From an uncultured Eubacteriales bacterium (GTDB taxonomy: Bacteria; Bacillota; Clostridia; Christensenellales; Aristaeellaceae), in the NCBI GenBank assembly GCA_902764185.1, contig CACWUV010000001.1, positions 12,258-76,257 on the forward strand: a stretch of DNA of 64,000 bases, given 5' to 3'. The notes under the pieces are model-generated. The model was not told the origin of the DNA and did no database searches. It worked only from the letters and a program-made list of their open reading frames with translations. Of this stretch, positions 1 to 64,000 are shown in pieces (positions within the stretch are counted from its first letter, which is position 1; the number at the start of each line of letters is the position of its first letter). The translations under genes and the position numbers were made by a program.

Positions 1-866
1 GGCAAAGTTCATGGCCGCCTCGCCCGTGCCCAGCAGGGAGTGGGCGCTGGCCCAGTCGGTGGTGGTGGCGTCGGCGTTCAGGATGTCATACTTCCATTTG
101 AGGTCCCGCATGAACTCCATGGCCGCCACACATTCGGGCGATGTGAAGTTGCACACCCAGCGGCCGTCCTCGTCCTGGTATTCCAGGGCGCTTTCGCCCA
201 CGCAGCCAAAGTTCCAGGCGATGTTGGTAAAGAGCCAGCCGCCGTAGGTCTCGCTGGCGGGGAACACCAAGCCCGCCTTGCCGGTCTTTTCCTTGATGAT
301 CTGGCCGTATTCCGCCATTTCCATCAGGGTCTTGGGGTAGATGGGCAGGTCGTTTTCGTCCATCAGGCCGGCCTGGCGGAAGAGGTCGATGTTGATGTGC
401 ATGCCCAGCACGTAGCCGTCCCGGGGCAGGCCGTAGATGCGGCCGTTTTCATCGGCCAACATTTCCACATAGGAGGGGCTGAACTTGTCCAGCACGCCGT
501 AGGCCTCCAGCGCGTCGGTCACGTCCCCCACCAGATGCTGGCTGATCAGCAGCTGGGGATCGGTGAAGGGGGGCTGGAAGATGCTGGGGGCGGTGCCGCC
601 CTTGGCCATGGGCACATAGTTGCTCAGGGTGTAGGAGTAATAATCGGGCACCAGGGTCACGTTGGGATACTGCCGGGCCATGGTGGCCTTGTAGCCCTCA
701 AACAGCGCCTTTTCCGCGTCGGGCGCCGTGTCCGCGGGCCAGTTGCCCAGGGTGATGGTGCAGGTCAGGTCGGGGTCGATCACTTCCTCCGCCAATCCCT
801 GGGGCAGGACGGACAGCAGGCAGCACAGCGACAGAACCAGCGCGAGGGTTTTGTACAGCTTGTTCA
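1..866 (-). CDS. ABC transporter extracellular solute-binding protein (sugar/CUT1 type); C-terminus cut by window edge
   Basis: Runs off the left edge, so it is absent from the ORF track. The reverse complement from ATG (rc of 864-866), behind AAGGAGG (rc of 874-880), reads MNKLYKTLALVLSLCCLLSVLPQG (signal peptide). It continues ...TLGNWPADTAPDAEKALFEGYKATMARQYPNVTL..., typical of family-1 solute-binding proteins. The listed + ORF 40..909 is its low-complexity antisense. Confidence 0.8.
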
Positions 867-1110
867 TGTTCAAACCTCCTTACGGTATATGCGAGGGCGC
901 CACAGATAGGTTTAACGCTAAACTATGTATTTATTATAGTATATACGCACCGGTTTGTCAATGCGTAGGCAAAATATTTTAGAAAACCGCGGAACAAGGG
1001 GCGGGCGCGCGCCCGCGGGATCCCCCGTCGGTTTTCAACGGGTTTTTTTATTGCGCAAAATCGCCCTTCGCGGTATAATGGGCGGGAGCAAAAGAAGGAG
1101 ATACGGAAAA

Positions 1111-2664
1111 ATGAAGGGCTTCGACCGTCCATCCTATATCCTTACGCTGGACGCCGGCACCACGGGGGTCAAGTGCGCCGCCTTTGACCCGCAGGGCACG
1201 GCGCTCTTTGAGTGCGTGGAGAGCTATCCCACCCGCTATCCGGCCCCAGGCTGGGCGGAACAGCAGCCCGAGGAGGTGCTTGCCGCCTCTCTGGCGGGCA
1301 TCCGGCGGGCGCTGGAGCAGGTGCCCGCGGCGGGCTGCGCCGCCCTGGTATTCAGCGGCACCATGAACGGCTGCCTCGCCATCGACCGGGCGGGGCAGGC
1401 GCTGTTTGCCAACATGATCCACAGCGATCTGCGGGCCGCGCCCCAGGTGGAGGAGATCAAGGGGCTGATCCCCCTGGCGGATTACTACGCCGCCACAGGC
1501 AACCGCATCGACGTGCACAGCGGCCTGCCCAAGTACATGTGGCTGCAAAAAAACGCCCCGGACGTGTACGCCCGGGCGTGGAAATTTGTCAACATCAAGG
1601 ATTATCTCTATGGCCGCATGACGGGCCGGCCCGGCGGCACGGACCGCTCGGACGGCAGCCTGTGCAACTGCCTGGACATGAAAACCGGCGACTGGGCCTG
1701 GGGCGTGCTGGACGCCTGCGGCGTTGACCGGGATAAAATGCCGGAATTGCGGGTTTCCGCCGACGTATCCGGCCGCCTGACGGCGGAGTTTGCCGCCCGC
1801 ACCGGATTGCCCCAGGGCTTGCCCGTGGCGGTGGGCGCGGGCGACGGAGCCTGCGCGGCCCATGGCGCCCGCAGCCACACCGTGGGTGACGCCTATATGA
1901 ACATCGGCAGCTCCGCCTGGGTGAGCGCCATGGGCGAAAGCCCCTGCGCCGATCCGGCAATGCGGCTGTTCAGCTATTTTGACGCGGACGAGCGCCGCTA
2001 CAACGTGTGCGGCACGGTGCAGAGCGGCTCGGCGGCCAGCAATTGGGCCATCGGCAACCTGCTGTGCCCCGGCGTTCCGCCGGAACAGTGGGACTTTGCA
2101 GCGTTGGAGCGGCTGGCCGCCTCCGTGGCTCCCGGCGCGGACGGCCTGGTCTATCTGCCCACCCTTGCCGGGGAGCGCACCCCCTGGTGGACGGCCAAGG
2201 CCAGCGGCGCACTGATGGGCTTCACCCTCTATCACGACCGGCGGCACGTGGCCCGGGCGGTCTATGAGGGCGTCATGCAAAGCCTGTGCCTGTGCGGGGC
2301 CATCCTGGGGGAAAACGGCCTGCCGGTGCGGCATTTGACCCTCATCGGCGGCGGCGCGAAGAGCCGGCTGTGGGGCCAGATGGCGGCGGACATGTTCGGC
2401 TGTCCCGTGGGCGTGCACCAAACGCCCCAGTCCGCCACCTCCCTGGGCGCGGCCTTCATCGCGGGGGTGGGCATCGGCTGGTACCGGGATTACGCCGACG
2501 CCGCGAAAAACATTCATATCGCCCGGGAATATCAGCCCGATCCCGCCGCCCACGCGGCCTATCAGAAGCACCTGGCCGTGTTCCGGCAGCTGTATCCCAA
2601 TATGAAAAAAGCCTATGAGCTTTTATACGATTATCAACAGGAGGCACAAGGTGGACAAGAGTAA
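1111..2664 (+). CDS. FGGY-family carbohydrate kinase (xylulokinase-like)
   Basis: ORF 955..2664, with the start moved to ATG 1111 behind GAAGGAG. Motifs LTLDAGTTGVKCAAF, GAGDGACAAHGA and LIGGGAKSRLWGQMAADMFG match the two FGGY domains. Confidence 0.85.
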   Translation: MKGFDRPSYILTLDAGTTGVKCAAFDPQGTALFECVESYPTRYPAPGWAEQQPEEVLAASLAGIRRALEQVPAAGCAALVFSGTMNGCLAIDRAGQALFANMIHSDLRAAPQVEEIKGLIPLADYYAATGNRIDVHSGLPKYMWLQKNAPDVYARAWKFVNIKDYLYGRMTGRPGGTDRSDGSLCNCLDMKTGDWAWGVLDACGVDRDKMPELRVSADVSGRLTAEFAARTGLPQGLPVAVGAGDGACAAHGARSHTVGDAYMNIGSSAWVSAMGESPCADPAMRLFSYFDADERRYNVCGTVQSGSAASNWAIGNLLCPGVPPEQWDFAALERLAASVAPGADGLVYLPTLAGERTPWWTAKASGALMGFTLYHDRRHVARAVYEGVMQSLCLCGAILGENGLPVRHLTLIGGGAKSRLWGQMAADMFGCPVGVHQTPQSATSLGAAFIAGVGIGWYRDYADAAKNIHIAREYQPDPAAHAAYQKHLAVFRQLYPNMKKAYELLYDYQQEAQGGQE

Positions 2665-3867
2665 GCACATCATCGTCATTTCCGAGGACGCCCTGGTTTA
2701 TGAAGATCTGGAAGAATTGAGAAAGCTCCCCAACTTTTCCAAAATCATGGAAAAGGCGGCCTTTGTGGACCGCATGCGCTCGGTGTATCCCACCGTCACC
2801 TATCCCAACCACGCCAGCATGCGCACGGGGGTGCGGTGCGGCAAGCACGGCATCGTGAACAACGAAACGCCCATCTTGACCCAGGCCAAAACGCCCTGGT
2901 CACCACGGGACGGCACCCCCACATCGACTGGCTGGTGGACGAATACTGGCCCATGAACGAGCAGGAGACCACCCTGGAATGCTTTGCGGAAAGCGGCTCA
3001 AGCCCCGAGGTGATCGACAAGGTCATCCGGCCCAACATGCATCTGGTGGACGGCATGCATCGGGTGCATCCCCACTGCGACGCCTTTGTGCACGCCTGCG
3101 CGTGCAGCATCATCCGCCAGTTCAAGCCCAATCTGCTGCTGGTGCACCCGGCCAACATTGACGAATACCGCCACGAAACCGGCATGTTCAGCGCCAAAGT
3201 GACCCACGGCCTGCATGAAATCGACCTGTGGCTGGGGGAGATATTGAAGGCCATCCGGGACGCGGGCATCAAGCAGGATACCGACCTGTTCATCGTCAGC
3301 GACCACGGCCAGCTGAACATCACCCGCTCCATCGCCCTCAACGCGCTGCTGGCGGACAAGGGATTGCTGACGGTGGACGATCAGGGCCAGGTGACGGACT
3401 ATGTGGCCATCGCCAAGTCCACGGGCATGTCGGCCCAGATCTATGTGAAGAACCCCCGGGACCTGGACCGCGTCCGCGCCGTGCTGGAGCAGATGAAAGA
3501 GGACGGCCTGTACGGCTTTGAGCGGGTGTTCACCGCGGAGGAGGCCCGGCGGGAGGAGGGGCTTTACGGCGATTTCTCCTTCGTGGTGGAAACCGACGGC
3601 TACACCAGCTTTTCCAACGCCTTCACCCGGCCCTTCGTGCGCCGGGTGGACAACAGCGACTATAAGTTTGGCCGGGCCACCCACGGCTATCATCCCGATA
3701 AAGGCCCCCAGCCCACCCTGATGGCCTGCGGACCCCATATCAAGGCCGGCGTGCGGCTGGACCGCCGCAGCGTCATCGACGAAGCGCCCACCTATGCCCG
3801 TATTCTGGGGGTGGAGATGCCCGAGGCCGAGGGCAAGGCCATAGAGGAGATTTTGGCGCTGGAGTAA
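2651..3867 (+). pseudogene. NPP-type nucleotide pyrophosphatase/phosphodiesterase (alkaline-phosphatase superfamily), frame broken around 2890-2950
   Basis: GTG 2651 lies 6 nt after AGGAGG (2639-2644). The N-part (frame of ORF 2615..2956) has YPTVTYPNHASMRTG, the NPP nucleophile motif. The C-part (ORF 2836..3867, a different frame) has LFIVSDHGQ and ATHGYHP metal-ligand motifs. The two halves are colinear in one family but lie in different frames. Confidence 0.7.
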
Positions 3868-3893
3868 AAAGGAAAGACGGTTGGTTAGACAGC

Positions 3894-3929
3894 AAAATCC
3901 TGTTGGCCGAGGGCCAGCAGGATTTTTTC
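3894..3929 (+). terminator. Rho-independent terminator after the NPP gene
   Basis: Hairpin aaaatcctgttggcc-gag-ggccagcaggatttt followed by a T-run. Confidence 0.7.
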
Positions 3930-3987
3930 CCGTTGGTATCCTTGCGGGAACGATGCTTATCCCTGCCCAATGCCGCTTCATATTTTA

Positions 3988-4016
3988 TTGCATTTTTTCT
4001 TCCGCTCATGTATAAT
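3988..4016 (+). promoter_or_regulatory. sigma70-like promoter for the GGDEF gene
   Basis: TTGCAT (3988-3993), 17-nt spacer, TATAAT (4011-4016), about 45 nt upstream of ATG 4062. Confidence 0.5.
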
Positions 4017-4061
4017 AAAATAGCATGGTTTTTGCTTGATATGGACGCAGAGGAATGGAAA

Positions 4062-5432
4062 ATGAACGGGACGGAAAAGAAACGCGGCAAGGGAGTTCCG
4101 CTGCAAACGGTCATTATCGTCATGCTGGTCATCAGCGCGGCGATCTCCTGCGTTTTGCTGTATTTTATGTATCGCACCTCCGAGAGCTACGACAGGATGC
4201 GCATCGCCACCCAGCATTATATGGATTGCCAGGCGGCCGCCAGCAGCCTGCGGGAAGGCAGCGATTATCTGACCAACCAGGTGCGCAGCTTTGTGATCAC
4301 CGGGGATATGGAGCACGTGGCGCTCTATTACAACGAGGTCCAGACCACCCGCTCCCGGGACAAGGCGGTGGAGCAGGTGCGGGAATACCTGGTGGACGAT
4401 CGGGCGCTGAGCCAGCTGGACACCGCCTTGCAAATCAGCGACCGGCTGATGGAAACCGAGGAATACGCCATGCGGCTGATGGTGGCGGGGCTTGCCGACG
4501 ATATTGACCGCTATCCCGCGCCCCTGCGGCAGATCGCGCTGACCGACGCGGACAGCCTTTTGCCCCCGCAGCAGCAGCTGGAAAAGGCCCGGCGCATGGT
4601 GTTTGGGGATGAATACGAAGCCGCCAAGGAGGAGATCATCTCCCGCATCAACCAGGGCACCGACGTGCTGATGACCTCCATGCTGGGCGAGCAGGTGACC
4701 AGCTCCGGCCGGCTTCTCAACGTGCTGCACGCCCAGCAGATCCTCATCGGCGGCCTGATGCTGTCGCTGTTTCTGGTGGCGGTGGTCATCTTTTCCCTGG
4801 TCATCAATCCCCTGCGGCGGCAGATCAGCGGCATCAGCCAGGATCGGCTGCTCAGCGAGGAAGGGACCACCGAATTGCAATATCTGGCCCGCACCTACAA
4901 CGAGATGTACGCCCAGAACCAGCGCGCCGCCGAAAAGCTGAACTACGAGGCCACCCACGACGCCCTGACGGGCCTTTACAACCGCGCCGCCTATGAGAGC
5001 ATGCGCCAGCAGGCCATGCGCAGCCAGAGCAAGATCGCGCTGCTGCTGGTGGACGTGGACTATTTTAAATCCATCAACGACCAATACGGCCACGATATGG
5101 GCGACCGGGTGCTGCGCTCGGTGGCGGACATCCTGCAAGGCTCCTTTCGCGGCGAGGACATGGTGTGCCGCATCGGCGGCGACGAGTTTGCCGTCATCAT
5201 GGCCAACGTCGATTCCGCGCTCACCGAGCTGGTGCGGGGCAAAATGCGCCGGGTGGCGGACAGGCTGGCCCATCCCGCGGAGGATCTGCCCGCGGTGACC
5301 CTCAGCGTGGGCGTGGCCTTCTCCGACCAGCAGAGCGAGGCGCGCGACCTGTTCAAGTGCGCCGATCTGGCCCTGTACCGGGTCAAGGAGGCGGGCCGCA
5401 ACGGCTGCGGTTTTTATGATCCTTCCCTGTAA
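4062..5432 (+). CDS. Membrane-anchored diguanylate cyclase (GGDEF) with extracytoplasmic sensor region
   Basis: ORF 3903..5432, with the start moved to ATG 4062 behind AGAGGAA. Two TM segments bracket roughly 240 aa. The C-terminus has RGEDMVCRIGGDEFAV, i.e. an RxxD I-site plus GGDEF. Confidence 0.85.
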   Translation: MNGTEKKRGKGVPLQTVIIVMLVISAAISCVLLYFMYRTSESYDRMRIATQHYMDCQAAASSLREGSDYLTNQVRSFVITGDMEHVALYYNEVQTTRSRDKAVEQVREYLVDDRALSQLDTALQISDRLMETEEYAMRLMVAGLADDIDRYPAPLRQIALTDADSLLPPQQQLEKARRMVFGDEYEAAKEEIISRINQGTDVLMTSMLGEQVTSSGRLLNVLHAQQILIGGLMLSLFLVAVVIFSLVINPLRRQISGISQDRLLSEEGTTELQYLARTYNEMYAQNQRAAEKLNYEATHDALTGLYNRAAYESMRQQAMRSQSKIALLLVDVDYFKSINDQYGHDMGDRVLRSVADILQGSFRGEDMVCRIGGDEFAVIMANVDSALTELVRGKMRRVADRLAHPAEDLPAVTLSVGVAFSDQQSEARDLFKCADLALYRVKEAGRNGCGFYDPSL

Positions 5433-5450
5433 GAAAGGAACCTGCGATTC

Positions 5451-7097
5451 ATGATCAAGACCCGCAAAAAGAAAAGCATACTGACCCTGATCCTGTGCGT
5501 GCTGGCCCTGGCCTTCACCGCCTTTATCTTTGCGCCCATCGAGCAATATATGCTCAACCAAAGCGAAATGTGGTTCAACCTGGGGGACATCGTGCCGCCC
5601 GCCGGGCTGTGCTTCCTGGGGCTGTCGGCTCTGCTGATCGGCCTGGGGTGCCTGCTGCCCCAGCGCGGCCGCCGCGTGCTCTCCGCCCTGGTGCTGGGAC
5701 TGACGGTGTGCCTGTATTTGCAGGGCAATTTTCTCAATCCCGATTACGGCGAGCTGGACGGCCGGCAGGTAGCGTGGGGCAATTACACGGTGTACGCCGT
5801 TGCGGACACCCTGTTCTGGGTCGCCGTGCCCGCCCTGTTTGTCACCCTGGCCGTCAAAAAGCGCAAGCTCTTCCACACGGCGTCCCGGGGCGTGGCCGCG
5901 GCGCTGCTGATCATCCAGGCCGTCACCCTGGCCACGGTGCTTTTGACCCACCCCATCGAAACCCGCCGGGGCGACTGGATCGTATCCGACAAGAATCAGT
6001 TTGTGCTGGGCGAGGAAGCGAACACCGTGGTGTTCGTGGTGGACGCCTGCGATACCACCTATATCCCCCGCATCCAGGCGGAGGACCCCGACGCCCTGGA
6101 CGCCCTGGACGGCTTTACCTATTACAGCGATTATGCCGGCGCCTACAGCAAAACCAAGATGGGCATGCCCTACATTCTCACCCAGGTGTGGTATGAAAAC
6201 GACCAGACCATCGAGGATTACATCGACCAGTGCTTCGAAGGCGTGCCCCTTTATCATGCGCTGGAACAGGACGGCTGGGACGTGCGCATCTACACCGCCG
6301 AATCCTACGCCAGCCAGCGCATGATCGGCACGGCGGACAACATCCTCCGCGCCAACCTTACCGTGGGCTCCACCCCCAAGCTCTTCGCCAAGATGATGCA
6401 GTTTGTGGGCGTCCGCTATCTGCCCCACCTGCTCAAGCCCGCCTGTGTGTTTTACAGCGGCGATTTTGGGTTCTACAAGGCCTCCGACGCGGAATATCAG
6501 CCCTATTTCAAGGATAATTTCCTGTTTCGGGATCGGCTGGCGGCGGACGGCGTCTCCACCAAGGCGGGCAAATCCTTTGTGGTCTACCACATCAACGGCT
6601 CCCATCTGCCCTGCAATATGAACGAGAACGGCGCGAACGTGGGCAACTGGAACACCACCGCCTGCGAGCAGACCAAGGGCGTGCTGCGCACCATCCTGAC
6701 GCCCTACCTGGAGCAGATGAAGGCCCTGGGCATCTATGACACCTCCAACATCATCATCACCGCCGACCACGGGCGCTTTGACGAAGGCCCCTCCTCCCCG
6801 GTGATGCTGCTGAAAAAGGCGGGCGAGCGGGGCGAACTCAAAACCAACGCCGCCATGGCCTCCGTCAGCGATCTCCACGCCACGCTGTACAAGCTCTGCG
6901 GGCTGGAAAGCGACGCCCCCGCCATCTTTGAACTGGACGAAAATGAAAACCGCGTCCGCCGCTACCTCTATTATCCCACCACCCGCACAAACGGCGGCAC
7001 CCTGCCGCCCCTGACCGAATACCACGTCGAAAGGGGCCAGGAGTTCGTGCCCACGGGGCTGGTGCTGCAAGGCGGCAAGGAGAATATCACCCACTGA
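5451..7097 (+). CDS. Sulfatase-fold (LTA-synthase-like) integral membrane protein
   Basis: About five N-terminal TM helices, then a soluble domain with VVFVVDACD and IIITADHGRFDEG motifs of the sulfatase/phosphoglycerol-transferase fold. Confidence 0.7.
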   Translation: MIKTRKKKSILTLILCVLALAFTAFIFAPIEQYMLNQSEMWFNLGDIVPPAGLCFLGLSALLIGLGCLLPQRGRRVLSALVLGLTVCLYLQGNFLNPDYGELDGRQVAWGNYTVYAVADTLFWVAVPALFVTLAVKKRKLFHTASRGVAAALLIIQAVTLATVLLTHPIETRRGDWIVSDKNQFVLGEEANTVVFVVDACDTTYIPRIQAEDPDALDALDGFTYYSDYAGAYSKTKMGMPYILTQVWYENDQTIEDYIDQCFEGVPLYHALEQDGWDVRIYTAESYASQRMIGTADNILRANLTVGSTPKLFAKMMQFVGVRYLPHLLKPACVFYSGDFGFYKASDAEYQPYFKDNFLFRDRLAADGVSTKAGKSFVVYHINGSHLPCNMNENGANVGNWNTTACEQTKGVLRTILTPYLEQMKALGIYDTSNIIITADHGRFDEGPSSPVMLLKKAGERGELKTNAAMASVSDLHATLYKLCGLESDAPAIFELDENENRVRRYLYYPTTRTNGGTLPPLTEYHVERGQEFVPTGLVLQGGKENITH

Positions 7098-7157
7098 CGC
7101 GGTTGAAAAATTTTCCCGCCTGCGTTATACTTTATTCTGTAAGGAGAGTTGAAATAT

Positions 7158-8165
7158 ATGAGCGAAACCGTCCGTAAACCCGTCCTCTATTCCGCGGTGC
7201 AGCCCAGCGGCACCCTGACCATCGGCAATTACATCGGCGCGCTGCGCAATTTCGTCAAGCTGGAAAAGGACTACGACTGCCTGTTCTGCATGGCGGACCT
7301 CCACGCCCTCACCGTGCGCCAGGAGCCCGCGGCCCTGCGCCGCCGCACCGCCGAGCTGGCCGCCCTGTATATCGCCTGCGGCCTGGACCCGGAAAAGAAC
7401 ATCATCTACGCCCAGAGCCACGTGCCCATGCACGCCGAATTGGCCTGGATCCTCAACTGCTTCACCTACATGGGCGAGCTTTCCCGCATGACCCAGTTTA
7501 AGGATAAAAGCGCCAAGCACGCCGACAACATCAACGCGGGCCTGTTCACCTATCCCGTGCTGATGGCGGCGGACATCCTGCTGTACCAGACCGACGTGGT
7601 GCCCGTGGGCGCGGATCAGAAGCAGCACCTGGAAATCTGCCGCGACATCGCCGAGCGCTTTAACTCCGTCTATGGCGACGTGTTCAAGATCCCCGAGCCC
7701 TACATCGCCAAGTCCGCCGCCGCCCGCATCATGGCGCTGAACGACCCCGGCAGCAAGATGAGCAAATCCGGGGAGCCGGACAGCTTTATCAGCATGGCGG
7801 ACACCCCGGACGACGTGCGCCGCAAGCTGCGCCGCGCCGTCACCGACAGCGACGGCGAGATCCGCGTGGACCCGGAAAACAAGCCCGGCGTCACCAACCT
7901 GATCACCATCTGCGCCGCCATGAGCGGCAAAACCGCCGAGGAAGTGTGCGCGGAATTGCAGGGCAAGGGCTACGGCGCCCTCAAGGACGCCACCACCGAG
8001 GCCGTGGTCAGCGTTTTGTCCCCCATCCAGGCGGAGCAAAAGCGCATCCTGGCGGACAAGCAGTATATCAACGACGTGCTCAAGAACGGCTCCGAGCGCG
8101 CCAGCGCCCTGGCCTTCCGGACGCTGCGGAAAGTGTATAAGAAAGTCGGATTATATCAGTTGTGA
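7158..8165 (+). CDS. trpS: Tryptophan--tRNA ligase
   Basis: ATG 7158 behind AAGGAGAG. It has PSGTLTIGNYIGAL (HIGH-type), KMSKS and full-length class-I TrpRS similarity. Confidence 0.93.
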   Translation: MSETVRKPVLYSAVQPSGTLTIGNYIGALRNFVKLEKDYDCLFCMADLHALTVRQEPAALRRRTAELAALYIACGLDPEKNIIYAQSHVPMHAELAWILNCFTYMGELSRMTQFKDKSAKHADNINAGLFTYPVLMAADILLYQTDVVPVGADQKQHLEICRDIAERFNSVYGDVFKIPEPYIAKSAAARIMALNDPGSKMSKSGEPDSFISMADTPDDVRRKLRRAVTDSDGEIRVDPENKPGVTNLITICAAMSGKTAEEVCAELQGKGYGALKDATTEAVVSVLSPIQAEQKRILADKQYINDVLKNGSERASALAFRTLRKVYKKVGLYQL

Positions 8166-8169
8166 TATG

Positions 8170-8269
8170 AGATCCTTCGACTCCGCTGCGCTTCGCTCAG
8201 GATGACAATCGAGAGAGAACACTCCTTCCAATGTCATCCTGAGCGGAACGAAGTGGAGTCGAAGGATCT
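8170..8269. repeat. R1 palindromic (MITE-like) element, short variant, copy 1
   Basis: Arms AGATCCTTCGACTCCGC..GCTCAGGATGACA and TGTCATCCTGAGCGG..GTCGAAGGATCT surround a short loop. The same termini recur at 19617, 30734 and 31953. Confidence 0.85.
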
Positions 8270-8329
8270 ATTGCTTACATTGGCAGAATGATATAGAAAT
8301 ATCAAAGCATACGGAAAGGGAAATACAGT

Positions 8330-9643
8330 ATGAAGAAAAAATGTTTCTGGATTATACTCATTCTGCTATGTATTGGCTGCGCCTGCTCCATGGCGGAAGA
8401 GCAACCGGTAACCTATACCAGCGGAGATTATCAATATATTCTGCTGCCTGATGGCACGGCAGAAATTACAAAATATATTGGAAAAGCAGAAAATCAGGAA
8501 ATTCCGTCAGAACTAGATGGACATACAGTAAGCAGTATCGGAAATCGTGCTTTTGCTGGAAACAATAAAATAGTTAGCATTGATATTCCAAATAGTATAA
8601 TATTTGTTGAAAATAATCCATTTAGTGGTTGTAGTAGCCTTATGTATTTTTCTGTGGCACCGGATCACCCAACTTTAGCAGTTAATGATGGTGTGCTATT
8701 CCAAGAAAAAAAACTCATCTGTTATCCATCCAATAAGAAAGAGAGAGTGTATTCTATTCCTGATGGAACTCAAGAAATTGGTGATTATGCATTTTCTAAC
8801 TGTAAAAATTTGGTAGATGTTACAATCCCAGATAGTATAATACATATTGATAATATCCCTTTTATTTATTGTAACAATCTTTCTGCCATACATGTTTCAC
8901 CTGATCATCCGCTTTTTGCTGATATAAAGGGAGTTTTATTTCAAAAAGATGAAAAAAGGCTGGTTTGCTACCCAGCAAAAAGGAGAGATGAATCCTATTC
9001 TATTCCGAAGGGAATTTTGGAAATAAGCGAATTTGCATTCTGTCATTGCTTTTATCTGACTAATATAACTATTCCAGATAGTGTTGTCAATATACAAAAG
9101 TATGCGTTTTGTAACTGTCCTGTTTTGAGCGAAATTGATATACCAAATAGTGTGGAAACCATTAACGAAGGAACATTCTATGAGTGTTCTAGTTTAACCA
9201 ATGTAAACCTCGGGGATAAAATATCTCGTATTGGGGATTATGCGTTCTACTTCTGCGAAGAATTAAAAAACATTATAATTCCAGATAGTGTCACAGAAAT
9301 TGGTGAGGGTGCTTTTTGCTTTTGCTTTAGTTTGACTAATGTTTTGATGCCAAAAAATTTAAACAGTATTGGTGATTCTGCCTTTTCGTATTGTAATAGA
9401 TTAATAAGTATTATAATTCCGAACAACATTAGCGACATTAATGATACAATCTTTTCTGGTTGTACAAAACTAAGTAACATTATGATTCCGGAAAGTGTAA
9501 TTTCTATTAGTGAAAATGCCTTTGTTGATTGTCCTGTATCTCTAACGCTAATCGTTGAACGAGATAGTTATGCTTTGCAATATTGCAAGCAGAAGGGTAT
9601 CGGTTACAATTACCCGGATGCTTTAGATTGGCTGAACAACTGA
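8330..9643 (+). CDS. BspA-type leucine-rich-repeat surface lipoprotein
   Basis: Signal peptide with lipobox (LLCIGCAC). It is followed by more than 10 repeats of the I.IP.SV..IG..AF..C..L pattern (LRR_5-like). The gene is markedly AT-rich relative to its flanks. Confidence 0.85.
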   Translation: MKKKCFWIILILLCIGCACSMAEEQPVTYTSGDYQYILLPDGTAEITKYIGKAENQEIPSELDGHTVSSIGNRAFAGNNKIVSIDIPNSIIFVENNPFSGCSSLMYFSVAPDHPTLAVNDGVLFQEKKLICYPSNKKERVYSIPDGTQEIGDYAFSNCKNLVDVTIPDSIIHIDNIPFIYCNNLSAIHVSPDHPLFADIKGVLFQKDEKRLVCYPAKRRDESYSIPKGILEISEFAFCHCFYLTNITIPDSVVNIQKYAFCNCPVLSEIDIPNSVETINEGTFYECSSLTNVNLGDKISRIGDYAFYFCEELKNIIIPDSVTEIGEGAFCFCFSLTNVLMPKNLNSIGDSAFSYCNRLISIIIPNNISDINDTIFSGCTKLSNIMIPESVISISENAFVDCPVSLTLIVERDSYALQYCKQKGIGYNYPDALDWLNN

Positions 9644-9675
9644 CAAACCTTCCATTGTGAAAGGAGGTTTTCGCC

Positions 9676-9999
9676 TTGATCATCGTCGCCGTCACCCTCT
9701 TTATCCTGGCCGCGGCCTGCCTGGCCCTGTCTGTCTGCCACTTCCGGCAGCGGGGGTACCTGTTCAACAACGCCTGGATCTACGCCTCCAGCACCGAGCG
9801 GGAGACCATGGACAAGGCTCCCCACTACCGCCAGAGCGCCGTGGTGCTGCTGCTGGTGGCGGCGCTGTTTGCGCTGCTGGGGTTTTCCGTGCTGACGCAG
9901 AAAACCTGGCTGCTGTGGGCGGAAGCCGCGCTGACCGCGGTCAGCCTGATCTATGCCATCGCATCCTCCATCAAAATCGAAAAAAATAAAAGGAGCTGA
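9676..9999 (+). CDS. Small membrane protein (3 predicted TM helices), unknown function
   Basis: TTG 9676 lies 9 nt after AAAGGAGG. The segments are hydrophobic and no family was recognised. Confidence 0.55.
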   Translation: MIIVAVTLFILAAACLALSVCHFRQRGYLFNNAWIYASSTERETMDKAPHYRQSAVVLLLVAALFALLGFSVLTQKTWLLWAEAALTAVSLIYAIASSIKIEKNKRS

Positions 10000-10004
10000 T
10001 CCTT

Positions 10005-10916
10005 ATGGAAAAAATCACGATGAAATCCGTTTCCGGCAAGCCCTTGCAGGTGTACGTCTGGCCCATCGAAAAGCCCCGTGCCGCCATTCAATTGGTGCAC
10101 GGCATGGCGGAGCACATGGGCCGCTATGACCGGCTGGCCCTGGCCCTCAACGCCGCGGGCTATGCCGTGGTGGGCCACGATCACCTGGGCCACGGGCCCA
10201 TCGCCGATAAAAACGAGCTGGGCTACTTTGGCCCCAAGGACGGCTGGGACTGCCTGATCCGGGACATGAAGCAGGTGACGGATTACATGAAGCAGCGCTT
10301 TCCCGGCCTGAAATACGTCCTGCTGGGGCACAGCATGGGCAGCTTCGCCACCCGGGAATACCTGATCCGCTACGGCAAGGAGCTGGACGCCTGCGTCATC
10401 AGCGGCACGGGCTGGCATCCCGCCGCTCTGGCCACCGCCGCCCGCGGCATGGCGGCCATGTGCGGGATGTTCAGCTGGACCAAGCCCGCCAACCTGGTCA
10501 ACAATATGGGTTTTGGCAGCTACAACAAGGCCTTTGCCCCCGCCCGCACGGCCTTCGACTGGCTGAGCCGGGACGAAAAAGAGGTGGACAAGTACGTGGC
10601 CGACCCGCTGTGCGGCTTTGTGTTCACCGCCCGGGGCTTCTATGACATGTTCGGCGGCCTGAAGGAGCTGAGCAAGCTGGAGCGGCTGAACGCCATGCCG
10701 TCAGATCTGCCCGTCTATTTCCTCTCCGGGGCCATGGACCCCGTGGGCGCCGCCGGCGTTGGGGTCAAAACCGTGGCGGAGCAGTTCAAAAACGCGGGCA
10801 TGCGGGACGTGACCGTCAAGCTCTACGAGGGCGGTCGGCACGAGATGTTCAACGAAATCAACCGGGACGAGGTCACGGCCGATCTGATCGCCTGGCTGGA
10901 CAGGAAGGTGAAGTAA
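10005..10916 (+). CDS. Alpha/beta hydrolase (lysophospholipase/monoacylglycerol-lipase-like)
   Basis: HGMAEH...GHDHLGHG and a GHSMGS nucleophile elbow. About 300 aa. Confidence 0.8.
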   Translation: MEKITMKSVSGKPLQVYVWPIEKPRAAIQLVHGMAEHMGRYDRLALALNAAGYAVVGHDHLGHGPIADKNELGYFGPKDGWDCLIRDMKQVTDYMKQRFPGLKYVLLGHSMGSFATREYLIRYGKELDACVISGTGWHPAALATAARGMAAMCGMFSWTKPANLVNNMGFGSYNKAFAPARTAFDWLSRDEKEVDKYVADPLCGFVFTARGFYDMFGGLKELSKLERLNAMPSDLPVYFLSGAMDPVGAAGVGVKTVAEQFKNAGMRDVTVKLYEGGRHEMFNEINRDEVTADLIAWLDRKVK

Positions 10917-10917
10917 G

Positions 10918-11886
10918 ATGCCCAACATTTATCGTCCTTTTCCCGGCGACATCACCCATGTCCACGGCATCCGGGTGGGCCAGGCCCAGAACCTGGAGGC
11001 CATGACCGGCGTCACCGTGGTGCTGGCTCCGGCCCAGGGAGCCACCGGCGGCGTGTCCGTGCGCGGCGCGGCGCCCGGCACCCGGGAGACCGACCTTTTG
11101 AAGCCCGGCAACCTGGTGGAGGCCGCCCACGCCGTGGTGCTCTCCGGCGGCAGCGCCTACGGCCTGGCCGCGGCGGACGGCGTGATGCAGTATCTGGAGC
11201 GCATGGGCGTGGGCCTGGATATGAACGGCAACCGCGTGCCCATCGTGCCCGCCGCCGTGCTCTACGACCTGGAGGTGGGGGACGGCGCCGTGCGTCCCGA
11301 CGCCGCCATGGGCTATTCCGCCTGCATGAACGCGGGCAAGGGCATGGCCCAGGGCCGCGTGGGCGCGGGCACCGGGGCCACCGTGGGCAAGCTGGTGGTG
11401 GGGGCCAAGCCCCAGCAGAGCGGCGTGGGCAGCGCCAGTATCACCCTGCCCGAGGGCGTCACCGTGGGCGCGGTGGCGGCGGTGAACGCCGTGGGCGACG
11501 TGTATCATCCCGCCACGGGCGAATGCATCGGCTGCGCCACCATGGAGGACGGCGCGCGGGTGCCTGCCGAGGGCTTGCTGATGGGTCAGCGGGCCGCCCG
11601 GCAAACCCTGCACATCCCCGCCCCCGGCACCAACACCACCATCAGCGTAGTGGCCGTGGACTGCAAGCTCTCGAAGGAGCAGTGCAACCGCCTGGCCGAC
11701 CTGGCCCACGACGGCTACGCCCGCACCATCCGTCCCGTACACACCCAGATGGACGGCGACACCGTGTTTGCCCTGGCCACCGGCCGGGTGAGCAACGACG
11801 TGAACTTCATCAAGCTCTGCGCCGCCGCCAGCGAGGTCATGGCCCGGGCCATCGCCAACGCCATCCTCTTCTCCCAGGACGCATGA
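10918..11886 (+). CDS. P1/S58 family peptidase (DmpA-like aminopeptidase)
   Basis: N-terminal GDITHVHGIRVGQAQ...TGVTVVL...GGVSVRGAAPGTRETDLL is typical of the DmpA/S58 family. Confidence 0.8.
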   Translation: MPNIYRPFPGDITHVHGIRVGQAQNLEAMTGVTVVLAPAQGATGGVSVRGAAPGTRETDLLKPGNLVEAAHAVVLSGGSAYGLAAADGVMQYLERMGVGLDMNGNRVPIVPAAVLYDLEVGDGAVRPDAAMGYSACMNAGKGMAQGRVGAGTGATVGKLVVGAKPQQSGVGSASITLPEGVTVGAVAAVNAVGDVYHPATGECIGCATMEDGARVPAEGLLMGQRAARQTLHIPAPGTNTTISVVAVDCKLSKEQCNRLADLAHDGYARTIRPVHTQMDGDTVFALATGRVSNDVNFIKLCAAASEVMARAIANAILFSQDA

Positions 11887-12257
11887 TCCGCGGGCTGGGC
11901 TGCGACGTGTGCGCCATATCGCGCATGCAGAAAATCATGGAAAATCCCCGCTTTCTGGAGCGCTGGTTCACGGAATACGAGCGGGAATATATTGGCGCGC
12001 GCAAAAACAGCGCCCACACCGCGGCGGGGCTCTTTGCCGCCAAGGAGGCCTTCGTCAAGGCCCTGGGCGCGGGCTTTGCGGCTTTGACGCCGGACAAGGT
12101 GAGCGTCCGCCACGACGGCCAGGGCGCGCCTTATTACGCCATCAATGAAGTCATGGAGGCGGCCATGCGGCAGAAGGGGGCCAGCGCCGCCCATCTGTCC
12201 ATCTCCCATGACGGAGACGCAGCCATGGCCGTGGCCATCCTGGAGGGAGCAGCATGA
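11883..12257 (+). CDS. acpS: Holo-[acyl-carrier-protein] synthase
   Basis: ATG 11883 overlaps the upstream stop (ATGA). MIRGLGCDVCAISR...AAKEAFVKALG...LSISHDGDAAMAVAILE. About 124 aa. Confidence 0.85.
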   Translation: MIRGLGCDVCAISRMQKIMENPRFLERWFTEYEREYIGARKNSAHTAAGLFAAKEAFVKALGAGFAALTPDKVSVRHDGQGAPYYAINEVMEAAMRQKGASAAHLSISHDGDAAMAVAILEGAA

Positions 12258-13669
12258 AACGCATCGTCACGCCGGAGGAAATGCGGCAGATGGAGCAGGC
12301 GGCCTTTAAAGGGGGCGTCAGCTCTCTGCTGCTGATGGAAACCGCCGCCCGGGAGGCTTTTTTGCGCCTGCGAAGGCTGCTACCCCGGGGCGGGCGGGTG
12401 GTTTTCCTGTGCGGTCCCGGCAACAACGGCGGCGACGGCCTGGCCATGGCCCGCATGTGGCGGCTCGCCGGCGGCGACGCCCGGGTGATCTTGCCCCGGG
12501 AATCCGCCACCCCGGACGCCCAGGTCAACCTGCGCTATTTGCGGGCGCTGGGCGTGCCCTTCGCATCGGAAATCGGCCAGGCGGACGTCCTTGTGGATGC
12601 CCTGTTCGGCACGGGCTTCCGCGGGAGCATCGACCCCGGCAGCGACATGGGCCGCCTGATTGAGCGCGCCAACGCCGCAGGCTGTCCCATCCTGGCGGTG
12701 GACATCCCCAGCGGCATGGACGGGCTGACGGGCCAGGTGTCCGGCGCGTGCATCCACGCCGCGGAGACCGTCACATTCCACGCGGCCAAGCGGGGGCTGA
12801 TTCTGACCTCCCGGCCCGAGCTGGTGGGCCGCCTGCATGTGGCGGACATCGGCCTGACCGGCGACGCCGGCCTTTTGTGGGCGGACGATCTGGCCGAACT
12901 GCTGCCGCCCCGGCCCGCCACGGCTCACAAGGGGGACTGCGGCCGGGTGACGCTGTACGCGGGCAGCCTGGGCATGGCGGGAGCCGCCGTCATGGCTGCC
13001 AAGGCCGCGCTGCGGGCGGGCAGCGGATTGGTGACGGTGCTGTGCGAAGGGGAGATCATGCCTATTCTGCAAGCTGCCGTGCCCAATGCCATGTGCCGCC
13101 TGCCGTCCGACCCGCCTGCGGCGGACGCCCGGCTTTACGGCTGCGGCTTGACGGAAAACGAGGAAACCTGGCAGCGCCTCTGCGCGCTGCATGACGAGAA
13201 CATGCCCGAGGTGTGGGACGCGGGCGCTCTGAACCTGCTGGCCCGCCATCCCATGGCCCTGGGCAAGAATGCCGTGATCACCCCCCACGCGGGGGAGGCC
13301 GCCCGGCTGCTGGGCTGGACGATCCCGCAGGTGACGGGGGATATGCCCGCCGCCGCCGAAGCGCTGCGGCAGAAATTTGCCTGCAGCGTGATCCTCAAAT
13401 CCCATGTTTCCGTGCTCTGCGCCGCGGACGGGACGCTGGCCGTCAATACGGCGGGCTCCGCCGCTCTGGCCAAGGGCGGCAGCGGCGACGCCCTGGCGGG
13501 GATATTGACCTCCCTCCTGGGGCAAGGTCTGGATTTTCTGCCCGCCATGCAGACCGCCAGCCTGTGGCTGGGCCTGGCCGGACAGCGCGCCGGGGAAAAA
13601 TACGGCCTGCGCGGGGCCCTGACCGGCGATGTGATCGACTGCATGGGGGAGGCCGCGGGCTGCGGCTGA
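12254..13669 (+). CDS. nnr: Bifunctional NAD(P)H-hydrate repair enzyme (epimerase/ADP-dependent dehydratase)
   Basis: YjeF_N region (CGPGNNGGDGLAMAR) plus the carbohydrate-kinase-like C-domain (HKGDCGRV...GGSGDALAG). 4-nt overlap with acpS. Confidence 0.88.
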   Translation: MKRIVTPEEMRQMEQAAFKGGVSSLLLMETAAREAFLRLRRLLPRGGRVVFLCGPGNNGGDGLAMARMWRLAGGDARVILPRESATPDAQVNLRYLRALGVPFASEIGQADVLVDALFGTGFRGSIDPGSDMGRLIERANAAGCPILAVDIPSGMDGLTGQVSGACIHAAETVTFHAAKRGLILTSRPELVGRLHVADIGLTGDAGLLWADDLAELLPPRPATAHKGDCGRVTLYAGSLGMAGAAVMAAKAALRAGSGLVTVLCEGEIMPILQAAVPNAMCRLPSDPPAADARLYGCGLTENEETWQRLCALHDENMPEVWDAGALNLLARHPMALGKNAVITPHAGEAARLLGWTIPQVTGDMPAAAEALRQKFACSVILKSHVSVLCAADGTLAVNTAGSAALAKGGSGDALAGILTSLLGQGLDFLPAMQTASLWLGLAGQRAGEKYGLRGALTGDVIDCMGEAAGCG

Positions 13670-13737
13670 TGTGATTGCCCAATTAAAACAAGACGCTGGA
13701 AAACAGTTATTTGACGAGGATCTTATAATAACTAACG

Positions 13738-13902
13738 AAGCTCTGATGAAATGAGTTGGTCGGATGACGGGCATGTTTTTTGTGAGTTAGCGAGAGCGGG
13801 CCGACAGGCCCCGGAGCCGAAGGCTAAATCGAGATTTTTATGCGCAGCAGATCGCAATAAAGATGCCATCAGCCGTGCCGTCGAATGAATCAGAGATTTC
13901 CT
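13738..13902. repeat. R2 element, copy a
   Basis: Near-identical to 19784-20016 except for a roughly 66-bp block present only in copy b. The termini AAGCTCTGATGAAATG... and ...GAATGAATCAGAGNTTCCT are inverted repeats. Confidence 0.8.
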
Positions 13903-13956
13903 AATTTCTTCGGGGTTGTTTCTCCGGAAACGGCCCCTTTCTTAATGGAGGACGCC

Positions 13957-14547
13957 ATGGAACTGATCATCGCCACCAACAACGCCGGCAAGGTGCGGGA
14001 ATATAAGGAGATCTTGACGCCCCTGGGCTATCAGGTGTTTTCCCAGGGAGAAAAGGACGTGCACCTGGAGGTGGAGGAGACCGGCAGCACCTTCCAGGAA
14101 AACGCCATGCTCAAGGCCCGGGCGGTCTACGACATCGCCCGCTGCCCCGTGCTGGCGGACGACAGCGGCCTGGAGGTCCGCGCCCTGGGCGGCGCGCCGG
14201 GCATCTATTCCGCCCGGTATCTGGGCCTGCCCACCGAGCACGCGCGGCGCATGGCCATATTGGACGGCCTGCGGGATCAGGCCGACCGCTCCGCCCGCTT
14301 CATCTGCTGCATCTGCTATATCGACACCGCGGGCCAGCCCCATCTGTTCACCGGCGTGTGGCCGGGAACCATCGCGCTCCAGGAGGCGGGCGAAAACGGC
14401 TTCGGCTATGACCCCATCTTCATTGCCGAGGACGCCCAGGGCCACACCACCGCCAGCCTGCCCCTGACCTTCAAGGAGACCCACTCCCATCGGGCTAAGG
14501 CGGTGGGGCTGCTGATGAAATGGCTGGAAAAAGAGAAAGGGCTTTAA
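13957..14547 (+). CDS. rdgB: XTP/dITP diphosphatase (HAM1/RdgB family)
   Basis: ORF 13885..14547, with the start moved to ATG 13957 behind GGAGGA because the longer N-terminus would lie inside repeat R2. MELIIATNNAGKVREYKEIL...GFGYDPIF. Confidence 0.88.
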   Translation: MELIIATNNAGKVREYKEILTPLGYQVFSQGEKDVHLEVEETGSTFQENAMLKARAVYDIARCPVLADDSGLEVRALGGAPGIYSARYLGLPTEHARRMAILDGLRDQADRSARFICCICYIDTAGQPHLFTGVWPGTIALQEAGENGFGYDPIFIAEDAQGHTTASLPLTFKETHSHRAKAVGLLMKWLEKEKGL

Positions 14548-14574
14548 AAACAGGAATTGGATACTGTTTGTTTT

Positions 14575-14605
14575 AGATCCTGCTGGCCTTCGGCCAGCAG
14601 GATCT
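14575..14605 (+). terminator. Hairpin downstream of rdgB (terminator-like, weak U-tract)
   Basis: agatcctgctggcc-ttc-ggccagcaggatct. The stem sequence is nearly the same as the 3894-3929 hairpin. Confidence 0.4.
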
Positions 14606-14689
14606 TATAATAACTAACTTACTATTTTTGTTTATCCAATTCTATGCGTACAGCAGCCGGCTTTCCAGGTCAAGGGGATAAAAATTCAT

Positions 14690-14718
14690 GTGAAAACGTA
14701 TCTGTTATATGCTATAAT
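14690..14718 (+). promoter_or_regulatory. Extended -10 promoter candidate for the multi-SBD ABC operon
   Basis: TGcTATAAT at 14710-14718. The -35 is poor (gtgaaa). Confidence 0.35.
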
Positions 14719-14757
14719 AAATTTGACAATCGCATCGAAAAAAAGGATGGCATTGCT

Positions 14758-17700
14758 ATGAAGAAATTGCTTGTATTGCTGGCGGCGCTGCTGCTGTGCG
14801 TAGGCGGAGCTCACGCCGAGATCACCGCCGCGGCGCAGCTGAACGCTTCGGGCGTCACCGTGGGCGTGGATCAGGGCAGCGCGGCGGAGCTCACCGTGCG
14901 GGAGCTGCTGCCCCATGCCTCCATGGCCTATTTTACCGACAAATTCATGGGCTACACCGCCGTGGCCCAGGGTAAGATCGACGCCTTTGTGTACGACCGC
15001 CGCCAGATGCAGCTGGCCATCGAGGGCGGCCAGGCGGGCGTGCATCTGCTGGACGACACCCTGGGCGACACGGTGAAGGTCGCCGTGGGCCTGTCCCCCG
15101 TATCGAAGATCCCCGACCTGGAAGGCAAGATCAACCAGTTCATCGCGGCTCTGCGGGCGGACGGCACCCTGGACGATATGTACCGCCGCTGGGTGTCGGA
15201 CGGCAACGAAGCCATGCCCAAGATCACCCTGCCCGGCAGCCCCAGCCTGCATCTGACCGTGGGCACCAGCGGCATCGTGCCGCCCTACAGCTATTATCAG
15301 GATGGAAAGCTGAACGGCTACGATATTGAATTGGCCTATCGCTTCGCCGCCTGGCTGGGCGCGGACGTGGAATTCAAGGTGTACGATTACGGCGCCATCA
15401 TCCCCGCCGCCCTGACCGGCGACGTGGACTGCGTGATGGCCAACCTGAACCTGACCCCCGAGCGCCAGGAAGCCATGACCTTCTCGGACATCCTCTATGA
15501 AAGCGAGCTGGGCATCCTGGTGCGGGGGGAGACCGCCGCGGCTGAACCCGCGCCCGCCTGGGCCGCCTACAACGGCAAGCGCCTGGGCGTGCTCACCGGC
15601 CCGCTGATGGAGGACATCGCCCACGCCAACTTTCCCGACAGCGAATACATGCTGTTCAACAGCTATCCCGACTGCATCACCGCGCTGATGTCGGGCCGCA
15701 TCGACGCCTATCTGGGCGACGAGCCCGGCCTCAAATCCGTCCACGCGGAGCAGCCCCGGATCGACTATATCCGCGAGCGGATCACCAACCAGGAATACAG
15801 CTTCGCCTTCCGCAAGAACGACCCGGAAAGCGCCAGGCTGTGCGAAGAACTCAACGCCTTCCTGGCCCAGAGCCACGCGGACGGCACCATGCAGGAGCTG
15901 GATGACATCTGGTTTGGTGTGGATGAAGGCCGCAAGGTGGTGGATATGAGCGGCCTCACCGGTGAAAACGGCACCATCCGCGTGGTCACCACCTCCACGG
16001 ATATGCCCTGGTCCTACATCAAGGACGGCAAAAACGTGGGCTATGACATCGATCTGGTGGTGCGCTTCTGCCGGGCCGCGGGCTATAAGCTGGAGCTGGG
16101 CGACGTGGACTTTGCCGCCCGCATCCCGGCCATCCAGAGCGGCAAATACGATTTTACCACCGACATGAACGTGACGGAGGAGCGCAAGGAGCAGGTGCTC
16201 TTTTCCGATCCCACCAGCACCGGCGGCGTGGTGCTGGCCATCCTGACGGACGGCACCGAGCCGAAGGCCGCCCAGGAAGCGCCCGCCGACCCCCTCAGCC
16301 CCCTGGCCTGGAACGGCAAGCGCATGGGCATCCTGACGGGTACCAGCTTTGAAGCCCCTACGCTGGCGTTCTTTCCCGACAGCGAATACCTGTACTATAA
16401 CAGCTACACCGACGTGACCGCCGCGCTGGCCAACAATAAGATCGACGGCTTCCTGGGCGACGAGCCCGCGCTGCGCATCCTGGCCGGCGAAGTGCCCGAA
16501 GTCACCTATCTGTCCGAAAAACTGGTCAGCGACGAATACGCCTTCGGCTTTGGCAAGAGCGGAGCGCGGGCGGATACCATCCGGGGCCAGTTCAACGAAA
16601 TGCTGGCGGAGATCATGGCCGACGGCACCCTGGACGCCCTGAACGAAAAGTGGTTCGGTGACGATGAAGCCGCCAAGGTGGTGGATCTGAAGAACGGCTT
16701 CTCCGGCGAAAACGGAAAATTGAACGTGGCGACCACCGCCACCGACGTGCCTTTCTCCTATGTGAAGGATAATGAGTATGTCGGCCTGTCCATCGAGCTG
16801 GTGGAGCTGTTCTGCCGCCGCTACGGCTATACGCCGGTCGTCGAGAACGTGGACTTCGCCGCCCGCATTCCCGGCCTGGTCAGCGGCAAATACGACATGT
16901 GCGCCTCCTCCATGGCCATCACCGAGGAGCGCAAGGAAAGCATCAGTTTTTCCGATCCCTTCTATCAGGGCGGCATCGTGCTGGCTGTGCGGAAAGGGGA
17001 CGCGCCCGCTGAGACAGCGGAAAGCGCCGGAGCGTCCCATGGGGAGGCGGCAAGGGCCCTGGCCGCGCTGAACGGCCGGCGCATCGGCGTGCAGACCGGC
17101 ACCAGCTTTGACAAGTCCGTCGCCGCGCTGTTCCCCGACGCGCAGATCGAATATTACAACTCCAAGCCCGACATGATCAACGCGCTGCAAACCCGCAAGA
17201 TCGACGCCTACGCCGTGGACGAGCCCGTGGCCAAGGCCCAGATGCAGCAAAACGACAAGCTGACCTACATCCCCGAATACATGGAGCACTTTGACTTTGC
17301 CTACGTGTTCCCCAAGACCCAGGCGGGCCAGGCGCTGTGCGATCAGTTCAGCGAATACCTGGCGACCATCCGGGCGGACGGCACGCTGGCCGAAATCGAG
17401 GCCAAGTGGTTCAGCGAGGACGAGAGCGTCAAGACCTTGGCGGACTACGCGGCCTTCCCCGCCGTCAACGGCACCCTGAACATGGCCACCGAAGCCATGT
17501 ACGAGCCCTTCAGCTATGTCAAGGGCAATGAAATTGTGGGCTACGACATCGACGTCGCGGTGGGCTTCTGCCAGGCCTATGGCTACGGCCTCAAGATCAC
17601 CGACATGAACTTTGACGCCGTGCTGCCCGCCGTGCAGAGCGGCAAGTGCGACTTTGGCGGCGCGGGCATCACCATCACCGAGGAGCGCAAGGAAAGCGTG

Positions 17701-18519
17701 CTCTTCTCCGCCCCCAACTTCTCCGGCGGCACCGTGATGACGGTGCTGAAGGCCGACGCCCAGCCCGCCGCCCAGACCCCGGCCGCCGCGCCCTCCGGGC
17801 TCAGCGTATTCTGGGAGGATATCCAGGCCAGCTTCAGCAAGACCTTCCTCCGCGAAAACCGCTGGCAATTGTTCCTGGAAGGCGTGGGCAACACCATGCT
17901 GATCACCGTGCTGGCCATCCTGTTTGGCACGGCCCTGGGCTTCCTGGTGTTCATGCTGTGCCGCAACGGCAACCCTGCGGCCAACGGCGTCAGCCGCTTC
18001 AGCATGTGGCTGGTGCAGGGCATGCCCATGGTGGTGCTGCTCATGATCCTCTACTACATCGTCTTTGGCCGTGTGGCCATCAGCGGCATCGCGGTGGCCG
18101 TCATCGGCTTTACCCTGACCTTTGGCTCGGCGGTGTTCGGCATGCTCAAGATGGGCGTGGGCTCCGTGGACAGGGGCCAATACGAGGCTGCTTACGCCCT
18201 GGGCCACAGCAACCGCCACACCTTCTTCCGGATCATTCTGCCCCAGGCCATCCCCCTGGTGCTGCCCGCCTTCCAGGGCGAGATCGTGGGCCTCATCAAA
18301 GCCACGGCCATCGTGGGCTACATCGCCGTGCAGGATCTGACCAAGATGGGCGACATCGTGCGCAGCCGCACCTACGAGGCCTTCTTCCCCCTGATCGCCA
18401 TCACCGTCATCTACTTTATGCTGGAAGGGCTGCTCAGCTTCGCCGTCAGCCGCATCCGCATCGACCCCAAGAAGCGCAAGCGTGAAAATATCCTCAAGGG
18501 GGTGAACCTCCATGATTAA
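14758..18519 (+). CDS. ABC amino-acid importer: signal peptide, four tandem SBP_bac_3-like repeats, then a His/Glu/Gln/Arg-type permease domain
   Basis: ORF 14644..18519, with the start at ATG 14758 (MKKLLVLLAALLLCVGGAHA). There are four repeats of roughly 235 aa (about 14818-15531, 15556-16248, 16300-16998, 17056-17751). Each contains GK(R)(L/I)GV..G...D(A/G)(Y/F).. and ...ADGT...W(F/V), followed by ...PFSY....G.DI.L......G......DF...IP...SGK.D...... The permease domain runs from about 17806 (LFLEGVGNTMLITVLAILFG...). Confidence 0.85.
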   Translation: MKKLLVLLAALLLCVGGAHAEITAAAQLNASGVTVGVDQGSAAELTVRELLPHASMAYFTDKFMGYTAVAQGKIDAFVYDRRQMQLAIEGGQAGVHLLDDTLGDTVKVAVGLSPVSKIPDLEGKINQFIAALRADGTLDDMYRRWVSDGNEAMPKITLPGSPSLHLTVGTSGIVPPYSYYQDGKLNGYDIELAYRFAAWLGADVEFKVYDYGAIIPAALTGDVDCVMANLNLTPERQEAMTFSDILYESELGILVRGETAAAEPAPAWAAYNGKRLGVLTGPLMEDIAHANFPDSEYMLFNSYPDCITALMSGRIDAYLGDEPGLKSVHAEQPRIDYIRERITNQEYSFAFRKNDPESARLCEELNAFLAQSHADGTMQELDDIWFGVDEGRKVVDMSGLTGENGTIRVVTTSTDMPWSYIKDGKNVGYDIDLVVRFCRAAGYKLELGDVDFAARIPAIQSGKYDFTTDMNVTEERKEQVLFSDPTSTGGVVLAILTDGTEPKAAQEAPADPLSPLAWNGKRMGILTGTSFEAPTLAFFPDSEYLYYNSYTDVTAALANNKIDGFLGDEPALRILAGEVPEVTYLSEKLVSDEYAFGFGKSGARADTIRGQFNEMLAEIMADGTLDALNEKWFGDDEAAKVVDLKNGFSGENGKLNVATTATDVPFSYVKDNEYVGLSIELVELFCRRYGYTPVVENVDFAARIPGLVSGKYDMCASSMAITEERKESISFSDPFYQGGIVLAVRKGDAPAETAESAGASHGEAARALAALNGRRIGVQTGTSFDKSVAALFPDAQIEYYNSKPDMINALQTRKIDAYAVDEPVAKAQMQQNDKLTYIPEYMEHFDFAYVFPKTQAGQALCDQFSEYLATIRADGTLAEIEAKWFSEDESVKTLADYAAFPAVNGTLNMATEAMYEPFSYVKGNEIVGYDIDVAVGFCQAYGYGLKITDMNFDAVLPAVQSGKCDFGGAGITITEERKESVLFSAPNFSGGTVMTVLKADAQPAAQTPAAAPSGLSVFWEDIQASFSKTFLRENRWQLFLEGVGNTMLITVLAILFGTALGFLVFMLCRNGNPAANGVSRFSMWLVQGMPMVVLLMILYYIVFGRVAISGIAVAVIGFTLTFGSAVFGMLKMGVGSVDRGQYEAAYALGHSNRHTFFRIILPQAIPLVLPAFQGEIVGLIKATAIVGYIAVQDLTKMGDIVRSRTYEAFFPLIAITVIYFMLEGLLSFAVSRIRIDPKKRKRENILKGVNLHD

Positions 18520-19603
18520 AATCGAGCATCTGAAAAAGGAATATCCCAACGTGACGCCGCTGAAGGACGTGACCGTGGAAATCCACGACGGCGACGTGAT
18601 CAGCGTCATCGGCCCCTCCGGCACGGGCAAGAGCACGCTGCTGCGCTGCATCAACCTGCTGGAAACGCCCACCAGCGGCCATATCTGGATCGACGGCGAC
18701 GAGATCACCGCCCGCAAAGCCAACCTGCAAAAGATCCGCCAGAAAATGGGCATGGTGTTCCAGAGCTTCAACCTTTTCGGCCACCTGACGGTGATCGAAA
18801 ACATCATGCTTTCTCCCATGGATCTCAAAGGCGTCAGCCGCCAGGAGGCCTACGACACCGGCATGAAGCTGCTGCGCACCGTGGGCCTGGCGGAAAAGGC
18901 GCTGAACTACCCGGACGAGCTGTCCGGCGGCCAGAAGCAGCGCATCGCCATCGCCCGCACCCTGGCCATGGACCCGGACATCATCCTGTTTGACGAGCCC
19001 ACCAGCGCCCTGGACCCCACCATGGTGGGCGAGGTGCAGGCCGTCATCCGCGATCTCTCGAAGACCGGCAAAACCCTGATGATCGTCACCCACGAGATGA
19101 GCTTTGCCCGGGCCATCAGCAACCGCGTGTTCTATATGGACGAAGGCGGTATCTATGAGGACGGCACCCCGGAGCAGATCTTTGAGCATCCCCAGCGGGA
19201 AAACACCCGCCGCTTCATCCGCCGCCTCAAGGTGCTGGAGCTGCGCGTCCAGAGCCGGGATTACGACTTCCTGGGCATGGAAAGCGAGATCCAGCAGTAT
19301 TGCATCAAAAACCAGGTGCCGCCCCGCATGGCTCACCGGGCGCAATTGGCCTTTGAGGAGCTGGTGCAGCAGCAGCTGGTGCCCGCCCTGGAAAGCCCCG
19401 ACATCCAGGCCGTGCTGGAATACTCCGAGGCCGAGGAAAGCGCCGCCTTCACCGTGCGCTACGGCGGCAAGCCCTTCGATGTCACCACCCAAGGTGATGA
19501 ACTTTCCCTGGCCGTGCTGCGCGGCAGCGTGACCGACATGGCCTACCAGTGGATGGCGGGCCAGGAGCGCGGCAACCGGCTGACCATGCAGATCAGGGCG
19601 TAA
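18512..19603 (+). CDS. Amino-acid ABC transporter ATP-binding protein with a roughly 115-aa C-terminal extension
   Basis: Walker A GPSGTGKST, LSGGQKQRIAIAR and Walker B ILFDEPTSALD. It overlaps the permease stop by 8 nt. About 115 extra residues follow the usual GlnQ-like end. Confidence 0.9.
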   Translation: MIKIEHLKKEYPNVTPLKDVTVEIHDGDVISVIGPSGTGKSTLLRCINLLETPTSGHIWIDGDEITARKANLQKIRQKMGMVFQSFNLFGHLTVIENIMLSPMDLKGVSRQEAYDTGMKLLRTVGLAEKALNYPDELSGGQKQRIAIARTLAMDPDIILFDEPTSALDPTMVGEVQAVIRDLSKTGKTLMIVTHEMSFARAISNRVFYMDEGGIYEDGTPEQIFEHPQRENTRRFIRRLKVLELRVQSRDYDFLGMESEIQQYCIKNQVPPRMAHRAQLAFEELVQQQLVPALESPDIQAVLEYSEAEESAAFTVRYGGKPFDVTTQGDELSLAVLRGSVTDMAYQWMAGQERGNRLTMQIRA

Positions 19604-19616
19604 AAACAGACAAAAA

Positions 19617-19773
19617 AGATCCTTCGACTTCGCTGCGCTTCGCTCAGGATGACATCGTTAGGTGAATTTTCTCTTGACTATTGACGTTTTTTGCCGCAAT
19701 TTCAGTCAATAGACAAGAATAAAATCCTCCTTCAATGTCATCCTGAGCGGAGCGCAGCGAAATCGAAGGATCT
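19617..19773. repeat. R1 MITE-like element, copy 2 (long form)
   Basis: Same roughly 37-bp inverted termini as 8170-8269. The internal core is ...TTGCCGCAATTTCAGTCAATAGA... Confidence 0.85.
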
Positions 19774-19783
19774 CTTTTTAGGA

Positions 19784-20016
19784 AAGCTCTGATGAAATGC
19801 GTTGGTCGGACAACGGACATGTTTTTTGTGAGATGCAAGCGTAAAAACCGAAGATTTCGTGGGCTCGCAGCGCCTGAAAAATGATCCTGTGGATCATTTT
19901 TAGCGAGAGCGGGCCGGCAGGCCCCGGAGCCGAAGGCTGAATCGAGATTTTTATGCGCAGCAGATCGCATAAAAGATGCCGTCAGCCATGCCGTCGAATG
20001 AATCAGAGCTTCCTTA
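19784..20016. repeat. R2 element, copy b
   Basis: See 13738-13902. It sits directly next to R1 copy 2. Confidence 0.8.
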
Positions 20017-20071
20017 GACCCTACATATAATTGCCTTTGTCCATTCCTGTTTTTGCCGATCAGGGTGCCTG

Positions 20072-20716
20072 TTATACATTCTCTTCCAGCACAATGATGG
20101 CCGGATGCTCGCTGAGGTCCTCCTTGGTCACCCGCAGCAGGGGCATGCGGGGGGCGTCGGCGGCGTTCAGGGCGGCCAGGCACTTGTCCAGGGGGGCGAT
20201 GGGCCAGGAGGCGTTATAGCCGGTGCTGTAATGCATGGGAATCACGATGCGGGGGCGGATACGGGCGATGAGCCGGGCGGCGCTGTCCGCGTCGATGGTG
20301 TAAAAGCCGCCCACGGGGATCAGGGCGATGTCCAGACCTTCCAGCTGCGCGGCCAGCGCCTCGTCCCAGGCGCCCAGGTCGCCAAAGTGAGCCACCCGCA
20401 AGCCGTCGGCCTCGATGATGGAGATCAGGTTGGGGCCGCGCTTGGCGCCCTGCACGTCGTCATGGAAGCAGGGCACGGCGGTGACGGTGACGCCGGTGGC
20501 CAGGGTGATTGTTCCCGCGCGGTCGGCCACCACCTGATAGCCCTGAGCCTTGGGCAGATAGCTGTGGTCGCCGTGGCCATGGCTGACGGTCACGGCGTCG
20601 CAGGCCACCTGATGCATGGGATAGCCCACATGGTCGTCAAAGGGATCGGTGAGGATGCGGAAGCCCTGGGCGGTTTCCAGCAGAAATTCGCTGTGGGCGT
20701 GATGGATGATCAGCAT
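20072..20716 (-). CDS. MBL-fold metallo-hydrolase
   Basis: Start MLIIHHAHSEF behind AAGGAGG, with SHGHGDH (HxHxDH). The longer listed ORF 20072..21277 has an Arg/Pro/Gly-rich N-extension that is not credible. Confidence 0.85.
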   Translation of the reverse strand: MLIIHHAHSEFLLETAQGFRILTDPFDDHVGYPMHQVACDAVTVSHGHGDHSYLPKAQGYQVVADRAGTITLATGVTVTAVPCFHDDVQGAKRGPNLISIIEADGLRVAHFGDLGAWDEALAAQLEGLDIALIPVGGFYTIDADSAARLIARIRPRIVIPMHYSTGYNASWPIAPLDKCLAALNAADAPRMPLLRVTKEDLSEHPAIIVLEENV

Positions 20717-21168
20717 GGGGATTCCTCCTTTGCAAAATGCTCCTGAATCAGATAAGCGCAGGCCGCGGGCAGCGGCCCATGGGTGCGTTTGCGGATGGCG
20801 GTATCGGCGGTGAGCAGCCGGAGCAGGCGCTCCGTTTCTCCCGCGTCCAGCAGCAGCAGGGTTTGCCGGATGGGTTCCCAGGGCTGCTCCGGGGCGGGCG
20901 CCTGGGTCAAGAGGCACCGGCACAGGTGGGCCCAGCGCAGATCCCGGGGCTGCGGACCCGGGCGCAGACCTGCGATGAACGCCCGCTGCCGGGCAGGCGC
21001 GGCATCGACGCGAAAAACGGCCCCCTCCCGCCCCACGGCATAGCCCGCCGGCGCGCCGGGGTCCCGCGCGCATACAAAAAGGGCGCGCATGTCCCGGTCC
21101 CGTTTCAAAAAAACCTCCGGGCCCAGACATGCGCGCAGTTCCCCGCGAAAGGCGTCCAGGGCGCTCAT
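20710..21168 (-). CDS. Hypothetical protein (152 aa)
   Basis: It fills the gap between the DUF1934 and MBL genes, with a 4-nt overlap upstream and a 7-nt overlap downstream, suggesting translational coupling. No family was recognised. Confidence 0.45.
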   Translation of the reverse strand: MSALDAFRGELRACLGPEVFLKRDRDMRALFVCARDPGAPAGYAVGREGAVFRVDAAPARQRAFIAGLRPGPQPRDLRWAHLCRCLLTQAPAPEQPWEPIRQTLLLLDAGETERLLRLLTADTAIRKRTHGPLPAACAYLIQEHFAKEESPC

Positions 21169-21611
21169 GCGCGGTGGCTGGGGGCAAAGCGGATGCGCAT
21201 CTCCCGCATGGACGCGTATTGCCCCTGAATATCCAGCTGGTATTTGAGCACCACCTCGCCCCGGGCGTTGTCCACATTGTACTTCACCTGGGTGGGGAAA
21301 ACCCCCATCTCCAGGGAGCCGTAGGGCGTGTTGTAGCTGCCCTCGTAGCGGTTGCCCTGGGAAAAGATCATGCTGGTGGTAAATTCACCCTCCCGGTTCA
21401 TGGTCACCACTCCGTCCTTCATGGTGAAGGTCACCTGATCGGTGGCGGCGGTGTCGGGCTGGGTTTCGCAATAGCGCAGGCGCCAGGCGTTTTGCTCAGG
21501 CTCACCGCTCAATTCGCCGGTGGTCACCAGGCGCATTTCGTCGGAGAAATCCTCCATCCCCGCGTCCTGCACGATCCCGGTCACACTGAGCAGCACCTTC
21601 TTTTTTCGCAT
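21165..21611 (-). CDS. DUF1934 (YwiB-like) beta-barrel protein
   Basis: Start MRKKKVLLSV behind AAGAGG. The pattern ...WRLRY.E......T.T...G.V.M.R.G.....M.F..G......Y.TPYG.L.MG... fits DUF1934. Confidence 0.75.
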   Translation of the reverse strand: MRKKKVLLSVTGIVQDAGMEDFSDEMRLVTTGELSGEPEQNAWRLRYCETQPDTAATDQVTFTMKDGVVTMNREGEFTTSMIFSQGNRYEGSYNTPYGSLEMGVFPTQVKYNVDNARGEVVLKYQLDIQGQYASMREMRIRFAPSHRA

Positions 21612-21764
21612 ACCCGCACCTCTTTTCGTCAAATATTTGCTGTATTATAGCACAGATCGGCGGTGGATACAATGTTTTATTCTGTAAAGAGTGCAGGGAG
21701 GAAGAGGGGTGGAGGAAAAACAGAAATAGACAGAGGTAATTAATAATTTTATGTAGCTAAATAA

Positions 21765-21852
21765 GTTGCCCAGCGAAAGGAAGAATATCTTTGACTGGCA
21801 GCTTTTATTAAACATTCTAAAATTATTCATTATTAATTTTTCATTGTTAATT
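21765..21852. repeat. R3 element copy 1 (hairpin plus AT-rich tandem motif)
   Basis: GTTGCCCAGCGAAAGG..TTGACTGGCAGC hairpin, then TTTTATTAAACATTCTAAAATTATTCATTATTAATTTTTCATTGTTAATT. A near-identical copy lies at 23502-23591. Confidence 0.8.
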
Positions 21853-21996
21853 CGCTGATGAATTTCTGTTTTTATAATATGTCTTTCCCTCCCGCCGTCC
21901 TTTTTTTGTATTCGCCCATCTCCGCCTTGTGCAAATCCGAACAATATATTATAATGGTTGAGCATTCAACATTATTTGACATTGGAGGCACCCACG

Positions 21997-23448
21997 ATGC
22001 GCTCGCCCTCCCTGACGCGGTTCTTCCACATCCGGCAGATGCTGCCCGCGGGCATGCAGCCGGTGGAGGCTTTGCCGGGCAACCGGGAAACCTACGGCAC
22101 GTATATCCACCTGGCGCTGCCCTCGGTGTGCGAGATGGTGCTTATCTCCCTGATCAGCATGATGGACACGGTGATGGTCAGCGGCATCGGCACGGACGCC
22201 GTGGCGGCGGTGGGCCTGGTGGGCCAGCCGCGCATGATTATGCTGTGCATGTTTTTTGCGCTGAACGTCGGCATCACGGCGGTGGTGGCCCGCAGGCGCG
22301 GCGAAAACCGCCGGCAGGCCGCCAACGCCACGGTGCGCACGGCCATCGTGATCTGCATTGCCTTAAGCGCCCTGCTGATGGCCCTCCTGATTCCCCTGGC
22401 CACGCCGCTGATGCGCTTTGCCGGGGCGGAGGCGGGGCGCACCCTGGAGGACGCCACCGATTATTTCATCATCATGGGCCTCGCCCTGCCCTTCCAGGCG
22501 CTTTCCCTGGCCCTGTGCGCCGCCCAGCGCGGCGTGGGCAACACCAAGCTGACCATGGAGGTCAACATCACCTCCAATCTGGTCAACATCCTGTTTAATT
22601 TCCTGCTCATCAACGGCATCGGCCCCTTCCCGCGCCTGGGCGTGCGGGGCGCGGCCATCGCCACGGCCATCGGCCTGTTTGTGGGCTTTCTGCTGAGCCT
22701 CACCGCCATGCTGCGGGGCAGCGCCGGCGGCTTTTTGCGCATCAGCCGCCACGACAATTGGAAGCCGGACGCCGAGGCGGGCAAGGCGCTGTTCAAGGTG
22801 GCCTCCTCCGCCATGGTGGAGCAGTTGGCCATGCGGGTGGGGTTCTTTTCCTACGCCAAAATCGTGGCCAGCCTGGGCACGGACGCCTTTGCCGCCCACC
22901 AGATCTGCATGCAGTTCATGAACCTGTCCTTCTCCTGCGCCGACGGCCTGGGCGTGGCGGGCACCTCCCTGGTGGGACGCATGCTGGGAGCCAAGCGGCC
23001 CGACCTGGCCCACATCTACGGCACCCTGGCCCAGCGCTTTTCGCTGATGATCTCCCTGGTTCTGGCCGCCTGCTGCATCCTGCTGCGGGGGACGCTAGTG
23101 AGCATGTTCATCAATAAGGATGCCTCCCAGGCCGTGCGCGCCATGGCCGAGACCATCATGGTGGTGCTGGGCCTGGTGCAGCCCCTGCAAATGCTCTCCG
23201 TGGTGGCCGCGGGCGCCCTGCGCGGCGCGGGCGACGTGCGCTATACCGCCCGGGTGATGCTGATCACCGTCACGCTGATCCGCCCCATCCTGGCTCTCTC
23301 CGGCGTCTATGTGGCCGGCACCCTCCTGGGCCGCAGCGACATCGCCCTGACCGCCGCCTGGTGCGCCACCCTGTGCGATATGTCCGTGCGCATGGTGCTG
23401 ATGCTGCGCCGGTACAAGAGCGGGGCGTGGCACAGGATCAAAGTGTGA
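21997..23448 (+). CDS. MATE family efflux transporter
   Basis: ATG 21997 behind GGAGG. It has 12 TM-type hydrophobic segments and the pattern ...LALPSVCEMVLISLISMMDTVMVSGIG..A.AAVG... Confidence 0.85.
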   Translation: MRSPSLTRFFHIRQMLPAGMQPVEALPGNRETYGTYIHLALPSVCEMVLISLISMMDTVMVSGIGTDAVAAVGLVGQPRMIMLCMFFALNVGITAVVARRRGENRRQAANATVRTAIVICIALSALLMALLIPLATPLMRFAGAEAGRTLEDATDYFIIMGLALPFQALSLALCAAQRGVGNTKLTMEVNITSNLVNILFNFLLINGIGPFPRLGVRGAAIATAIGLFVGFLLSLTAMLRGSAGGFLRISRHDNWKPDAEAGKALFKVASSAMVEQLAMRVGFFSYAKIVASLGTDAFAAHQICMQFMNLSFSCADGLGVAGTSLVGRMLGAKRPDLAHIYGTLAQRFSLMISLVLAACCILLRGTLVSMFINKDASQAVRAMAETIMVVLGLVQPLQMLSVVAAGALRGAGDVRYTARVMLITVTLIRPILALSGVYVAGTLLGRSDIALTAAWCATLCDMSVRMVLMLRRYKSGAWHRIKV

Positions 23449-23501
23449 GGAAGACGGACGCTGGCAAGCTGGCGTTTTTCAAATCTGTATAGTCAAAAAA
23501 A

Positions 23502-23591
23502 GCTGCCCAGCGAAAGGGAAAATACCCTCTTGGCTGGCAGCTTTTATCAAACACTCTAAAATTATTCATTATTAATTATTCATTCTTAATT
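23502..23591. repeat. R3 element copy 2
   Basis: A-run plus GCTGCCCAGCG..GGCTGGCAGC hairpin plus T-run (a bidirectional terminator shape between the convergent MATE and moaC genes), then ATTATTCATTATTAATTATTCATTCTTAATT. Confidence 0.8.
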
Positions 23592-23642
23592 TCCGTAATA
23601 GCCTTGTCTTTTCCAACAGCCGCGCCCATAGGGCGCTTCCCC

Positions 23643-24125
23643 TCACACATGGTAATCCCCATGCACGCCGCCGGTCTTGCTGATCAGCCGCACATCGGCG
23701 ATGACCATATCCCGCTGCACGGCTTTGCACATATCGTAGACGGTGAGGGCGGCGGTGGAGGCGGCGGTGAGGGCTTCCATTTCCACGCCGGTGCGGCCGT
23801 CGCAGCGGACGCGGGCCTCGATCTCCACGGAGAGGCGGCTTTCGTCCAGCCACAGCCGCAAATCCACGCCGCTGATCAGGATGGGATGGCACATGGGGAT
23901 CAGATCGGGGGTGCGCTTGGCGCCCATGATGCCCGCCACCTGGGCCACGGTGAGCACGTCGCCCTTTTTGACGCCGCCGGAGCGGATCAGGTCGAAGGTG
24001 CTCCGATTGACCAGCACCCGGGCGGCGGCCACAGCCTCCCGCCGGGTAATCTCCTTGTCGCCCACGTTGACCATGCGGGCGCGGCCCTGGTCGTCAAAGT
24101 GCGTAAAATCGGGATTGGGCTGCAT
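23643..24125 (-). CDS. moaC: Cyclic pyranopterin monophosphate synthase
   Basis: ...MVNVGDK..T.R.A.A......GDVL..A...GIMGAK.T..LIP.CHP...VEMEALTA...A.LT.YDM.KA is full-length MoaC-like. Confidence 0.92.
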   Translation of the reverse strand: MQPNPDFTHFDDQGRARMVNVGDKEITRREAVAAARVLVNRSTFDLIRSGGVKKGDVLTVAQVAGIMGAKRTPDLIPMCHPILISGVDLRLWLDESRLSVEIEARVRCDGRTGVEMEALTAASTAALTVYDMCKAVQRDMVIADVRLISKTGGVHGDYHV

Positions 24126-24128
24126 ATC

Positions 24129-25082
24129 TTATCCTCCGATGCGATTCATGGTGCGGGCGGAATGGCTGGGATCATGGGCGGACAGCGCCCCGTGCTGCTG
24201 GGGCTTGCAGGCGATGGCGCGGAGGAAAACCTCCCGCATGCCGTTTTCGTCCAGGCCCTTGACGCTCAGCTCCTCCGCCGAGTGCAGGCAGGGCTTCACG
24301 TAGCCGTCCGCCGTCAGGCGCAGGCGGTTGCATTCGCCGCAGAAATGGTTGGACAGGGGGCTGATGAGGCCGATGTCGCCCTGGGCCTTCGGCAGTCGAT
24401 AAAGCCGGGCCACGCCGTCGTGATTTTCGCAGGCCGCGGCCTCCGGCAGCGCCTCCAGCACCCGGCTGGCCGGGATGTAGGCAGCCTCGCCAAACAGCGT
24501 GTCCCCGGGCATGGGCATCAGCTCGATGAACCGCACGTCCAGGGGATATTTACGAGTCAATTCCGCCAAAGCCGGAATCTCGTCCTCGTTGAAGCCGCCG
24601 ATCAGCACGCAGTTGAGCTTGACCTTGTCAAAGCCCGCCTCCAGGGCGGCCTCGATGCCCGCCCAGGCGTCCGCCAGCCTGCCCCGCCGGGTGATGAAGG
24701 CGTAGCGCTCCGGGTCCAGGGTGTCCAGGCTGATGTTCACCCGCTTCACCCCGGCCTGCCGCAAGGGTTTGGCCAGGTCCGGCAGGCGCAGGGCGTTGGT
24801 GGTGATGTTCACCTCCCGAATGCCCGGCACCGCCGCCACCCGACGGCAGATACTGAGGATGTTGGGCTTGGTCAGGGGCTCGCCGCCGGTGACGCGCACC
24901 TTCGATATGCCCAGGCTCCCCGCGGCGCGCACGGCGGCGATCATCTCGTCCTCCGTCAGCAGGTCGGCATGGCTGCGCTTGCAGACGCCTTCTTCCGGCA
25001 TGCAGTAGCAGCAGCGCAGGTTGCACAGCTCTGTGACGCTCAGCCGCAGATAGGTGATTTGTCGTCCGTAAGAATCGGTCAT
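24129..25082 (-). CDS. moaA: GTP 3',8-cyclase (radical SAM)
   Basis: Start MTDSYGRQITYLRLSVTELCNLRCCYCMP (CxxxCxxC). The C-terminal SNHFCGECNRLRLTADG fits the second cluster. Confidence 0.92.
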   Translation of the reverse strand: MTDSYGRQITYLRLSVTELCNLRCCYCMPEEGVCKRSHADLLTEDEMIAAVRAAGSLGISKVRVTGGEPLTKPNILSICRRVAAVPGIREVNITTNALRLPDLAKPLRQAGVKRVNISLDTLDPERYAFITRRGRLADAWAGIEAALEAGFDKVKLNCVLIGGFNEDEIPALAELTRKYPLDVRFIELMPMPGDTLFGEAAYIPASRVLEALPEAAACENHDGVARLYRLPKAQGDIGLISPLSNHFCGECNRLRLTADGYVKPCLHSAEELSVKGLDENGMREVFLRAIACKPQQHGALSAHDPSHSARTMNRIGG

Positions 25083-25083
25083 A

Positions 25084-26100
25084 TCAATACCTTCCAAAGG
25101 TGCAGTTGGGAAAATGGCAGGCGGGACACAGCTGGCACAGGCCGCCATTGCCCAGGCGGATCAGGTCGCCCCGGGTGAATTTCAGGCCGGTATAGACCTG
25201 GGGCAGCAGCACGTCAAACAGCGTGGTGGGCAGGCTGATGGCCGCGCCGGGCACGCCCAGCACGGGAATATCCCCCAGATAGGCCACCAGGCTCATGTTG
25301 CCGGGCTGGCTGGGCACGCCGTGGCTGATGACCTCGCAGCCCAGCCGTCGGATGGCGGTGGGGGTCAGGTCGTCCGGGTCCACGCTCATGCCGCCGGAGA
25401 AGATCAGCAGATCCGCGCCCTGATCCAGGAAGGCGCGGGCGGCGGACACCAGCATGCTCAAATCGTCGTCGCAGACGGTGGCCCCCAGCACCTCGCCGGG
25501 ATAGGCGGAGAGCTTTTTGCGGCATACGGCCTCAAATTTATCCTTGATCCGGCCGTGATAGATCTCGGACCCCGTGATGATGATGCCCGCCCTGCGGGGC
25601 TGATAGGGCAGCAGATCCAGCAGCTTTTCGTCCCTGCACAGGGCTTCGGCCTCGATGATCTGGCTCTCCTGGGTCACCAGGGGCACAATGCGCATGGAGG
25701 CCAGCCGCATGCCGGGCTTGACGGGGTAATGATCCGGCAGGGTGGAGATGGTGATGTCGCCGATGGCGTTTACCCGGCGCAGCAGGTCGGTGTTCACCCG
25801 AAGCAACCCCTCCTGGTCCGCCAGCAGCAGCACCTTGCCTTCGCTGGGCGCGGTGTAGTGGGCGCCCGCCACGGGCGCCATGGCCGCCATGCGCAGCGCG
25901 GCGTCCTCCTCGTGGATCTCCCCCGCGTTTTCCTCCCACACGAACACCGTGCGCTTGCCGATGTCCAGCATATGGGGAATATCCTCCGCCGTGATCACAT
26001 GGCCGCGCTTGAAGGCCGCGCCCTTGAAGCCATCCCGCATTTCGGTCAGGTCATGGCACAGGGTGAGGCCGACGGCATCTTCCACACGTACTTTTTTCAT
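25084..26100 (-). CDS. Molybdopterin-binding (MoCF_biosynth domain) protein, MoeA-related
   Basis: Start MKKVRVEDAVGL. It has the domain with ...GIIITGSEI..G.I.D......D.....D.LIFSGGMSVDPDD and a Cys-rich tail CQLCPACHFPNC. Confidence 0.7.
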   Translation of the reverse strand: MKKVRVEDAVGLTLCHDLTEMRDGFKGAAFKRGHVITAEDIPHMLDIGKRTVFVWEENAGEIHEEDAALRMAAMAPVAGAHYTAPSEGKVLLLADQEGLLRVNTDLLRRVNAIGDITISTLPDHYPVKPGMRLASMRIVPLVTQESQIIEAEALCRDEKLLDLLPYQPRRAGIIITGSEIYHGRIKDKFEAVCRKKLSAYPGEVLGATVCDDDLSMLVSAARAFLDQGADLLIFSGGMSVDPDDLTPTAIRRLGCEVISHGVPSQPGNMSLVAYLGDIPVLGVPGAAISLPTTLFDVLLPQVYTGLKFTRGDLIRLGNGGLCQLCPACHFPNCTFGRY

Positions 26101-26150
26101 AATCAATAACACTCCGAATGTGAAATGAATAATGCTAATGGATATTTTCT

Positions 26151-26175
26151 AATTATTCATTATTCATTGTTAATT
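26151..26175. repeat. R3 AT-rich motif, partial copy 3
   Basis: AATTATTCATTATTCATTGTTAATT lies in the 75-nt gap inside the moa operon. Confidence 0.55.
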
Positions 26176-27390
26176 TTAAATAACGAATCCCTTTAATTTC
26201 GTTCCGGCCTCCACAGGCCCGCTGCCCGCCGGGATGACGGCCATGGCATCGCAGCCGATGGTGGAGGAGAGCACCACGTTGCCCTGATCCTTGGGGCACG
26301 CCAGGCGCACCGCGCCGCCGGTCAGATCCAGCCGTCCCCGCAGGAAGCGGGTGGCGGGGCTTTTCTTTTTGAAGGGGGTCGCCAGCGTCATTTCGATCTC
26401 CGCCGGGAGGGGATTCGCCCGTCCGCAGAGCCTGCGGATGGCGGGCAGCACGCAGGCGCAGTAATTGGTGAGGGCGGACGCCGGATTGCCGGAAAGGCCC
26501 AGCACCAGCTTGTTATCCCGGATGCCGTAGGCGCAGGCCATGCCGGGCTTCATGGCCACGCCCCGCACCAGGATGTCCACGCCGCAGCGCTCCATGGCGG
26601 CGGGGGTCACGTCCCAATCGCCCACGGACACGCCGCCGGTGAGGATCACGGCGTCGCACGCCGCCAGGCCCTCCGCGATCAGGGCGGCAATGGCGGCTTC
26701 CTCGTCCCCGGCCAGGCCCAGATAGCGCACCTGGCAGCCTTCCTTTTCCAACAAAGCGGTGAAGGTGGCGCGGTTGGCGTTGCGGATCTTGCCGTCGGGC
26801 TGCGGGTCCTCCGCCTCCACCACCTCGCTGCCCGTGGAGATCAGGCCGACGACGGGCTGGCGATAGACCAGCGGACGGGCCACGCCCTGGGCTGCCAGGG
26901 TGCCCGCCAAACCGGCGTCGATCATGGTGCCCTTCGGGGCCAGCAGCGCTCCCGCCGCCACGTCCTCGCCGCGCTTCACCACGTTGTCGCCGCTTTTCAG
27001 GGGCGCAAAGAGGGTGACGCTGGTTTCGGTAAATTCCGTGCGCTCAAAATTGATCACGCAGTCCGCGCCCTCGGGGAGCTTGGCCCCGGTCATCAGGTGG
27101 GCGGCCTGGCCGGTCTTCACGGGCAGGGTCGCCACCTTGCCCGCCGGGAGGGTCTCGGTGATCGCCAGCGTCACGGGATGCTCCCGGCTGGCCGCCACCG
27201 TGTCCGCCGCCCGCAGCGCATAGCCGTCATAGGCGGAGCGGTCAAAGGGAGGCACGTCCTCCGGCGCGGTCAGATCAAAGCCCAGCACCCGCCCGGCGCT
27301 CTGCGCCAGCGCCACGGCCTCGGCGGCCACCGGAGCCGCCAGGGACAAAAGCAGGTCCCGCGCCTCCACCCAGTAAATTTCACTTTTCAT
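26176..27390 (-). CDS. moeA: Molybdopterin molybdenumtransferase
   Basis: Start MKSEIYWVEARDLL (rc of 27388-27390). ...PPFDRSAYDGYA...V..GE.........L.GLSGNPASA... is MoeA-like across all four domains. Confidence 0.88.
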   Translation of the reverse strand: MKSEIYWVEARDLLLSLAAPVAAEAVALAQSAGRVLGFDLTAPEDVPPFDRSAYDGYALRAADTVAASREHPVTLAITETLPAGKVATLPVKTGQAAHLMTGAKLPEGADCVINFERTEFTETSVTLFAPLKSGDNVVKRGEDVAAGALLAPKGTMIDAGLAGTLAAQGVARPLVYRQPVVGLISTGSEVVEAEDPQPDGKIRNANRATFTALLEKEGCQVRYLGLAGDEEAAIAALIAEGLAACDAVILTGGVSVGDWDVTPAAMERCGVDILVRGVAMKPGMACAYGIRDNKLVLGLSGNPASALTNYCACVLPAIRRLCGRANPLPAEIEMTLATPFKKKSPATRFLRGRLDLTGGAVRLACPKDQGNVVLSSTIGCDAMAVIPAGSGPVEAGTKLKGFVI

Positions 27391-27401
27391 ATGCAGCCTC
27401 A

Positions 27402-27600
27402 CAAAAAAATTCCGCGCATTCCCAAAAGAAAGCGCGGAAAATAAGCATGCCAAACAAGCCTTTTCTCAGCGTCTCCTTTTCAAATGCGGAAGGTGCAGCC
27501 GTTTCCCGCCGCGCCCAGGCTCCCGCGCCATAACAATCGTCCCAGGCGGAGGAGCTCGAAGACACTGTTATTATGCCATAGAATATCGATTGCCGTCAAC
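27402..27600 (-). promoter_or_regulatory. Leader RNA with intrinsic terminator; candidate Moco riboswitch
   Basis: On the minus strand: ...CGAGCUCCUCCGCCUGGGAC...GGGAAACGGCUGCACCUUCCGCAUUUGAAAAGGAGAC.... This is followed by the hairpin UUCCGCGC-14nt-GCGCGGAA and U7 (rc of 27402-27439), 12 nt before the moeA ATG. The Moco assignment rests on recalled motif pieces (CGAGC, GCCUGGG, AAAGGAG), not on a covariance-model run. Confidence 0.5.
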
Positions 27601-27679
27601 AGGAAATTCGAAAAAGCGGGAACGAGGGAGAGGTGAAAGCAAAAATTTGACGGGGGAACGTTAGAAACAGGCTCTGGGA

Positions 27680-27750
27680 CCTCCGCGGCCCTAAAACCTG
27701 CGCCTGAAACTTGAAAGGCACAAAAGCGCTTCCGGGCATAAGAAAAACCG
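27680..27750. repeat. R4 module, copy a
   Basis: CCTCCGCGGCC...CTGCGCCTGAAACTTGAAAGG...GCTTCCGGGCATAAGAAAAACCG. The same three blocks occur at 62377-62514. Confidence 0.7.
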
Positions 27751-27778
27751 CCCGCCGGCGGCAAAAACCGGCGGGCGG
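27741..27778 (-). terminator. Rho-independent terminator of the HTH gene
   Basis: An 11-bp GC stem (CCGCCCGCCGG / CCGGCGGGCGG), followed on the minus strand by TTTTT. Confidence 0.75.
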
Positions 27779-27794
27779 GCAGGCGGTTCCCGAT

Positions 27795-28028
27795 TCAGTT
27801 GGGCTTTTTCTGGTCGTAGCGCTCAAAGGCGTCCTCCAGGGAGCCGGGCAGGCCCAGCATGGCCTTGATCTGGATGGCTTCGTTCAGCGTGAAGGGCGTA
27901 ATCGCGCACAGCTTATTGTGAAGCGTGCCGTAGCTGACGCCCAGCTGATCCGCCACCTCCCGGCGGGTCAGACCCAGCAGCGCGATGCGCGCCACCAATT
28001 TGCGATAAACGATAGAATCTGTACGCAT
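27795..28028 (-). CDS. Small helix-turn-helix (XRE-like) DNA-binding protein
   Basis: 77 aa. LTRREVADQLGVSYGTLHNKL is an HTH. Confidence 0.65.
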   Translation of the reverse strand: MRTDSIVYRKLVARIALLGLTRREVADQLGVSYGTLHNKLCAITPFTLNEAIQIKAMLGLPGSLEDAFERYDQKKPN

Positions 28029-28289
28029 GGTACATCCTCCTTGCTAATACGAACATATGTTCGCCTATTACGAAAAGAATTATACCTTGCTCCCGAAGAA
28101 ATGTCAACCGGTGCGCAAAATATTTTTTATGCGTGCAAAAAACAGGGATCGTTGCGGCGGCGTCCGCGGCGACGGCGCTTTTTTGCCCGGAATTTTGCGC
28201 GGAATCGTATTTTTCAAAAAGTTCACATTTTTCCTGTCTCCCCGCGCCGTTATTCGCCCGGTTTGTCCATGACGAAAATTTTCCGTTCC

Positions 28290-28317
28290 TTGACAGACGG
28301 AACAGAATTGCTATAAT
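28290..28317 (+). promoter_or_regulatory. sigma70 promoter (TTGACA, 16 nt, TGcTATAAT) for the VanW gene
   Basis: TTGACA at 28290-28295 and an extended -10 at 28309-28317, 45 nt upstream of ATG 28362. Confidence 0.6.
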
Positions 28318-28361
28318 AAACTGTACCCGAATCCGCATTTTGAAGGAAAGGAGGCGCGCGC

Positions 28362-30002
28362 ATGGACAACGGACAGCCCCGGCAGCGCAGATCCCCCGGC
28401 GAGCCCGCACGGCACGCTCCGTATCCCAGCTATCCCCAGTATCCGGCCTATGGCGAAATGCTCCAGCCGGAGCAGCCCCAGTACGCGGCCTCCTATCCCG
28501 GTCCGGGCCGCCGATCCTCCCGCATGCAGCGGGAGCGTCAGGGTGGCCGCGAGGGTGTATGGCTGCTGATCCTCATCGTGTGCATCGCGCTGCTGGCAGC
28601 CGGGGGCTTCATCGTGTCCGGCCTGTACAGCGGCCATTATCCCGCCTTCCGCAAGCAGGTGGAGGCCATGGCCCAGGACACCTTCTTTGATGGCGTCCAC
28701 GTGGACGGCATCCATCTGGGCGGGCTCACCATGGAGGAGGCCCGTCAATTGCTCACCGGCACCACCGTGGCCCAGGACCAGCAATACGCCCTCAGCGTCA
28801 CCGTGGACGGCAAGACCTGGCGCATCACCCAGAGGGAGCTCCCCCTGCAGCGCAACCTGGAAAGCGTGCTGCAGGAGGCCTATGCCCTGGGCCGCCAAAG
28901 CAGCGCCGACGGCAGCCTGTCGCCCTTTGCATACCGCAGCCAATTGCGGGAGCAGATCCGCAATAACGGCGCATTCCTCTACACCCAGGTGACCTACGAT
29001 AAGGCCACCGTCCGCGCCCTGAGCGACAAGCTCTCCAGCCGGGTGAGCAATCCCGCCCGGGACGCCACGGTGTCCGCCTTCGATTTTGCCACCCGCTCCT
29101 TCCAATATCAAAAGGAGCAGAGCGGCACCTTCCTGAGCAGCGACGAAATCTACGAGGCCATCACCGCCCAGATGGACGCGCGCAACTACAACGGCGCCAT
29201 CACCCTGAGCACCTATCCCCAGGAGCCCTCGGTGACCCAGGCGCAGCTGCAGCAGAATTTCGGCCTCATCGCCAGCTATTCCACCGACACCCTGGCCAGC
29301 TTTAACCGCAACAAGAACATCGAGATCGCCTGCGCCGCCCTCAACGGCACCGTGCTGGAAAGCGGCAAAACCCTGTCCTTCAACGAGGTCACGGGCCGCC
29401 GCACCGTGGATAAGGGCTATATGATGGCCCCCGCCATCGCCCAGGGACGCAGCTATGAGGAGGCCGGCGGCGGCGTGTGCCAGGTGTCCTCCACGCTGTT
29501 CAACGCCGCGGCCATGGCCGATATGAAGATCGTCTCCTCCACGCCCCACGCCTGGCCCAGCGCCTACATCGCTCCCGGCCTGGACGCCACCGTGGACTGG
29601 CAAAGCGGCCAGAAGCTGGCGGACAGCCTGGATCTCAAGATCCGCAACAATTCGCCTTATCCCATCTTCATCGTCTCCTACCTGACGGGCAGCAACTTCA
29701 ACCGCGTATGCCTGTGCACGGTGGAGATTTACGGCGTGTCCCCCGGCGACGGCACCCGCATCGCGCTGGAGGCCGTGCTCAGCGAGGAGCCCATTCCCAG
29801 CCTCACCCCCAAGCAGCCGGAATACGCGCCTTTGGACGAGCTGCACCCCACGCCCACGGCGGAAATCATCGTCAAGGGCCGGGAGGGCTACCGCTATAAG
29901 ACCTACCGCGTCTATTATCAGGACGGGGTCGAGGTCCGGCGGGAGCTGCTGCGCACCGTTTACTACAAGCCCTACGCCGAGCAGGTGCGCATCTACGAAT
30001 AA
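28362..30002 (+). CDS. VanW family protein with N-terminal TM anchor and C-terminal G5-like domain
   Basis: Pro/Tyr-rich cytoplasmic head, one TM, a YoaR-like region, the VanW core (...GGGVCQVSSTLFNAA...) and a C-terminal IVKGREGYRYKTYRVYYQDG. Confidence 0.85.
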   Translation: MDNGQPRQRRSPGEPARHAPYPSYPQYPAYGEMLQPEQPQYAASYPGPGRRSSRMQRERQGGREGVWLLILIVCIALLAAGGFIVSGLYSGHYPAFRKQVEAMAQDTFFDGVHVDGIHLGGLTMEEARQLLTGTTVAQDQQYALSVTVDGKTWRITQRELPLQRNLESVLQEAYALGRQSSADGSLSPFAYRSQLREQIRNNGAFLYTQVTYDKATVRALSDKLSSRVSNPARDATVSAFDFATRSFQYQKEQSGTFLSSDEIYEAITAQMDARNYNGAITLSTYPQEPSVTQAQLQQNFGLIASYSTDTLASFNRNKNIEIACAALNGTVLESGKTLSFNEVTGRRTVDKGYMMAPAIAQGRSYEEAGGGVCQVSSTLFNAAAMADMKIVSSTPHAWPSAYIAPGLDATVDWQSGQKLADSLDLKIRNNSPYPIFIVSYLTGSNFNRVCLCTVEIYGVSPGDGTRIALEAVLSEEPIPSLTPKQPEYAPLDELHPTPTAEIIVKGREGYRYKTYRVYYQDGVEVRRELLRTVYYKPYAEQVRIYE

Positions 30003-30020
30003 GAAAGGAACACAATTATC

Positions 30021-30704
30021 ATGCGCAAAGGCGAAGTGCGCCGCCAGGCCATTGTGGACGCGGCAAACACGCTGTTCTGCCGCAAAGGCTATCTGGAAAC
30101 CACAGTGGACGACATCCTGCTGGAGCTGAATTGCAGCAAAGGCAGCTTTTACCATTATTTTGATTCCAAGCTGGCCGTTTTGCAGGCCATCTGCGAAAGC
30201 AAGGCCGCCGCTGCCTTTGAGCAATACAAATTGACCCGCGTCACCAGCACCCGGGCCAAGCTGAACAGCCTGCTTTACTGGGCCCAGCCCTTCCGCCCGG
30301 AGGAGGAGGACTGGCTGCTGGTCACATTGCGCCTGCGCAAGCTGGGCGAAGGCCTCGTGATGGAGGGCACGCTGCGCCAGTGCCAGCGGGCGCTGTTCAA
30401 GCCCGAGATGGAAAACCTGCTGCTGATCCTCAACGAGACCGGCGCGGCCCATATCGCCCGCCCCCGGCTGGACGACGTGGTGTTTGAGGCCTATACCGCC
30501 TTCTGCGACGAAATGAGCGAGGTCATATTGCAGTGCGCCCGCCAGGGCCGCAGCGTGGCCCACGACGTCACCCAGGTCACCGAGGCCGCCCGCTTCCTGT
30601 GGGAGCGCACCCTGGACATGGATTACGGCTCCATGGAATTGATCAAACTGGACGAAATGCTCCCCGTGCTGGAGCGGGTGGCGGTGAAGCTGCGGAACGC
30701 GTGA
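30021..30704 (+). CDS. TetR/AcrR family transcriptional regulator
   Basis: IVDAANTLFCRKGYLETTVDDILLELNCSKGSFYHYFDSK is a TetR_N HTH. Confidence 0.85.
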   Translation: MRKGEVRRQAIVDAANTLFCRKGYLETTVDDILLELNCSKGSFYHYFDSKLAVLQAICESKAAAAFEQYKLTRVTSTRAKLNSLLYWAQPFRPEEEDWLLVTLRLRKLGEGLVMEGTLRQCQRALFKPEMENLLLILNETGAAHIARPRLDDVVFEAYTAFCDEMSEVILQCARQGRSVAHDVTQVTEAARFLWERTLDMDYGSMELIKLDEMLPVLERVAVKLRNA

Positions 30705-30733
30705 TTTTAGCAGACAAAAAGTGAATTCGTGCA

Positions 30734-30890
30734 AGATCCTTCGACTCCGCTTACGCTCCGCTCAGGATGACATCAATAGGTTGTTTTTTTCTTGATTGCT
30801 GGCTTTTTGCTGCAATTTAAGTCAATAAATAGGAGAAAACCTGCCTTACATTGTCATCCTGAGCGAAGCGCAAGCGGAGACGAAGGATCT
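30734..30890. repeat. R1 MITE-like element, copy 3
   Basis: Same termini as the other R1 copies. The core is TTGCTGCAATTTAAGTCAATAAATA. Confidence 0.85.
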
Positions 30891-30966
30891 ATTTGTTCCG
30901 CTATCAATTTTCCCTTGCTTTCCCACCGCAATCATGCTATAACATGCATGTAATTCGGAGGTACGT

Positions 30967-31893
30967 ATGTCGTATTTTTCTACGGTGATTCCCTATGTGC
31001 TGTGGATGCTGGCGTACATTCTGCTGGGCTTCGGGCTGGTGAAGGGCGGCTGGGGCGAGACCTCCCACGCGCGGTCCATTTCCGGCATCCTGGTGTACAT
31101 CTGCGCGCCGGCCATGTTTTTCAACGCTTTCCAGACCATGCGCTACGATCCGGCGGATTTCCGGCGCATCGGCCTGTTTTTTGTGGTGACGCTGGCGGTG
31201 CAGATGATCGTCATCGCCTTTTTGTGCCTGCTGCTGCACCGGCGGTTTGCCGACGCCCGCTACCGCATCCTCAGCATCGCCACGGTGCTGGGCAACGTGG
31301 GCTTTCTGGGTCTGCCGCTGGTGACCACCCTGTTTCCCGATCAGCCCATCGTGGGCTGCTACAGCACCATGTACGCCCTGAGCATGAACCTGGTGGTGTT
31401 CACCCTGGGCGTTTATCTGATCACCCGGGACCGCAAATATATGTCCCTCAAATCCGCCATTCTGAATCCCACCTCCCTGACCATCCTGGTTACACTGCCG
31501 CTGTATTTTCTGGATATTCACCTGCCCGACGCCATCCTGGGCAATCTGGCGCTACTGGGCCGCATGACCACGCCGCTGTGCATGTTTGTGCTGGGTATGC
31601 GGCTGGCGGAGGTGAACTTGAAAGCCCTGTTCACCCGGCCCTACGCCTATATTGGAAGCCTGCTCAAGCTCCTGGTCTATCCCCTGCTGGCCTATCTGCT
31701 GGTCTATTTTGTCCCCGGGCTGGACAGCACCTTCAAAATCTGCGTGCTGGCCCTCAGCGCCGCGCCCTCGGCCTCCATCATCCTGTCCCTGGCGGAACTG
31801 CACCGCTGCGAGCAGGAGAACGCCGCCGCCACGCTGCTCATGTCCACCCTGCTGTGCGCCCTGACCATCCCGCTGGTGATGCTGATCCTGTAA
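30967..31893 (+). CDS. AEC (auxin efflux carrier) family transporter
   Basis: 308 aa with about 10 TM. The pattern ...VLGNVGFLGLPL... is typical of the Mem_trans family. Confidence 0.8.
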   Translation: MSYFSTVIPYVLWMLAYILLGFGLVKGGWGETSHARSISGILVYICAPAMFFNAFQTMRYDPADFRRIGLFFVVTLAVQMIVIAFLCLLLHRRFADARYRILSIATVLGNVGFLGLPLVTTLFPDQPIVGCYSTMYALSMNLVVFTLGVYLITRDRKYMSLKSAILNPTSLTILVTLPLYFLDIHLPDAILGNLALLGRMTTPLCMFVLGMRLAEVNLKALFTRPYAYIGSLLKLLVYPLLAYLLVYFVPGLDSTFKICVLALSAAPSASIILSLAELHRCEQENAAATLLMSTLLCALTIPLVMLIL

Positions 31894-31952
31894 GGCGGCC
31901 GTTGCTTCATGCAGAATGGCGGAAAACAGAAATTGGCAAGTTAGTTGATAAT

Positions 31953-32100
31953 AGATCCTTCGACTTCGCTTCGCTCCGCTCAGGATGACATTGGAAAGAG
32001 CGATTATCCTTGTTTAAATTGCAGCAAAAATCGCAATAAACAAGAGAAAAACCACCTATCGATGTCATCCTGAGCGGAGCGAAGCGAAGTCGAAGGATCT
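31953..32100. repeat. R1 MITE-like element, copy 4 (core inverted; extra outer arms 31921-31952 / 32101-32140)
   Basis: Same termini. The core AAATTGCAGCAA is the reverse complement of the core in copies 2 and 3. The outer flanks AAAACAGAAATTGGCAAGTTAGT... and ...ACTAACTTAAACCCTCGTCAAATTTCTGTTTT are also inverted. Confidence 0.85.
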
Positions 32101-32193
32101 TGCATAGACTAACTTAAACCCTCGTCAAATTTCTGTTTTTCTTTTCCCTGCATCAAATCCCCGCGTCCCTGCCAAAATAACCCCATGAATGCT

Positions 32194-32362
32194 TAAGGAA
32201 CCTCTGATTCATTCGCCGGCACGGCTGGCGGCGAATTAGAGTCTGTTTCTAAAATGAGGAATGTGCAGTTTCAAGCGGATCGGCTTGCAGTTCAAGGCGC
32301 TTTGACGATGGTTTACTGAAGGTAAATCGAGGTTAGAAACAGGCGCTAATCAGAGCTTCCTT
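32194..32362. repeat. R2-related element, copy c (same inverted termini, different core)
   Basis: TAAGGAACCTCTGATTCATTCGCCGGCACGGCTGGCGGC ... AATCAGAGCTTCCTTA. The left end is the reverse complement of the right ends of copies a and b. Confidence 0.65.
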
Positions 32363-32379
32363 AAAAATGGAGGCAGGAT

Positions 32380-35300
32380 ATGAACGCGATGCAACGGCGG
32401 GCGCTGCAGCGGGCGGAAAAATATGTGTGCCGGCTGGGGGCGGAGGAGCTGCCGCCGGCGGCGGGCTGGCTGCGGGACAATGCCCGGGCGCTGTATGGCC
32501 AGGAAAGCAGCCGGGGCCTGAGCGGGTCTGCCTTCGCCCGGCTGCGGGCGGTCTGCGACCAGCTGTGCGGCCAGCTTTCCGGCCCCTGGACGGAGGCGGC
32601 TCTCTGCCGCGCCATCGCGCGCGTCACCGGGGAGGCCGCGCCCTTCACGGTGGCGGAGGCCCGCGCCCTCCAGGGGATGCTACGGAACCGGATGCTGGGA
32701 TCCCTGGTGGCGCTGCTGCCCAGGATCACGGGGGAATGCCGCCTGTGGCAGGCGGGCCGACAGCTGGCGGCCCATCCGGGCAAGCCGCTGCCCGACGAGC
32801 CCGCGGCGCTTTGCCGCGCCCTGGATCTGCTGACCGCCGCCGGTCAGGCCGAGGCCGCCCGCGCACTGCAAAGCCGCATGCGGGCGGCGGGCCTGGACCC
32901 CCAGGCCGTGCGCCATGCCGCCCGGGAGGACTCGACGGCCCTGGCCACCGAGACCGGCGCGCTGATCGGGGCGCTCAAATCCCTGCCCGGCCTCCACTGG
33001 GACCGGCTGGCCGAGCGCCTGTGCGCCGCCTGCCAGGTGCTGCGGCGGCATCCGGGTTTTCCGCGCATGGAGATCGCCAGCCGCGCCCTGTACCTCAGCG
33101 CCGTTCATCGTCTGAGCCGCCGCATGGACCTGCCGGAAACGGAAGTGTGCGAAAGGGCTCTGGCCCTGTGCACGGACCAGGAAGGCGCGGCGGGCGATCC
33201 CGGCTTTTATCTGCTGGAAAATCCCCGGGCGCTGGGCCTGCGCTGCCTGACGGAAAAGGGCAAAATCCGGCTCTATTGGGGCATTCTGTGCCTGGGCGCG
33301 GCCCTGTCCTTCGGACTGGGGCTGATTTTGCTGCCCCTTTGGGCCGCCCTGCCCTTTGGCTTTGCCATGATCGCCCTTTTCCATCGCCTGCTGGAGCGCG
33401 CCGCCGCCCGGCTCCTGCCCCGGCGGACCCTGCCCCGCCTGGCCCCGGCCCATCTGCCCCGGGAGTCCCGGGCGCTGGTGGCCGTGCCCACGGTGCTCAC
33501 CAGCCGCAGCCACGCCCTGCAAATGTGCCGCCATCTGTCGGTGCTCTATCTGGCCAACGAGCACGCACCGGCGGATTTTCTGCTGCTGGCGGATTACCCC
33601 GACGCCGACCGGCCCGAGACGCCCCGGGACGCGGAAATCGTGCGGGCCGCCGCCGCGGGCATCGAAGCCCTGAACCAGACCTACGGAAAGCGGTTTTATT
33701 ATCTCCACCGGCGGCGGGTGCCGGACGCTGACGGGCGATATGCGGGCCGGGAGCGCAAGCGCGGGGCGCTGGAGATGCTGAACGCGCTGCTGCTGGGCGA
33801 GGAAAGCCCCGATCCGCTGGCCTGTGCCACGGTGCCGGACCGCCGCTACACCCACGTCATCACCCTGGACGCGGACACCTTTCTGCCCGCGGGCGGGGTG
33901 GAAAAACTGCTGGGCGCGGCGCTGCATCCCCTGCAAAGGGGGCGCGTCGCCATCATCCAGCCCCGCATGGTCACCCTGCCCATGCACGTGATCACCCACG
34001 CCCAGCAGCTGCTGGGCGGTCAGAGCGGGGCCGACGGCTACGGCGCGGCGGCGGCTGATCTCTACCAGGACGCCTTTGGCCGGGGGAGCTACATGGGTAA
34101 GGGCATCTACGAGCCCGCCGCCTTCCGCGCGGCCACCGCCCGCCTGCCCGCCCATCGCATCCTGAGCCACGACCTCATCGAGGGCGAATTGGCCCATGCC
34201 GCCCTGGCCGGAGACATCCTGTGCTACGACGGCCATCCCCGCCGGGTATCGGGCTTTCTCAAGCGCGCCCACCGCTGGACCCGGGGCGACTGGCAGATCG
34301 CGGGCTTTTTGCTGGATCGAAAGTTGGATCTGCTGTCCAAAATCAAGATCTGGGACAACCTGCGCCGGTCGCTGACCCCCTTTCTGCGCATGCTGGCCCT
34401 GATTTTGTGCGCGTATTTGCGGGCCTATGTTCCCTTTTTCCTGGCGCTGATTCCCTTTCCCATGGCCGAAAGCCTGCTGCTGCCCGCTCTGGCCCTCACC
34501 CGGACGGACGCCATCCTGCGCGCCCTGTGGCGTATGAAAGTCAGCCGCAAAAGGCTGCTGGAGTGGGTCACCGCCGCCCAGGCGGACAAGAGCGACCTAA
34601 AGGACCTGCGGGGGGCGCTGCCGCCCATGGTCTGCGGCATTTTGCTGCTGTTCGCCGCGGCCAACGCCGCCTTCTGGCCCGGCTTTGCCCTGGGCCTCGT
34701 TTGGCTGGCCTATCCCTTGACCGCCCGGTTCCTGGATCGTCCCCGCAGCCGCCGGGAAGCCCTGAGCGCCGACCAGGGGCTGTTTTTGATGGAAACCGCC
34801 CGGGATACCTGGAAATTCTTTGAAAAACACGTGGGGCCGGACACCTGCTTTCTGCCGCCGGACAACGTGCAAGTATCCCCCAACCGCGGCGCGGCCCCGC
34901 GCACCTCGCCCACCAACATGGGGCTGTATTTGCTGTCCCTGTGCGCCGCCCACGCCCTGGGCGTCATCGACACCAAAACGCTGCTGTCCCGGGCCGAGCA
35001 AACGGTGCGCACCCTGGAAAAGCTGCCTTGCTGGCACGGGGTGCCCTACAATTGGTACGACCTGCGCACCCTGGCCCCGCTGCCGCCCCGGGTGGTGTCC
35101 AGCGGACACCCGGCAGCCCACGGACGCCCCCGCCCGGCTGGACGCCCTGTGCGCGCGCATGGAGCTGGGCCGCCTGTACGACAAGCGGAGCCGCCTGTTT
35201 CATATCAGCTATGACGCGGAGGGCGACGCCCTCAGCGCCGGGCGCTACGACCTGCTGGCCAGCGAAAGCCAGCTTTTGTCCTTCGCCGCCATCCTGCGGG

Positions 35301-38300
35301 GCATGGTGCCCGAAGGCCATTGGTGGCGGCTGGGCCGCGCCTGCGCCCAGGGCAAAACCCTGCTCAGCTGGAGCGGCACGGCCTTTGAATACCTGATGGC
35401 GCCGCTGCTGCTGCCCACCTACGAGGACACCCTGCTGGCCGCCGCCCAAAAGGGCTGCGTGGCCGCCCAGATGCGGGCGGGCCGGGCGGGCTTTTTCGGC
35501 ATTTCCGAATCCGGGTATGCCGCCTTCGACCCCGAGCTCAATTACCGCTACCGGGCCTTCGGCGTGGCGGACCTGGCCCTGGACACCCAGAGCGCCGGTG
35601 CCGTTTACGCGCCCTATGCCGCCGCGCTGGCTCTGCGGGTGCGCCCCCGGGCGGCCTGCGCAGCCATGCAGGCCATGAAGCGGGCGGGCGCGTACGGGGA
35701 ATGCGGCTTTTACGAGGCCATCGACTGCCGGGAGGAGCAGCGCGTGGTGTTCAGCTTCATGGCCCACCACCAGGGCATGCTGCTGTGCGCCCTGTGCAAC
35801 GCCCTGAGCCCGGATTATCTGCCCCGGCTGCTGCTCAAGCTCCCCCGGGTGCAGGCCCATCTGCCGCTGCTGAATGAGCTGCCGCCCCGCCGGGTTTCCC
35901 GGCTGCCGCGGCCTTTGCGCCCCCATCGGGATCGGCCCGCCGAGGCGCCCCTGCGCATCCGGGGCGGGGCCGTCCTGCTGTCCGGCGGCGGCACCAGCCT
36001 GCTGGTCAATGGCCATGGGCATGGGGTGATCTTCCGGGACGGCGTGGACTGGACGCGCTTCGATCCCCGGGCCGGAGCCCGCAGCGGGCCGCAGATCTAT
36101 TGGGAGGAAAAGGATCAGCCGCCCTTGATGCTCACCGGCGGGGAATATACCTGGACGGCGGGCGGGGCGCTTTGCACCCTGGCCCAGCCCGGGCTGCGCA
36201 GTGAAATCCGCCTGTGCGTGGACCCGCTCACCGGCGCTGCGGTGTACGCGGTGAAGCTGCGCAGTTTGCAGCATCAGCCCCGGACGGGCAGGCTGACGCT
36301 GCAATTGACGCCCGCCCTGGAGCGCCGCCGGGATGATATGGTCCATCCGGCCTTTTCCGATCTGTTCCTGACCGCCGTGCCCGACGGGCAGGGCTGTTTG
36401 CTGCGCCGTCAATTGCGGGAGGGCGGGGAACGGACGCTGCGGATCAGCGCCCGGAGCCATTTTGTAACCCTGACGCCGGGCCAAAGCGAAAGCCGCCTCT
36501 TCGCCCTGGGGGAGACCCTGCCGGAGAATCCCGCCCGCTGCGAAGGCTTGGCGGCGGCGAGGTTCCAGGCCCGGCGGCGCATGAGCGGCCTGGACGGGGC
36601 CCAGCTGGCGCTGGCCGCAAAGCTGGCGGACCGGCTGTTTTACCGGCGGGACGCCGGGGCATCCGCTTCCATTCATGATTTATGGGCCCTGGGTCTCAGC
36701 GGCGACGATCCCATACTGGCCGTCCGGGCGGACGCCGAGGCGGGAACCGCGCCGCTGCGGCAGATCCACGCTCTCTACGCCTGGCTGCGGCAAGACGCCC
36801 GGGCGGAGATGGCCGTGCTGCTGCCGCCGGAGGCGGGCTACGAGCAGCCATTGCGCGCCTGCTGCGAAGGCATGCCCGGCGTGCATATGCTCTATGAAGG
36901 CGAGGCCGCCCTGCGGGCCTTTGCCGCGGTGTTTCTGGATACGGCCCGGCCCATTGCCGAGCAATTGGAGGAGCCTCCCGAGAGCGTGCGCCTGACGCCT
37001 GCCGCGCCGGGAGGCCAGCTGCCGCCGCTGCCCGCTCTGCGGCGCTGGAACGGCATCGGCGGCTTCACCGCCGACGGCGGGTATCTGGTGCAGGGCGCGG
37101 CTCCCGCGCCCTGGTGCCACATCCTGTGCAGCGAGCGCTTCGGCACCCTGGTGTGCGAGCGGGGCATCCTGTATTCCTACGCGGGCAACAGCCGCCTGCG
37201 CCGGCTGACCCGGTTCTCCCAGGAGGCAGCGGAGCCCGCGGAGGAGTATTTTGTGCTGGAAAGGGGCCAGGGCTGGTCCCTGACCCGCAATCCCCTGCAA
37301 AACGCCGACACCCGCGTGATCTATGGCATGGGCACGGCGGAATATCAGTGCGCCTTGCCGGGGCTGGAAGCCACCCTGACCTGCTTTGCGGACGCGGAGT
37401 GGCCCTGCGGCGGGCGCGTCCTGACCCTGCGCAGCCTGTCGGCCGCCGTCCGCACCCTGACGGTGCTGGGCGCGGCCCGCTTCGCCCTGGGGGAGGACGG
37501 CCGCGGCACAGCGACGGAGGCCCGGGACGGCCTGATCCTGGCCCGGGGCGACTTGCCCGGCGCGGGCTTTTTCCATCTGCCCGGCGGCCAGGGCCGCACG
37601 GCGGAGAGCAGCGCCTACGGCGTGGGCGACGGCCCCCGGCATCCCGACGCGCCGATCCCCGGCAGCGTGGGCCTGCTGCGGCGGGACATCACCCTGCGGC
37701 CCGGCGAAAGCGCGGTGCTGTGCTTCTGGCTGGGCTATTGCGCGGAGGAAAGCGGCCTGCCCGGCCTGCTGGCGCGGCTGACCCCGGAGCGGGTGCGGCT
37801 GGCGCAAAAATACTGGCGGGATCAGCTGGCGCCGCTGCAATTCCGCCTGCCGGACGCCCTGCTGAGCGACTGGCTGGGGGGCTTTTTGCCCTATCAGATC
37901 CGGGCGTCGCGGCTGTATATGCGCGCGGGCTTCTGGCAGCCCGGCGGCGCCTGGGGCTTCCGGGATCAATTGCAGGACATGCTGGCTCTCTTGTACACCG
38001 AGCCCCAGCGGGTGCGCTCGCACCTGCTGCTGTGCGCCTCCCGGCAGTACGAGGCGGGCGACGTGCAGCACTGGTGGCATCCCGACGGCGCAGGCGTGCG
38101 CACCCGCATCGCGGACGACCGGCTGTTCCTTCCCTGGGTGCTGGCGCGGTACGTCCACGTCACCGGGGATATGAAAATATTGGATGCTTCCGTGCCCTTC
38201 CTGGTCTCCGCGCCCTTGGCGGAAAACGAGCGGGACCGCTACGAGCTGGGGTCGCCCGGCCCGAACGCCACGCTGCGGGAACACTGCCTGCGGGCGCTGG

Positions 38301-39256
38301 GCAGCCTGCAATACGGCGGCCACGGCATCCCGCTGATGGCGGGCGGCGACTGGAACGACGGCATGAACCGGGTGGGCGGCGAAAGCGCCTGGCTGGGGTT
38401 CTTTCTGATCATGGCGCTGCGGGATTTCGCGCCGCTGTGCGACGAAAAAACGCGGGATCGGCTGGACCGCCAGCGCATCCATCTGCAAACCGCCATGCAG
38501 GCCGCCTGGACGGAGCGCTGGTTCCTGCGGGCCTGGTACGCCGACGGCCGCACCCTGGGCGCGCCGGACAGCGACGTGCCCCGCATCGACCTGATCAGCC
38601 AGTGCTTCGCGGCCTTTGCGGGCATGCCCCGGGATCAGGTGGGCAAGGCGCTGGACGCCGCCTGGGAAAGCCTGCACCGGGAAAACGGTGTGACGCTGCT
38701 GCTGCATCCGCCCTTTGCGCCGGAGGAAAACGCCGGATACATCGGGGCCTATCCGCCGGGCGTCAGGGAAAACGGCGGCCAATACACCCATGCCGTGCCC
38801 TGGTTCATGCGCGCCCTGCTGCAGCAGGGGCAGACGGAACGGGCCTGGCAGCTGCTGGCCGAAATATTGCCCTACGCCCACAGCGACACCCCGGAAAAGG
38901 CCCGCCATTACCGCGTCGAGCCCTACGTGCTGGCGGCGGACGTCACCCCGGAAGGCCGCGGCGGATGGACCTGGTACACCGGCAGCGCCGGGTGGCTCTA
39001 TCAGGTGATCCTGTGCGACTTCCTGGGCTTTGACCGCCGGGGTGACGCCGTGCGCCTCACCCCGCGCCTGCCCGCCGCCTGGGATCGCTTCACCCTGATC
39101 TATCAGGTGGGCCGCAGCCGCTACCTTCTCACCGCCGCCCGCGACGTGCCCTACATCACCCTGGACGGCGAAAAGCAGGTGGGCGCCTATGTGGCGATCC
39201 GGGACGATGGGATGGAGCATGAGATACGGTTTCCGGTGAATGCATATACTTCTTGA
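32380..39256 (+). pseudogene. Cyclic beta-1,2-glucan synthase-like giant protein (TM + GT84 + alpha-barrel + GH94 phosphorylase-like), frame broken at about 35101-35106
   Basis: ATG 32380 lies 6 nt after GGAGG. ORF 32380..35214 carries TM helices and GT84-like motifs (ITLDADT, RERKRGALE, RWTRGDWQ), then ...YNWYDLRTLAPLPPRVVSS. ORF 34820..39256 (another frame) continues colinearly from ...DTRQPTDAPARLDALCARMELGRLYDKRSRLFHISYD...YDLLASESQLLSF through to GH94-like motifs (DVQHWWHP, GGDWNDGMN, ENGGQYTHA). Confidence 0.75.
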
Positions 39257-39377
39257 TTTTATCGTCTTGCAGCAGTACAATTTATTCGATATATATTTAC
39301 TTAAAATGTAACCGATCTTTACATATTGGTACATATGACAGGATTGCCATATAAAGAAAGAGAGGCGCCAAATTCGT

Positions 39378-40226
39378 ATGGCAGGCAAAGGAAAAGGAAA
39401 GTTTAGAGCTGGTTTGGTTCTGCTGATCTTCTTTTTAGCCGCATTTGCGCAAATTAGCGGTACGCAAGATAGAAGTATTGCCAGACCAAGAAGCGCTTCC
39501 CCGGATAAAAAGGTGGAAACCAGTGCGCCTTGGGCAACGGTATATAAAGCGCCGACCGCCAAGCCAACAGCGCAAGCACAGCGCGCCACGGCAACACCTA
39601 AGCCAACGGTAAAACGCACGGCAACGCCCCGTCCAACCGCAAGACCCACGGCAACGCCTTCGCCGCATACCGTTCCCCCCTGGCTTGCCAGCGCGTCCCT
39701 GCAGCCAGGCGATAACAACGATGCAATACTGCAAGTCAAGCAGCGGATGCAGCAATTAGGCTATTTTCGGCAAGGGGCAGAACTGTCCGGCAACTACAAC
39801 AGCACCATGACCGAACGGGTCATACAGTTTCAGGCTAACAACAATCTCCCGCAGACCGGTAGGATCGACAGCGCCTTCTTGAAGGCGCTATATGGCCCTA
39901 TGCCTGTCACGGGCGGAATGCTGGCAGACAGTACCTCTCAAAGAGCACGGACAGCCAGCGCATCCGGCAGCGGAGGTTCTGCCGGCAAGTCAGGCAGCGG
40001 TTCATCCGCCTCCCAAAAGAAAACCGCTGCATCCAAGGAAGAAAAAGCAAATCCGGCAGCGCTGCCTTCAGGCCGCTATTATGCCAGCAAAAAGTCAAAC
40101 GTGTACCATGTGCGAACCTGCAGATATATCAATCAAATCAATGACAGTAACCTGATCTCATTTTCCTCCAAAGAGGAGGCAATTAGCAAAGGCTATCGCG
40201 CATGCAAGGTGTGCCATCCACGATGA
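39378..40226 (+). CDS. Membrane-anchored protein: Pro/Thr repeats, PG_binding_1-like domain, C-terminal Ada-type Cys/His module
   Basis: TM anchor, TATPKPTVKRTATPRPTARPTATP repeats, VKQRMQQLGYF...ERVIQFQANNNLPQTGRID (peptidoglycan-binding type) and the tail YHVRTCRYI...FSSKEEAISKGYRACKVCHP. Confidence 0.7.
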   Translation: MAGKGKGKFRAGLVLLIFFLAAFAQISGTQDRSIARPRSASPDKKVETSAPWATVYKAPTAKPTAQAQRATATPKPTVKRTATPRPTARPTATPSPHTVPPWLASASLQPGDNNDAILQVKQRMQQLGYFRQGAELSGNYNSTMTERVIQFQANNNLPQTGRIDSAFLKALYGPMPVTGGMLADSTSQRARTASASGSGGSAGKSGSGSSASQKKTAASKEEKANPAALPSGRYYASKKSNVYHVRTCRYINQINDSNLISFSSKEEAISKGYRACKVCHPR

Positions 40227-40345
40227 TTTTATTTGCTAATTGGTGGATAGCGAGCATGCCAAAAACAGAATTCTTTACGGAAAAATGCGTTGGAATAAAA
40301 TGCTGTAATGGTATATAGAAACACAATGGAGCGTTATACAGAAAA

Positions 40346-40444
40346 ATGATTAAAGTCTTAATGGTGTGCCACGGCAATATCTGCCGGAAAGCCCAAAAAG
40401 CGAGGAATTCCAACGGGTTTTGGACGCTGCATAACCGGTTTTGA
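40346..40444 (+). pseudogene. Remnant of a low-molecular-weight protein-tyrosine phosphatase/ArsC-type gene (first ~14 codons conserved)
   Basis: The short ORF MIKVLMVCHGNICRKAQKARNSNGFWTLHNRF* begins with the CX5R(S/T) P-loop context V-C-H-G-N-I-C-R, then diverges and stops. Confidence 0.4.
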
Positions 40445-40507
40445 CACCATTTTTACACCATTTAGCAGAAAACTAACAGATGAAAAGCCTTGATATGACA
40501 ATGAAAC

Positions 40508-40537
40508 CGCCCCGCGCATGGAAACGTGCGTGGGGCG
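40508..40537. terminator. GC-rich hairpin 15 nt after the SWIM gene stop
   Basis: cgccccgcgcatg-gaaa-cgtgcgtggggcg. The T content is modest on both sides. Confidence 0.45.
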
Positions 40538-40551
40538 ATTTTAGCGGGGAG

Positions 40552-41058
40552 CTAATCGAAATATTCCTCTTCTATTTCTCTTTTGCGATCTACATACATA
40601 TCAATAAATCGATTATATTGCCATTCGGGACCTTCATCCAGCAAACGAACAAGCGCTTCCTGCAGTTCTTGTTTGTTCATCCTTTCTATGCATGCCGCCA
40701 GTCGATTATCTTGCTCTTGCGCGATTTGTTCACTTTCCAAACGTATACGGTCTTGTTCTTCTTCGTAAGCAATCACTTCTTTATAATAGTTTTCTGCCTC
40801 CTGTGGAAAGACGGTAAAATACAGCGCGATCATATGCTTGCAGATGATCCTGCGGCCATCAGCAAGCGGACAATTGCAATGGGATTTTCGGGGATGCTCA
40901 ATATCGATCAGCACGTCATAGGGCTGAGCCTGACTTCCGGCAACGCTGCCACGAAACTGCGATTCATTGATAGGCTCAATTGCCTGTACCTTTTTATCCT
41001 GATAGTATTCATATCCGCGCCACAAAGACGCACCGTTGGCCATATTCATCAATCCCAT
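40552..41058 (-). CDS. SWIM zinc-finger protein
   Basis: HCNCPLADGRRIICKHMIALYF matches CxCxnCxH. A coiled-coil-like acidic C-terminus follows. The region is AT-rich. Confidence 0.7.
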   Translation of the reverse strand: MGLMNMANGASLWRGYEYYQDKKVQAIEPINESQFRGSVAGSQAQPYDVLIDIEHPRKSHCNCPLADGRRIICKHMIALYFTVFPQEAENYYKEVIAYEEEQDRIRLESEQIAQEQDNRLAACIERMNKQELQEALVRLLDEGPEWQYNRFIDMYVDRKREIEEEYFD

Positions 41059-41105
41059 AATCTGCCTCCTGCGTGTGGAATGTATGGACTATAGACCAAT
41101 TATTT

Positions 41106-41869
41106 TTATTCTTTCCCCCTGTACCCATACTTTTCCGCGTTCCCCAGCAAATACAGGAGCGCAAAGGCCGGGATGCGGATCAGCTGACGGCCATCCGGGG
41201 TATCGTGGGTGCCGAAATCGTCGGCGCGCTTGGTGACGATGATGGCGGCGCTGGCTTCCTTGCTCAGTTCGATGATCGCGTCGTCGTTGAGGATGGGCGC
41301 CTGCTCGCGGTATTTGACCTCGATCAGGATCTTTTTGATGTTGGGATAATCTACTACGATATCCACTTCTTTATCTTTGGGGCCGCCGCGGGAATAGCCC
41401 ACCCGCGTGGCCTGTTGGTAGTAGAACGCGGCCACATGCTTGTAAACCGCCGTTTCCACCACCTTGTCCAGCTCCTCGGGATCGTATATGGTTTTCAGCC
41501 ATTTGTCCCAGCCGCTGGCGTATTGGATCTCATCAAAGAAATAATAGGCGTCCTGGGTGGGCCACACGTTTTTGTGGTAGCAATCCAGGATGTCGCTGAG
41601 ATTGCTCAGCTTCAGCATGGGGTGATCCAGCGAGATAAAAACGATTCGCTCCGGCGCGACGCCGCGCTGTAGTAGCGTATCGATCATCTGATATTCGATG
41701 ATGGTTCTGCCCACGCGCCGCGTGCCCGTCAGCACTACTGTCCGGCGGATATCCTGCTGATCCAGCCGTTTCATGGCCTCATAATACGCAAATCGGCGGT
41801 TTTTTTGAGCAGCGCAGGCATGACATTTCCCGTCGTCCACCAGGGATTGAAAGCCCGCAATACCTTCAT
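41106..41869 (-). pseudogene. Degraded AAA_14/DUF4143-type ATPase gene
   Basis: The N-terminal piece MKVLRAFNPWWTTGNVMPALLKK (from rc of 41867-41869) is out of frame with ORF 41106..41840. The switch falls at an A7 run (T7 at 41800-41806). Walker A reads GTRRVGRT, with no Lys. The middle of the family architecture appears to be missing before the DUF4143-like ...EVDIVVDY....ILIEVKY. Confidence 0.6.
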
Positions 41870-41901
41870 GATCTGTTCGGGCGTCGTGATGGCCACAGCA
41901 A

Positions 41902-42816
41902 TCACCTCCGATGGGCCCGCTTATACTCCGACGGGGTCATGCCTGTGCGCTGGCGGAAGGCATTGATGAAGGAGGACATACTGTGAAAGCCGCTGGCATC
42001 AAAGGCGAAGGACACGCTTTTGCCCTCCTCCAGCAGCCCTTTGGCGTAGCCGATCTTCTGGTTCAGCAGGTATTCCGACAAATGCATGTTGTAGTACTGG
42101 CGGAAGATCCGGCTGACGTATTCCCGGCTGTAATAGAAATGGCTGGCGATATCGGCCACATTCTGGATAGACTGGAAATGCTGATCCACATATTCCCGCA
42201 GGCTGCGGACACTGCCGGGGATATCGGCAATGCGGCTGCTGTTGACGTCAGAATAATGGGCGGCGAGGAAAAACAATTCCAGGATCAGGCTGTATGCCGT
42301 CAGGACGCTGTCGGTCTGCCAGAAGGCCAGGGTGTATTCCAACTGCTGCAGCAGATAGCGGAATTCCGCCAGCTTCTCGGGGCGGACATGATGGAAGGAG
42401 GGCGCCTCCTGGGCAAAGAAGGCGGGCGGCGCGCCGATGCCCAGATCTGAGAAGAACGAAGGCGAAAAATAAAACACATAGCGCTCATAGAGGCCGGCCT
42501 CCAGCAGGCGGGCCGTGTGCTGGCATCCCGGCGGGATCAGCAGGATATCGTCCGGGTGGGGCAGCATCTCCTGATCCGGGGAAACATAGGAAATGCTGCC
42601 GGTCACAAAAATATCCATTTCATAGAAGCTGTGGCTGTGCAGCTTTTCCGGGAAGCTGCTGGCCTCGTACCGGGTGCGGCGGTGGGAAAACAGCAGATGC
42701 CGGCCCACATAAACATCCTCCCAACCCGAAAAGTTCTTGAACTTTTTCAGGCCGGGCTGCTCCGCGTGATCGGGAAAATAAAACCGGGCGATGTGATCCT
42801 GCTGATAATGTTTCAT
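41902..42816 (-). CDS. AraC family transcriptional regulator (cupin sensor + HTH_18)
   Basis: The C-terminal ...IADIASHFYYSREYVSRIFRQYY...GFHSMSSFINAFRQRTGMTPSEYKR is the AraC HTH pair. Confidence 0.88.
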   Translation of the reverse strand: MKHYQQDHIARFYFPDHAEQPGLKKFKNFSGWEDVYVGRHLLFSHRRTRYEASSFPEKLHSHSFYEMDIFVTGSISYVSPDQEMLPHPDDILLIPPGCQHTARLLEAGLYERYVFYFSPSFFSDLGIGAPPAFFAQEAPSFHHVRPEKLAEFRYLLQQLEYTLAFWQTDSVLTAYSLILELFFLAAHYSDVNSSRIADIPGSVRSLREYVDQHFQSIQNVADIASHFYYSREYVSRIFRQYYNMHLSEYLLNQKIGYAKGLLEEGKSVSFAFDASGFHSMSSFINAFRQRTGMTPSEYKRAHRR

Positions 42817-42873
42817 CTGGGAACCTCTGATTGATCACAAATCCATAAATTATAATGCACAGAAAAGAAAAAA

Positions 42874-44763
42874 TTGCAAAATAATGATGATATAATATTG
42901 ATTATAGATAAATTATCCAATTTGTCAAGAAAGGTTGCGAAAAACGTGAACAGCAAACTGACGCTGATTTCGCATGAAGCAGATATATGCGTGGTGGGAG
43001 GCGGCATCGGCGGCATGTTCTCCGCCATTTCCGCCGCCCGCAATGGCGCAAAGGTGGTTTTGATGCAGGATCGGCCCGTGCTGGGCGGCAACGCCAGCTC
43101 GGAGATCCGCATGTGGATCTCCGGCGCGGGCACCCGGGTGCGGGATCTGCAGGAAACCGGCCTGCTGGAAGAGCTGCTGCTGGACAATATGTACCGCAAT
43201 CCCAAGCGCAATTTTTCCATTTGGGACAGCCTGCTCTATGAAAAGGTGCGCTTTGAGCCCAACATCGAGCTGCTGCTCAATTGCAGCTGCTGCGACGCCG
43301 AAATGGCGGGCAGCCGCATCGTTTCAGTGACGGGGTTCCAGCTGACCACCTATCAATGGCACCAGGTGCGGGCGAAGATCTTCATCGATTGCTCGGGGGA
43401 CAGCATCCTGGCCCCCCTCAGCGGGGCGGAATTCCGCGTGGGCCGGGAGAGCAAGGCGGAATTCAACGAGGAATTCGGTCTGGAGGAGGCGGACGGACAC
43501 ACCATGGGCATGAGCATCCTGCTCCAGGCCCGGGAGACCGATCACCCCGTCTCCTACACCCCGCCCGCCTGGGCCTATACCTTCAAAACCGACGAGGAAA
43601 TGAACTTCAAGCCCCACGACCTGTACCAGATCAACACCAACTTTTACTGGATCGAGCTGGGCGGCATGGAGGACAGCATCGGCGACACCGAAAAGGTGCG
43701 GGACGAGCTGCTCAAAATCGCCTTCGGCGTGTGGGATCACATGAAAAACCAGGGCGACCACGGGGCTGAAAACTGGGAGCTGGAGTGGGTGGGCTTTCTG
43801 CCCGGTAAGCGGGAAAGCCGCCGGTACGTGGGCGACTATGTCCTCAACCAGAACGACGTGGAAAACCATCCCGTTTTCCCCGATACCGTGGCCTACGGCG
43901 GCTGGCAGATCGACAATCACCTGCCCGGCGGCTTCCACATGGGCGGCCATGCAGGCAGCCACCTGCAAAAGCGGCGGCTGTCCGAGCCTTACGGCATCCC
44001 CTATCGCTGCCTGTATTCCAGGAACGTCGAAAACCTGATGTTCGCGGGCCGCAACATCAGCACCACCCATCTGGGGCTGAGCACCAGCCGGGTCATGGGC
44101 ACCGTCGGTGTACTGGGCCAGGCGGCGGGTACAGCGGCGGCCATCGCCGTAAGGAACGGCCTCACGCCCCGGGAGGCGGGGCAGCAGCGGATCAGGGAGA
44201 TCCAGGCCCAGCTGATGGAGGACGATTGCTTCCTGCCCGGCTTCCGCCGCCAAATCCCCGAGGTGAGCAAAAACGCCGTCCTTACCTGCGATTACGGGGA
44301 TTGCTCCGCCTTGCACAATGGCCTGGACCGCCGCATCTGGGGCAACGACAACGGATACTTTGGCAAGACCAACAACGCCATCACCTATACCTTCCAGCAG
44401 TCCACCCGCCTGCGCCAGTTCCGGCTGGTGGTGGACAGCGACCTGAACCGGGAATACGTGGAGGGCAACCCCGACGGACTCAACACCTCCTCCGTGCTGT
44501 TCTACCCCCGCAGCTACAACGGCACCACCTTCGGCTTTCCCCAATGCCTGCTCAAGTCCTTCCGCGTGGAGGCCCTGGACGCCGCGGGGCAATGGCAAAC
44601 CGTATACGAGACCCACGAAAACCACCAGCGGCTGGTGCGCCAGGCCATCGACGTGACCACCACGGCCATCCGCCTCATCCCCCTGTCAACATATCAAAGC
44701 GAAAGGAAATGCACGGATTACGGCAGCTCCACCGCGCACATTTTCGCCTTTGATGTGAAATAA
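42874..44763 (+). CDS. FAD-dependent oxidoreductase, class A paralog 1 (FAD_oxidored-like) with C-terminal beta-sandwich-like domain
   Basis: DICVVGGGIGGMFSAISAARNGAKVVLMQDRPVLGGNASSEIRMW (dinucleotide fold) ...IDCSGDS...NWELEWVGFLPGKRESRRYVGDY...RNISTTHLGLSTSRVMGTVGVLGQAAG. The listed start is TTG 42874. GTG 42946 is an alternative. Confidence 0.75.
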   Translation: MQNNDDIILIIDKLSNLSRKVAKNVNSKLTLISHEADICVVGGGIGGMFSAISAARNGAKVVLMQDRPVLGGNASSEIRMWISGAGTRVRDLQETGLLEELLLDNMYRNPKRNFSIWDSLLYEKVRFEPNIELLLNCSCCDAEMAGSRIVSVTGFQLTTYQWHQVRAKIFIDCSGDSILAPLSGAEFRVGRESKAEFNEEFGLEEADGHTMGMSILLQARETDHPVSYTPPAWAYTFKTDEEMNFKPHDLYQINTNFYWIELGGMEDSIGDTEKVRDELLKIAFGVWDHMKNQGDHGAENWELEWVGFLPGKRESRRYVGDYVLNQNDVENHPVFPDTVAYGGWQIDNHLPGGFHMGGHAGSHLQKRRLSEPYGIPYRCLYSRNVENLMFAGRNISTTHLGLSTSRVMGTVGVLGQAAGTAAAIAVRNGLTPREAGQQRIREIQAQLMEDDCFLPGFRRQIPEVSKNAVLTCDYGDCSALHNGLDRRIWGNDNGYFGKTNNAITYTFQQSTRLRQFRLVVDSDLNREYVEGNPDGLNTSSVLFYPRSYNGTTFGFPQCLLKSFRVEALDAAGQWQTVYETHENHQRLVRQAIDVTTTAIRLIPLSTYQSERKCTDYGSSTAHIFAFDVK

Positions 44764-44793
44764 GAACGTTACAAAAAACAAGGAGGTAACCCA

Positions 44794-46104
44794 ATGAAAA
44801 AGCTGACTGCCATCCTGCTGGCCCTCGTGATGCTGGCAAGCTGCGCCCTGGCCCTGGCCGAAGCGCCGAACACCGAACTGACAGGCGAGATCACCTTCTA
44901 CACCGCCTTTGCCGGCGCCAACGGCACGGACGCCCTGATCGCCCAGTTCAACGAGCTCTACCCCAACGTGAAGGTCAACTACGAAGTGTACAAGAACAGC
45001 TCCGACGGCAACGTGGGCCTGGATACCGCCATCATCGCCGGCGGCCAGGTGGACGTGCTGCTGAGCTTCGGCGTGTCCAACACCGCCAAGCGCTGGCAGA
45101 ACGGCCTGCTGATGGACCTGACCGACCGTCTGGCGGCGGATGGCCTTGACCTGGTGGAAAACTGGGGCACCGACGCCTATCAGTATGAGGGCCGCACCTA
45201 TGTGTTCCCCTCCGGCGGCCTGTCCGTCTACGTGGCCATCAACCTGGACAAGTGGGAAGCTGCCGGTCTGGGCGAGCTGCCCACCGCCTGGACCTGGGAT
45301 GAGTATCTGGCTGCCTGCGAAAAGCTGACTGAGCGCGACGCCGACGGCAAGGTGCTGGTCAACGGCGGCGGCGACTTCAACCAGATCGACTACTGGACCT
45401 ACGCCGTCCGTCAGGCCAAGGGCAAGAACGTATTCTACAACGCCGAAGGTCTGAGCGACTTTGACAATCCCCTGTTTGCCCAGGCGCTGCATCACGAAGT
45501 GGACGCCGCGGCCTCCGGTATCTGGCACTCCAAGGCCGTGTACCAGTCCGACAGCACCCGCTCCCGCAACCTGTTCCTGCAGGGCGAAATCGCCACCACC
45601 ATCGAATCCATCCTGACCCGCTATATCGTGCCCGGCGCCCCCACCTTCCGCATCGGCTATGCTCCCTATCCCACCTTTGAAAAGGATCAGACCAACTACA
45701 TGGCGGGCAGCAACCCCAACTCCTTCATCGCCGTGGCCGCCAACACCCAGTCTCCCGACGCCGCCTATGCCTTCGCCAAATTCGCCGCCACCTACGGCAA
45801 CAAGTACATGTATGCCGCCGGTCACGCCACCACCTGGACGGGCGTGAACCCCGACGAGGTGCTCTCCGTGGTCTTCGGCAGCGAGGAAGAGGCCGCCAAG
45901 TGGGTGGATACCGAGAGCTTCATCCGCTGCGTGGTCGCCGCCGGCGAGCCTGCCTATTCCGAGGATTACATCGTGGCCTACACAGAAATGCAGTCCCTGG
46001 TGGATGAATACACCATGTACGTGCTCAACGGCGAAATGACCGTGGAAGACGCCCTGGCCGAAATGAAGCTGCTGGGCGACGAAGCCATCGAGGACGCCCG
46101 CTGA
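44794..46104 (+). CDS. ABC sugar-binding lipoprotein (CUT1)
   Basis: AAGGAGG RBS, signal peptide plus lipobox MLASC, family-1 SBP pattern. Confidence 0.85.
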   Translation: MKKLTAILLALVMLASCALALAEAPNTELTGEITFYTAFAGANGTDALIAQFNELYPNVKVNYEVYKNSSDGNVGLDTAIIAGGQVDVLLSFGVSNTAKRWQNGLLMDLTDRLAADGLDLVENWGTDAYQYEGRTYVFPSGGLSVYVAINLDKWEAAGLGELPTAWTWDEYLAACEKLTERDADGKVLVNGGGDFNQIDYWTYAVRQAKGKNVFYNAEGLSDFDNPLFAQALHHEVDAAASGIWHSKAVYQSDSTRSRNLFLQGEIATTIESILTRYIVPGAPTFRIGYAPYPTFEKDQTNYMAGSNPNSFIAVAANTQSPDAAYAFAKFAATYGNKYMYAAGHATTWTGVNPDEVLSVVFGSEEEAAKWVDTESFIRCVVAAGEPAYSEDYIVAYTEMQSLVDEYTMYVLNGEMTVEDALAEMKLLGDEAIEDAR

Positions 46105-46127
46105 CCGGAAACAAACCCTGAAATTTC

Positions 46128-46157
46128 GGGCGCATTGCGGGGAACCGCAATGCGCCC
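46128..46157 (+). promoter_or_regulatory. Intra-operon stem-loop after the SBP gene
   Basis: gggcgcattgcgg-ggaa-ccgcaatgcgccc (13-bp stem) with no U-tract. This is the usual position of mRNA-stabilising hairpins in ABC operons. Confidence 0.45.
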
Positions 46158-46177
46158 GCCTCCATGGGGGAAGTACG

Positions 46178-47050
46178 ATGAATAAAAAGCATGAAGCCCT
46201 GGCCGGATGGCTGTTTCTCCTGCCCGCGCTGACCATTTTCGCCGCGCTGGTGGTGCTGCCTGTGATCATGTCCCTGCTTTTGTCCTTTACCGAGTGGAAT
46301 TTCCTCTCGGGTATCCAGGGCATCAGCTGGAAGGGGGTGGCCAACTTCACCCGTCTGTTCACCCGGGATCGAAAATTCATGCTGGCGCTGACCAACACGG
46401 TGTTCTATGCCTTTACCACCGCACCCATCAGCATCGCCATCGGCCTGCTGTTCGCCTTCATGCTCAACGACAAGGTGTACCTGCGCAAGGTGAACCGCAT
46501 GTTCTTCTTCATCCCCTACATTTGCAGCATGGTGGCGCTGGCGGCGGTGTTCCGCTTCCTGTTCCGGGTGGACGGGCCCATCAACGCCGTGGCGGGCGCG
46601 CTGTTTGGCGCCGAGCCCGTTCCCTGGCTCAACCGCACCTCCCTCAACCGTATTCCCGTGGTGTGCGTCATGATCTATGCCGCCACCGGCTACAACCTGA
46701 TCGTGTACATGGCGGCCCTGCAAAACGTGCCCCGGGAGCTGTATGAGGCCGCCATGGTGGATGGCGCGGGCCCCCTGCGCCGGTTCTTCCGCATCACCGT
46801 GCCGCTGATCTCTCCCACCACTTTCTATCTGCTGGTGGTGCGCCTCATCGCCGCCTTCAAGGCCTTCTCCGCCCTGAACATCATGGGCGTGAGCAAAACA
46901 GCCCCCAGCCTGGTGACCGAGATCTACTCCAACGCCTTTGACTCCTACAAGTTTGGCTACGCCAGCGCCGAGGCCTGGGTGCTGGTGGCTGTGATCCTGG
47001 TGATCACCCTGATCCAGATGGTGGGCCAGAAAAAATGGGTGCATTACTGA
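46178..47050 (+). CDS. ABC sugar permease (MalF/UgpA-type)
   Basis: 6 TM. GWLFLLPALTIFAALVVLPVI... N-terminus and an EAA-loop region ...YEAAMVDGAGPLRRFFRITVPL. Confidence 0.88.
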   Translation: MNKKHEALAGWLFLLPALTIFAALVVLPVIMSLLLSFTEWNFLSGIQGISWKGVANFTRLFTRDRKFMLALTNTVFYAFTTAPISIAIGLLFAFMLNDKVYLRKVNRMFFFIPYICSMVALAAVFRFLFRVDGPINAVAGALFGAEPVPWLNRTSLNRIPVVCVMIYAATGYNLIVYMAALQNVPRELYEAAMVDGAGPLRRFFRITVPLISPTTFYLLVVRLIAAFKAFSALNIMGVSKTAPSLVTEIYSNAFDSYKFGYASAEAWVLVAVILVITLIQMVGQKKWVHY

Positions 47051-47066
47051 GAGAGGAGGCAATGCC

Positions 47067-47897
47067 ATGAAACGCAAATTGATCTGGATCCGCACCGTAA
47101 ACACCCTTTGGGTCACGGCCATCGGCATCCTGTTTTTGATGCCGCTGCTGTGGATGCTGTCCTCCTCCCTGAAAACCGGGCCCGAGGTGTTCGCCGCCAA
47201 CTTCCGTTGGATACCGGACAAGGTGCAATGGATCAACTATGCCCAGGTATGGACTCACGAGCGGGTGCCCTTCTGGCGGCTGTACGGCAATTCGCTGTTC
47301 ATCGCCGTGGTGAGCACGGTGGGCGAATTGATCGTGGCCTCCATGGCGGGGTATTCCCTGGGCAAGATCGAGTTCAAGGGCCGCAACCTTGTGTTTATCG
47401 TCATGCTGGTCACCATGATGATCCCGGCTCAGGCCACCATCGTGCCGCGTTTTGTGATCTTCAAATCCATGGGGCTGTACAACAACATCTGGGCGCTGAT
47501 CTTTCCCGCCTGGTTCAACGTGACCTCCATCTTCCTGCTGCGCACCTTCTACATGAGCCTGCCAGGCGATCTGATGGAGGCGGCCAAGATCGACGGGGCC
47601 AGCTATTTCCAGATCTGGCTGCGCATCATGATGCCCCTGACCAAGCCCGCCATGGTGACGGCGGCGGTGCTGGCCTTTATCAATTCCTGGAACGAGTACC
47701 TGAGCGCCCTGGTGTTCCTGCCCACGGCGGAAAACTACACCGTGTCCCAGGGCATCCAGTATTGGATGTCCATGTCCGATGATCACAATCTGATGATGAC
47801 CGCGGCGGCCAGCGCCATCCTGCCCGTCATCGTGCTGTTCCTGTTTACCCAGCGGTATTTTGTGGAGAGCATCGCCACCACAGGCGTGAAGGGATAA
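47067..47897 (+). CDS. ABC sugar permease (MalG/UgpE-type)
   Basis: ...LMEAAKIDGASYFQIWLRIMMPLTKPA (EAA loop). 6 TM. Confidence 0.88.
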   Translation: MKRKLIWIRTVNTLWVTAIGILFLMPLLWMLSSSLKTGPEVFAANFRWIPDKVQWINYAQVWTHERVPFWRLYGNSLFIAVVSTVGELIVASMAGYSLGKIEFKGRNLVFIVMLVTMMIPAQATIVPRFVIFKSMGLYNNIWALIFPAWFNVTSIFLLRTFYMSLPGDLMEAAKIDGASYFQIWLRIMMPLTKPAMVTAAVLAFINSWNEYLSALVFLPTAENYTVSQGIQYWMSMSDDHNLMMTAAASAILPVIVLFLFTQRYFVESIATTGVKG

Positions 47898-47901
47898 AGC
47901 A

Positions 47902-48603
47902 ATGGATGTACGATTGATCGCCCACCGGGGCTATGCCATTCATGCGCCGCAGAACAGCGCCGAGGCCTTTGAGGCGGCGGGCAGGCTGGGCTTCTGGGCC
48001 ATAGAGACCGACGTGCGCCGAACCCTGGACGGGGTGCTGGTATGCTGCCATGACGCCACGGTGGACAGCATGTTCTGCGGCAGCGGGGAGATCAGCGCCC
48101 TGCCCTGGGACGCGCTGCGGAGCCTGACCTTCCGGGAGGACAAGAAAAACGGCAGCCTCCGCAAGGAGGGCATGCCGCTGTTCCGTACCTATCTGTCCAT
48201 TTGCAAGGCCCATGGCGCTGTGCCCTTCATTGAGCTGAAAACCATGGACACGGAGGCCGTGCTGGCCGAAGCCCGGCAGTTTTTTGACGATGGCGAGCTG
48301 GTGATCTCCAGCTCCCGTATGGAACACCTGCGCCTGGCCCGCCGCCTGTCTCCCGCCGTGTTTCTGCATCATATTTTCTCAGACGAGGCCTCCATCCGGG
48401 AGCTGGCGGGCATGGGGCCCGCAGGCTGCTCCCTGAATCAGCCCGATCTGAACGCCTTTGATCCCGCCTGGGTGGGGCGTGTCCATGCTTGCGGGCTGCA
48501 ATTGTGCCTGCGTGCCGGGGATACCCCCGACGCCGTGCGGCGCATGGTCGCCCTGGGACTGGATTACGTGCCCACCAATTGCGTTTATCCGGCGCTGGTG
48601 TAA
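47902..48603 (+). CDS. Cytoplasmic glycerophosphodiester phosphodiesterase family protein (UgpQ-like)
   Basis: LIAHRGYAIHAPQNSAEAFEAAGRLGFWAIETDVRRTLDGVLVCCHD is the GDPD catalytic N-terminus. No signal peptide. Confidence 0.8.
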   Translation: MDVRLIAHRGYAIHAPQNSAEAFEAAGRLGFWAIETDVRRTLDGVLVCCHDATVDSMFCGSGEISALPWDALRSLTFREDKKNGSLRKEGMPLFRTYLSICKAHGAVPFIELKTMDTEAVLAEARQFFDDGELVISSSRMEHLRLARRLSPAVFLHHIFSDEASIRELAGMGPAGCSLNQPDLNAFDPAWVGRVHACGLQLCLRAGDTPDAVRRMVALGLDYVPTNCVYPALV

Positions 48604-48613
48604 CAGCAAAACA

Positions 48614-48650
48614 AAAAGGGGTGCGCGCTTTGAAGGCGCGTGCCCCTTTT
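48614..48650. terminator. Bidirectional terminator between convergent operons
   Basis: AAAAGGGGTGCGCGC-tttgaa-GGCGCGTGCCCCTTTT. Confidence 0.8.
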
Positions 48651-48659
48651 GGGGTCCAA

Positions 48660-50285
48660 TCAGATCTTCAGCCGTTCCATTACGTCATTTCCGCCCCGGC
48701 CAAAGTAATCCGACAGCGCTTTGTATTCCCGGTAGAGCGCGTCATACACCGCGCCCGCCGTGGGATCTGGGGTATACCGGATAAAGTCCCGGCAGTGCAT
48801 GGCGTCCACGGCGGCAAAGATATCCGAAAAGCCCGTGGCGTGCCCTGCCGCAGCGGCGGCGTAGATGGCCGCACCCAATGCAGGAGCTTGCCTGCAGCGG
48901 CTGACGCGCAGGGGCTTGCCCAGCACGTCGGCGTAGATCTGCATCATCAGGGGATTTTTGCCGGCGATGCCGCCGCAGGCGGTAAGGCTCTGCACCCGGA
49001 CCCCGGCCTGCTCATAGGCCTCCAGAATGGCCCGGGCCCCGAAGGCGGTGGCCTCCAGCAGCGCCCGGAAGATATGCTCCGGGCGGGTTTGCAGCGTCAG
49101 CCCCAGCATCAGGCCGGACAGACGGCTGTTGGCCAGGGGCGATTTGTTGCCGTTGAACCAGTCCAGGGCCAGCAGCCCCGTCTCCCCGGGGGCCAGGCCC
49201 GCGGCCAGCTGGCTCAGATAGGCCTGGGGCGTCAGCCCCGCTTCCCGGGCTGCCCGAGCGTAATCCTCCGGCAGCCCGTTGTCCGCGAACCATTGGAAGC
49301 AATCTCCCACGCTGGCCTGTCCCGAGGCATAGCCCCACAGGCCCGGATAATAGGTATCCGGCAGGCAGGCCGTAACGCCCTGCACCGGGCGTCGTTCGCT
49401 GTTTAACAGCATAAAGGCCGTGGAGGTACCGATCACCAGCATGGCCTGGCCCGGCGAGTGGATTCCCAGGGCTGCCATGGGCGTGTAGCCGTCCATCTGC
49501 GCCGGGGTCACGGCGATGCCGGGCCGCAGACCCAGGCGCCGTGCCATGGGCGCGCACAGCGTCCCCGCCAAGGTGCCGGGGGCCAGGGGCGTGACGCCCC
49601 AGCGATCCGCCATGCAGCGCCTCGGCAGATCGCCCAATACGCCTGCGTACCCTGCCTTGCTCCACAGCGCCTTGGCGGCGGCCATGGAAGCGCTGATCAC
49701 CGGTTTGCCCGCCAGCAGCGAAACGATGTAATCCCCGGCCTCCACAAAGGCGTCCGCCGCGTTGAACACGGCGCGATCCTCCTCATATACCTGCAGCACC
49801 TTGGCCGCCAGGCACTCCGGCGAAATGCGTCCGCCGTACAGGGCCAGATCGACGCCCTGCTCCCGGCAAAGGGCCGTGAGACGCTCCGCCTGGTCCGCCG
49901 CGCCGTGATGCTTCCATAGCTTGCACCAGGCGTGGGGCCGTCCGGCAAAGGCCGCATCCAGGCACAGAGGCCGAAAAGCGGCGTCCACCGGGAGCACCGT
50001 ACTGGCGGTGAAATCCACGCCGATGCCCGCCACCTGCTCCGGGGATACGCCGCTTTGTTTCAATAAAGCAGGCACCACCGTTTCCAGCGCCTGCACATAG
50101 TCCGCGGGATGCTGCAAATACCAGCTGCCTGTCAGCTTCGTGCCGTCCGGCAGGGCATGCTCCAGGATCCCATGCGGATAGGCCAATTCCGCCTCCGCCG
50201 CCACGCTGCCGTCCAGGGCCGCCAGCACGCCCCGGCAGCTCAGAGAGCCGTAATCCAGGCCGATGGTATAAAGCGCCTCACCCAT
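48660..50285 (-). CDS. araB: Ribulokinase-type FGGY kinase (AraB-like)
   Basis: YTIGLDYGSLSCRGVL...LQHPADY...GVDFTASTVLPVD...CKLWKHHGA parallels Gram-positive AraB. The true substrate is not certain. Confidence 0.7.
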   Translation of the reverse strand: MGEALYTIGLDYGSLSCRGVLAALDGSVAAEAELAYPHGILEHALPDGTKLTGSWYLQHPADYVQALETVVPALLKQSGVSPEQVAGIGVDFTASTVLPVDAAFRPLCLDAAFAGRPHAWCKLWKHHGAADQAERLTALCREQGVDLALYGGRISPECLAAKVLQVYEEDRAVFNAADAFVEAGDYIVSLLAGKPVISASMAAAKALWSKAGYAGVLGDLPRRCMADRWGVTPLAPGTLAGTLCAPMARRLGLRPGIAVTPAQMDGYTPMAALGIHSPGQAMLVIGTSTAFMLLNSERRPVQGVTACLPDTYYPGLWGYASGQASVGDCFQWFADNGLPEDYARAAREAGLTPQAYLSQLAAGLAPGETGLLALDWFNGNKSPLANSRLSGLMLGLTLQTRPEHIFRALLEATAFGARAILEAYEQAGVRVQSLTACGGIAGKNPLMMQIYADVLGKPLRVSRCRQAPALGAAIYAAAAAGHATGFSDIFAAVDAMHCRDFIRYTPDPTAGAVYDALYREYKALSDYFGRGGNDVMERLKI

Positions 50286-52032
50286 GGATGGCCTCCCGGG
50301 CCGCGTCCACGCCGAACAGGCCCACGCCGCCGCCGCCCCAGGCCGTCAGATCGGACAGGACCGCCTGCCGGGCCTCCGCGGGCAGCGGGATCAAGAGCAG
50401 GGCGCGGCGATTGTTCTCCACCCGGAACACGGCATCCCCCGCCGTCACGGTGCAGCTTTTCAGCAGCCGGGCAGGCATGGAGACCCGGGCCTCGGGCCAA
50501 TCCACGTGGGTGCGCATGGCAAATTTCTGGTATCGGCTGTCGGCGGAAATGCTCTCCCGGGAGAAGTCGGGGTCCAGGGCCAGCCGCAGGGCGGAAACGG
50601 GGCCATGGAGCGTCAGCGTCAGGCTGCCGCCGCCGGGCAGGACAACGCAGTTGGCTTCCGCGCCGTGGGGGCGCTCCCAGCCGTTTTCCAATATGGCGCG
50701 GTCTGCTTCGCCGATTTCCGCCGTCACCCGCCCGGTTTGCTGCCGCAGATGGCCGGGAATGAAGCAGCCGTCCTCCAGCAGCATCTGCTGCAATTCGGCC
50801 ATGTGCCGCGCCGTCACCTCGGCGGGCAGGCAGCCGTGCCGCAGGGCCACCGCCGCGCCCGTGCCCGCCGCCTGGCCCATCACGGCGCAGGTGGCCATCA
50901 CCCGGGTGGAGGACAGGGCCATGTGGGTGGCGCTGATGTTGCGGCCCGCAAACAGCAGGTTGGGCACGTTGTCCGAATACAGGCAGCGGAAGGGGATCTG
51001 GTACGGGGTCGCGGGGGTGATGTGCTTGGAGGAATAGCCCATATAGCGCAGGCCCTGAGGGCTGTGATTGTCCATGGTCCAGCCGCCGAAGGCCACCGCG
51101 TCCGGGAAGGTGTGCCCCTCCTCCAGATCCCGCTGGTTCAGGATATAGGGCCCCACGCAGCGGCGGCTTTCCCGCTTGCCGGGCAGGAAGCCCACCCATT
51201 CCAGCTCCCAGTTTTCCATGCCGTGGTCGCCCCGGTTTTTGAGGTGATCCCACACGCCGTAGGCCACCCGCAGCAGCTCCTCGTTGATCTGCTGGGCGTC
51301 GCGGAGGGTGTCCATTTCGCCGCCCAGCTCGATCCACCAGAAGTTGATGCCCGATTCCGGCACGTCGTGCTTTTTGAGGTACATGCTTTCGTCGTCGGGA
51401 TAGACATAGGCCCATTCCGGCGGCGTGAAGGGACAGGGATGATCCGTTTTGCGGGCCTCGATGAGGCAGCTGGAGCCCATGGTGCATGCGTCTGCCGTCT
51501 CCGGCGCGGCGTACTCGTCAAATTCCGCCTGGCCTTCCCGGCCCACCCGATAGCGGGCCCCGGAAAGCTCCGCCAGGATGCTGTCGCCGGAGCAATCCAT
51601 GAAAAGCTCCGCCCGCACGGTATGGAAGGTGTAGCTGTTCAGCTGCCAGCCGGTGACGGAGACGATGCGCTCTCCCTCCTTTTCGCAGCCCAGGCAGGTG
51701 GTGTTCAGCAGCAGCGTCAGGTTTTTTTCCTCCCGCGCCAGCTGATACAGCACCGAATCCCAGATGGAATAATTCATGGTGGGATTGCGGTAGATGTTCT
51801 CCAGTTCCGCCTCCTGTAATAGGCCCGTTTCCCTGTTTTCCTTGCCGTGGGAGCCCCGCACCCACATGCGGATTTCGCTGGAAGCGTTGCCTCCCAGCAT
51901 GGGACGGTCCTGCATGAGCAGCACCCTTGTCCCGTGCCGCGCGGCGGATACCGCCGCGAACAGGCCCGCCAGGCCGCCGCCCACCACGCAAAGCTGCACG
52001 TCGTAGCGCCGTGTTTCCTTGGCTGTCAGCAT
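50278..52032 (-). CDS. FAD-dependent oxidoreductase, class A paralog 2
   Basis: QLCVVGGGLAGLFAAVSAARHGTRVLLMQDRPMLGGNASSEIRMW...MDCSGDS...NWELEWVGFLPGKRESRRCVGPY... is colinear with 42874..44763. It overlaps the kinase start by 8 nt. Confidence 0.78.
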   Translation of the reverse strand: MLTAKETRRYDVQLCVVGGGLAGLFAAVSAARHGTRVLLMQDRPMLGGNASSEIRMWVRGSHGKENRETGLLQEAELENIYRNPTMNYSIWDSVLYQLAREEKNLTLLLNTTCLGCEKEGERIVSVTGWQLNSYTFHTVRAELFMDCSGDSILAELSGARYRVGREGQAEFDEYAAPETADACTMGSSCLIEARKTDHPCPFTPPEWAYVYPDDESMYLKKHDVPESGINFWWIELGGEMDTLRDAQQINEELLRVAYGVWDHLKNRGDHGMENWELEWVGFLPGKRESRRCVGPYILNQRDLEEGHTFPDAVAFGGWTMDNHSPQGLRYMGYSSKHITPATPYQIPFRCLYSDNVPNLLFAGRNISATHMALSSTRVMATCAVMGQAAGTGAAVALRHGCLPAEVTARHMAELQQMLLEDGCFIPGHLRQQTGRVTAEIGEADRAILENGWERPHGAEANCVVLPGGGSLTLTLHGPVSALRLALDPDFSRESISADSRYQKFAMRTHVDWPEARVSMPARLLKSCTVTAGDAVFRVENNRRALLLIPLPAEARQAVLSDLTAWGGGGVGLFGVDAAREAIHG

Positions 52033-52050
52033 AGATAACGCTCCTATCTA

Positions 52051-52884
52051 TTATCCCTTCACGCCCGAGGTGGCGATGCCCTCCACAAAGTAGCGCTGGC
52101 AGAAGATGAACAGGATGACCACCGGAACGATGGCGCTGGTGGCGGCGGCCATGTTCAGGTCGTAGCGCTGCAAATCGTCCAGCATATACCAGCGGATCAC
52201 CTGGGAAATGGTGTACAGGGGCTTTTTGATCAGGAAGATCAGCGGAGACATGTACTCGTTCCAGCAGCTGATGAAGGAGAGCACCATAAGGGAAATCAGG
52301 GAGGCTTTGGTCAGGGGCATCAGGATCTGGCCGAAGATGCGCAGATGCCCCGCGCCGTCGATCTTGGCCGCCTCCATCAGGTCGTCCGGCAGGCCGATAT
52401 AGAACTGGCGCAGCAGGAAGATGGCGGTGGCGTTGAAGAAGTGGGGCAGGATGATGGCCCACAGGTTGTTGTATAATCCCACGGTCTTGAAAAGGATGAA
52501 GCGGGGCACGATGGTGACCTCGGTGGGCATCATCATGGTGGCCAGGAACAGGACGAACACCACCTGCTTGCCCTGGAACCGCACCTTGGCAAAGGCGTAG
52601 GCCGCCATGGAGGAGATGATCAATTGAGCCACGGTGCCGATCACGGTGATGAAGGCCGTGTTCAGATAGGCCTTGAACATGCTCACATCGGGATCGGTCC
52701 ACACGGCGGCGTAGTTGCCCCATTTCCACTCCCGGGGCAGCCATTGCCAGTTGCCCGCAAAGACCTCGTTGGTATTCTTGAGGGAGCTGGTGACCATCCA
52801 GATCAGCGGCAGCAGGAAAGCCAGGGCAAACACGGCGATGATCAGGGTTTTGACCAGCGTTATGGAAAATTCACGCTTTTTCAT
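52051..52884 (-). CDS. ABC sugar permease (MalG-type)
   Basis: Start MKKREFS behind AAGGGGG. LMEAAKIDGAGHLRIFGQILMPLTK. Confidence 0.85.
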   Translation of the reverse strand: MKKREFSITLVKTLIIAVFALAFLLPLIWMVTSSLKNTNEVFAGNWQWLPREWKWGNYAAVWTDPDVSMFKAYLNTAFITVIGTVAQLIISSMAAYAFAKVRFQGKQVVFVLFLATMMMPTEVTIVPRFILFKTVGLYNNLWAIILPHFFNATAIFLLRQFYIGLPDDLMEAAKIDGAGHLRIFGQILMPLTKASLISLMVLSFISCWNEYMSPLIFLIKKPLYTISQVIRWYMLDDLQRYDLNMAAATSAIVPVVILFIFCQRYFVEGIATSGVKG

Positions 52885-52901
52885 GGCGATTGCCCCCTTT
52901 C

Positions 52902-53822
52902 TCAATAGTGGACCCATTTTTTCTGGCCGCCGAAGTTGATGGCGGTAAAGAATATGATGATCAGCAGCAGCACCACGGACTGGGCCGAGGCATAGCCGTG
53001 GGCGTAATCCGAGAAGGCTGAGCTGTATATTTCCTGTACGATGGACGTGTTGGACGCGATGGAGGAGCCCATGGTGAACACGTTGACGGAGCCGAAGATC
53101 TTAAAGATGGCGATGAGGCGGACGATGACCAGATAGAAGGTGGTAGGGGACACCATGGGCAGCGTGATGCGGGTGAACTGCTGGAAGCCGCTGGCGCCGT
53201 CGATGGTGGCAGCCTCGTAGAGGCTGCGGGGCACGTTTTGCAGGGCGGCCATGTAGATGATCATGACGTAGCCCAGGGAGGTCCAGATGACCAGGAAGAT
53301 GATGGGGATCTTGCTCAGGCTGGGCTCCACCGTCCATTTCCAGGGTTCGGCGATCCAGCCCAGCCCCATCAGCGCGCGGTTGACCAAGCCGTCCTCCCGG
53401 AACAGGAACTTGAACACCGCGCCCAGGGCCACGATGGAGGAGATATAGGGGATGAAGAAGGCCAGGCGCAGGGGCTTTTTGCAGAAGACCCGGCCGTTGA
53501 GCAGGTAGGCGATCACCAGGCCCAGGACGATGGAGACGGGCACGGTGGTGAGGGCGTAGACAAAGGTGTTGCCGATGGACTGCACGAAGCGGCGGTCCGT
53601 GAAGATGGTGCGGAAGTTATCCAGGCCGATCCAGCTGATGTACTTGCCCAGCTTGGCAAGGCTGCGCACCTTCAAAAAGTTGAACTTGGTGAAGGACAGG
53701 ATCAGCGTCAGGAAAAAGGGGAACGCGATGAGCAGCACATACGTCACCAGGGCGGGCATCACAAAGGCATACCCGGCGATGTTTTCCTTGATCTGATTTT
53801 GATTGCGGTGTTTCCTTGCCAT
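52902..53822 (-). CDS. ABC sugar permease (MalF-type)
   Basis: YEAATIDGASGFQQFTRITLPMVSP. 6 TM. Confidence 0.88.
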   Translation of the reverse strand: MARKHRNQNQIKENIAGYAFVMPALVTYVLLIAFPFFLTLILSFTKFNFLKVRSLAKLGKYISWIGLDNFRTIFTDRRFVQSIGNTFVYALTTVPVSIVLGLVIAYLLNGRVFCKKPLRLAFFIPYISSIVALGAVFKFLFREDGLVNRALMGLGWIAEPWKWTVEPSLSKIPIIFLVIWTSLGYVMIIYMAALQNVPRSLYEAATIDGASGFQQFTRITLPMVSPTTFYLVIVRLIAIFKIFGSVNVFTMGSSIASNTSIVQEIYSSAFSDYAHGYASAQSVVLLLIIIFFTAINFGGQKKWVHY

Positions 53823-53854
53823 GGGATGACCTCTTTTCTCAGTGGTGGAAAGAA

Positions 53855-53883
53855 GGCGGAGGAGCGGCGTGCGCCCCTCCGCC
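53855..53883 (-). promoter_or_regulatory. Intra-operon stem-loop after the SBP gene
   Basis: GGCGGAGG-13nt-CCTCCGCC lies between the SBP stop and the permease start. Confidence 0.4.
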
Positions 53884-53899
53884 GAATGTCTGAAAGGGA

Positions 53900-55255
53900 T
53901 CAGCGCTCCGCGGCGATGGCTTCGTCCGCCAGCTTGGTCAGTTCGGCCAGGGCGGCTTCGGGGGTCATCACGTCGTTGAGCGCGTACATGGTGTACTCGG
54001 CCATGAGGGAATTGACCTTGGAATAGGCGGTCAGCTCGTCCTCATAGTAGGAGGGGTTGGTGGACACGCCCACCACGCGCTTGAAGGATTCCACGTCCAC
54101 AAACTTGGCGGCCTCTTCCTCGGTGCCAAACAGCAGGCTCAGGGCGGAGCCGGGCTCGGTGCCCTTCCAGTTGGGCTGATGGCCGGCGGCGGCCAGGTAC
54201 TTGACGCCGTAGGTGGAATACCACTTCAGGAAGGCCCAGGCAGCGGGGAAGTCCTCGTCGTCAGGATCCATGCAGATACCGGCATGGGAGAAGGGAGCAA
54301 CGCCGCTCATGTAGTTGGTCTGGCCTTTTTCAATGACGGGCCAGGGAGCAAAGCCGGTGATGAAGTCCACGCCGTAGTTGGCGGTGTCGGGCAGGAAGCG
54401 GACCATGTTGGGGGTCAGAGAGGAATTGCAGGTGCGCTCCACCAGGAAGGTCTGCTGGGCCTGCAGGTTGTCGCCGCGGTAGATGGACTTGGGGAACCAG
54501 ATCTTATCCACGACCTCGGCGTTGTATTCGTCCTGCAGGGCCTTGATGATCACGGGGTTGTCGAAGGAGCAGGTGCCGTCCTCATCGTAGTAGGCGTTCT
54601 TGCCCACCAGGGAGCCGTACACATAGGTGTAGTAGTTCTGGCTGTGGTAGCTGGAACCGCCGTACACCTTCACGGTGCCGTCCTCGTTGTATTCGGTCAT
54701 GGCCTTGGAGGCGGCGAAGTACTCGTCCCAGGTCCACTCGGTGGGCAATTCGCCCAGGCCGGCGGCGTTCCAGGCGTTCATGTTGATGGCCACATAGTAG
54801 CTCAGGCCGCCGCAGGGGAAGGTGTAGATGCAGTCATCATACTTGAAGGCGTCGCTACCCCAGTTGGCCACCAGGTCGATGCCCTCTTCCTCCACCAGGT
54901 CGGTCAGGTCCACGTACAGGCCGGCTTCCCAGCGCTTGTAGGCGTTGGACAGGCCGAAGGAGGCCAGCACGTCCACTTCACCCGCCAGGATGGAGGTGTT
55001 GACGGACAGGTTGCCGTCGGAGTTGTTGTTGTAGGTATTCAGGTTCACCTTGATGTTGGGGTAGATGGAGTTGAAGTCCGCGATCAGCGCGTCCATGCCC
55101 TGGGAGCCCTTGAAGGGCATCCAGAAGGAGATCTCGCCGGAAATGGAAGTGTCGTCTTCCAGGATCCAGCTGGTGATGTCTTCGCCCTCGGCGAAGGCGG
55201 CGAGCGTGGGCAGCAGCATCAGCGCCGCCAGCAGCAGACAGAGAACCTTTTTCAT
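53900..55255 (-). CDS. ABC sugar-binding protein (CUT1)
   Basis: Signal peptide MKKVLCLLLAALMLLPTLAAFA. It is a paralog of 44794..46104, sharing blocks such as ...YTFPCGGLSYYVAINMNAWNAAGLGELPTEWTWDEY... Confidence 0.85.
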   Translation of the reverse strand: MKKVLCLLLAALMLLPTLAAFAEGEDITSWILEDDTSISGEISFWMPFKGSQGMDALIADFNSIYPNIKVNLNTYNNNSDGNLSVNTSILAGEVDVLASFGLSNAYKRWEAGLYVDLTDLVEEEGIDLVANWGSDAFKYDDCIYTFPCGGLSYYVAINMNAWNAAGLGELPTEWTWDEYFAASKAMTEYNEDGTVKVYGGSSYHSQNYYTYVYGSLVGKNAYYDEDGTCSFDNPVIIKALQDEYNAEVVDKIWFPKSIYRGDNLQAQQTFLVERTCNSSLTPNMVRFLPDTANYGVDFITGFAPWPVIEKGQTNYMSGVAPFSHAGICMDPDDEDFPAAWAFLKWYSTYGVKYLAAAGHQPNWKGTEPGSALSLLFGTEEEAAKFVDVESFKRVVGVSTNPSYYEDELTAYSKVNSLMAEYTMYALNDVMTPEAALAELTKLADEAIAAER

Positions 55256-55309
55256 TTCGGAATCCTCCTTTTTATTTGATCACCGGGCCTTGACCCGGTA
55301 ATTCACATT

Positions 55310-55325
55310 TTTGAAGCGCTCCAAA
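55310..55325. promoter_or_regulatory. LacI-type operator candidate O3
   Basis: TTTGAAGCGCTCCAAA is a 16-bp near-palindrome centred on CG, upstream of the minus-strand SBP operon. Confidence 0.5.
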
Positions 55326-55362
55326 TTATGCGAATAAAGCATTTTTACGCCTTTTGCATGCT

Positions 55363-56742
55363 TTACAGAAATACTTTGTTTTCCCGCAGGCAGCGGCGCA
55401 GCGCCTGGGCGTCCAGACGCCTGGGCGTAACGCCCTGCTTTACCGCCATGGCGGCGGCGGTACCCGCGGCCTGGCCCATGCCCATGCAGGGCGGCATGAC
55501 GCGGATGGCTCCGGCGGCGGTGGAATCGGCGCTGACGCAGCGCCCGGCCACCAGCAGGTTTTCCACTCCCACGGGCAGCAGACTGCGGTAGGGGATGCCG
55601 TAATAATCGCCGTTGATGGGCATATATTCATTGCTGGTGGGGCCAAAGCGCCCGTGGACGTCCACAGAGTTGGCGGCCAACAGGATGCTGTCCTCCGGCA
55701 CCTGGGCGGAGATCAGGTCCTCCCCCGTCAGCCGGTAATCGCCCCGGATGTGGCGGCTCTCCCGGATGCCCACATAGGAGGCCGTACTCCTGAGCCGGGC
55801 GTTCTCACACCCGGGCACATATTTGTTGAGGAAGTTCATGATGATTTCCGCCTGGCGGCGGCCCGCCACCTCGGCGGCGGAGAGGCTTTCATTATCGGTG
55901 CTGTCCACCCCCATGATCCGGGAGGTGTTGATGCACCATTCGTCCGGCCGGGGCTGGCGGAACATGCCGATGGACACCCGCTGCAGGGGCCAGTCGCCGT
56001 TTTTCCGGGCCTGGGACACCCGCCAATGCAGGGAGCGATAGTTGACGCCGTCCTTGCGGTAGAAATTGTGGATGTTGGCCTGGATATCGGCCTCCAGGGC
56101 CTGGGCGTCCACGCCGTACACGTGGAAAAACATGGTGGCGGGCTGGATGAGGCCCAGTTTCTCGTTGCCCATCTCAAAGGGCACCCCCGCCCGGGCGGCC
56201 ACGTCGCCGTCGCCGGTGCAGTCGATGAATACCTGGCCCCGAATGATCTCGATGCCCCGCTTGGAGGAAACCACGATGCCCACCGGGGTATTTCCCTCCA
56301 TGACGGGTTTCAGAAAATCGGTATGGAACAGCACCTTGACCCCGGCCTCTTCCATCATATCGTCCATCACGCGTTTGAGGCCCTCGGGCTCGAAGGGGGT
56401 CACATGGTCGTGGCCCACCACGATCCAGGAGGTGAAGCCCGTGCCCGCCCGGACGGTGGAGGGATGCAGGGCCCAGCCCCGCGCCACCATGCGGTTTACG
56501 ATTTCCTCAAACAGGCCGCGGATGATCATGTTTTCGCCCTTGCGGTCATAGCAGGTCATGAAGGGGCCCACCAGTCCCCGGGTGGCGCTGCCCCCCAGGA
56601 AACCGCCCTGCTCCACCAGCAGCACCCGCACGCCCAGCCGGGCCGCGGCGATGGCGGCGCACATGCCGGAGGGTCCGCCGCCGATGACGATCACATCGGC
56701 GCGCAGCGTATCCCGTTCCGGCGTCAAATCAAACTGCGGCAT
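55363..56742 (-). CDS. FAD-dependent oxidoreductase, class B paralog 1
   Basis: DVIVIGGGPSGMCAAIAAARLGVRVLLVEQGGFLGGSATRG...IDCTGDGD...GIRESRHIRG...AGRCVSADSTAAGAIRVMPPCMGMGQAAG. Confidence 0.8.
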   Translation of the reverse strand: MPQFDLTPERDTLRADVIVIGGGPSGMCAAIAAARLGVRVLLVEQGGFLGGSATRGLVGPFMTCYDRKGENMIIRGLFEEIVNRMVARGWALHPSTVRAGTGFTSWIVVGHDHVTPFEPEGLKRVMDDMMEEAGVKVLFHTDFLKPVMEGNTPVGIVVSSKRGIEIIRGQVFIDCTGDGDVAARAGVPFEMGNEKLGLIQPATMFFHVYGVDAQALEADIQANIHNFYRKDGVNYRSLHWRVSQARKNGDWPLQRVSIGMFRQPRPDEWCINTSRIMGVDSTDNESLSAAEVAGRRQAEIIMNFLNKYVPGCENARLRSTASYVGIRESRHIRGDYRLTGEDLISAQVPEDSILLAANSVDVHGRFGPTSNEYMPINGDYYGIPYRSLLPVGVENLLVAGRCVSADSTAAGAIRVMPPCMGMGQAAGTAAAMAVKQGVTPRRLDAQALRRCLRENKVFL

Positions 56743-56764
56743 AAAAACCCCTCCAAATCGCGTA

Positions 56765-57808
56765 TCAGCGCGTCAAAACGCTGTCTCTATACACCATATA
56801 CGGCGGAACGCTGATGTTTTTCACCGGGCGCTCCGGCTCCCGGATGCGCGCCAGCAGGCATTGGGCCGCCTGCCGCCCCATCTCCTCCTTGCGGATGTTG
56901 ACGCTGGTCAGCGCCGGGATGGCGTAGCCGCACACCGAGGAATCCTCATAGGCGATGATGGACAGCTGATCCGGTACCCGCACGCCGATTTCGTACAGAT
57001 ACCGCATGGCGCCCAGGGCGCTTTGGCCATTGGCTGCCACGATGGCGTCCGGGCGGTTGCCCGCCTCCCAGAAGGCGCGGAAGGCACGGTAGGCGCTGGC
57101 GCCGTTGTTGGAGGTGGACTGGATGTTCCATTTTTCCCGGAAGGGCGTCCCCGCCTCCTCCAACGCCTTGCGGAAGGCCTCCAGGCGCAGATTGCGGGTG
57201 TCCAGCTGGGCGGAACAATTGAGCAGGCAGATGTTTTGATGGCCTGTATTCAGCATATCCCGCATGGCCAGGGCGACGCCTTCGCCGGGATCGGCGTAGA
57301 TGGAATCGAACTCCTCCTCAAAGCAGCCCACGCCCACCAGCACAAAGGGCAGTCCCGTGTCCCGCAGGGCGTTGAGAAACTCCATGCTGTAAGGCCGCGC
57401 CACCACGAACAGGCCGTCCACCCGCTTTTCGGTGACCACCCGGGGCAGGGTAGGGGCGTCCGGGCTGCAAACGAAGTTTTCGGTGATCAGGCCGTAATCC
57501 GTCCCCGCCAGGCCCGCCATGATGCCGTTGAAAATATTGAAAGAGCACAGACCCACGTGCTGGTCGCTGTCATAGGAGACCTGGGTGCTGTTGTGCAGAT
57601 AATCCTTCATAAAAATGACGCCCAGGTTGTTGGTCACCCGGGCGGACAGCCCCCGGGCGTTGCTGTTGGGCACATAGTTGATCTCGTGGATTACCTGCTC
57701 CACCAGGCGGCGGGTGTCCTCCTTGACCAGCTTGCTGTGATTGAGCACCAGAGAAACCGTGCTGCGGGAAACGCCGGCGCGCTTGGCGACATCATTGATG
57801 GTAGGCAA
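56765..57808 (-). CDS. LacI family transcriptional regulator
   Basis: TTG start behind GGAGGG. PTINDVAKRAGVSRSTVSLVLN is the HTH, followed by a periplasmic-binding-fold sugar sensor. Confidence 0.9.
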   Translation of the reverse strand: MPTINDVAKRAGVSRSTVSLVLNHSKLVKEDTRRLVEQVIHEINYVPNSNARGLSARVTNNLGVIFMKDYLHNSTQVSYDSDQHVGLCSFNIFNGIMAGLAGTDYGLITENFVCSPDAPTLPRVVTEKRVDGLFVVARPYSMEFLNALRDTGLPFVLVGVGCFEEEFDSIYADPGEGVALAMRDMLNTGHQNICLLNCSAQLDTRNLRLEAFRKALEEAGTPFREKWNIQSTSNNGASAYRAFRAFWEAGNRPDAIVAANGQSALGAMRYLYEIGVRVPDQLSIIAYEDSSVCGYAIPALTSVNIRKEEMGRQAAQCLLARIREPERPVKNISVPPYMVYRDSVLTR

Positions 57809-57865
57809 GCGGATTCCCTCCGATCTGCGGCAAAATAATAAAGAAAAAAAACAAATGTTTCAGGT

Positions 57866-57881
57866 TTTGGAGCGCTCTTAT
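57866..57881. promoter_or_regulatory. Operator-like half-palindrome O4 in the lacI-type gene leader
   Basis: TTTGGAGCGCTCTTAT shares 11 nt with the reverse complement of O3. Confidence 0.35.
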
Positions 57882-57888
57882 TGAACAC

Positions 57889-57917
57889 AGTGTAGCACCG
57901 GCGGGACAAATTGTCAA
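57889..57917 (-). promoter_or_regulatory. sigma70 promoter for the LacI / FAD-B1 transcript
   Basis: Minus strand: TTGACA (rc of 57912-57917), 17 nt, TACACT (rc of 57889-57894). Confidence 0.55.
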
Positions 57918-57924
57918 CCCCATA

Positions 57925-57940
57925 TTTAGATCGATCCAAA
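57925..57940. promoter_or_regulatory. LacI-type operator candidate O1
   Basis: TTTAGATCGATCCAAA is palindromic at 14 of 16 positions and lies between the two divergent -35 boxes. Confidence 0.55.
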
Positions 57941-57956
57941 AAAATATTTTTGCCCC

Positions 57957-57986
57957 TTGACAATGCACGCGGAATGGTTCTATACT
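57957..57986 (+). promoter_or_regulatory. sigma70 promoter for the FAD-B2 operon
   Basis: TTGACA (57957-57962), 18 nt, TATACT (57981-57986). Confidence 0.55.
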
Positions 57987-58013
57987 CATATCAGCGGTTT
58001 TTTTCACGCTTTA

Positions 58014-58029
58014 TTTAGATCGTTCCAAA
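58014..58029. promoter_or_regulatory. LacI-type operator candidate O2
   Basis: TTTAGATCGTTCCAAA lies about 30 nt downstream of the -10 and differs from O1 at one base. Confidence 0.55.
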
Positions 58030-58052
58030 TTCCCGGTGAGAGAGGGCGTGCA

Positions 58053-59378
58053 ATGATGGAGCAGCTTCAAGGCAGCTATCCCCATACCTATGACGTGATC
58101 GTGGCAGGCGGCGGGCCTGCGGGCGTGGCCGCAGCCGTTTCCGCCGCCCGGCTGGGAGCCAAAACCGCCCTGGTGGAGCGCTTCGGCGTGCTGGGCGGCA
58201 TGCTGACCTCCGGCCATGTGCAGCCCATCCTGGGCCGGGCGGAGGCCCATACCATGTACGACGAGATCGTGGCCCTTCTGCGGGAGGGGCACCCGGACGC
58301 GCCCCGCGTCAAGACCCGCAACGGCGACGAGATCGGCCTGGATCTGGAGGAAGCCAAGCTGCGGCTGCTGGATCTGTGCCTGAAAAACGGCGTATGCGTG
58401 TACCTGCAAACCCCGGTGGTGGCCCCCGTCCTGGAGGGCAAGCGCGTCACCGGCCTGCAGATCTGCACGCCTCAGGGTCTTGAGACCCTTGCTGCCCGCG
58501 CCGTGGTGGACGCCACCGGCGACGGCTTTGTGGCTGCCCTGGCGGGGGCGCCCTATGAAGTGGGCCGCGCCGACGGCCGCTGTCAGCCCGCCACCCTGGA
58601 ATTCACCGTGGACAATGTGGACGAAGGCCCCCATTTCGCCTGCTATGGCGGCAGCGACCCCGTAACCTTGCCCGACGGGCGCAAATACAGCCAGGTGTGC
58701 AAGGAGGCCTGCGCCCGGGGCGAGCTGCCGGAGAACGTCAGCATCGTGCGCATCCATTACACCCTGCATCCGGGCGAGCGCAGCATCAACGCCACCCAGG
58801 CCAACGGCTTTGACACCCTGACGCCCGAAGGCGCGGTGGGGGCGGAGTATCTGCTGCGGCGGCAGGTGGAGCCCATTCTGGCCTTCCTGCGCAAATACGC
58901 GCCGGGCTTTGCAAACTGCCGCCTGCGCTCCACCGCCACCGCCCTGGGCGTGCGGGAAAGCCGCCGGTTCGTGGGGGAATACGTGCTTTCCGACCAGGAC
59001 GTGGAAAAGGGCGCGCACTTTCCCGACGTGGTGGTGCACAAGGCCTGGTTCCTGATCGATATTCACAATCCCGCCGGCGGCGGCCAGGCGGAACGGCATT
59101 CCCAGCCCGCCGAGCCCTACGACATCCCCTACCGCAGCCTGGTGCCCCTGGAGGTGGACGGCCTGCTGCTGTCGGGCCGCAACATCTCCGGCACCCATCG
59201 GGCCCACGCCTCCTATCGGGTGATGGGCGTGGCTCTGGCCACCGGCCAGGCCGCGGGCGTCGCCGCCGCCCTCAGCGCCCGACAGGATGCAACGCCCCGG
59301 CAGCTGGATTATCATTTGGTTCAGCAGGCCCTGATGAATTACGGCGCGCGGCTGTTTGACGAGGAGGCGCGGGCATGA
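58053..59378 (+). CDS. FAD-dependent oxidoreductase, class B paralog 2
   Basis: Start MMEQLQG behind GAGAGAGGG. DVIVAGGGPAGVAAAVSAARLGAKTALVERFGVLGGMLTSG...VDATGDG...GVRESRRFVG...SGRNISGTHRAHASYRVMGVALATGQAAG. Confidence 0.8.
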   Translation: MMEQLQGSYPHTYDVIVAGGGPAGVAAAVSAARLGAKTALVERFGVLGGMLTSGHVQPILGRAEAHTMYDEIVALLREGHPDAPRVKTRNGDEIGLDLEEAKLRLLDLCLKNGVCVYLQTPVVAPVLEGKRVTGLQICTPQGLETLAARAVVDATGDGFVAALAGAPYEVGRADGRCQPATLEFTVDNVDEGPHFACYGGSDPVTLPDGRKYSQVCKEACARGELPENVSIVRIHYTLHPGERSINATQANGFDTLTPEGAVGAEYLLRRQVEPILAFLRKYAPGFANCRLRSTATALGVRESRRFVGEYVLSDQDVEKGAHFPDVVVHKAWFLIDIHNPAGGGQAERHSQPAEPYDIPYRSLVPLEVDGLLLSGRNISGTHRAHASYRVMGVALATGQAAGVAAALSARQDATPRQLDYHLVQQALMNYGARLFDEEARA

Positions 59379-60061
59379 AGGATCAGCAGCGCATTCTATG
59401 CTACGGCGATTCCAACACCTGGGGCACCATCGGGCGCTGGAAGCAGACCGAAATGCCCTCCGAACGCTATGACCGGGACACCCGCTGGACCCAGGTGGCC
59501 CAGCGCGTCCTGGGGCCGGATTATTGCGTCATTGAGGAGGGGCTGGGCGGCCGCACCACCATCTATGCCCGGGCCGAGGAGCCCTGGAAATGCGGGGAAA
59601 CCTATCTGCTGCCCTGCTTGCACAGCCAGCGCCCCCTGGACTGGGTGGTGCTGATGCTGGGCACCAACGACCTGCAGGTGTGCAAGACCATCACGGCGGA
59701 GGATCTGCCCCGGGGCATCAGCCGCCTGATCGATATCATTCAGGCCTGCCCCAAGGTGGGGCGGAACATGACCGTGCCCCGCATTCTGGTGGTGGCGCCG
59801 CCGGAGGTGCGCCCCTCCGATCCCCGGGGCCGCACGGAGGTCTACGCCAAATTCCGCTGCGGGATCGGGCGATCCCTCAGCCTGCAATTTCCGGCGATAT
59901 ACGCAGAGGTCGCCCGGCAGAAGGGCTGCTATTTTCTCAACGGTCAGGACTACATCCAGCCGGGGCCGCAGGACGGCGTGCATTTGGACGCCGCCTCCCA
60001 TCGGCGGCTGGGGGAGGCCATCGCCGCCTTTATCCAAAAGCACGGGGAGGATGCGCCATGA
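59375..60061 (+). CDS. SGNH/GDSL hydrolase (esterase/acyltransferase-like)
   Basis: RILCYGDSNTWG (block I Ser), IEEGLGGRTT (block II) and MLGTNDL (block III). 4-nt overlap with the upstream gene. Confidence 0.8.
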   Translation: MKDQQRILCYGDSNTWGTIGRWKQTEMPSERYDRDTRWTQVAQRVLGPDYCVIEEGLGGRTTIYARAEEPWKCGETYLLPCLHSQRPLDWVVLMLGTNDLQVCKTITAEDLPRGISRLIDIIQACPKVGRNMTVPRILVVAPPEVRPSDPRGRTEVYAKFRCGIGRSLSLQFPAIYAEVARQKGCYFLNGQDYIQPGPQDGVHLDAASHRRLGEAIAAFIQKHGEDAP

Positions 60062-60975
60062 GTGCGAACATACGGGACGGCAGCGCCAGCACGCTGTATA
60101 TGAAATTTGATAAGATCCTGCGCTCCGCCCAGGGCATGGCCATCTGGCAGGATCGGGCCTTTATCCTCTACGACACCGGCATGTGCGGCGTGTACGACCT
60201 GAAAAGCCGCACCGCCGCGCCCCTGGCCTCCTTCCCCCTGGGCAGCTACAACGAGGGCACGCCTGCTCGGGATTATCTGAACCACGCCAACCATTGCATG
60301 TTCGGCTCCCTGCACTGGGGCGATAACCCCATCCCTCTGCTCTACGTCACTGTGGGTACAGGCATCGGGGCGGACGCGGACGGGTACTATTACCGGCTCA
60401 GCGTGGAAAACATCGTGGAGACGGCGGCGGGTTACCGGGCGGAGGTGCTGCAGACCGTCACCTATCAGCCCTCGGAAAGCGTGCCCGCGCCCTGGGAGGC
60501 TCCCTGCTGGGGCTGTCCGGCCTTTTTTGTGAACAACGAGGAAAAGGCCCTGTATATTTTCTCCGCCCGCTACCGCACCAAGCGCGGCTGCGTGCCAGAG
60601 GGGGAGCATAACGCCTACATCATCACCCGTTTTGATCTGCCCTCTCTGGACGCCGGCCCCCTGGTGCGGCTCACCGCCCGGGATATCCGGGATCAGTTCA
60701 GTGTGGAATCCGATATTCCCTTCACCCAGGGCGGGCAGATGACGGACGGCATCCTGTATTACACCTTCGGCTGTCCCAAGGCTGATTATCCCGTGCACGT
60801 GATGGCCTTCGACCTGCGCAAAAAATGCCTGCTGTGGCAGGCGGGCAATATGGATGAGGCATTCCAGGGCGAGGAGATCGAATGCTGCGACTGGTACCAG
60901 GGGCAGCTGCTGTGCAACACCAACGGCGGCAGCCTGTATGCCCTGCGTTTTCGGGAGGAGGCGCAAGATGGCTGA
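60058..60975 (+). CDS. Hypothetical protein (~305 aa), repeated beta-strand-rich blocks (propeller-like?)
   Basis: ATG 60058 overlaps the SGNH stop (ATGA). Blocks recur: AFILYDTGMCGVYDL, LLYVTVGTG, ALYIFSARY, GILYYTFGCP, GQLLCNTNGGSLYAL. No family was recognised. Confidence 0.55.
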   Translation: MSANIRDGSASTLYMKFDKILRSAQGMAIWQDRAFILYDTGMCGVYDLKSRTAAPLASFPLGSYNEGTPARDYLNHANHCMFGSLHWGDNPIPLLYVTVGTGIGADADGYYYRLSVENIVETAAGYRAEVLQTVTYQPSESVPAPWEAPCWGCPAFFVNNEEKALYIFSARYRTKRGCVPEGEHNAYIITRFDLPSLDAGPLVRLTARDIRDQFSVESDIPFTQGGQMTDGILYYTFGCPKADYPVHVMAFDLRKKCLLWQAGNMDEAFQGEEIECCDWYQGQLLCNTNGGSLYALRFREEAQDG

Positions 60976-62275
60976 GGTTTTGCGGCAGTCGCGGGATGTG
61001 CCCGTGACCGCGTACTGTGACGTGGCGGTGATCGGCGGCGGCCCGGCAGGGGTGGCTGCGGCTGTTTCCGCCGCCCGCGCCGGCAAGCGCACGGTGCTGG
61101 CAGAGCGCCTGGGCGTGCTGGGCGGCGCCGCCGTGGGCTATGTGAACCCCATCAGCGGCTTTTTTCAGCAGGGGCAGCGGGTGGTGGGCGGCATCGCCTG
61201 GGAGTTTGTCCAGCGCCTGCAGGCGCTGGGCGCCGCGCAGATCGAATACCCCAAGGGCCACGTATCCTTCCACCCCGAAGCCTGGAAGCTGGTGGCCCAG
61301 CGCATGGTTCTGGAGAGCGGCGTGGAGCTGATGACCAACATGACCCTGAGCGACTGCGCGCGCGAGGGCGCGCGTGTGACCTACGTGATCCTGGACGGCA
61401 AAAGCGGTCCCGAGGCCGTGGACGCCCGCTGCTTCATTGACGCCACGGGAGACGCGGACCTGTGCCGCCTGGCCGGGGCGGAGATGCTGCCGGAGGCGGG
61501 GGAGGGCTATCAGCCCGCTTCCCTGTGCTTCGTGCTGGAGGGGGTGGACGTGACCACCCCGCTGCTCAAAAACTGCATCCATCACACCGGCGCGGGGGGC
61601 TCCCATTCCGCCAACGACACCATCCATGCCTATCTGGACGCCTGCGTGGAGCGGGGAGAGCTGGAGCAGTTTGGCGGCCCCTGGTTCAACACCATGGTGC
61701 AGGGCGGCGCGGTGACGGTCAATGTGACCCGCCAGGGCGGCAACGGAGCAGACCGCAGGGAGCTGACCCGCATGGAATGCCAGCTGCGGGAGGACATGTT
61801 CCGCATCGTGGCGCTGCTCAAAAGGGAGTATCCCGAATTCCGTTCGTGCAGCATCGCCGCCTCCGGCATCAACGCGGGCATCCGGGAAACCGGGCGGATC
61901 CGCGGCCTGGACACCGTGACCGGGGAGGATATGCTTTCCGCCCGGCCCTGGCCCTGCCCCGTGGCCCGGTGCGCCCATCCCATGGACGTTCATTATGCCT
62001 GCTCCTCCGCCCAGACGGTGGATTACTATGCCAGCGCCGCCTACGTGCCCCATACGGCCCTGATCCCCCGGGGAGCGCAATCCCTGCTGGCCGCCGGGCG
62101 CTGCGTCTCCGCCGACGCCCGGGCTTATGCCACCCTGCGGGTGCAGGCCACCGTCATGGCCATCGGCGAATCCGCCGGGCTCATGGCGGCGGAGCTCTGT
62201 GACCACGGGGAGATCGATCCCCAGCGCCTTCGGACGGCCATTCGGCAGCGGGGCGTGATCCCCGCGGGAATGTGA
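60968..62275 (+). CDS. FAD-dependent oxidoreductase, class B paralog 3
   Basis: ATG 60968 overlaps the upstream gene by 8 nt. DVAVIGGGPAGVAAAVSAARAGKRTVLAERLGVLGGAAVG...IDATGDAD...GIRETGRIRG...AGRCVSADARAYATLRVQATVMAIGESAG. Confidence 0.8.
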   Translation: MAEVLRQSRDVPVTAYCDVAVIGGGPAGVAAAVSAARAGKRTVLAERLGVLGGAAVGYVNPISGFFQQGQRVVGGIAWEFVQRLQALGAAQIEYPKGHVSFHPEAWKLVAQRMVLESGVELMTNMTLSDCAREGARVTYVILDGKSGPEAVDARCFIDATGDADLCRLAGAEMLPEAGEGYQPASLCFVLEGVDVTTPLLKNCIHHTGAGGSHSANDTIHAYLDACVERGELEQFGGPWFNTMVQGGAVTVNVTRQGGNGADRRELTRMECQLREDMFRIVALLKREYPEFRSCSIAASGINAGIRETGRIRGLDTVTGEDMLSARPWPCPVARCAHPMDVHYACSSAQTVDYYASAAYVPHTALIPRGAQSLLAAGRCVSADARAYATLRVQATVMAIGESAGLMAAELCDHGEIDPQRLRTAIRQRGVIPAGM

Positions 62276-62376
62276 CGCGGACGCCTGAGCGGAAGGATAT
62301 TCATGGCGATTTGCACTTCACAGCGCATCATTTAATGCTTTTCCAAAATGAAAACAGATGGGGAGACGTTCGAGGC

Positions 62377-62514
62377 CTCCGCGGCCTCGAGCTCCGCGCC
62401 AGGAGACTTCGCCTCCTGGACCTCAGCGGGCGAACCGGCCTAAAGACAATAACAAACAATCTGCGCCTGTAACTTGGAAGTCGTAAAGAGAGCTTCCGGG
62501 CATAAGAAAAACCG
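62377..62514. repeat. R4 module, copy b
   Basis: CCTCCGCGGCC ... CTGCGCCTGTAACTTGGAAG ... GCTTCCGGGCATAAGAAAAACCG. It has about 73 nt extra relative to copy a. Confidence 0.7.
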
Positions 62515-62867
62515 ATGGCCAGCCAGAAAATGAATTGATTCATTTTTTGGCCTGTCCAACGGTTTTTCGCTGTGCGCTTTGCGCACAGCACGCCAGCGAA
62601 GCTGGCTGCCCGGAAGCGGTGGACTGCGTTATCCAAGTAACTGCGGGAAGCTGTTTGTTATTGATGTTACGCAGCTTCCGCCATTGGCGGGGTCTGGGGT
62701 GCAACTTGCACCCCAGTGGGGTATGGGGCAACGCCCCATCGTAACCCCGTCAAATTTCTGTTTTAGAAAATCATTTTCAGAAAAATGGACTCAGACAGAA
62801 AACCATTTTCCGAAAAATGCGGCTATAATAAGAGTGAAAGATAGATTGGACAAAAAACATCCCACGC

Positions 62868-63647
62868 TCAAAGCATTTCCTGCTCCAGCAAAAGCCGTGC
62901 CGCATCCGGTTCTTTGATCAGGGCGATATACTGGGCGATACACCGTGTAATGATCATGAGGGGAATGCGAGAGCTGAAACCGGCTTTTCTGACGCCGGGC
63001 TTGGATGCTGAATAACCGAAAATCGTGATATCGGACAATTGCTGCAGATCAGTACCCAGCCGGCAGCAGCATGTGACCACAAAGCAGCCCACCTTTCGGG
63101 CCCGCTTCACCGCCTCGGTCAGATCGGGCGTGGTGTTGTAGAGGGTCAAAACGATGATCATATCGTCGGGTTTCAGAAATTCATCCATGCGCTCCATGAT
63201 TTCGCTGTCGCAGATCACCATGGAATTGCATTTGAGGCTGATGAGCTGAACGCAGAAATATTCCGCCACGCCGCGGGAGATGCTGCGGGTCAGCAGGATC
63301 ACTCGGGGAGCCTGGATGATATGCTGGGCGGCGGCCTGGATATCGTTTACGTTGATCTTTTCCACCGTGCGCACACATTCGTCATAGCATTCGGACAGCA
63401 CGCGGTTGGCCTGGATCTGGTTATCCGTGGCGGCGTGCTCCTGCGCCAGATGAAAGCGAGCGGCGAAGAAACTGGAAAAACCGCATTTACGGATCGCCCG
63501 GGACACGGTGGCGTTGCTCACAAAGGCGCCCTCCGCGATATCGTTGATGGATAACGAAGCGATCTCCCCTATGTTCTCATTCACATAATTCACCACATGC
63601 ATTTCAGCCGTGGTCAACGGATGCTTCGGGTCTTTGCACTCCAGCAT
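62868..63647 (-). CDS. RpiR/MurR family transcriptional regulator (HTH_6 + SIS)
   Basis: Start MLECKDP behind GGAGGAAG. ...SINDIAEGAFVSNATVSRAIRKCGF, then an SIS-like ...VILLTRSISRGVAEYF.... Confidence 0.85.
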   Translation of the reverse strand: MLECKDPKHPLTTAEMHVVNYVNENIGEIASLSINDIAEGAFVSNATVSRAIRKCGFSSFFAARFHLAQEHAATDNQIQANRVLSECYDECVRTVEKINVNDIQAAAQHIIQAPRVILLTRSISRGVAEYFCVQLISLKCNSMVICDSEIMERMDEFLKPDDMIIVLTLYNTTPDLTEAVKRARKVGCFVVTCCCRLGTDLQQLSDITIFGYSASKPGVRKAGFSSRIPLMIITRCIAQYIALIKEPDAARLLLEQEML

Positions 63648-63787
63648 GATCTTCCTCCGGTTGCACTCAGTTTTTATTATATCATAGCGAAAAAAAACGC
63701 GCAAGCGAAGGGCCGCCGAGGCGTTCGGCGCGGCTTCACACCCGATCCCGGAAGCGCTTTTCCGCGGTCAGACAGGAGGGAAAAACA

Positions 63788-64000
63788 TTGCAGTCACCGG
63801 CACACCCCACATACAGGGCAAAACCTTTAGGCCAGCGCGCCGTCAGGGCGCTGCGCATGTATTGGCCGCTGTATCTGATGATCATTCCCGGCATGATCTT
63901 CTTTCTGGTGTATAAGTATGCCCCCATGTTCGGCATCCAGATCGCCTTTAAGAATTTCTCGCTGAAAAAAGGCATTTCCGCCAGCCCCTGGCTGTGGGAG
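63788..64000 (+). CDS. ABC sugar permease (LplB-like), N-terminal part only
   Basis: TTG 63788 lies 7 nt after AGGAGGG. ...RALRMYWPLYLMIIPGMIFFLVYKYAPMFGIQIAFKNF is the typical LplB-type N-terminus. It runs off the window. Confidence 0.7.
   Translation, partial: MQSPAHPTYRAKPLGQRAVRALRMYWPLYLMIIPGMIFFLVYKYAPMFGIQIAFKNFSLKKGISASPWLWE

Follow-up and report, generated by a model that had tools for sequence, protein, structure and literature searches.

A GlnP-type amino-acid permease with four tandem, probably circularly permuted substrate-binding domains

The window analysed here, a stretch of 64,000 nucleotides from an uncultured Eubacteriales bacterium, encodes an ABC permease whose amino-acid-binding segments stand in a shifted register. 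A canonical polar-amino-acid binding protein can be divided into an N-terminal part of ~100 aa, here called B, and a C-terminal part of ~120 aa, here called A; the question raised by the locus is which A packs with which B. A reading of the sequence alone had offered either four circularly permuted domains or three canonical domains (B1A2, B2A3, B3A4) with two orphan halves. Our evidence favours the former, with one covalent hinge crossover in each domain, over the latter; what decides between them are single-unit relatives, the modularity of A-B units, the co-divergence of A1 and B1, and AlphaFold2 (AF2) models. We put at about 0.8 the probability that the protein is a GlnPQ-type importer subunit made of four circularly permuted SBP_bac_3 domains, A(i)B(i), and a GlnP-type membrane domain (TMD).

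Segment order and transporter context

The reading frame spans 14644..18519 on the forward strand, and its credible start is the ATG at 14758, which gives a protein of 1253 aa. This ATG opens a typical signal peptide (MKKLLVLLAALLLCVGGAHA, followed by E), has an AGGA 10 nt upstream and is equivalent to the Met at which homologues begin. Together with the inverted repeat after the Ham1 stop codon (14547), the signal peptide and the AGGA leave no space for an upstream "B0" segment, and none is present between that stop and the ATG; the first A thus has no B before it, as the sequence-only reading had held. Profile and PDB searches and an HMM scan also confirmed the segment map that it had proposed, which runs from the signal peptide (SP) as SP-A1-B1-A2-B2-A3-B3-A4-B4-TMD (Table 1).

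Against canonical binding proteins, A1 (aa 25–146) aligns with nothing but their C-terminal half (AncQR 116–232) and B4 (aa 903–999) with nothing but their N-terminal half (AncQR 8–105), and a 17-aa Ala/Pro-rich spacer joins B4 to the BPD_transp_1 membrane domain (aa ~1015–1253). Within unit 1, phmmer against the PDB aligned aa 31–147 with AncQR 116–232 and aa 166–256 with AncQR 12–103 (residues 11–127 and 146–236 of the unit), a swapped order relative to AncQR. The interior of the permease is colinear with canonical proteins as B1A2 (166–389), B2A3 (406–640) and B3A4 (652–886); residues 27–246 of the GlnH model, a full-length canonical model, align with aa 166–389 at a good score. Because the interior of a tandem array always aligns colinearly as B(i)A(i+1), hmmscan, which had been put forward as a test of permutation, is insufficient alone, and only the array ends, single-unit relatives and module-level evolution are informative. 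The A-first, B-last order itself is real, neither chance nor an assembly artefact: all full-length relatives examined share it.

Table 1. Features of the permease locus in window coordinates; units are labelled as putative permuted domains.
Feature	Position	Strand	Basis or remarks
Inverted repeat, 13-bp stem, terminator-like	14576..14604	+	Read directly from the sequence; between Ham1/ITPase gene and permease gene
Start codon and Sec-type signal peptide, aa 1–20, MKKLLVLLAALLLCVGGAHA	14758..14817	+	AGGA at 14744–14747
Putative permuted unit 1: A1 aa ~25–146, junction 147–162, B1 163–256	14818..15525	+	phmmer, HMM scan, AF2 (pLDDT 86–97); A1 = lobe 2 + C-terminal helices of lobe 1, B1 = main part of lobe 1; most divergent unit, A1 and B1 both outliers
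Spacer 1, B1→A2, GETAAAEPA region	15526..15549	+	Ala-rich variable class; AF2 pLDDT <50 at aa 259–264
Putative permuted unit 2: A2 aa 265–387, junction 388–404, B2 405–496	15550..16245	+	HMM scan, orthology
Spacer 2, B2→A3, TDGTEPKAAQEAPADP	16246..16293	+	AF2 pLDDT <50 at aa 499–510
Putative permuted unit 3: A3 aa 513–633, junction 634–653, B3 654–745	16294..16992	+	HMM scan, orthology
Spacer 3, B3→A4, KGDAPAETAESAGASHGEAA	16993..17049	+	AF2 pLDDT <50 at aa 753–762
Putative permuted unit 4, membrane-proximal: A4 aa 765–887, junction 888–904, B4 905–997	17050..17748	+	HMM scan, AF2
B4→TMD spacer, KADAQPAAQTPAAAPSG	17749..17799	+	Composition like inter-unit spacers; AF2 pLDDT <50 at aa 1001–1010
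GlnP-type ABC permease membrane domain, aa 1015–1253, and stop	17800..18519	+	Pfam, NCBIfam, PDB 4yms
GlnQ/TcyN-like ABC ATPase, 363 aa	18512..19603	+	NCBIfam GlnQ, Pfam ABC_tran

The binding units belong to SBP_bac_3: PF00497 matches in four stretches (2.6e-122), TIGR01096 (6.5e-127) and the GlnH model (1.3e-94) match as well, and so do many binding proteins in the PDB; the Pfam Lig_chan-Glu_bd match falls on B3. Their order is an A-then-B module, not the canonical one (lobe-1 N-terminal segment, lobe 2, lobe-1 C-terminal helices, with two hinge crossovers). By alignment to AncQR, all four window units hold both the ligand-contacting Arg and the Asp. Across 468 units, 94–98% retain the Arg that corresponds to GlnBP R75 and 84–87% the Asp that corresponds to D157, as assigned by the AncQR alignment and GlnBP numbering. 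The Arg, in lobe 1, holds the alpha-carboxylate of the bound amino acid and the Asp, in lobe 2, its alpha-ammonium group.

These binding domains lie on the same polypeptide as the permease, behind the signal peptide and N-terminal to the TMD, which matches BPD_transp_1 (PF00528, 1.3e-18), TIGR01726 and the NCBIfam cystine, ectoine and GlnP permease models; the permease of PDB 4yms matches aa 1037–1226. The next gene, which overlaps the permease stop by 8 nt, encodes a GlnQ-like ATPase (NCBIfam GlnQ, 7.9e-84 over aa 1–238; Pfam ABC_tran) with a C-terminal extension of ~120 aa. An ATPase gene directly follows the permease in 64 of 82 related loci, and 62 of those 64 keep the extension. The flanks are unrelated (Ham1 upstream; a metallo-beta-lactamase-fold gene downstream, on the opposite strand), and there is no second permease gene among the flanking genes. 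On this evidence the protein is likely the membrane subunit of an amino-acid ABC importer of the GlnPQ type, and its homology and operon content suggest ATP-driven amino-acid uptake with P2Q2 stoichiometry. By analogy, the importer is likely homodimeric with eight tethered binding domains; of the six to eight sites per homodimer estimated earlier, eight would hold for permuted domains in an assumed homodimer.

Pairing of the A and B halves

A search for homologues with the same A-first order found them in number: all 117 full-length close homologues are (AB)n-TMD proteins with n = 2–7 in the HMM scan. The best 150 representatives of an exhaustive HMMER search comprised 46 A-B-TMD, 48 (AB)2-TMD and 30 (AB)3-TMD proteins; none was a plain canonical (BA)n-TMD protein, and departures from the pattern were limited to a few fragments and a single odd protein with the order B-A-A-B-TMD. 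Family members in species-representative genomes carry between one and eight units (n = 1–8), and hundreds of species retain an A at the start and a B at the end of the array, also in single-unit proteins. Since the SP-A-B-TMD relatives have one A and one B, their domain must be permuted. This large family from the gut and rumen, whose members have one to eight permuted domains, is apparently new to the literature: no description of such a permuted permease family was found in the literature that could be searched.

The junctions point the same way. In the 117 homologues the A→B junction measures 17–19 aa (sd 1.2, n = 482), close to the conserved 20 aa or so read from the window alone, whereas the B→A spacer varies from 2 to 39 aa (sd 4.6, 24% Ala, n = 364). 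The B→TMD spacer (5–36 aa, 28% Ala, n = 119) shares one Ala-rich composition with the B→A spacers, and the variable, Ala-rich character ascribed to both classes is thus borne out.

In confident mappings between homologues, the A(i)-B(i) adjacency was broken in 0 of 15,321 and the B(i)-A(i+1) adjacency in 2,873 of 6,859, counts that refer to pairs of proteins and not to independent evolutionary events. Only 2–7 of 218–409 A types have more than one B type after them, but 40–47 have more than one B type, or the signal peptide, before them. The two-unit relative P0112 corresponds to window units 1 and 2, its last B being 92% identical to B2 and 53% to B4, and the three-unit relative P0052 begins with an orthologue of A2. 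Window unit 2 as a whole has its orthologues in unit 2 of P0112, P0044 and P0002 and in unit 1 of P0052. In these comparisons, units are gained, lost and shuffled as A-B modules only. The most divergent A is A1, and the most divergent B is B1, in 93 of 116 proteins each, and the last B takes that place in only 9 of 116; A1 co-diverges with B1, not with B4.

Structure prediction, which had been proposed as a check, agrees for the unit modelled alone: A4B4 (aa 763–1000) folds as a single domain (pLDDT 96.4, pTM 0.91). Its full-length Foldseek matches are other bilobed PBP-II proteins (TM 0.45–0.55), with OpuAC (2b4l) and LysR-type effector domains among the best. In the AF2 model of the whole ectodomain (pLDDT 88.9), confidence drops below 50 only at the three inter-unit spacers and at the one leading from B4 into the TMD; the A→B junctions score 86–96. 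Canonical binding proteins compared colinearly with this model gave 24–31% identity, rmsd 16–20 Å and TM 0.36–0.38, so B(i)+A(i+1) is not superposable on solved binding proteins in it. On the basis of AF2 confidence values and Foldseek scores, A(i) is predicted to pack on B(i) into one bilobed domain; because co-evolution in a repeat protein cannot tell which copies pair, the AF2 choice is driven by chain geometry.

Could the interior nonetheless hold three canonical domains (B1A2, B2A3, B3A4), with A1 folding onto B4 of the same chain so that a split fourth domain closes a ring? We consider this very unlikely, although the interior stretches are colinear with full-length canonical models and A1 and B4 jointly supply every segment of one domain. 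In addition, the spacer between B1 and A2 does not exceed the matching loop of E. coli GlnBP in length, so canonical pairing is sterically possible there. However, two-unit relatives end in an orthologue of B2 and three-unit relatives begin with one of A2, and the partners in a ring would vary from protein to protein. The adjacency never broken is A→B, while B→A often is; the outlier B is B1 and not the last B; the length-invariant A→B junctions are predicted to be ordered and the variable B→A spacers disordered; and AF2 does not assemble B(i)+A(i+1) colinearly. During secretion, A1 would presumably also have to stay unpaired, with B1 next to it, until 750 to >1700 further residues had followed.

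It is equally improbable that the A-B order is real but the halves pair across the homodimer by 3D domain swapping, at least in the membrane-proximal unit or in single-unit relatives. A homodimer is indeed expected from an operon of one permease gene and one ATPase gene, and the PDB search matched 4prs, the related T. maritima ArgBP, which forms a helix-swapped dimer. Yet the A→B connector keeps its length of 17–19 aa and is modelled at pLDDT 86–98, A4B4 reaches its pTM of 0.91 as a monomer, and nothing would bring the distal units, on their long flexible spacers, to one particular partner in the second chain. Less probable still is that A1 and B4 are decaying remnants of recombination in a canonical tandem, leaving only three interior domains functional. 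In its favour, A1 is the most divergent A of the window protein (21–24% identity to its siblings), but the conserved ends of multi-unit and single-unit proteins alike speak against this, as do the ligand-contacting Asp (84%) and Arg (94%) kept in the A and B of first units, the AF2 confidence of A1 and B4 (pLDDT ~90–97), and the finding that B4 is the whole permease protein's best match to solved binding proteins in the PDB search.

A model for the permuted array and its origin

In the model of four permuted domains, the mature extracellular part would be a string of substrate-binding domains, each of which begins with lobe 2 and has a single crossing, at the second hinge strand of the canonical fold, to the C-terminal lobe-1 helices. 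The 17–19-aa connector would then link the canonical C-terminus to the canonical N-terminus, and the main body of lobe 1 would come last. The cut point would be the canonical first hinge crossover, from which a flexible Ala-rich spacer would lead to the next unit or to the TMD. Judging from GlnPQ biochemistry, a permease homodimer with two ATPase subunits would present eight tethered domains, each taking an amino acid, closing and docking on the membrane domains, with import driven by ATP hydrolysis; divergent units may differ in specificity or affinity.

The family likely arose through permutation by duplication: a canonical tandem of the L. lactis GlnP type (B-A-B-A-TMD) would have shed the B at its start and the final A, and the resulting A-B module would have been amplified to one to eight copies in different lineages. 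In support of such an origin, one unit aligns colinearly with residues 110–326 of 6h30, the SBD1-SBD2 tandem of GlnP, a stretch that begins with the C-terminal half of SBD1, continues through the linker and ends with the N-terminal half of SBD2. Whether all this amounts to a widespread new class of ABC importer, derived from tandem GlnP by a permutation that rewired the receptor and by amplification of the A-B cassette, is a tentative proposal that we think somewhat doubtful. If true, the cut would lie exactly at the first hinge strand, and each domain would hang from its hinge rather than from lobe 1, by a single covalent hinge; its opening and closing dynamics and its docking would change, in a way that recalls how S1 joins M1 in glutamate receptors. 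With as many as eight distinct receptors on each chain, or sixteen per transporter, rumen and gut anaerobes would have a multi-specific amino-acid "fishing line", and the family would be a clean natural case of permutation by duplication from tandem GlnP.

Comparison with known systems

GlnPQ of Lactococcus lactis and its homologues (6h30, 4kqp, 4la9) share with the window system the SBP_bac_3 domains, the permease family, the GlnQ-like ATPase, tandem binding domains N-terminal to the TMD on flexible linkers, and a two-gene operon, which implies a homodimer. In L. lactis, SBD1-SBD2 are fused N-terminally to the permease GlnP, with tandem linkers of 14–25 aa (PMC8025302). Whereas the one or two domains of GlnP follow the canonical order and are tethered by the C-terminal helix of lobe 1, the window permease has four (one to eight in the family), probably permuted and tethered from the cut first hinge strand, with one predicted covalent inter-lobe crossover per domain; its ATPase has an extra C-terminal region of ~120 aa relative to GlnQ. 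That the protein is unlike the described one- or two-domain GlnPQ fusions, as first claimed from the sequence, agrees with the literature searched.

Natural circular permutants are known among PBP type II proteins, namely the glycine-betaine binding proteins B. subtilis OpuAC versus ProX, molybdate-binding proteins and CysB (Lo and Lyu 2008, PMC2395249). Permutants of the OpuAC/ProX type are likewise homologues of bilobed binding proteins with N- and C-terminal segments interchanged, and the window units have both interchanged segments and joined canonical termini, as judged from phmmer, the junctions, AF2 and single-unit relatives. However, those permutants are single soluble or lipoprotein domains of other subfamilies, recognised by structure comparison, whereas the window family belongs to the polar-amino-acid subfamily, is visible at the sequence level (24–31% identity to canonical relatives), and is permease-fused and tandem-amplified.

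The ligand-binding domains of ionotropic glutamate receptors and of bacterial GluR0 (S1-channel-S2) have an SBP_bac_3-like fold interrupted at the same place, and their B-like S1 runs directly into transmembrane helices, as B4 does in the window permease. In the receptors, however, the A-like S2 follows the membrane helices of an ion channel, whereas here A precedes B in an ABC permease, and we regard the two as analogous in connectivity alone. Circular permutants of amino-acid binding proteins engineered for biosensors (for example, of the glutamate-binding protein) show that this fold can accept new termini and the joining of its original N- and C-termini; these are artificial single domains without a transport role.

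Segment order and start site of the permease

The binding segments of the permease run A-first and B-last, A being the C-terminal and B the N-terminal part of a canonical SBP_bac_3 binding domain. With two small purpose-built HMMs, one for the C-terminal ~120 aa (A) and one for the N-terminal ~93 aa (B) of the canonical domain, the protein reads A-B-A-B-A-B-A-B-T, where T is the membrane domain. In PDB searches, the mature protein opens with a segment (aa 31-147) whose match is confined to residues 116-232 of AncQR, an ancestral binding protein (4zv1), and the next segment (aa 166-256) matches AncQR residues 12-103. The best PDB match of the whole protein aligns aa 903-999 with AncQR residues 8-105; after aa 999 there is no lobe-2 sequence, and a 17-aa Ala/Pro-rich spacer leads into a single BPD_transp_1 permease domain (aa 1057-1230; Pfam). 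The sequence-only reading, which had described this succession of segments, was thus right in all particulars by Pfam, PDB and the A/B HMMs. Its proposed check of profile-HMM coordinates did return SBP_bac_3 in four stretches (2.6e-122), but Pfam and NCBIfam coordinates alone leave the permutation hidden, since alignments inside a tandem array are colinear: the best stretch of the current PF00497 model (132 positions), 655-886, looks canonical, and full-length NCBIfam binding-protein models align colinearly to aa 166-389 and 652-886.

The start of the protein is well defined. Translation from ATG 14758 gives a product of 1253 aa with a classical signal peptide (MKKLLVLLAALLLCVGGAHA, followed by EIT...), an AGGA lies 10 nt upstream, the codon sits in an AT-rich stretch downstream of an inverted repeat, and the equivalent Met is the first residue in close homologues. 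No extra N-terminal segment of the mature protein is therefore coded upstream; on this evidence we rejected an upstream-encoded B0 segment, which the sequence-only reading had likewise failed to see between the upstream gene and the start, and, given the signal peptide, AGGA and homologue starts, a start at ATG 14644. An identical protein in public gene calls (P0003, P0267; 1291 aa) does begin at ATG 14644, which adds 38 residues (14644-14757) before the signal peptide; other members of its cluster have 1253 aa, and the upstream start is probably mis-called. The flanking genes are unrelated (Ham1 upstream; downstream, in opposite orientation, a gene for a metallo-beta-lactamase-fold protein). 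Elsewhere in the window, GC is 0.42 in the stretch 8001-10000 around a BspA-type ORF, compared with ~0.62 in the remainder; this ORF lies in a compositionally distinct island and may be of horizontal origin.

Features of the permease locus and other window features (window positions)
Feature	Position	Strand	Remarks
BspA-type ORF, 437 aa	8330-9643	+	leucine-rich repeats, PF13306, 9.1e-69
Inverted repeat, 13-bp stem	14576-14604		downstream of the Ham1-family gene stop codon (14547)
ORF containing the permease	14644-18519	+	
Credible permease start codon	ATG 14758	+	classical signal peptide, AGGA, homologue starts
GlnQ/TcyN-like ABC ATPase	18512-19603	+	next gene, 8-nt overlap with permease
ATPase C-terminal extension, ~120 aa	19232-19600	+	beyond ABC domain; GlnQ model ends at aa 238
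Moco (molybdenum/tungsten cofactor) riboswitch	27457-27573	-	Rfam RF01055, 66.9 bits (gathering score 36)

Pairing of the half-domains

The sequence-only reading offered two interpretations of this order: four permuted domains, each formed by an A with the B directly behind it (A_iB_i), or three canonical domains (B_iA_i+1) flanked by two orphan halves. The colinear alignment of binding-protein models over the interior speaks for the canonical pairing. Six independent lines favour A_iB_i instead, and our results support a model in which the protein consists of four circularly permuted domains, with their packing drawn from structure prediction and evolutionary comparison. Single-unit relatives (signal peptide-A-B-T, 505-545 aa) contain one A and one B, A first, and therefore the permuted arrangement exists on its own. 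Across 117 proteins, 468 of 482 A-to-B connectors are 17-19 aa long (sd 1.2), whereas the B-to-A spacer varies between 2 and 39 aa (sd 4.6; 24% Ala) and the B-to-T spacer between 5 and 36 aa (sd 5.9; 28% Ala), much as expected from the earlier description of a conserved A-B junction of ~20 aa and variable Ala/Pro-rich linkers elsewhere. The two kinds of spacer share their Ala-rich composition; the variable, low-complexity kind of segment is also the one in front of the membrane domain, as would be expected of a tether between domains, and the fixed A-to-B connector behaves like an intradomain connection.

Arrays of different length point the same way. The two-unit homologue P0112 corresponds by orthology to window units 1 and 2, with a final B that is 92% identical to B2 and 53% to B4, and the three-unit homologue P0052 lacks unit 1 and begins with an orthologue of A2 (86%). 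We compared all ordered protein pairs, taking orthology as confident at an identity of at least 0.6 and a margin of at least 0.15. Although these adjacency counts, like the type counts that follow, are not independent events, the asymmetry is complete: an A and its following B mapped to the same unit in 15,321 of 15,321 confident cases, whereas for a B and the A after it the mapping fell on neighbouring units in only 3,986 of 6,859, with similar results under other thresholds. Among 256 proteins (766 units), more than one following B type was found for 2-7 of 218-409 A types and more than one preceding B type or signal peptide for 40-47, a clustering in which only the symmetric comparison (same A types, following versus preceding B) is meaningful, because A diverges faster than B. 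By these sequence comparisons, the A-B cassette is the sole module of gain, loss and shuffling, and the breakpoints fall in the B-to-A spacer.

The first unit is an outlier in both of its halves. In the window protein, A1 shares 21-24% identity with the remaining A copies (38-42% among themselves), and B1 shares 27-35% with the remaining B copies (47-54% among themselves). This co-divergence recurs in the family, where A1 and B1 each diverge most among the copies of their kind in 93 of 116 proteins, whereas the last B is the outlier in only 9. Missing binding residues in A1 or B4 would have pointed to orphan remnants; a check of both segments revealed no such loss.

Structure prediction agrees with the A_iB_i pairing. 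An AlphaFold2 model of aa 21-1010, built with 43 four-unit homologues, has a mean pLDDT of 88.9 and falls below 50 only at the three B-to-A spacers (aa 259-264, 499-510 and 753-762) and the B4-to-T spacer (1001-1010), whereas the A-to-B connectors are predicted to be ordered (86-96); A1 and B4 score about 90-97. Modelled alone on an alignment with 40 relatives of the single-unit type, unit 4 (aa 763-1000) gives one compact predicted domain (pLDDT 96.4, pTM 0.91). Foldseek aligns canonical amino-acid binding proteins colinearly with the ectodomain model over 165-205 columns (24-31% identity), at an rmsd of 16-20 A and a TM-score of 0.36-0.38; the B_i and A_i+1 halves are therefore not one assembled domain in the model. 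Full-length Foldseek matches of unit 4 are LysR effector domains, OpuAC, HisG, PstS and MetQ at TM 0.45-0.55. Foldseek depends on sequence order and does not superpose a permutant on its closest relatives, so that such matches to other bilobed type II folds would be expected of a permutant; we use the method here as negative evidence on the colinear halves and as an indication of a bilobed fold.

Distribution of the family and its ATPase

The protein belongs to a large uncharacterised family, which goes under a generic public name ("transporter substrate-binding domain-containing protein"). The sequence-only reading had proposed a search for homologues with the A-first order; among the 120 best homologues from a collection of 5.8 billion proteins, all 117 full-length members are (AB)n-T with n = 2 to 7 and carry A directly behind the signal peptide, the departures being two N-terminally truncated fragments and one partial protein without a membrane domain. 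Lengths rise in steps of ~250 aa (767, ~1010, ~1250, ~1500, ~1770, ~2010). An exhaustive HMMER search of 1.84 billion representatives, queried with the membrane domain plus the spacer and the final 33 aa of B4 ahead of it, returned 982 below 1e-30; the best 150 of these include 46 A-B-T, 48 (AB)2T, 30 (AB)3T and 11 (AB)4T proteins, two with five units and two with six. P0204 (748 aa, JGI metagenome) reads signal peptide-B-A(partial, lobe 2 only)-A-B-T; it resembles a canonical-order half-unit ahead of a permuted one and could be an intermediate or a secondary fusion. Many relatives (P0074-P0076, P0081, P0088, P0089, P0097, P0106, P0117, P0120) have a lipobox-like signal peptide (for example, LLAGCG or LLLGCA), in which case a lipid at the N-terminus and the membrane domain at the C-terminus would anchor the two ends of the array; in the window protein the cleavage site, between AHA and E, is an ordinary one.

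Relatives are encoded in at least 480 species (one genome per species). The best 80 loci, with n = 1 to 8, come mostly from rumen and gut MAGs of Clostridia (Oscillospiraceae, Ruminococcaceae, Lachnospiraceae, Christensenellales) and in part from Anaerolineae, Coriobacteriia and Erysipelotrichaceae; the largest array, of eight A-B units, occurs in one of these genomes (L001-L080). Close relatives with 63-69% membrane-domain identity are also encoded in MAGs of Chloroflexi/Anaerolineae and Coriobacteriia (L023, L033, L042, L044, L055, L061, L067, L070, L071, L073, L077, L080) that derive from the rumen and gut samples which yielded the Clostridia; this suggests horizontal transfer within the habitat or mis-binning. 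Given this distribution, the family may be relevant to amino-acid scavenging in the rumen and gut. An ATPase gene lies directly downstream in 64 of 82 related loci. Its C-terminal extension had no Pfam or PDB sequence match; conserved in 62 of these 64 ATPases, it may be a family-specific regulatory domain.

Putative function and relation to known systems

The Arg of T-x-E-R (lobe 1), which in canonical binding proteins contacts the carboxylate of the amino acid, and the Asp after K-I-D-A-x-x-x (lobe 2), which contacts its ammonium group, are present in all four window units and kept in 94-98% and 84-87%, respectively, of 468 units, first units included. By this conservation, all units look like working amino-acid receptors. 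The low identity from unit to unit (21-54%) suggests different ligands or affinities, although the sequence does not allow a confident reading of the specificities. Both the membrane domain and the ATPase belong to the polar-amino-acid uptake type (Pfam, NCBIfam). As the locus has one permease and one ATPase gene, we infer, by analogy with GlnPQ (PMC8025302), a P2Q2 complex that would display eight tethered receptors. Once closed on its amino acid, a receptor would dock to the membrane domains and set off import powered by ATP.

Tethered binding domains determine the selectivity and rate of ABC importers, for which two-domain GlnPQ is the model system. A natural family with 1-8 domains per chain is test material for how many receptors one translocator can serve, how tether position affects docking and whether Venus-flytrap motion needs a second hinge strand, and it is a transparent case of evolution by duplication, truncation and module amplification. 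Automated annotation ("substrate-binding domain-containing protein") splits these proteins into canonical domains plus fragments, so that boundaries taken from it for expression constructs, specificity prediction or biosensor design would be half a domain off. Our literature search turned up no description of SBP_bac_3 domains that are permuted, of such domains joined to a permease, or of arrays with three or more; subscription journals were poorly covered, and a prior mention is possible. An OpuA paper (PMC2861598) makes no mention of permutation.

A unit is colinear with residues 110-326 of 6h30, the GlnP tandem of L. lactis; this stretch runs from the C-terminal half of SBD1 across the linker through the N-terminal half of SBD2. 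Linkers in tandems of GlnP homologues are 14-25 aa long (PMC8025302), near the 17-19-aa connector, which fits an origin of the permutation by duplication and then truncation of a natural tandem. Among proteins of the type II binding fold, natural circular permutants have been reported, by structure comparison, for glycine-betaine, molybdate and CysB proteins (PMC2395249). The connection from B to the membrane domain resembles the S1-to-M1 link of glutamate receptors, and the Pfam Lig_chan-Glu_bd model matches B3. GlnPQ, in contrast, tethers two tandem domains in canonical order, whereas the window protein carries four permuted units.

Follow-up and report, generated by a model that had tools for sequence, protein, structure and literature searches.

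A glycosidase-free nutrient-uptake island of gut and rumen Clostridia combines PF12831 flavoproteins with a predicted beta-propeller, an esterase, a phosphodiesterase and a ribulokinase-like kinase

Analysis of a 64,000-nucleotide window from an uncultured Clostridia genome revealed a gut/rumen Clostridia island for nutrient uptake that combines FAD-dependent enzymes of family PF12831 (FAD_oxidored) with a beta-propeller, an esterase, a phosphodiesterase and a ribulokinase-like kinase, without a glycosidase. The PF12831 genes are interleaved with two CUT1 importers, a GDPD, an AraB-like kinase, an SGNH esterase, AraC and LacI regulators and a protein that a preliminary description of this DNA had left unassigned (Table 1). 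The gene inventory in that description was borne out by Pfam: the five flavoproteins lie where it had placed them and match FAD_oxidored over the full model, and each of two paralogous CUT1 systems has one SBP_bac_1 protein and two BPD_transp_1 permeases, with no ATPase gene for either among the island genes. As also claimed there, no island protein matched a GH or PL Pfam family, and Pfam found no ETF, ferredoxin or cytochrome gene within the island. Our best, though tentative, reading is that the island serves cytoplasmic salvage of acylated polyol-phosphate glycoconjugate fragments, in which the flavoproteins would carry out the bond-labilising or oxidising steps.

Table 1. Features of the island in window coordinates. 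Gene calls of the source contig (L041) were mapped to the window by an offset of 50057.
Feature	Position	Strand	Evidence
AraC-family regulator, module 1	41902..42816	-	HTH_18, HTH_AraC, AraC_binding
FadA1, class A PF12831 with C-terminal beta-rich domain	42946..44763 (probable start)	+	PF12831 5.4e-86; weak F5/8 type C at C-terminus
CUT1 solute-binding lipoprotein, module 1	44794..46104	+	SBP_bac_1 6.6e-30; N-terminal lipobox
ABC permease 1a	46178..47050	+	BPD_transp_1; 50% identity to permease 2a
ABC permease 1b	47067..47897	+	BPD_transp_1; 52% identity to permease 2b
Cytosolic GDPD, UgpQ-like	47902..48603	+	PF03009 9.3e-24; no signal peptide
AraB-like FGGY kinase	48660..50285	-	NF003154 ribulokinase, 539 bits
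FadA2, class A PF12831	50278..52032	-	PF12831 1.6e-91
ABC permease 2b	52051..52917	-	BPD_transp_1
ABC permease 2a	52902..53822	-	BPD_transp_1
CUT1 solute-binding protein, module 2	53900..55255	-	SBP_bac_1 1.2e-20
FadB1, class B PF12831	55363..56742	-	PF12831 4.7e-125
LacI-family regulator, module 2	56765..57808	-	LacI + Peripla_BP_3
Two near-palindromes TTTAGATCG(A/T)TCCAAA	57925..58029	.	Divergent lacI/fadB2 intergenic region
FadB2, class B PF12831	58053..59378	+	PF12831 3.1e-109; orthologues in related loci
Predicted SGNH esterase/acyltransferase, MsAcT type	59375..60061	+	Lipase_GDSL_2 5.3e-15
Predicted five-bladed beta-propeller ("unassigned protein")	60058..60975	+	305 aa; Shine-Dalgarno present
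FadB3, class B PF12831	60968..62275	+	PF12831 3.8e-87
RpiR-family regulator, module 3	62868..63704	-	HTH_6 + SIS (Pfam)
First permease of module 3, cut by window end	63857..64000	+	Gene call L041 13800-14693

The island had been described as one 20-kb unit; its gene content stood, but it consists of at least three regulons (AraC, LacI and RpiR, modules 1 to 3), each conserved separately, that run past position 62275 and, on the source contig, past the window end. There, genes for two permeases, a 490-aa protein, AP_endonuc_2 and two PF12831 proteins (one class A, one class B) come after the RpiR gene, bringing the full island to at least seven PF12831 genes and a xylose-isomerase-like TIM barrel. 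Module 1 duplicates the FadA2 and ABC genes of module 2 at ~50% identity (48% between the two solute-binding proteins), and the PDB relatives of the module 2 solute-binding protein are distant sugar-binding ones only (best 5F7V, 1.6e-9). Neighbourhood mining, which the preliminary description had proposed, showed that the modules recur in gut metagenomes and uncultured Clostridia, many of the source genomes coming from herbivore guts. AraC-FadA1-ABC-GDPD, or FadA1-GDPD alone, was found in gut metagenomes, and LacI-FadB1-ABC-FadA2-kinase / FadB2-SGNH-propeller-FadB3 in ~30 uncultured Clostridia species; the propeller-flavoprotein and FadA1-GDPD linkages are both conserved. No GH was among the families recurring around the propeller gene in 36 species-level loci of uncultured Clostridia, and some related loci carry accessory SDR, Zn-ADH and 2-hydroxyacid dehydrogenase genes.

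The five flavoproteins score 290, 308, 419, 367 and 294 bits against the full PF12831 model (cut-off 27 bits), share 27-51% identity with one another and lack signal peptides. The class A pair, FadA1 and FadA2, is 51% identical; relative to FadB1, the four others share 27-36% identity in a five-way alignment. The sequence motifs first quoted for the set proved approximate in this alignment, with GGGPSG and AIRVM in FadB1, IDATGDA, RVQ and GESAG in FadB3, and MDCSGDS in FadA2. The extra beta-rich C-terminal domain ascribed to class A is present, with weak matches only (F5/8-type-C, DUF7402, CBM_AftD), but the start given for FadA1 has to be revised: the TTG at 42874 of the mechanical ORF is disfavoured, and the gene probably begins at the GTG at 42946, as in the public gene call (605 aa).

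FadB1 is the most conserved member of the system, with orthologues of ~459 aa (72-99% identity) plentiful in gut metagenomes, and FadA2 orthologues in related loci score 682-1355 bits. In other Clostridia families the paralogues each have a separate orthologue of high score, and the flavoproteins are therefore old and non-redundant. PF12831 is a two-domain FAD fold, and the best PDB matches to the FadB1 AF2 model (pLDDT 95.5) reached TM-scores of ~0.5, to flavin halogenases, monooxygenases and geranylgeranyl reductase. Searches by sequence and profile, and the fold comparison suggested earlier, found no close solved structure for PF12831 in the PDB. Consistent with the earlier statement that no characterised pathway has this composition, none turned up, and neither did a functional study of PF12831 in the literature. 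Elsewhere, PF12831 genes also occur within GH-rich loci of Paenibacillus and Bacteroides, among GH130, GH2, GH43 and GH88, and therefore the family is no general GH replacement. In Paenibacillus they adjoin SGNH esterases and GH130, in Microvirga they form a minimal LacI-ABC-PF12831 operon, and in Pararhizobium one has a monosaccharide-type ABC system on one side and a four-carbon acid-sugar kinase on the other; a CBM9 is fused to a PF12831 protein outside the island class A set.

In module 1, the AraC gene is divergent to FadA1 in 13 related metagenome loci, and GDPD adjoins FadA1 orthologues in 11, five with the full AraC-FadA1-ABC-GDPD set and six compact, with GDPD directly downstream or nothing recognised between. 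GDPD is thereby tied tightly to the class A flavoprotein FadA1, and is confined to module 1. A kinase directly follows GDPD in three loci (L066, L068 and L073), with the canonical AraB motif GYEAGQ in L066 and L073, and one related locus has an additional 1006-aa GDPD-containing protein. The module resembles Ugp-type salvage (UgpB-AE and cytosolic UgpQ/GlpQ, then FAD-dependent glycerol-3-phosphate oxidation) in having a single operon for a CUT1 solute-binding protein, two permeases and a GDPD that lacks a signal peptide, and in conserving a flavoprotein beside the GDPD. Unlike that system, its flavoprotein is PF12831 with a CBM-like tail rather than DAO-family GlpD, GlpO or GlpA, a ribulokinase instead of a glycerol kinase follows the GDPD, the regulator is of AraC type and the ATPase lies outside the operon.

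In module 2, lacI is the first gene before FadB1 in most related loci. The near-palindrome TTTAGATCG(A/T)TCCAAA matches the window at its two copies there and nowhere else, chance alone predicting 0.02 matches, and recurs beyond the island in the closest relatives only; we take the copies to be candidate LacI operators. The SGNH gene start overlaps the fadB2 stop, and propeller then FadB3 is a gene order found in many related loci. CUT1 importers, esterase, propeller and up to four different flavoproteins form translationally coupled operons under one LacI, which speaks for a pathway of several steps on a single complex substrate. The SGNH protein, nearest in the PDB to 7BXB (1e-36) and the aryl esterase 2Q0Q (3.5e-32), is assigned by homology to the small-acyl esterase/acyltransferase type.

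The kinase gene closes the LacI operon, with an 8-nt overlap with fadA2. Its product is a close AraB homologue (3QDK, E 4.6e-146) that passes the NF003154 cut-off (428 bits) but not that of TIGR01234 (517 versus 583 bits). Three of the four L-ribulose ligands listed for AraB (PMC4880283) are retained (Ala96, Lys208 and Asp274), and the fourth, Glu329, is changed to Ala. The sugar pocket is thus altered relative to AraB, and of 15 kinases encoded in related loci 14 have likewise lost Glu329; only a canonical AraB-type second copy in L006 keeps it. The island shares with pentitol catabolism (ribitol/arabinitol dehydrogenase plus ribulokinase/xylulokinase) and the L-arabinose operon araBAD an AraB-family kinase as the committed phosphorylating step, but AraA, AraD, an NAD-dependent pentitol dehydrogenase and the Glu329 ligand are missing, and flavoproteins hold the dehydrogenase position.

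The previously unassigned protein is, as modeled, a new five-bladed propeller, encoded by the signature gene of the system. A 461-aa mechanical ORF was rejected in favor of the 305-aa gene, which has a Shine-Dalgarno sequence. No Pfam family matched above threshold, and no GH family even at E = 1. The AF2 model (pLDDT 91.3) is all-beta, and its best PDB folds are glutaminyl cyclases (2IWA/3NOK; best TM-scores 0.55-0.64) and the phage phi11 RBP platform (5EFV; TM ~0.53), with no GH among the 50 best fold matches. Glutaminyl-cyclase-like propellers as a group are 10-13% identical to it at TM 0.5-0.64, and PF21311, the phi11 platform family, is matched below threshold by 20 of the 52 family members (best E 5e-4). 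The phi11 RBP recognises GlcNAc on wall teichoic acid, and its platform domain, itself closest to bacterial glutaminyl cyclase, is proposed to hold that GlcNAc (PMC4901313). Unlike these best fold matches, the island protein stands free in the cytoplasm and has a conserved cluster of His, Glu and Arg; His76, Arg113, Glu117, Glu273 and Glu275 are invariant in both propeller clades, and the cluster looks like an active site, suggesting catalysis. A longer relative of the propeller, P0155, has an N-terminal SGNH domain and is probably fused to an esterase.

The sister clade of the propeller is found in Bacteroidales (hhalign probability 100%, E 8.6e-45), where it adjoins CDP-polyol / polyol-phosphate transferase genes in 7/7 independent capsule contexts. 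Its neighbours encode an IspD/TarI-type or CTP_transf_like cytidylyltransferase, an SDR/epimerase-family reductase and a TagF-like Glyphos_transf or LicD transferase. The island propeller is thus homologous to an integral neighbour of CDP-polyol/polyol-phosphate cassettes (TarI/TarJ, AbpA/AbpB, TagF/TarL, LicD) in capsule loci; those cassettes are biosynthetic and lack a PF12831 gene, whereas the island layout of importers, kinase and esterase is catabolic.

The FadA1-GDPD pairing, the CDP-polyol kinship of the propeller and the separate modules point to microbial polyol-phosphate glycoconjugates rather than an acylated plant glycoside, so that of the "glycoside or polyol" substrate first proposed, the polyol option gains support. 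The likeness of the propeller fold to the phi11 RBP platform, the AraB homology of the kinase and the small-acyl type of the SGNH protein also speak for this reading. The strictly anaerobic, uncultured gut/rumen hosts would use the island as a set of cytoplasmic salvage modules for small, partly O-acylated glycoconjugates that combine a phosphodiester with a polyol, probably a pentitol, and that other bacteria's teichoic acids or polyol-phosphate capsules would release. The two CUT1 importers would take up the fragments with a shared ATPase encoded elsewhere, the cytosolic GDPD would cleave the phosphodiester (module 1) and the MsAcT-type esterase would strip acyl groups (module 2). The propeller may work on the polyol-(phosphate) part, since its relatives belong to CDP-polyol / polyol-phosphate-transferase cassettes. 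Each PF12831 flavoprotein would oxidise a sugar or polyol hydroxyl, yielding a ketose directly or priming an adjacent glycosidic or phosphoester bond for elimination, a route that would take the place of the absent glycoside hydrolases, and AraB-like kinases would phosphorylate the pentulose-type product for the pentose-phosphate pathway. With no electron-transfer partner encoded and anaerobic hosts, the flavin may cycle within one turnover, redox-neutrally; NAD+ cycles in this way in GH4 and GH109. The substrate class, all flavoprotein and propeller catalytic steps and the redox-neutral cycle are conjecture, and if correct would mean polyol-phosphate salvage by chemistry not yet described.

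Several observations run counter to this salvage reading. Neither a phosphodiesterase nor a phosphatase is encoded in the conserved LacI module, the propeller resembles the phage domain only below threshold, and teichoic-acid units usually carry amino sugars, for which the island has no genes. Closest to the preliminary description, in which the flavoproteins do the primary chemistry, is a reading in which the same enzymes would instead degrade an imported acetylated plant or host oligosaccharide or glycoside, with PF12831 proteins as glycosidase surrogates (ring-hydroxyl oxidation, then elimination; one paralogue per linkage) and the propeller as an esterase accessory. This would fit a sugar-locus layout without GH, the Microvirga operon, whose architecture is usual for LacI-ABC-GH, and the Paenibacillus neighbourhood. 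The CUT1 binding proteins, the CBM-like class A domains and the CBM9 fusion suit ordinary oligosaccharides equally, the GH-rich Paenibacillus and Bacteroides loci suggest plant or host glycans, and the herbivore-gut origins point the same way, all at the expense of polyol-phosphate salvage. Module 3 adds AP_endonuc_2, the fold of known 3-keto-glycoside lyases, beside two PF12831 genes, as in oxidation-elimination routes (Gfo/Idh/MocA or GMC oxidoreductase with a xylose-isomerase-like lyase; DgpA/DgpBC, CarA/CarBC); with these, and with GH4, GH109 and GH188, the island shares a redox-cofactor enzyme that replaces or assists hydrolysis. It differs in using the PF12831 family, for which the activity is predicted only, and in a conserved core without a lyase, as AP_endonuc_2 is absent from the conserved LacI module. 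We consider oligosaccharide degradation rather unlikely: it leaves unaccounted for the FadA1-GDPD pairing, the propeller's CDP-polyol kinship and a pentulose kinase as sole sugar-activating enzyme, and we know of no flavoprotein of PF12831 fold that cleaves glycosides.

GDPD beside a flavoprotein could also simply mean glycerol-3-phosphate oxidation, a further point against salvage of complex fragments. Alternatively, the island might be a patchwork in which small operons independently serve free polyols, sugar acids or glycerophosphodiesters, its PF12831 proteins being ordinary dehydrogenases (pentitol to pentulose, glycerol-3-phosphate to DHAP) that pass electrons to an acceptor encoded elsewhere, with no unusual bond cleavage. 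Three regulators with separately conserved modules, the Pararhizobium locus, canonical AraB after GDPD in two loci and polyol-dehydrogenase-type accessory genes are consistent with such a patchwork, and mycoplasmas similarly have GlpQ plus an FAD-dependent glycerophosphate oxidase. We judge it unlikely, given the coupled LacI operons, the lack of an acceptor gene nearby and the CBM-like domain of class A enzymes; strict anaerobes also normally use NAD-linked polyol dehydrogenases. More doubtful still is that glycoside hydrolysis is hidden, with the propeller a highly divergent five-bladed GH or phosphorylase (GH43/GH130-like), or with secreted GHs elsewhere depolymerising the substrate and flavoproteins tailoring the released sugars. 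The five-bladed propeller is common among GHs and phosphorylases, the Paenibacillus GH130-PF12831-SGNH order mirrors propeller-PF12831-SGNH, and the invariant residues are active-site-like, but the Pfam and fold searches for GHs described above argue against this, as does the sister clade, whose setting beside nucleotide-polyol genes is biosynthetic and not degradative.

The cluster at 41.9-62.3 kb is a catabolic island of the substrate-specific kind. It is made up around PF12831 and a small beta-propeller family, both uncharacterised: no paper, structure or curated family was found that assigns either of them a reaction. Five PF12831 genes lie where the preliminary description had placed them, with full-length FAD_oxidored matches in Pfam (E 5e-86 to 5e-125; 290-419 bits against a cut-off of 27; model positions 1-416). 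The rest of its inventory also stood: AraC and LacI regulators, two SBP_bac_1 solute-binding proteins (SBPs) and two BPD_transp_1 permeases with each, without an ATPase gene, a GDPD, an FGGY kinase and an SGNH esterase. One gene start, the position of an unassigned gene (here called the propeller) and the quoted motifs needed small corrections. The AraC, LacI and RpiR regulators and two complete sets of SBP plus two permeases supply the regulation and dedicated transport of a Gram-positive polysaccharide utilisation locus. Such a locus also holds at least one glycoside hydrolase (GH) or polysaccharide lyase (PL), and no Pfam domain of either kind was found in any island protein, in agreement with the GH absence first described.

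The window has a G+C content of ~62%, and the 17 genes of the region have plausible Shine-Dalgarno sequences in all cases but FadA1. Module 2 consists of a minus-strand operon, lacI-fadB1-sbp2-perm-perm-fadA2-kinase, and a plus-strand operon, fadB2-sgnh-propeller-fadB3, which diverge from a 245-bp spacer and are each translationally coupled, because their genes overlap. The lacI/fadB2 spacer contains two copies of TTTAGATCG(A/T)TCCAAA, which has no other match in the window (0.02 expected by chance); these are candidate LacI operators, and the motif is not kept outside the closest relatives. Module 1, in which araC precedes fadA1-sbp1-perm-perm-gdpd, is a ~50%-identical duplicate of the fadA2-ABC part of module 2. 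Genes beyond the window were read from a matching 109.9-kb ENA metagenome contig, where a third module begins with RpiR, which brings the PF12831 genes of the island to at least seven and its regulons to three. The 490-aa protein of module 3 has no Pfam match, and its AP_endonuc_2 protein, a xylose-isomerase-like TIM barrel (5.5e-29), adjoins two PF12831 genes just outside the window. The remainder of the window, housekeeping genes and a giant GT84/GH94-like gene, lies outside the system.

Locations of features, in window coordinates unless another sequence is named
Feature	Location	Details
Second FGGY kinase	955-2664	within 955-3867
Type I phosphodiesterase/nucleotide pyrophosphatase-family protein	2836-3867	within 955-3867
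BspA-type leucine-rich-repeat protein	8330-9643	LRR_5, 9e-69; 42% GC
Four SBP_bac_3 domains fused to ABC permease domain	14644-18519	1291 aa
ABC ATPase	18512-19603	
Cyclic beta-1,2-glucan-synthase-like gene	32380-39256	two ORFs, different frames, overlap 34820-35214
Low-GC stretch between glucan gene and island	40226-41900	49% GC; small SWIM-like and AAA_14/DUF4143-like genes
Kinase of module 2 (AraB-like FGGY)	48660-50285 (-)	
Propeller	60058-60975 (+)	305 aa
RpiR regulator gene, module 3	62868-63704	matching ENA metagenome contig
Module 3 after RpiR	ENA contig	two permeases, 490-aa protein, AP_endonuc_2, 624-aa class A PF12831, class B PF12831
Sister-clade propeller, ~280 aa	L054 11962-12744; L055, L057, L058, L060, L061, L062	Bacteroidales capsule loci
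GH130 - PF12831 - SGNH - sialate-O-acetylesterase-like (SGNH)	L052 8661-13540	Paenibacillus cellulositrophicus plasmid, behind CUT1 importer
GDPD-containing protein, 1006 aa	L065 2851-5868	GDPD domain at residues 604-831; beside AraC-FadA1-ABC-GDPD module

The PF12831 paralogues carry the N-terminal GxGxxG dinucleotide-binding motif and, at the C-terminus, the GR..S and G.AAG blocks of a predicted flavin-binding helix; G21-G23, G26, G400-R401 and G427 are invariant both among the five and in an 89-member family alignment, and a Rossmann beta-alpha-beta unit opens the AF2 model of FadB1 (pLDDT 95.5). The two class A proteins (584 and 605-629 aa) share 51% identity and have an additional C-terminal domain of ~150 aa, while the three class B proteins (435-459 aa) are 30-33% identical to one another. 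Weak matches of the additional domain to F5/8 type C, DUF7402 and CBM_AftD suggest that it is probably a galactose-binding-like beta sandwich. None of the five proteins has a signal peptide. Seven positions away from the FAD motifs are candidate substrate-site residues: D174, R327 and P384, invariant in the 89 members, and E328, R330, D361 and H363, nearly so.

Foldseek comparison of the FadB1 model with the PDB (entries to April 2026) returned no TM-score above ~0.57; the nearest folds were flavin halogenases and monooxygenases, geranylgeranyl reductase and fumarate reductase, overlapping chiefly in the FAD domain. Sequence and profile searches of the PDB with FadB1, FadA2 and the 89-sequence profile matched other flavoproteins in the common Rossmann part alone, and NCBIfam gave only N-terminal sub-threshold matches. 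No functional paper or solved structure for any PF12831 member was found in the literature on PF12831, FAD_oxidored, flavin-dependent glycosidases and FAD oxidoreductases of polysaccharide utilisation loci; a xanthan-locus preprint mentions an FAD oxidoreductase with its family unstated. FadB1 nevertheless has thousands of homologues, forming 2,067 clusters (50% identity) at E <= 1e-30 in an exhaustive HMMER search. Those of ~459 aa with 72-99% identity are common in gut metagenomes under the sole name 'FAD-dependent oxidoreductase', and source names of homologues are generic.

Elsewhere, PF12831 is the sole enzyme in a LacI-ABC operon of Microvirga, adjoins an acid-sugar kinase in Pararhizobium, stands between GH130 and SGNH genes on the Paenibacillus cellulositrophicus plasmid and lies inside a GH2/GH130/GH88/GH43 locus of Bacteroides finegoldii; from these contexts the family is clearly carbohydrate-associated, yet not restricted to GH-free settings. 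The gene order on the Paenibacillus plasmid parallels the propeller-PF12831-SGNH arrangement of the island. Two homologues are fusions, P0379 with an aminoglycoside-3-N-acetyltransferase-like (AAC(3)-like) domain and P0314 with a CBM9-like domain, a hint of amino-sugar and glycan substrates for other members. PF12831 is very large and present in carbohydrate loci from Rhizobia to Bacteroides, yet we found no close structure and no assigned reaction. Its members are the sole enzymes of this island that are candidates for its core chemistry, which makes the island well suited to finding out their function.

The propeller has no Pfam match above threshold. Its AF2 model (pLDDT 91.3) is all-beta and comes closest, in the PDB, to five-bladed glutaminyl cyclases (2IWA and 3NOK, TM 0.51-0.64) and to the platform domain of a phage receptor-binding protein, that of phi11 (5EFV, TM 0.53). 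The phi11 platform domain, in turn, has bacterial glutaminyl cyclase as its nearest match and is proposed to hold the GlcNAc of wall teichoic acid (PMC4901313). Its Pfam family, PF21311, gave sub-threshold matches in 20 of 52 propeller family members (best E 5e-4), and Foldseek comparison with viral models gave generic propeller matches only. The family is small (225 matches, all hypothetical) and includes two longer relatives: P0155 (531 aa), whose N-terminal SGNH domain makes it look like an SGNH-propeller fusion, and P0149 (515 aa), without a Pfam match.

A tblastn search of plasmid-labelled records detected one distant homologue (31% identity), in Parabacteroides distasonis. Its gene belongs to a capsule locus and immediately precedes one for an IspD/TarI-type cytidylyltransferase. 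The same locus encodes an epimerase-family reductase, a ribulose-phosphate 3-epimerase and two TagF-like glycerophosphotransferase-family proteins. This sister clade has 46 matches, many abundant in gut metagenomes, and all six further independent contexts contain an adjacent cytidylyltransferase (IspD or CTP_transf_like), an SDR/epimerase reductase and Glyphos_transf or LicD. A cytidylyltransferase-reductase-transferase set is of the type that makes and transfers CDP-activated polyols, examples being CDP-ribitol, made via TarI/TarJ, and CDP-D-arabinitol, made via AbpA/AbpB. The role of AbpA is cited in PMC10118250. The sister-clade propeller is an unannotated member of CDP-polyol cassettes. 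Profile-profile comparison joins the two clades with 100% probability (E 8.6e-45), and Q25, G26, M27, H76, N78, R113, E117, Q132, Q224, G225, E273 and E275 (numbering of the window protein) are invariant in both. Homology of the clades, together with the sister-clade gene contexts, ties the propeller family to polyol-phosphate chemistry in two unrelated phyla.

Scanning one genome per GTDB species placed the propeller family in 36 loci, all from uncultured Clostridia (Christensenellales, Oscillospiraceae, Lachnospiraceae and relatives) of the rumen, other animal guts and the human gut. The nearest is in rumen MAG RUG12722 (95% identity). In ~30 of the 36, the propeller gene is accompanied by orthologues of FadB1, FadB2, FadB3, FadA2, LacI, the SBP, the permeases, the SGNH esterase and the kinase, and the minimal version of module 2 is lacI-fadB1-sgnh-propeller. 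Each PF12831 paralogue of the window finds its own high-scoring orthologue in the related loci, so the paralogues are old and non-redundant. Clustering of the remaining neighbours in the 36 loci yielded no recurrent GH family; the recurrent additional genes were only DUF624, MatE, an ABC exporter, SDR, 2-hydroxyacid dehydrogenase, PfkB and Zn-ADH, in 3-8 loci each. Module 1 is conserved separately from module 2. In a metagenome scan for FadA1, a GDPD gene was found nearby in 11 of 24 loci, five with the full FadA1-SBP-permease-permease-GDPD order (L063, L065, L066, L068, L073) and six in compact FadA1-GDPD forms (L074, L076, L077, L082, L083 and L067, the last with an AraC gene in reverse orientation and two ORFs of weak permease similarity between FadA1 and GDPD). 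A kinase directly follows GDPD in three loci, two of which (L066, L073) have the canonical AraB motif. The human-gut locus L065 adds to its module 1-type genes an AP_endonuc_2 protein, two SDRs and a 1006-aa GDPD-containing protein that may release imported fragments.

The module 2 kinase is closely related to 3QDK, the L-ribulokinase of Bacillus halodurans (E 4.6e-146), scoring above the NF003154 cut-off and below that of TIGR01234. L-ribulose is bound in 3QDK by Ala96, Lys208, Asp274 and Glu329 (PMC4880283). The island kinase keeps the first three and has Ala in place of Glu329, so its substrate is probably ribulose-like but not L-ribulose itself. Of 15 kinases in related loci, 14 have Ala, Ser or Gly at this position; a second, AraB-type copy in L006 is the exception and keeps Glu. 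No AraA isomerase or AraD epimerase domain occurs among the island genes, and with Glu329 lost as well, the island does not belong to the araBAD type. In module 1, SBP, permeases and GDPD share a strand and are spaced 4-74 nt apart, the operon of a CUT1 importer with a cytosolic GDPD, in an order conserved in related loci. The GDPD matches at family level only (PF03009; NF006989 at 75 bits, below its cut-off of 264); lacking a signal peptide, it is UgpQ-like and predicted to be cytosolic. The nearest solved relatives of the SGNH esterase are the MsAcT-type aryl/acetyl esterases and acyltransferases 7BXB and 2Q0Q. SBP ligands could not be deduced from the PDB, where the matches were distant sugar SBPs only.

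Among known systems, module 1 resembles Ugp/UgpQ salvage to which an unfamiliar flavoprotein has been added. The general idea is shared by oxidation-elimination routes and NAD+-assisted glycosidases, but their defining enzyme families are absent, so the island belongs to neither. The 3-keto-glycoside pathway uses a Gfo/Idh/MocA or GMC 3-oxidoreductase, and the island has no GFO_IDH_MocA or GMC domain. That pathway also uses a xylose-isomerase-like TIM-barrel lyase; a protein with this type of fold, AP_endonuc_2, occurs in module 3 and L065, and modules 1 and 2 lack it. C-glycoside cleavage, sulfoquinovose, Amadori compounds, galactolipid head groups and xanthan side chains were also considered and dropped, as no gene supported them.

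From gene context, we infer both the substrate and all chemistry. Our tentative reading is that the substrates are polyol- and phosphodiester-containing glycoconjugates, such as teichoic acid or polyol-phosphate capsule units. It draws on the conserved pairing of FadA1 with GDPD, on the absence of any GH and of activating enzymes other than ribulokinase-type kinases, on a small-acyl esterase, and on a propeller that is kin to CDP-polyol cassette proteins and, weakly, to a teichoic-acid-binding phage domain. The Clostridia lineages hosting the island are strict anaerobes, and no electron-transfer partner is encoded in it, which makes attractive a flavin that would cycle within one turnover and labilise a neighbouring bond. 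A somewhat less likely but viable alternative, close to the original proposal, is that the flavoproteins are GH surrogates acting on an acylated plant or host glycoside. The CBM-like domains speak for it, as do the AP_endonuc_2 protein of module 3 and the GH-rich loci in which PF12831 occurs elsewhere.

A mosaic of ordinary dehydrogenase operons is an unlikely account of the island. It seems quite improbable that a GH is hidden, either as the propeller itself or among enzymes encoded elsewhere. There is no GH among the 50 best PDB fold matches of the propeller, and its only Pfam match at E <= 1 is PF21311, with no match to GH43, GH130 or related GH propellers. Distinctly unlikely, too, is the broadest proposal, that PF12831 is a large but unrecognised cofactor-assisted bond-breaking class with redox-neutral FAD that replaces GHs in anaerobes, and the propeller a new polyol-phosphate enzyme. 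Glycosyl-polyol, glycosidic or polyol-phosphate linkages would then be cleaved by oxidation-elimination, and Bacteroidales capsule biosynthesis and the scavenging of teichoic acid or capsule by Clostridia would share the propeller.

The island merits experimental follow-up. If its substrate is polyol-phosphate glycopolymer debris, it would show by what route gut anaerobes recycle teichoic acids and capsules, which form a large nutrient pool that is poorly mapped. The new propeller family, also present in Bacteroidales capsule loci, would in that case gain a function. A flavin that is redox-neutral in bond cleavage would be a new mechanistic class in carbohydrate enzymology.

Other features of the window were recorded in passing. 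The giant cyclic beta-1,2-glucan-synthase-like gene has weak GT2, DUF3131, Glycoamylase/GH144-like and GH94 domains; its two ORFs correspond to a single 2309-aa gene on the matching ENA contig, and the split may reflect a frameshift, a difference in assembly or variation between strains. A link between this gene and the island was rejected because unrelated low-GC genes intervene and related loci lack it. Possibly, the intervening stretch is what remains of a mobile or defence element and marks the left border of the island. The BspA-type gene, in a segment of strikingly low GC, was probably acquired horizontally, and the 1291-aa protein, followed by an ABC ATPase, is predicted to be an unusual fused amino-acid-type importer. 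Near the start of the window, the second FGGY kinase adjoins the phosphodiesterase/pyrophosphatase-family protein, another kinase-phosphodiesterase pairing in this genome.
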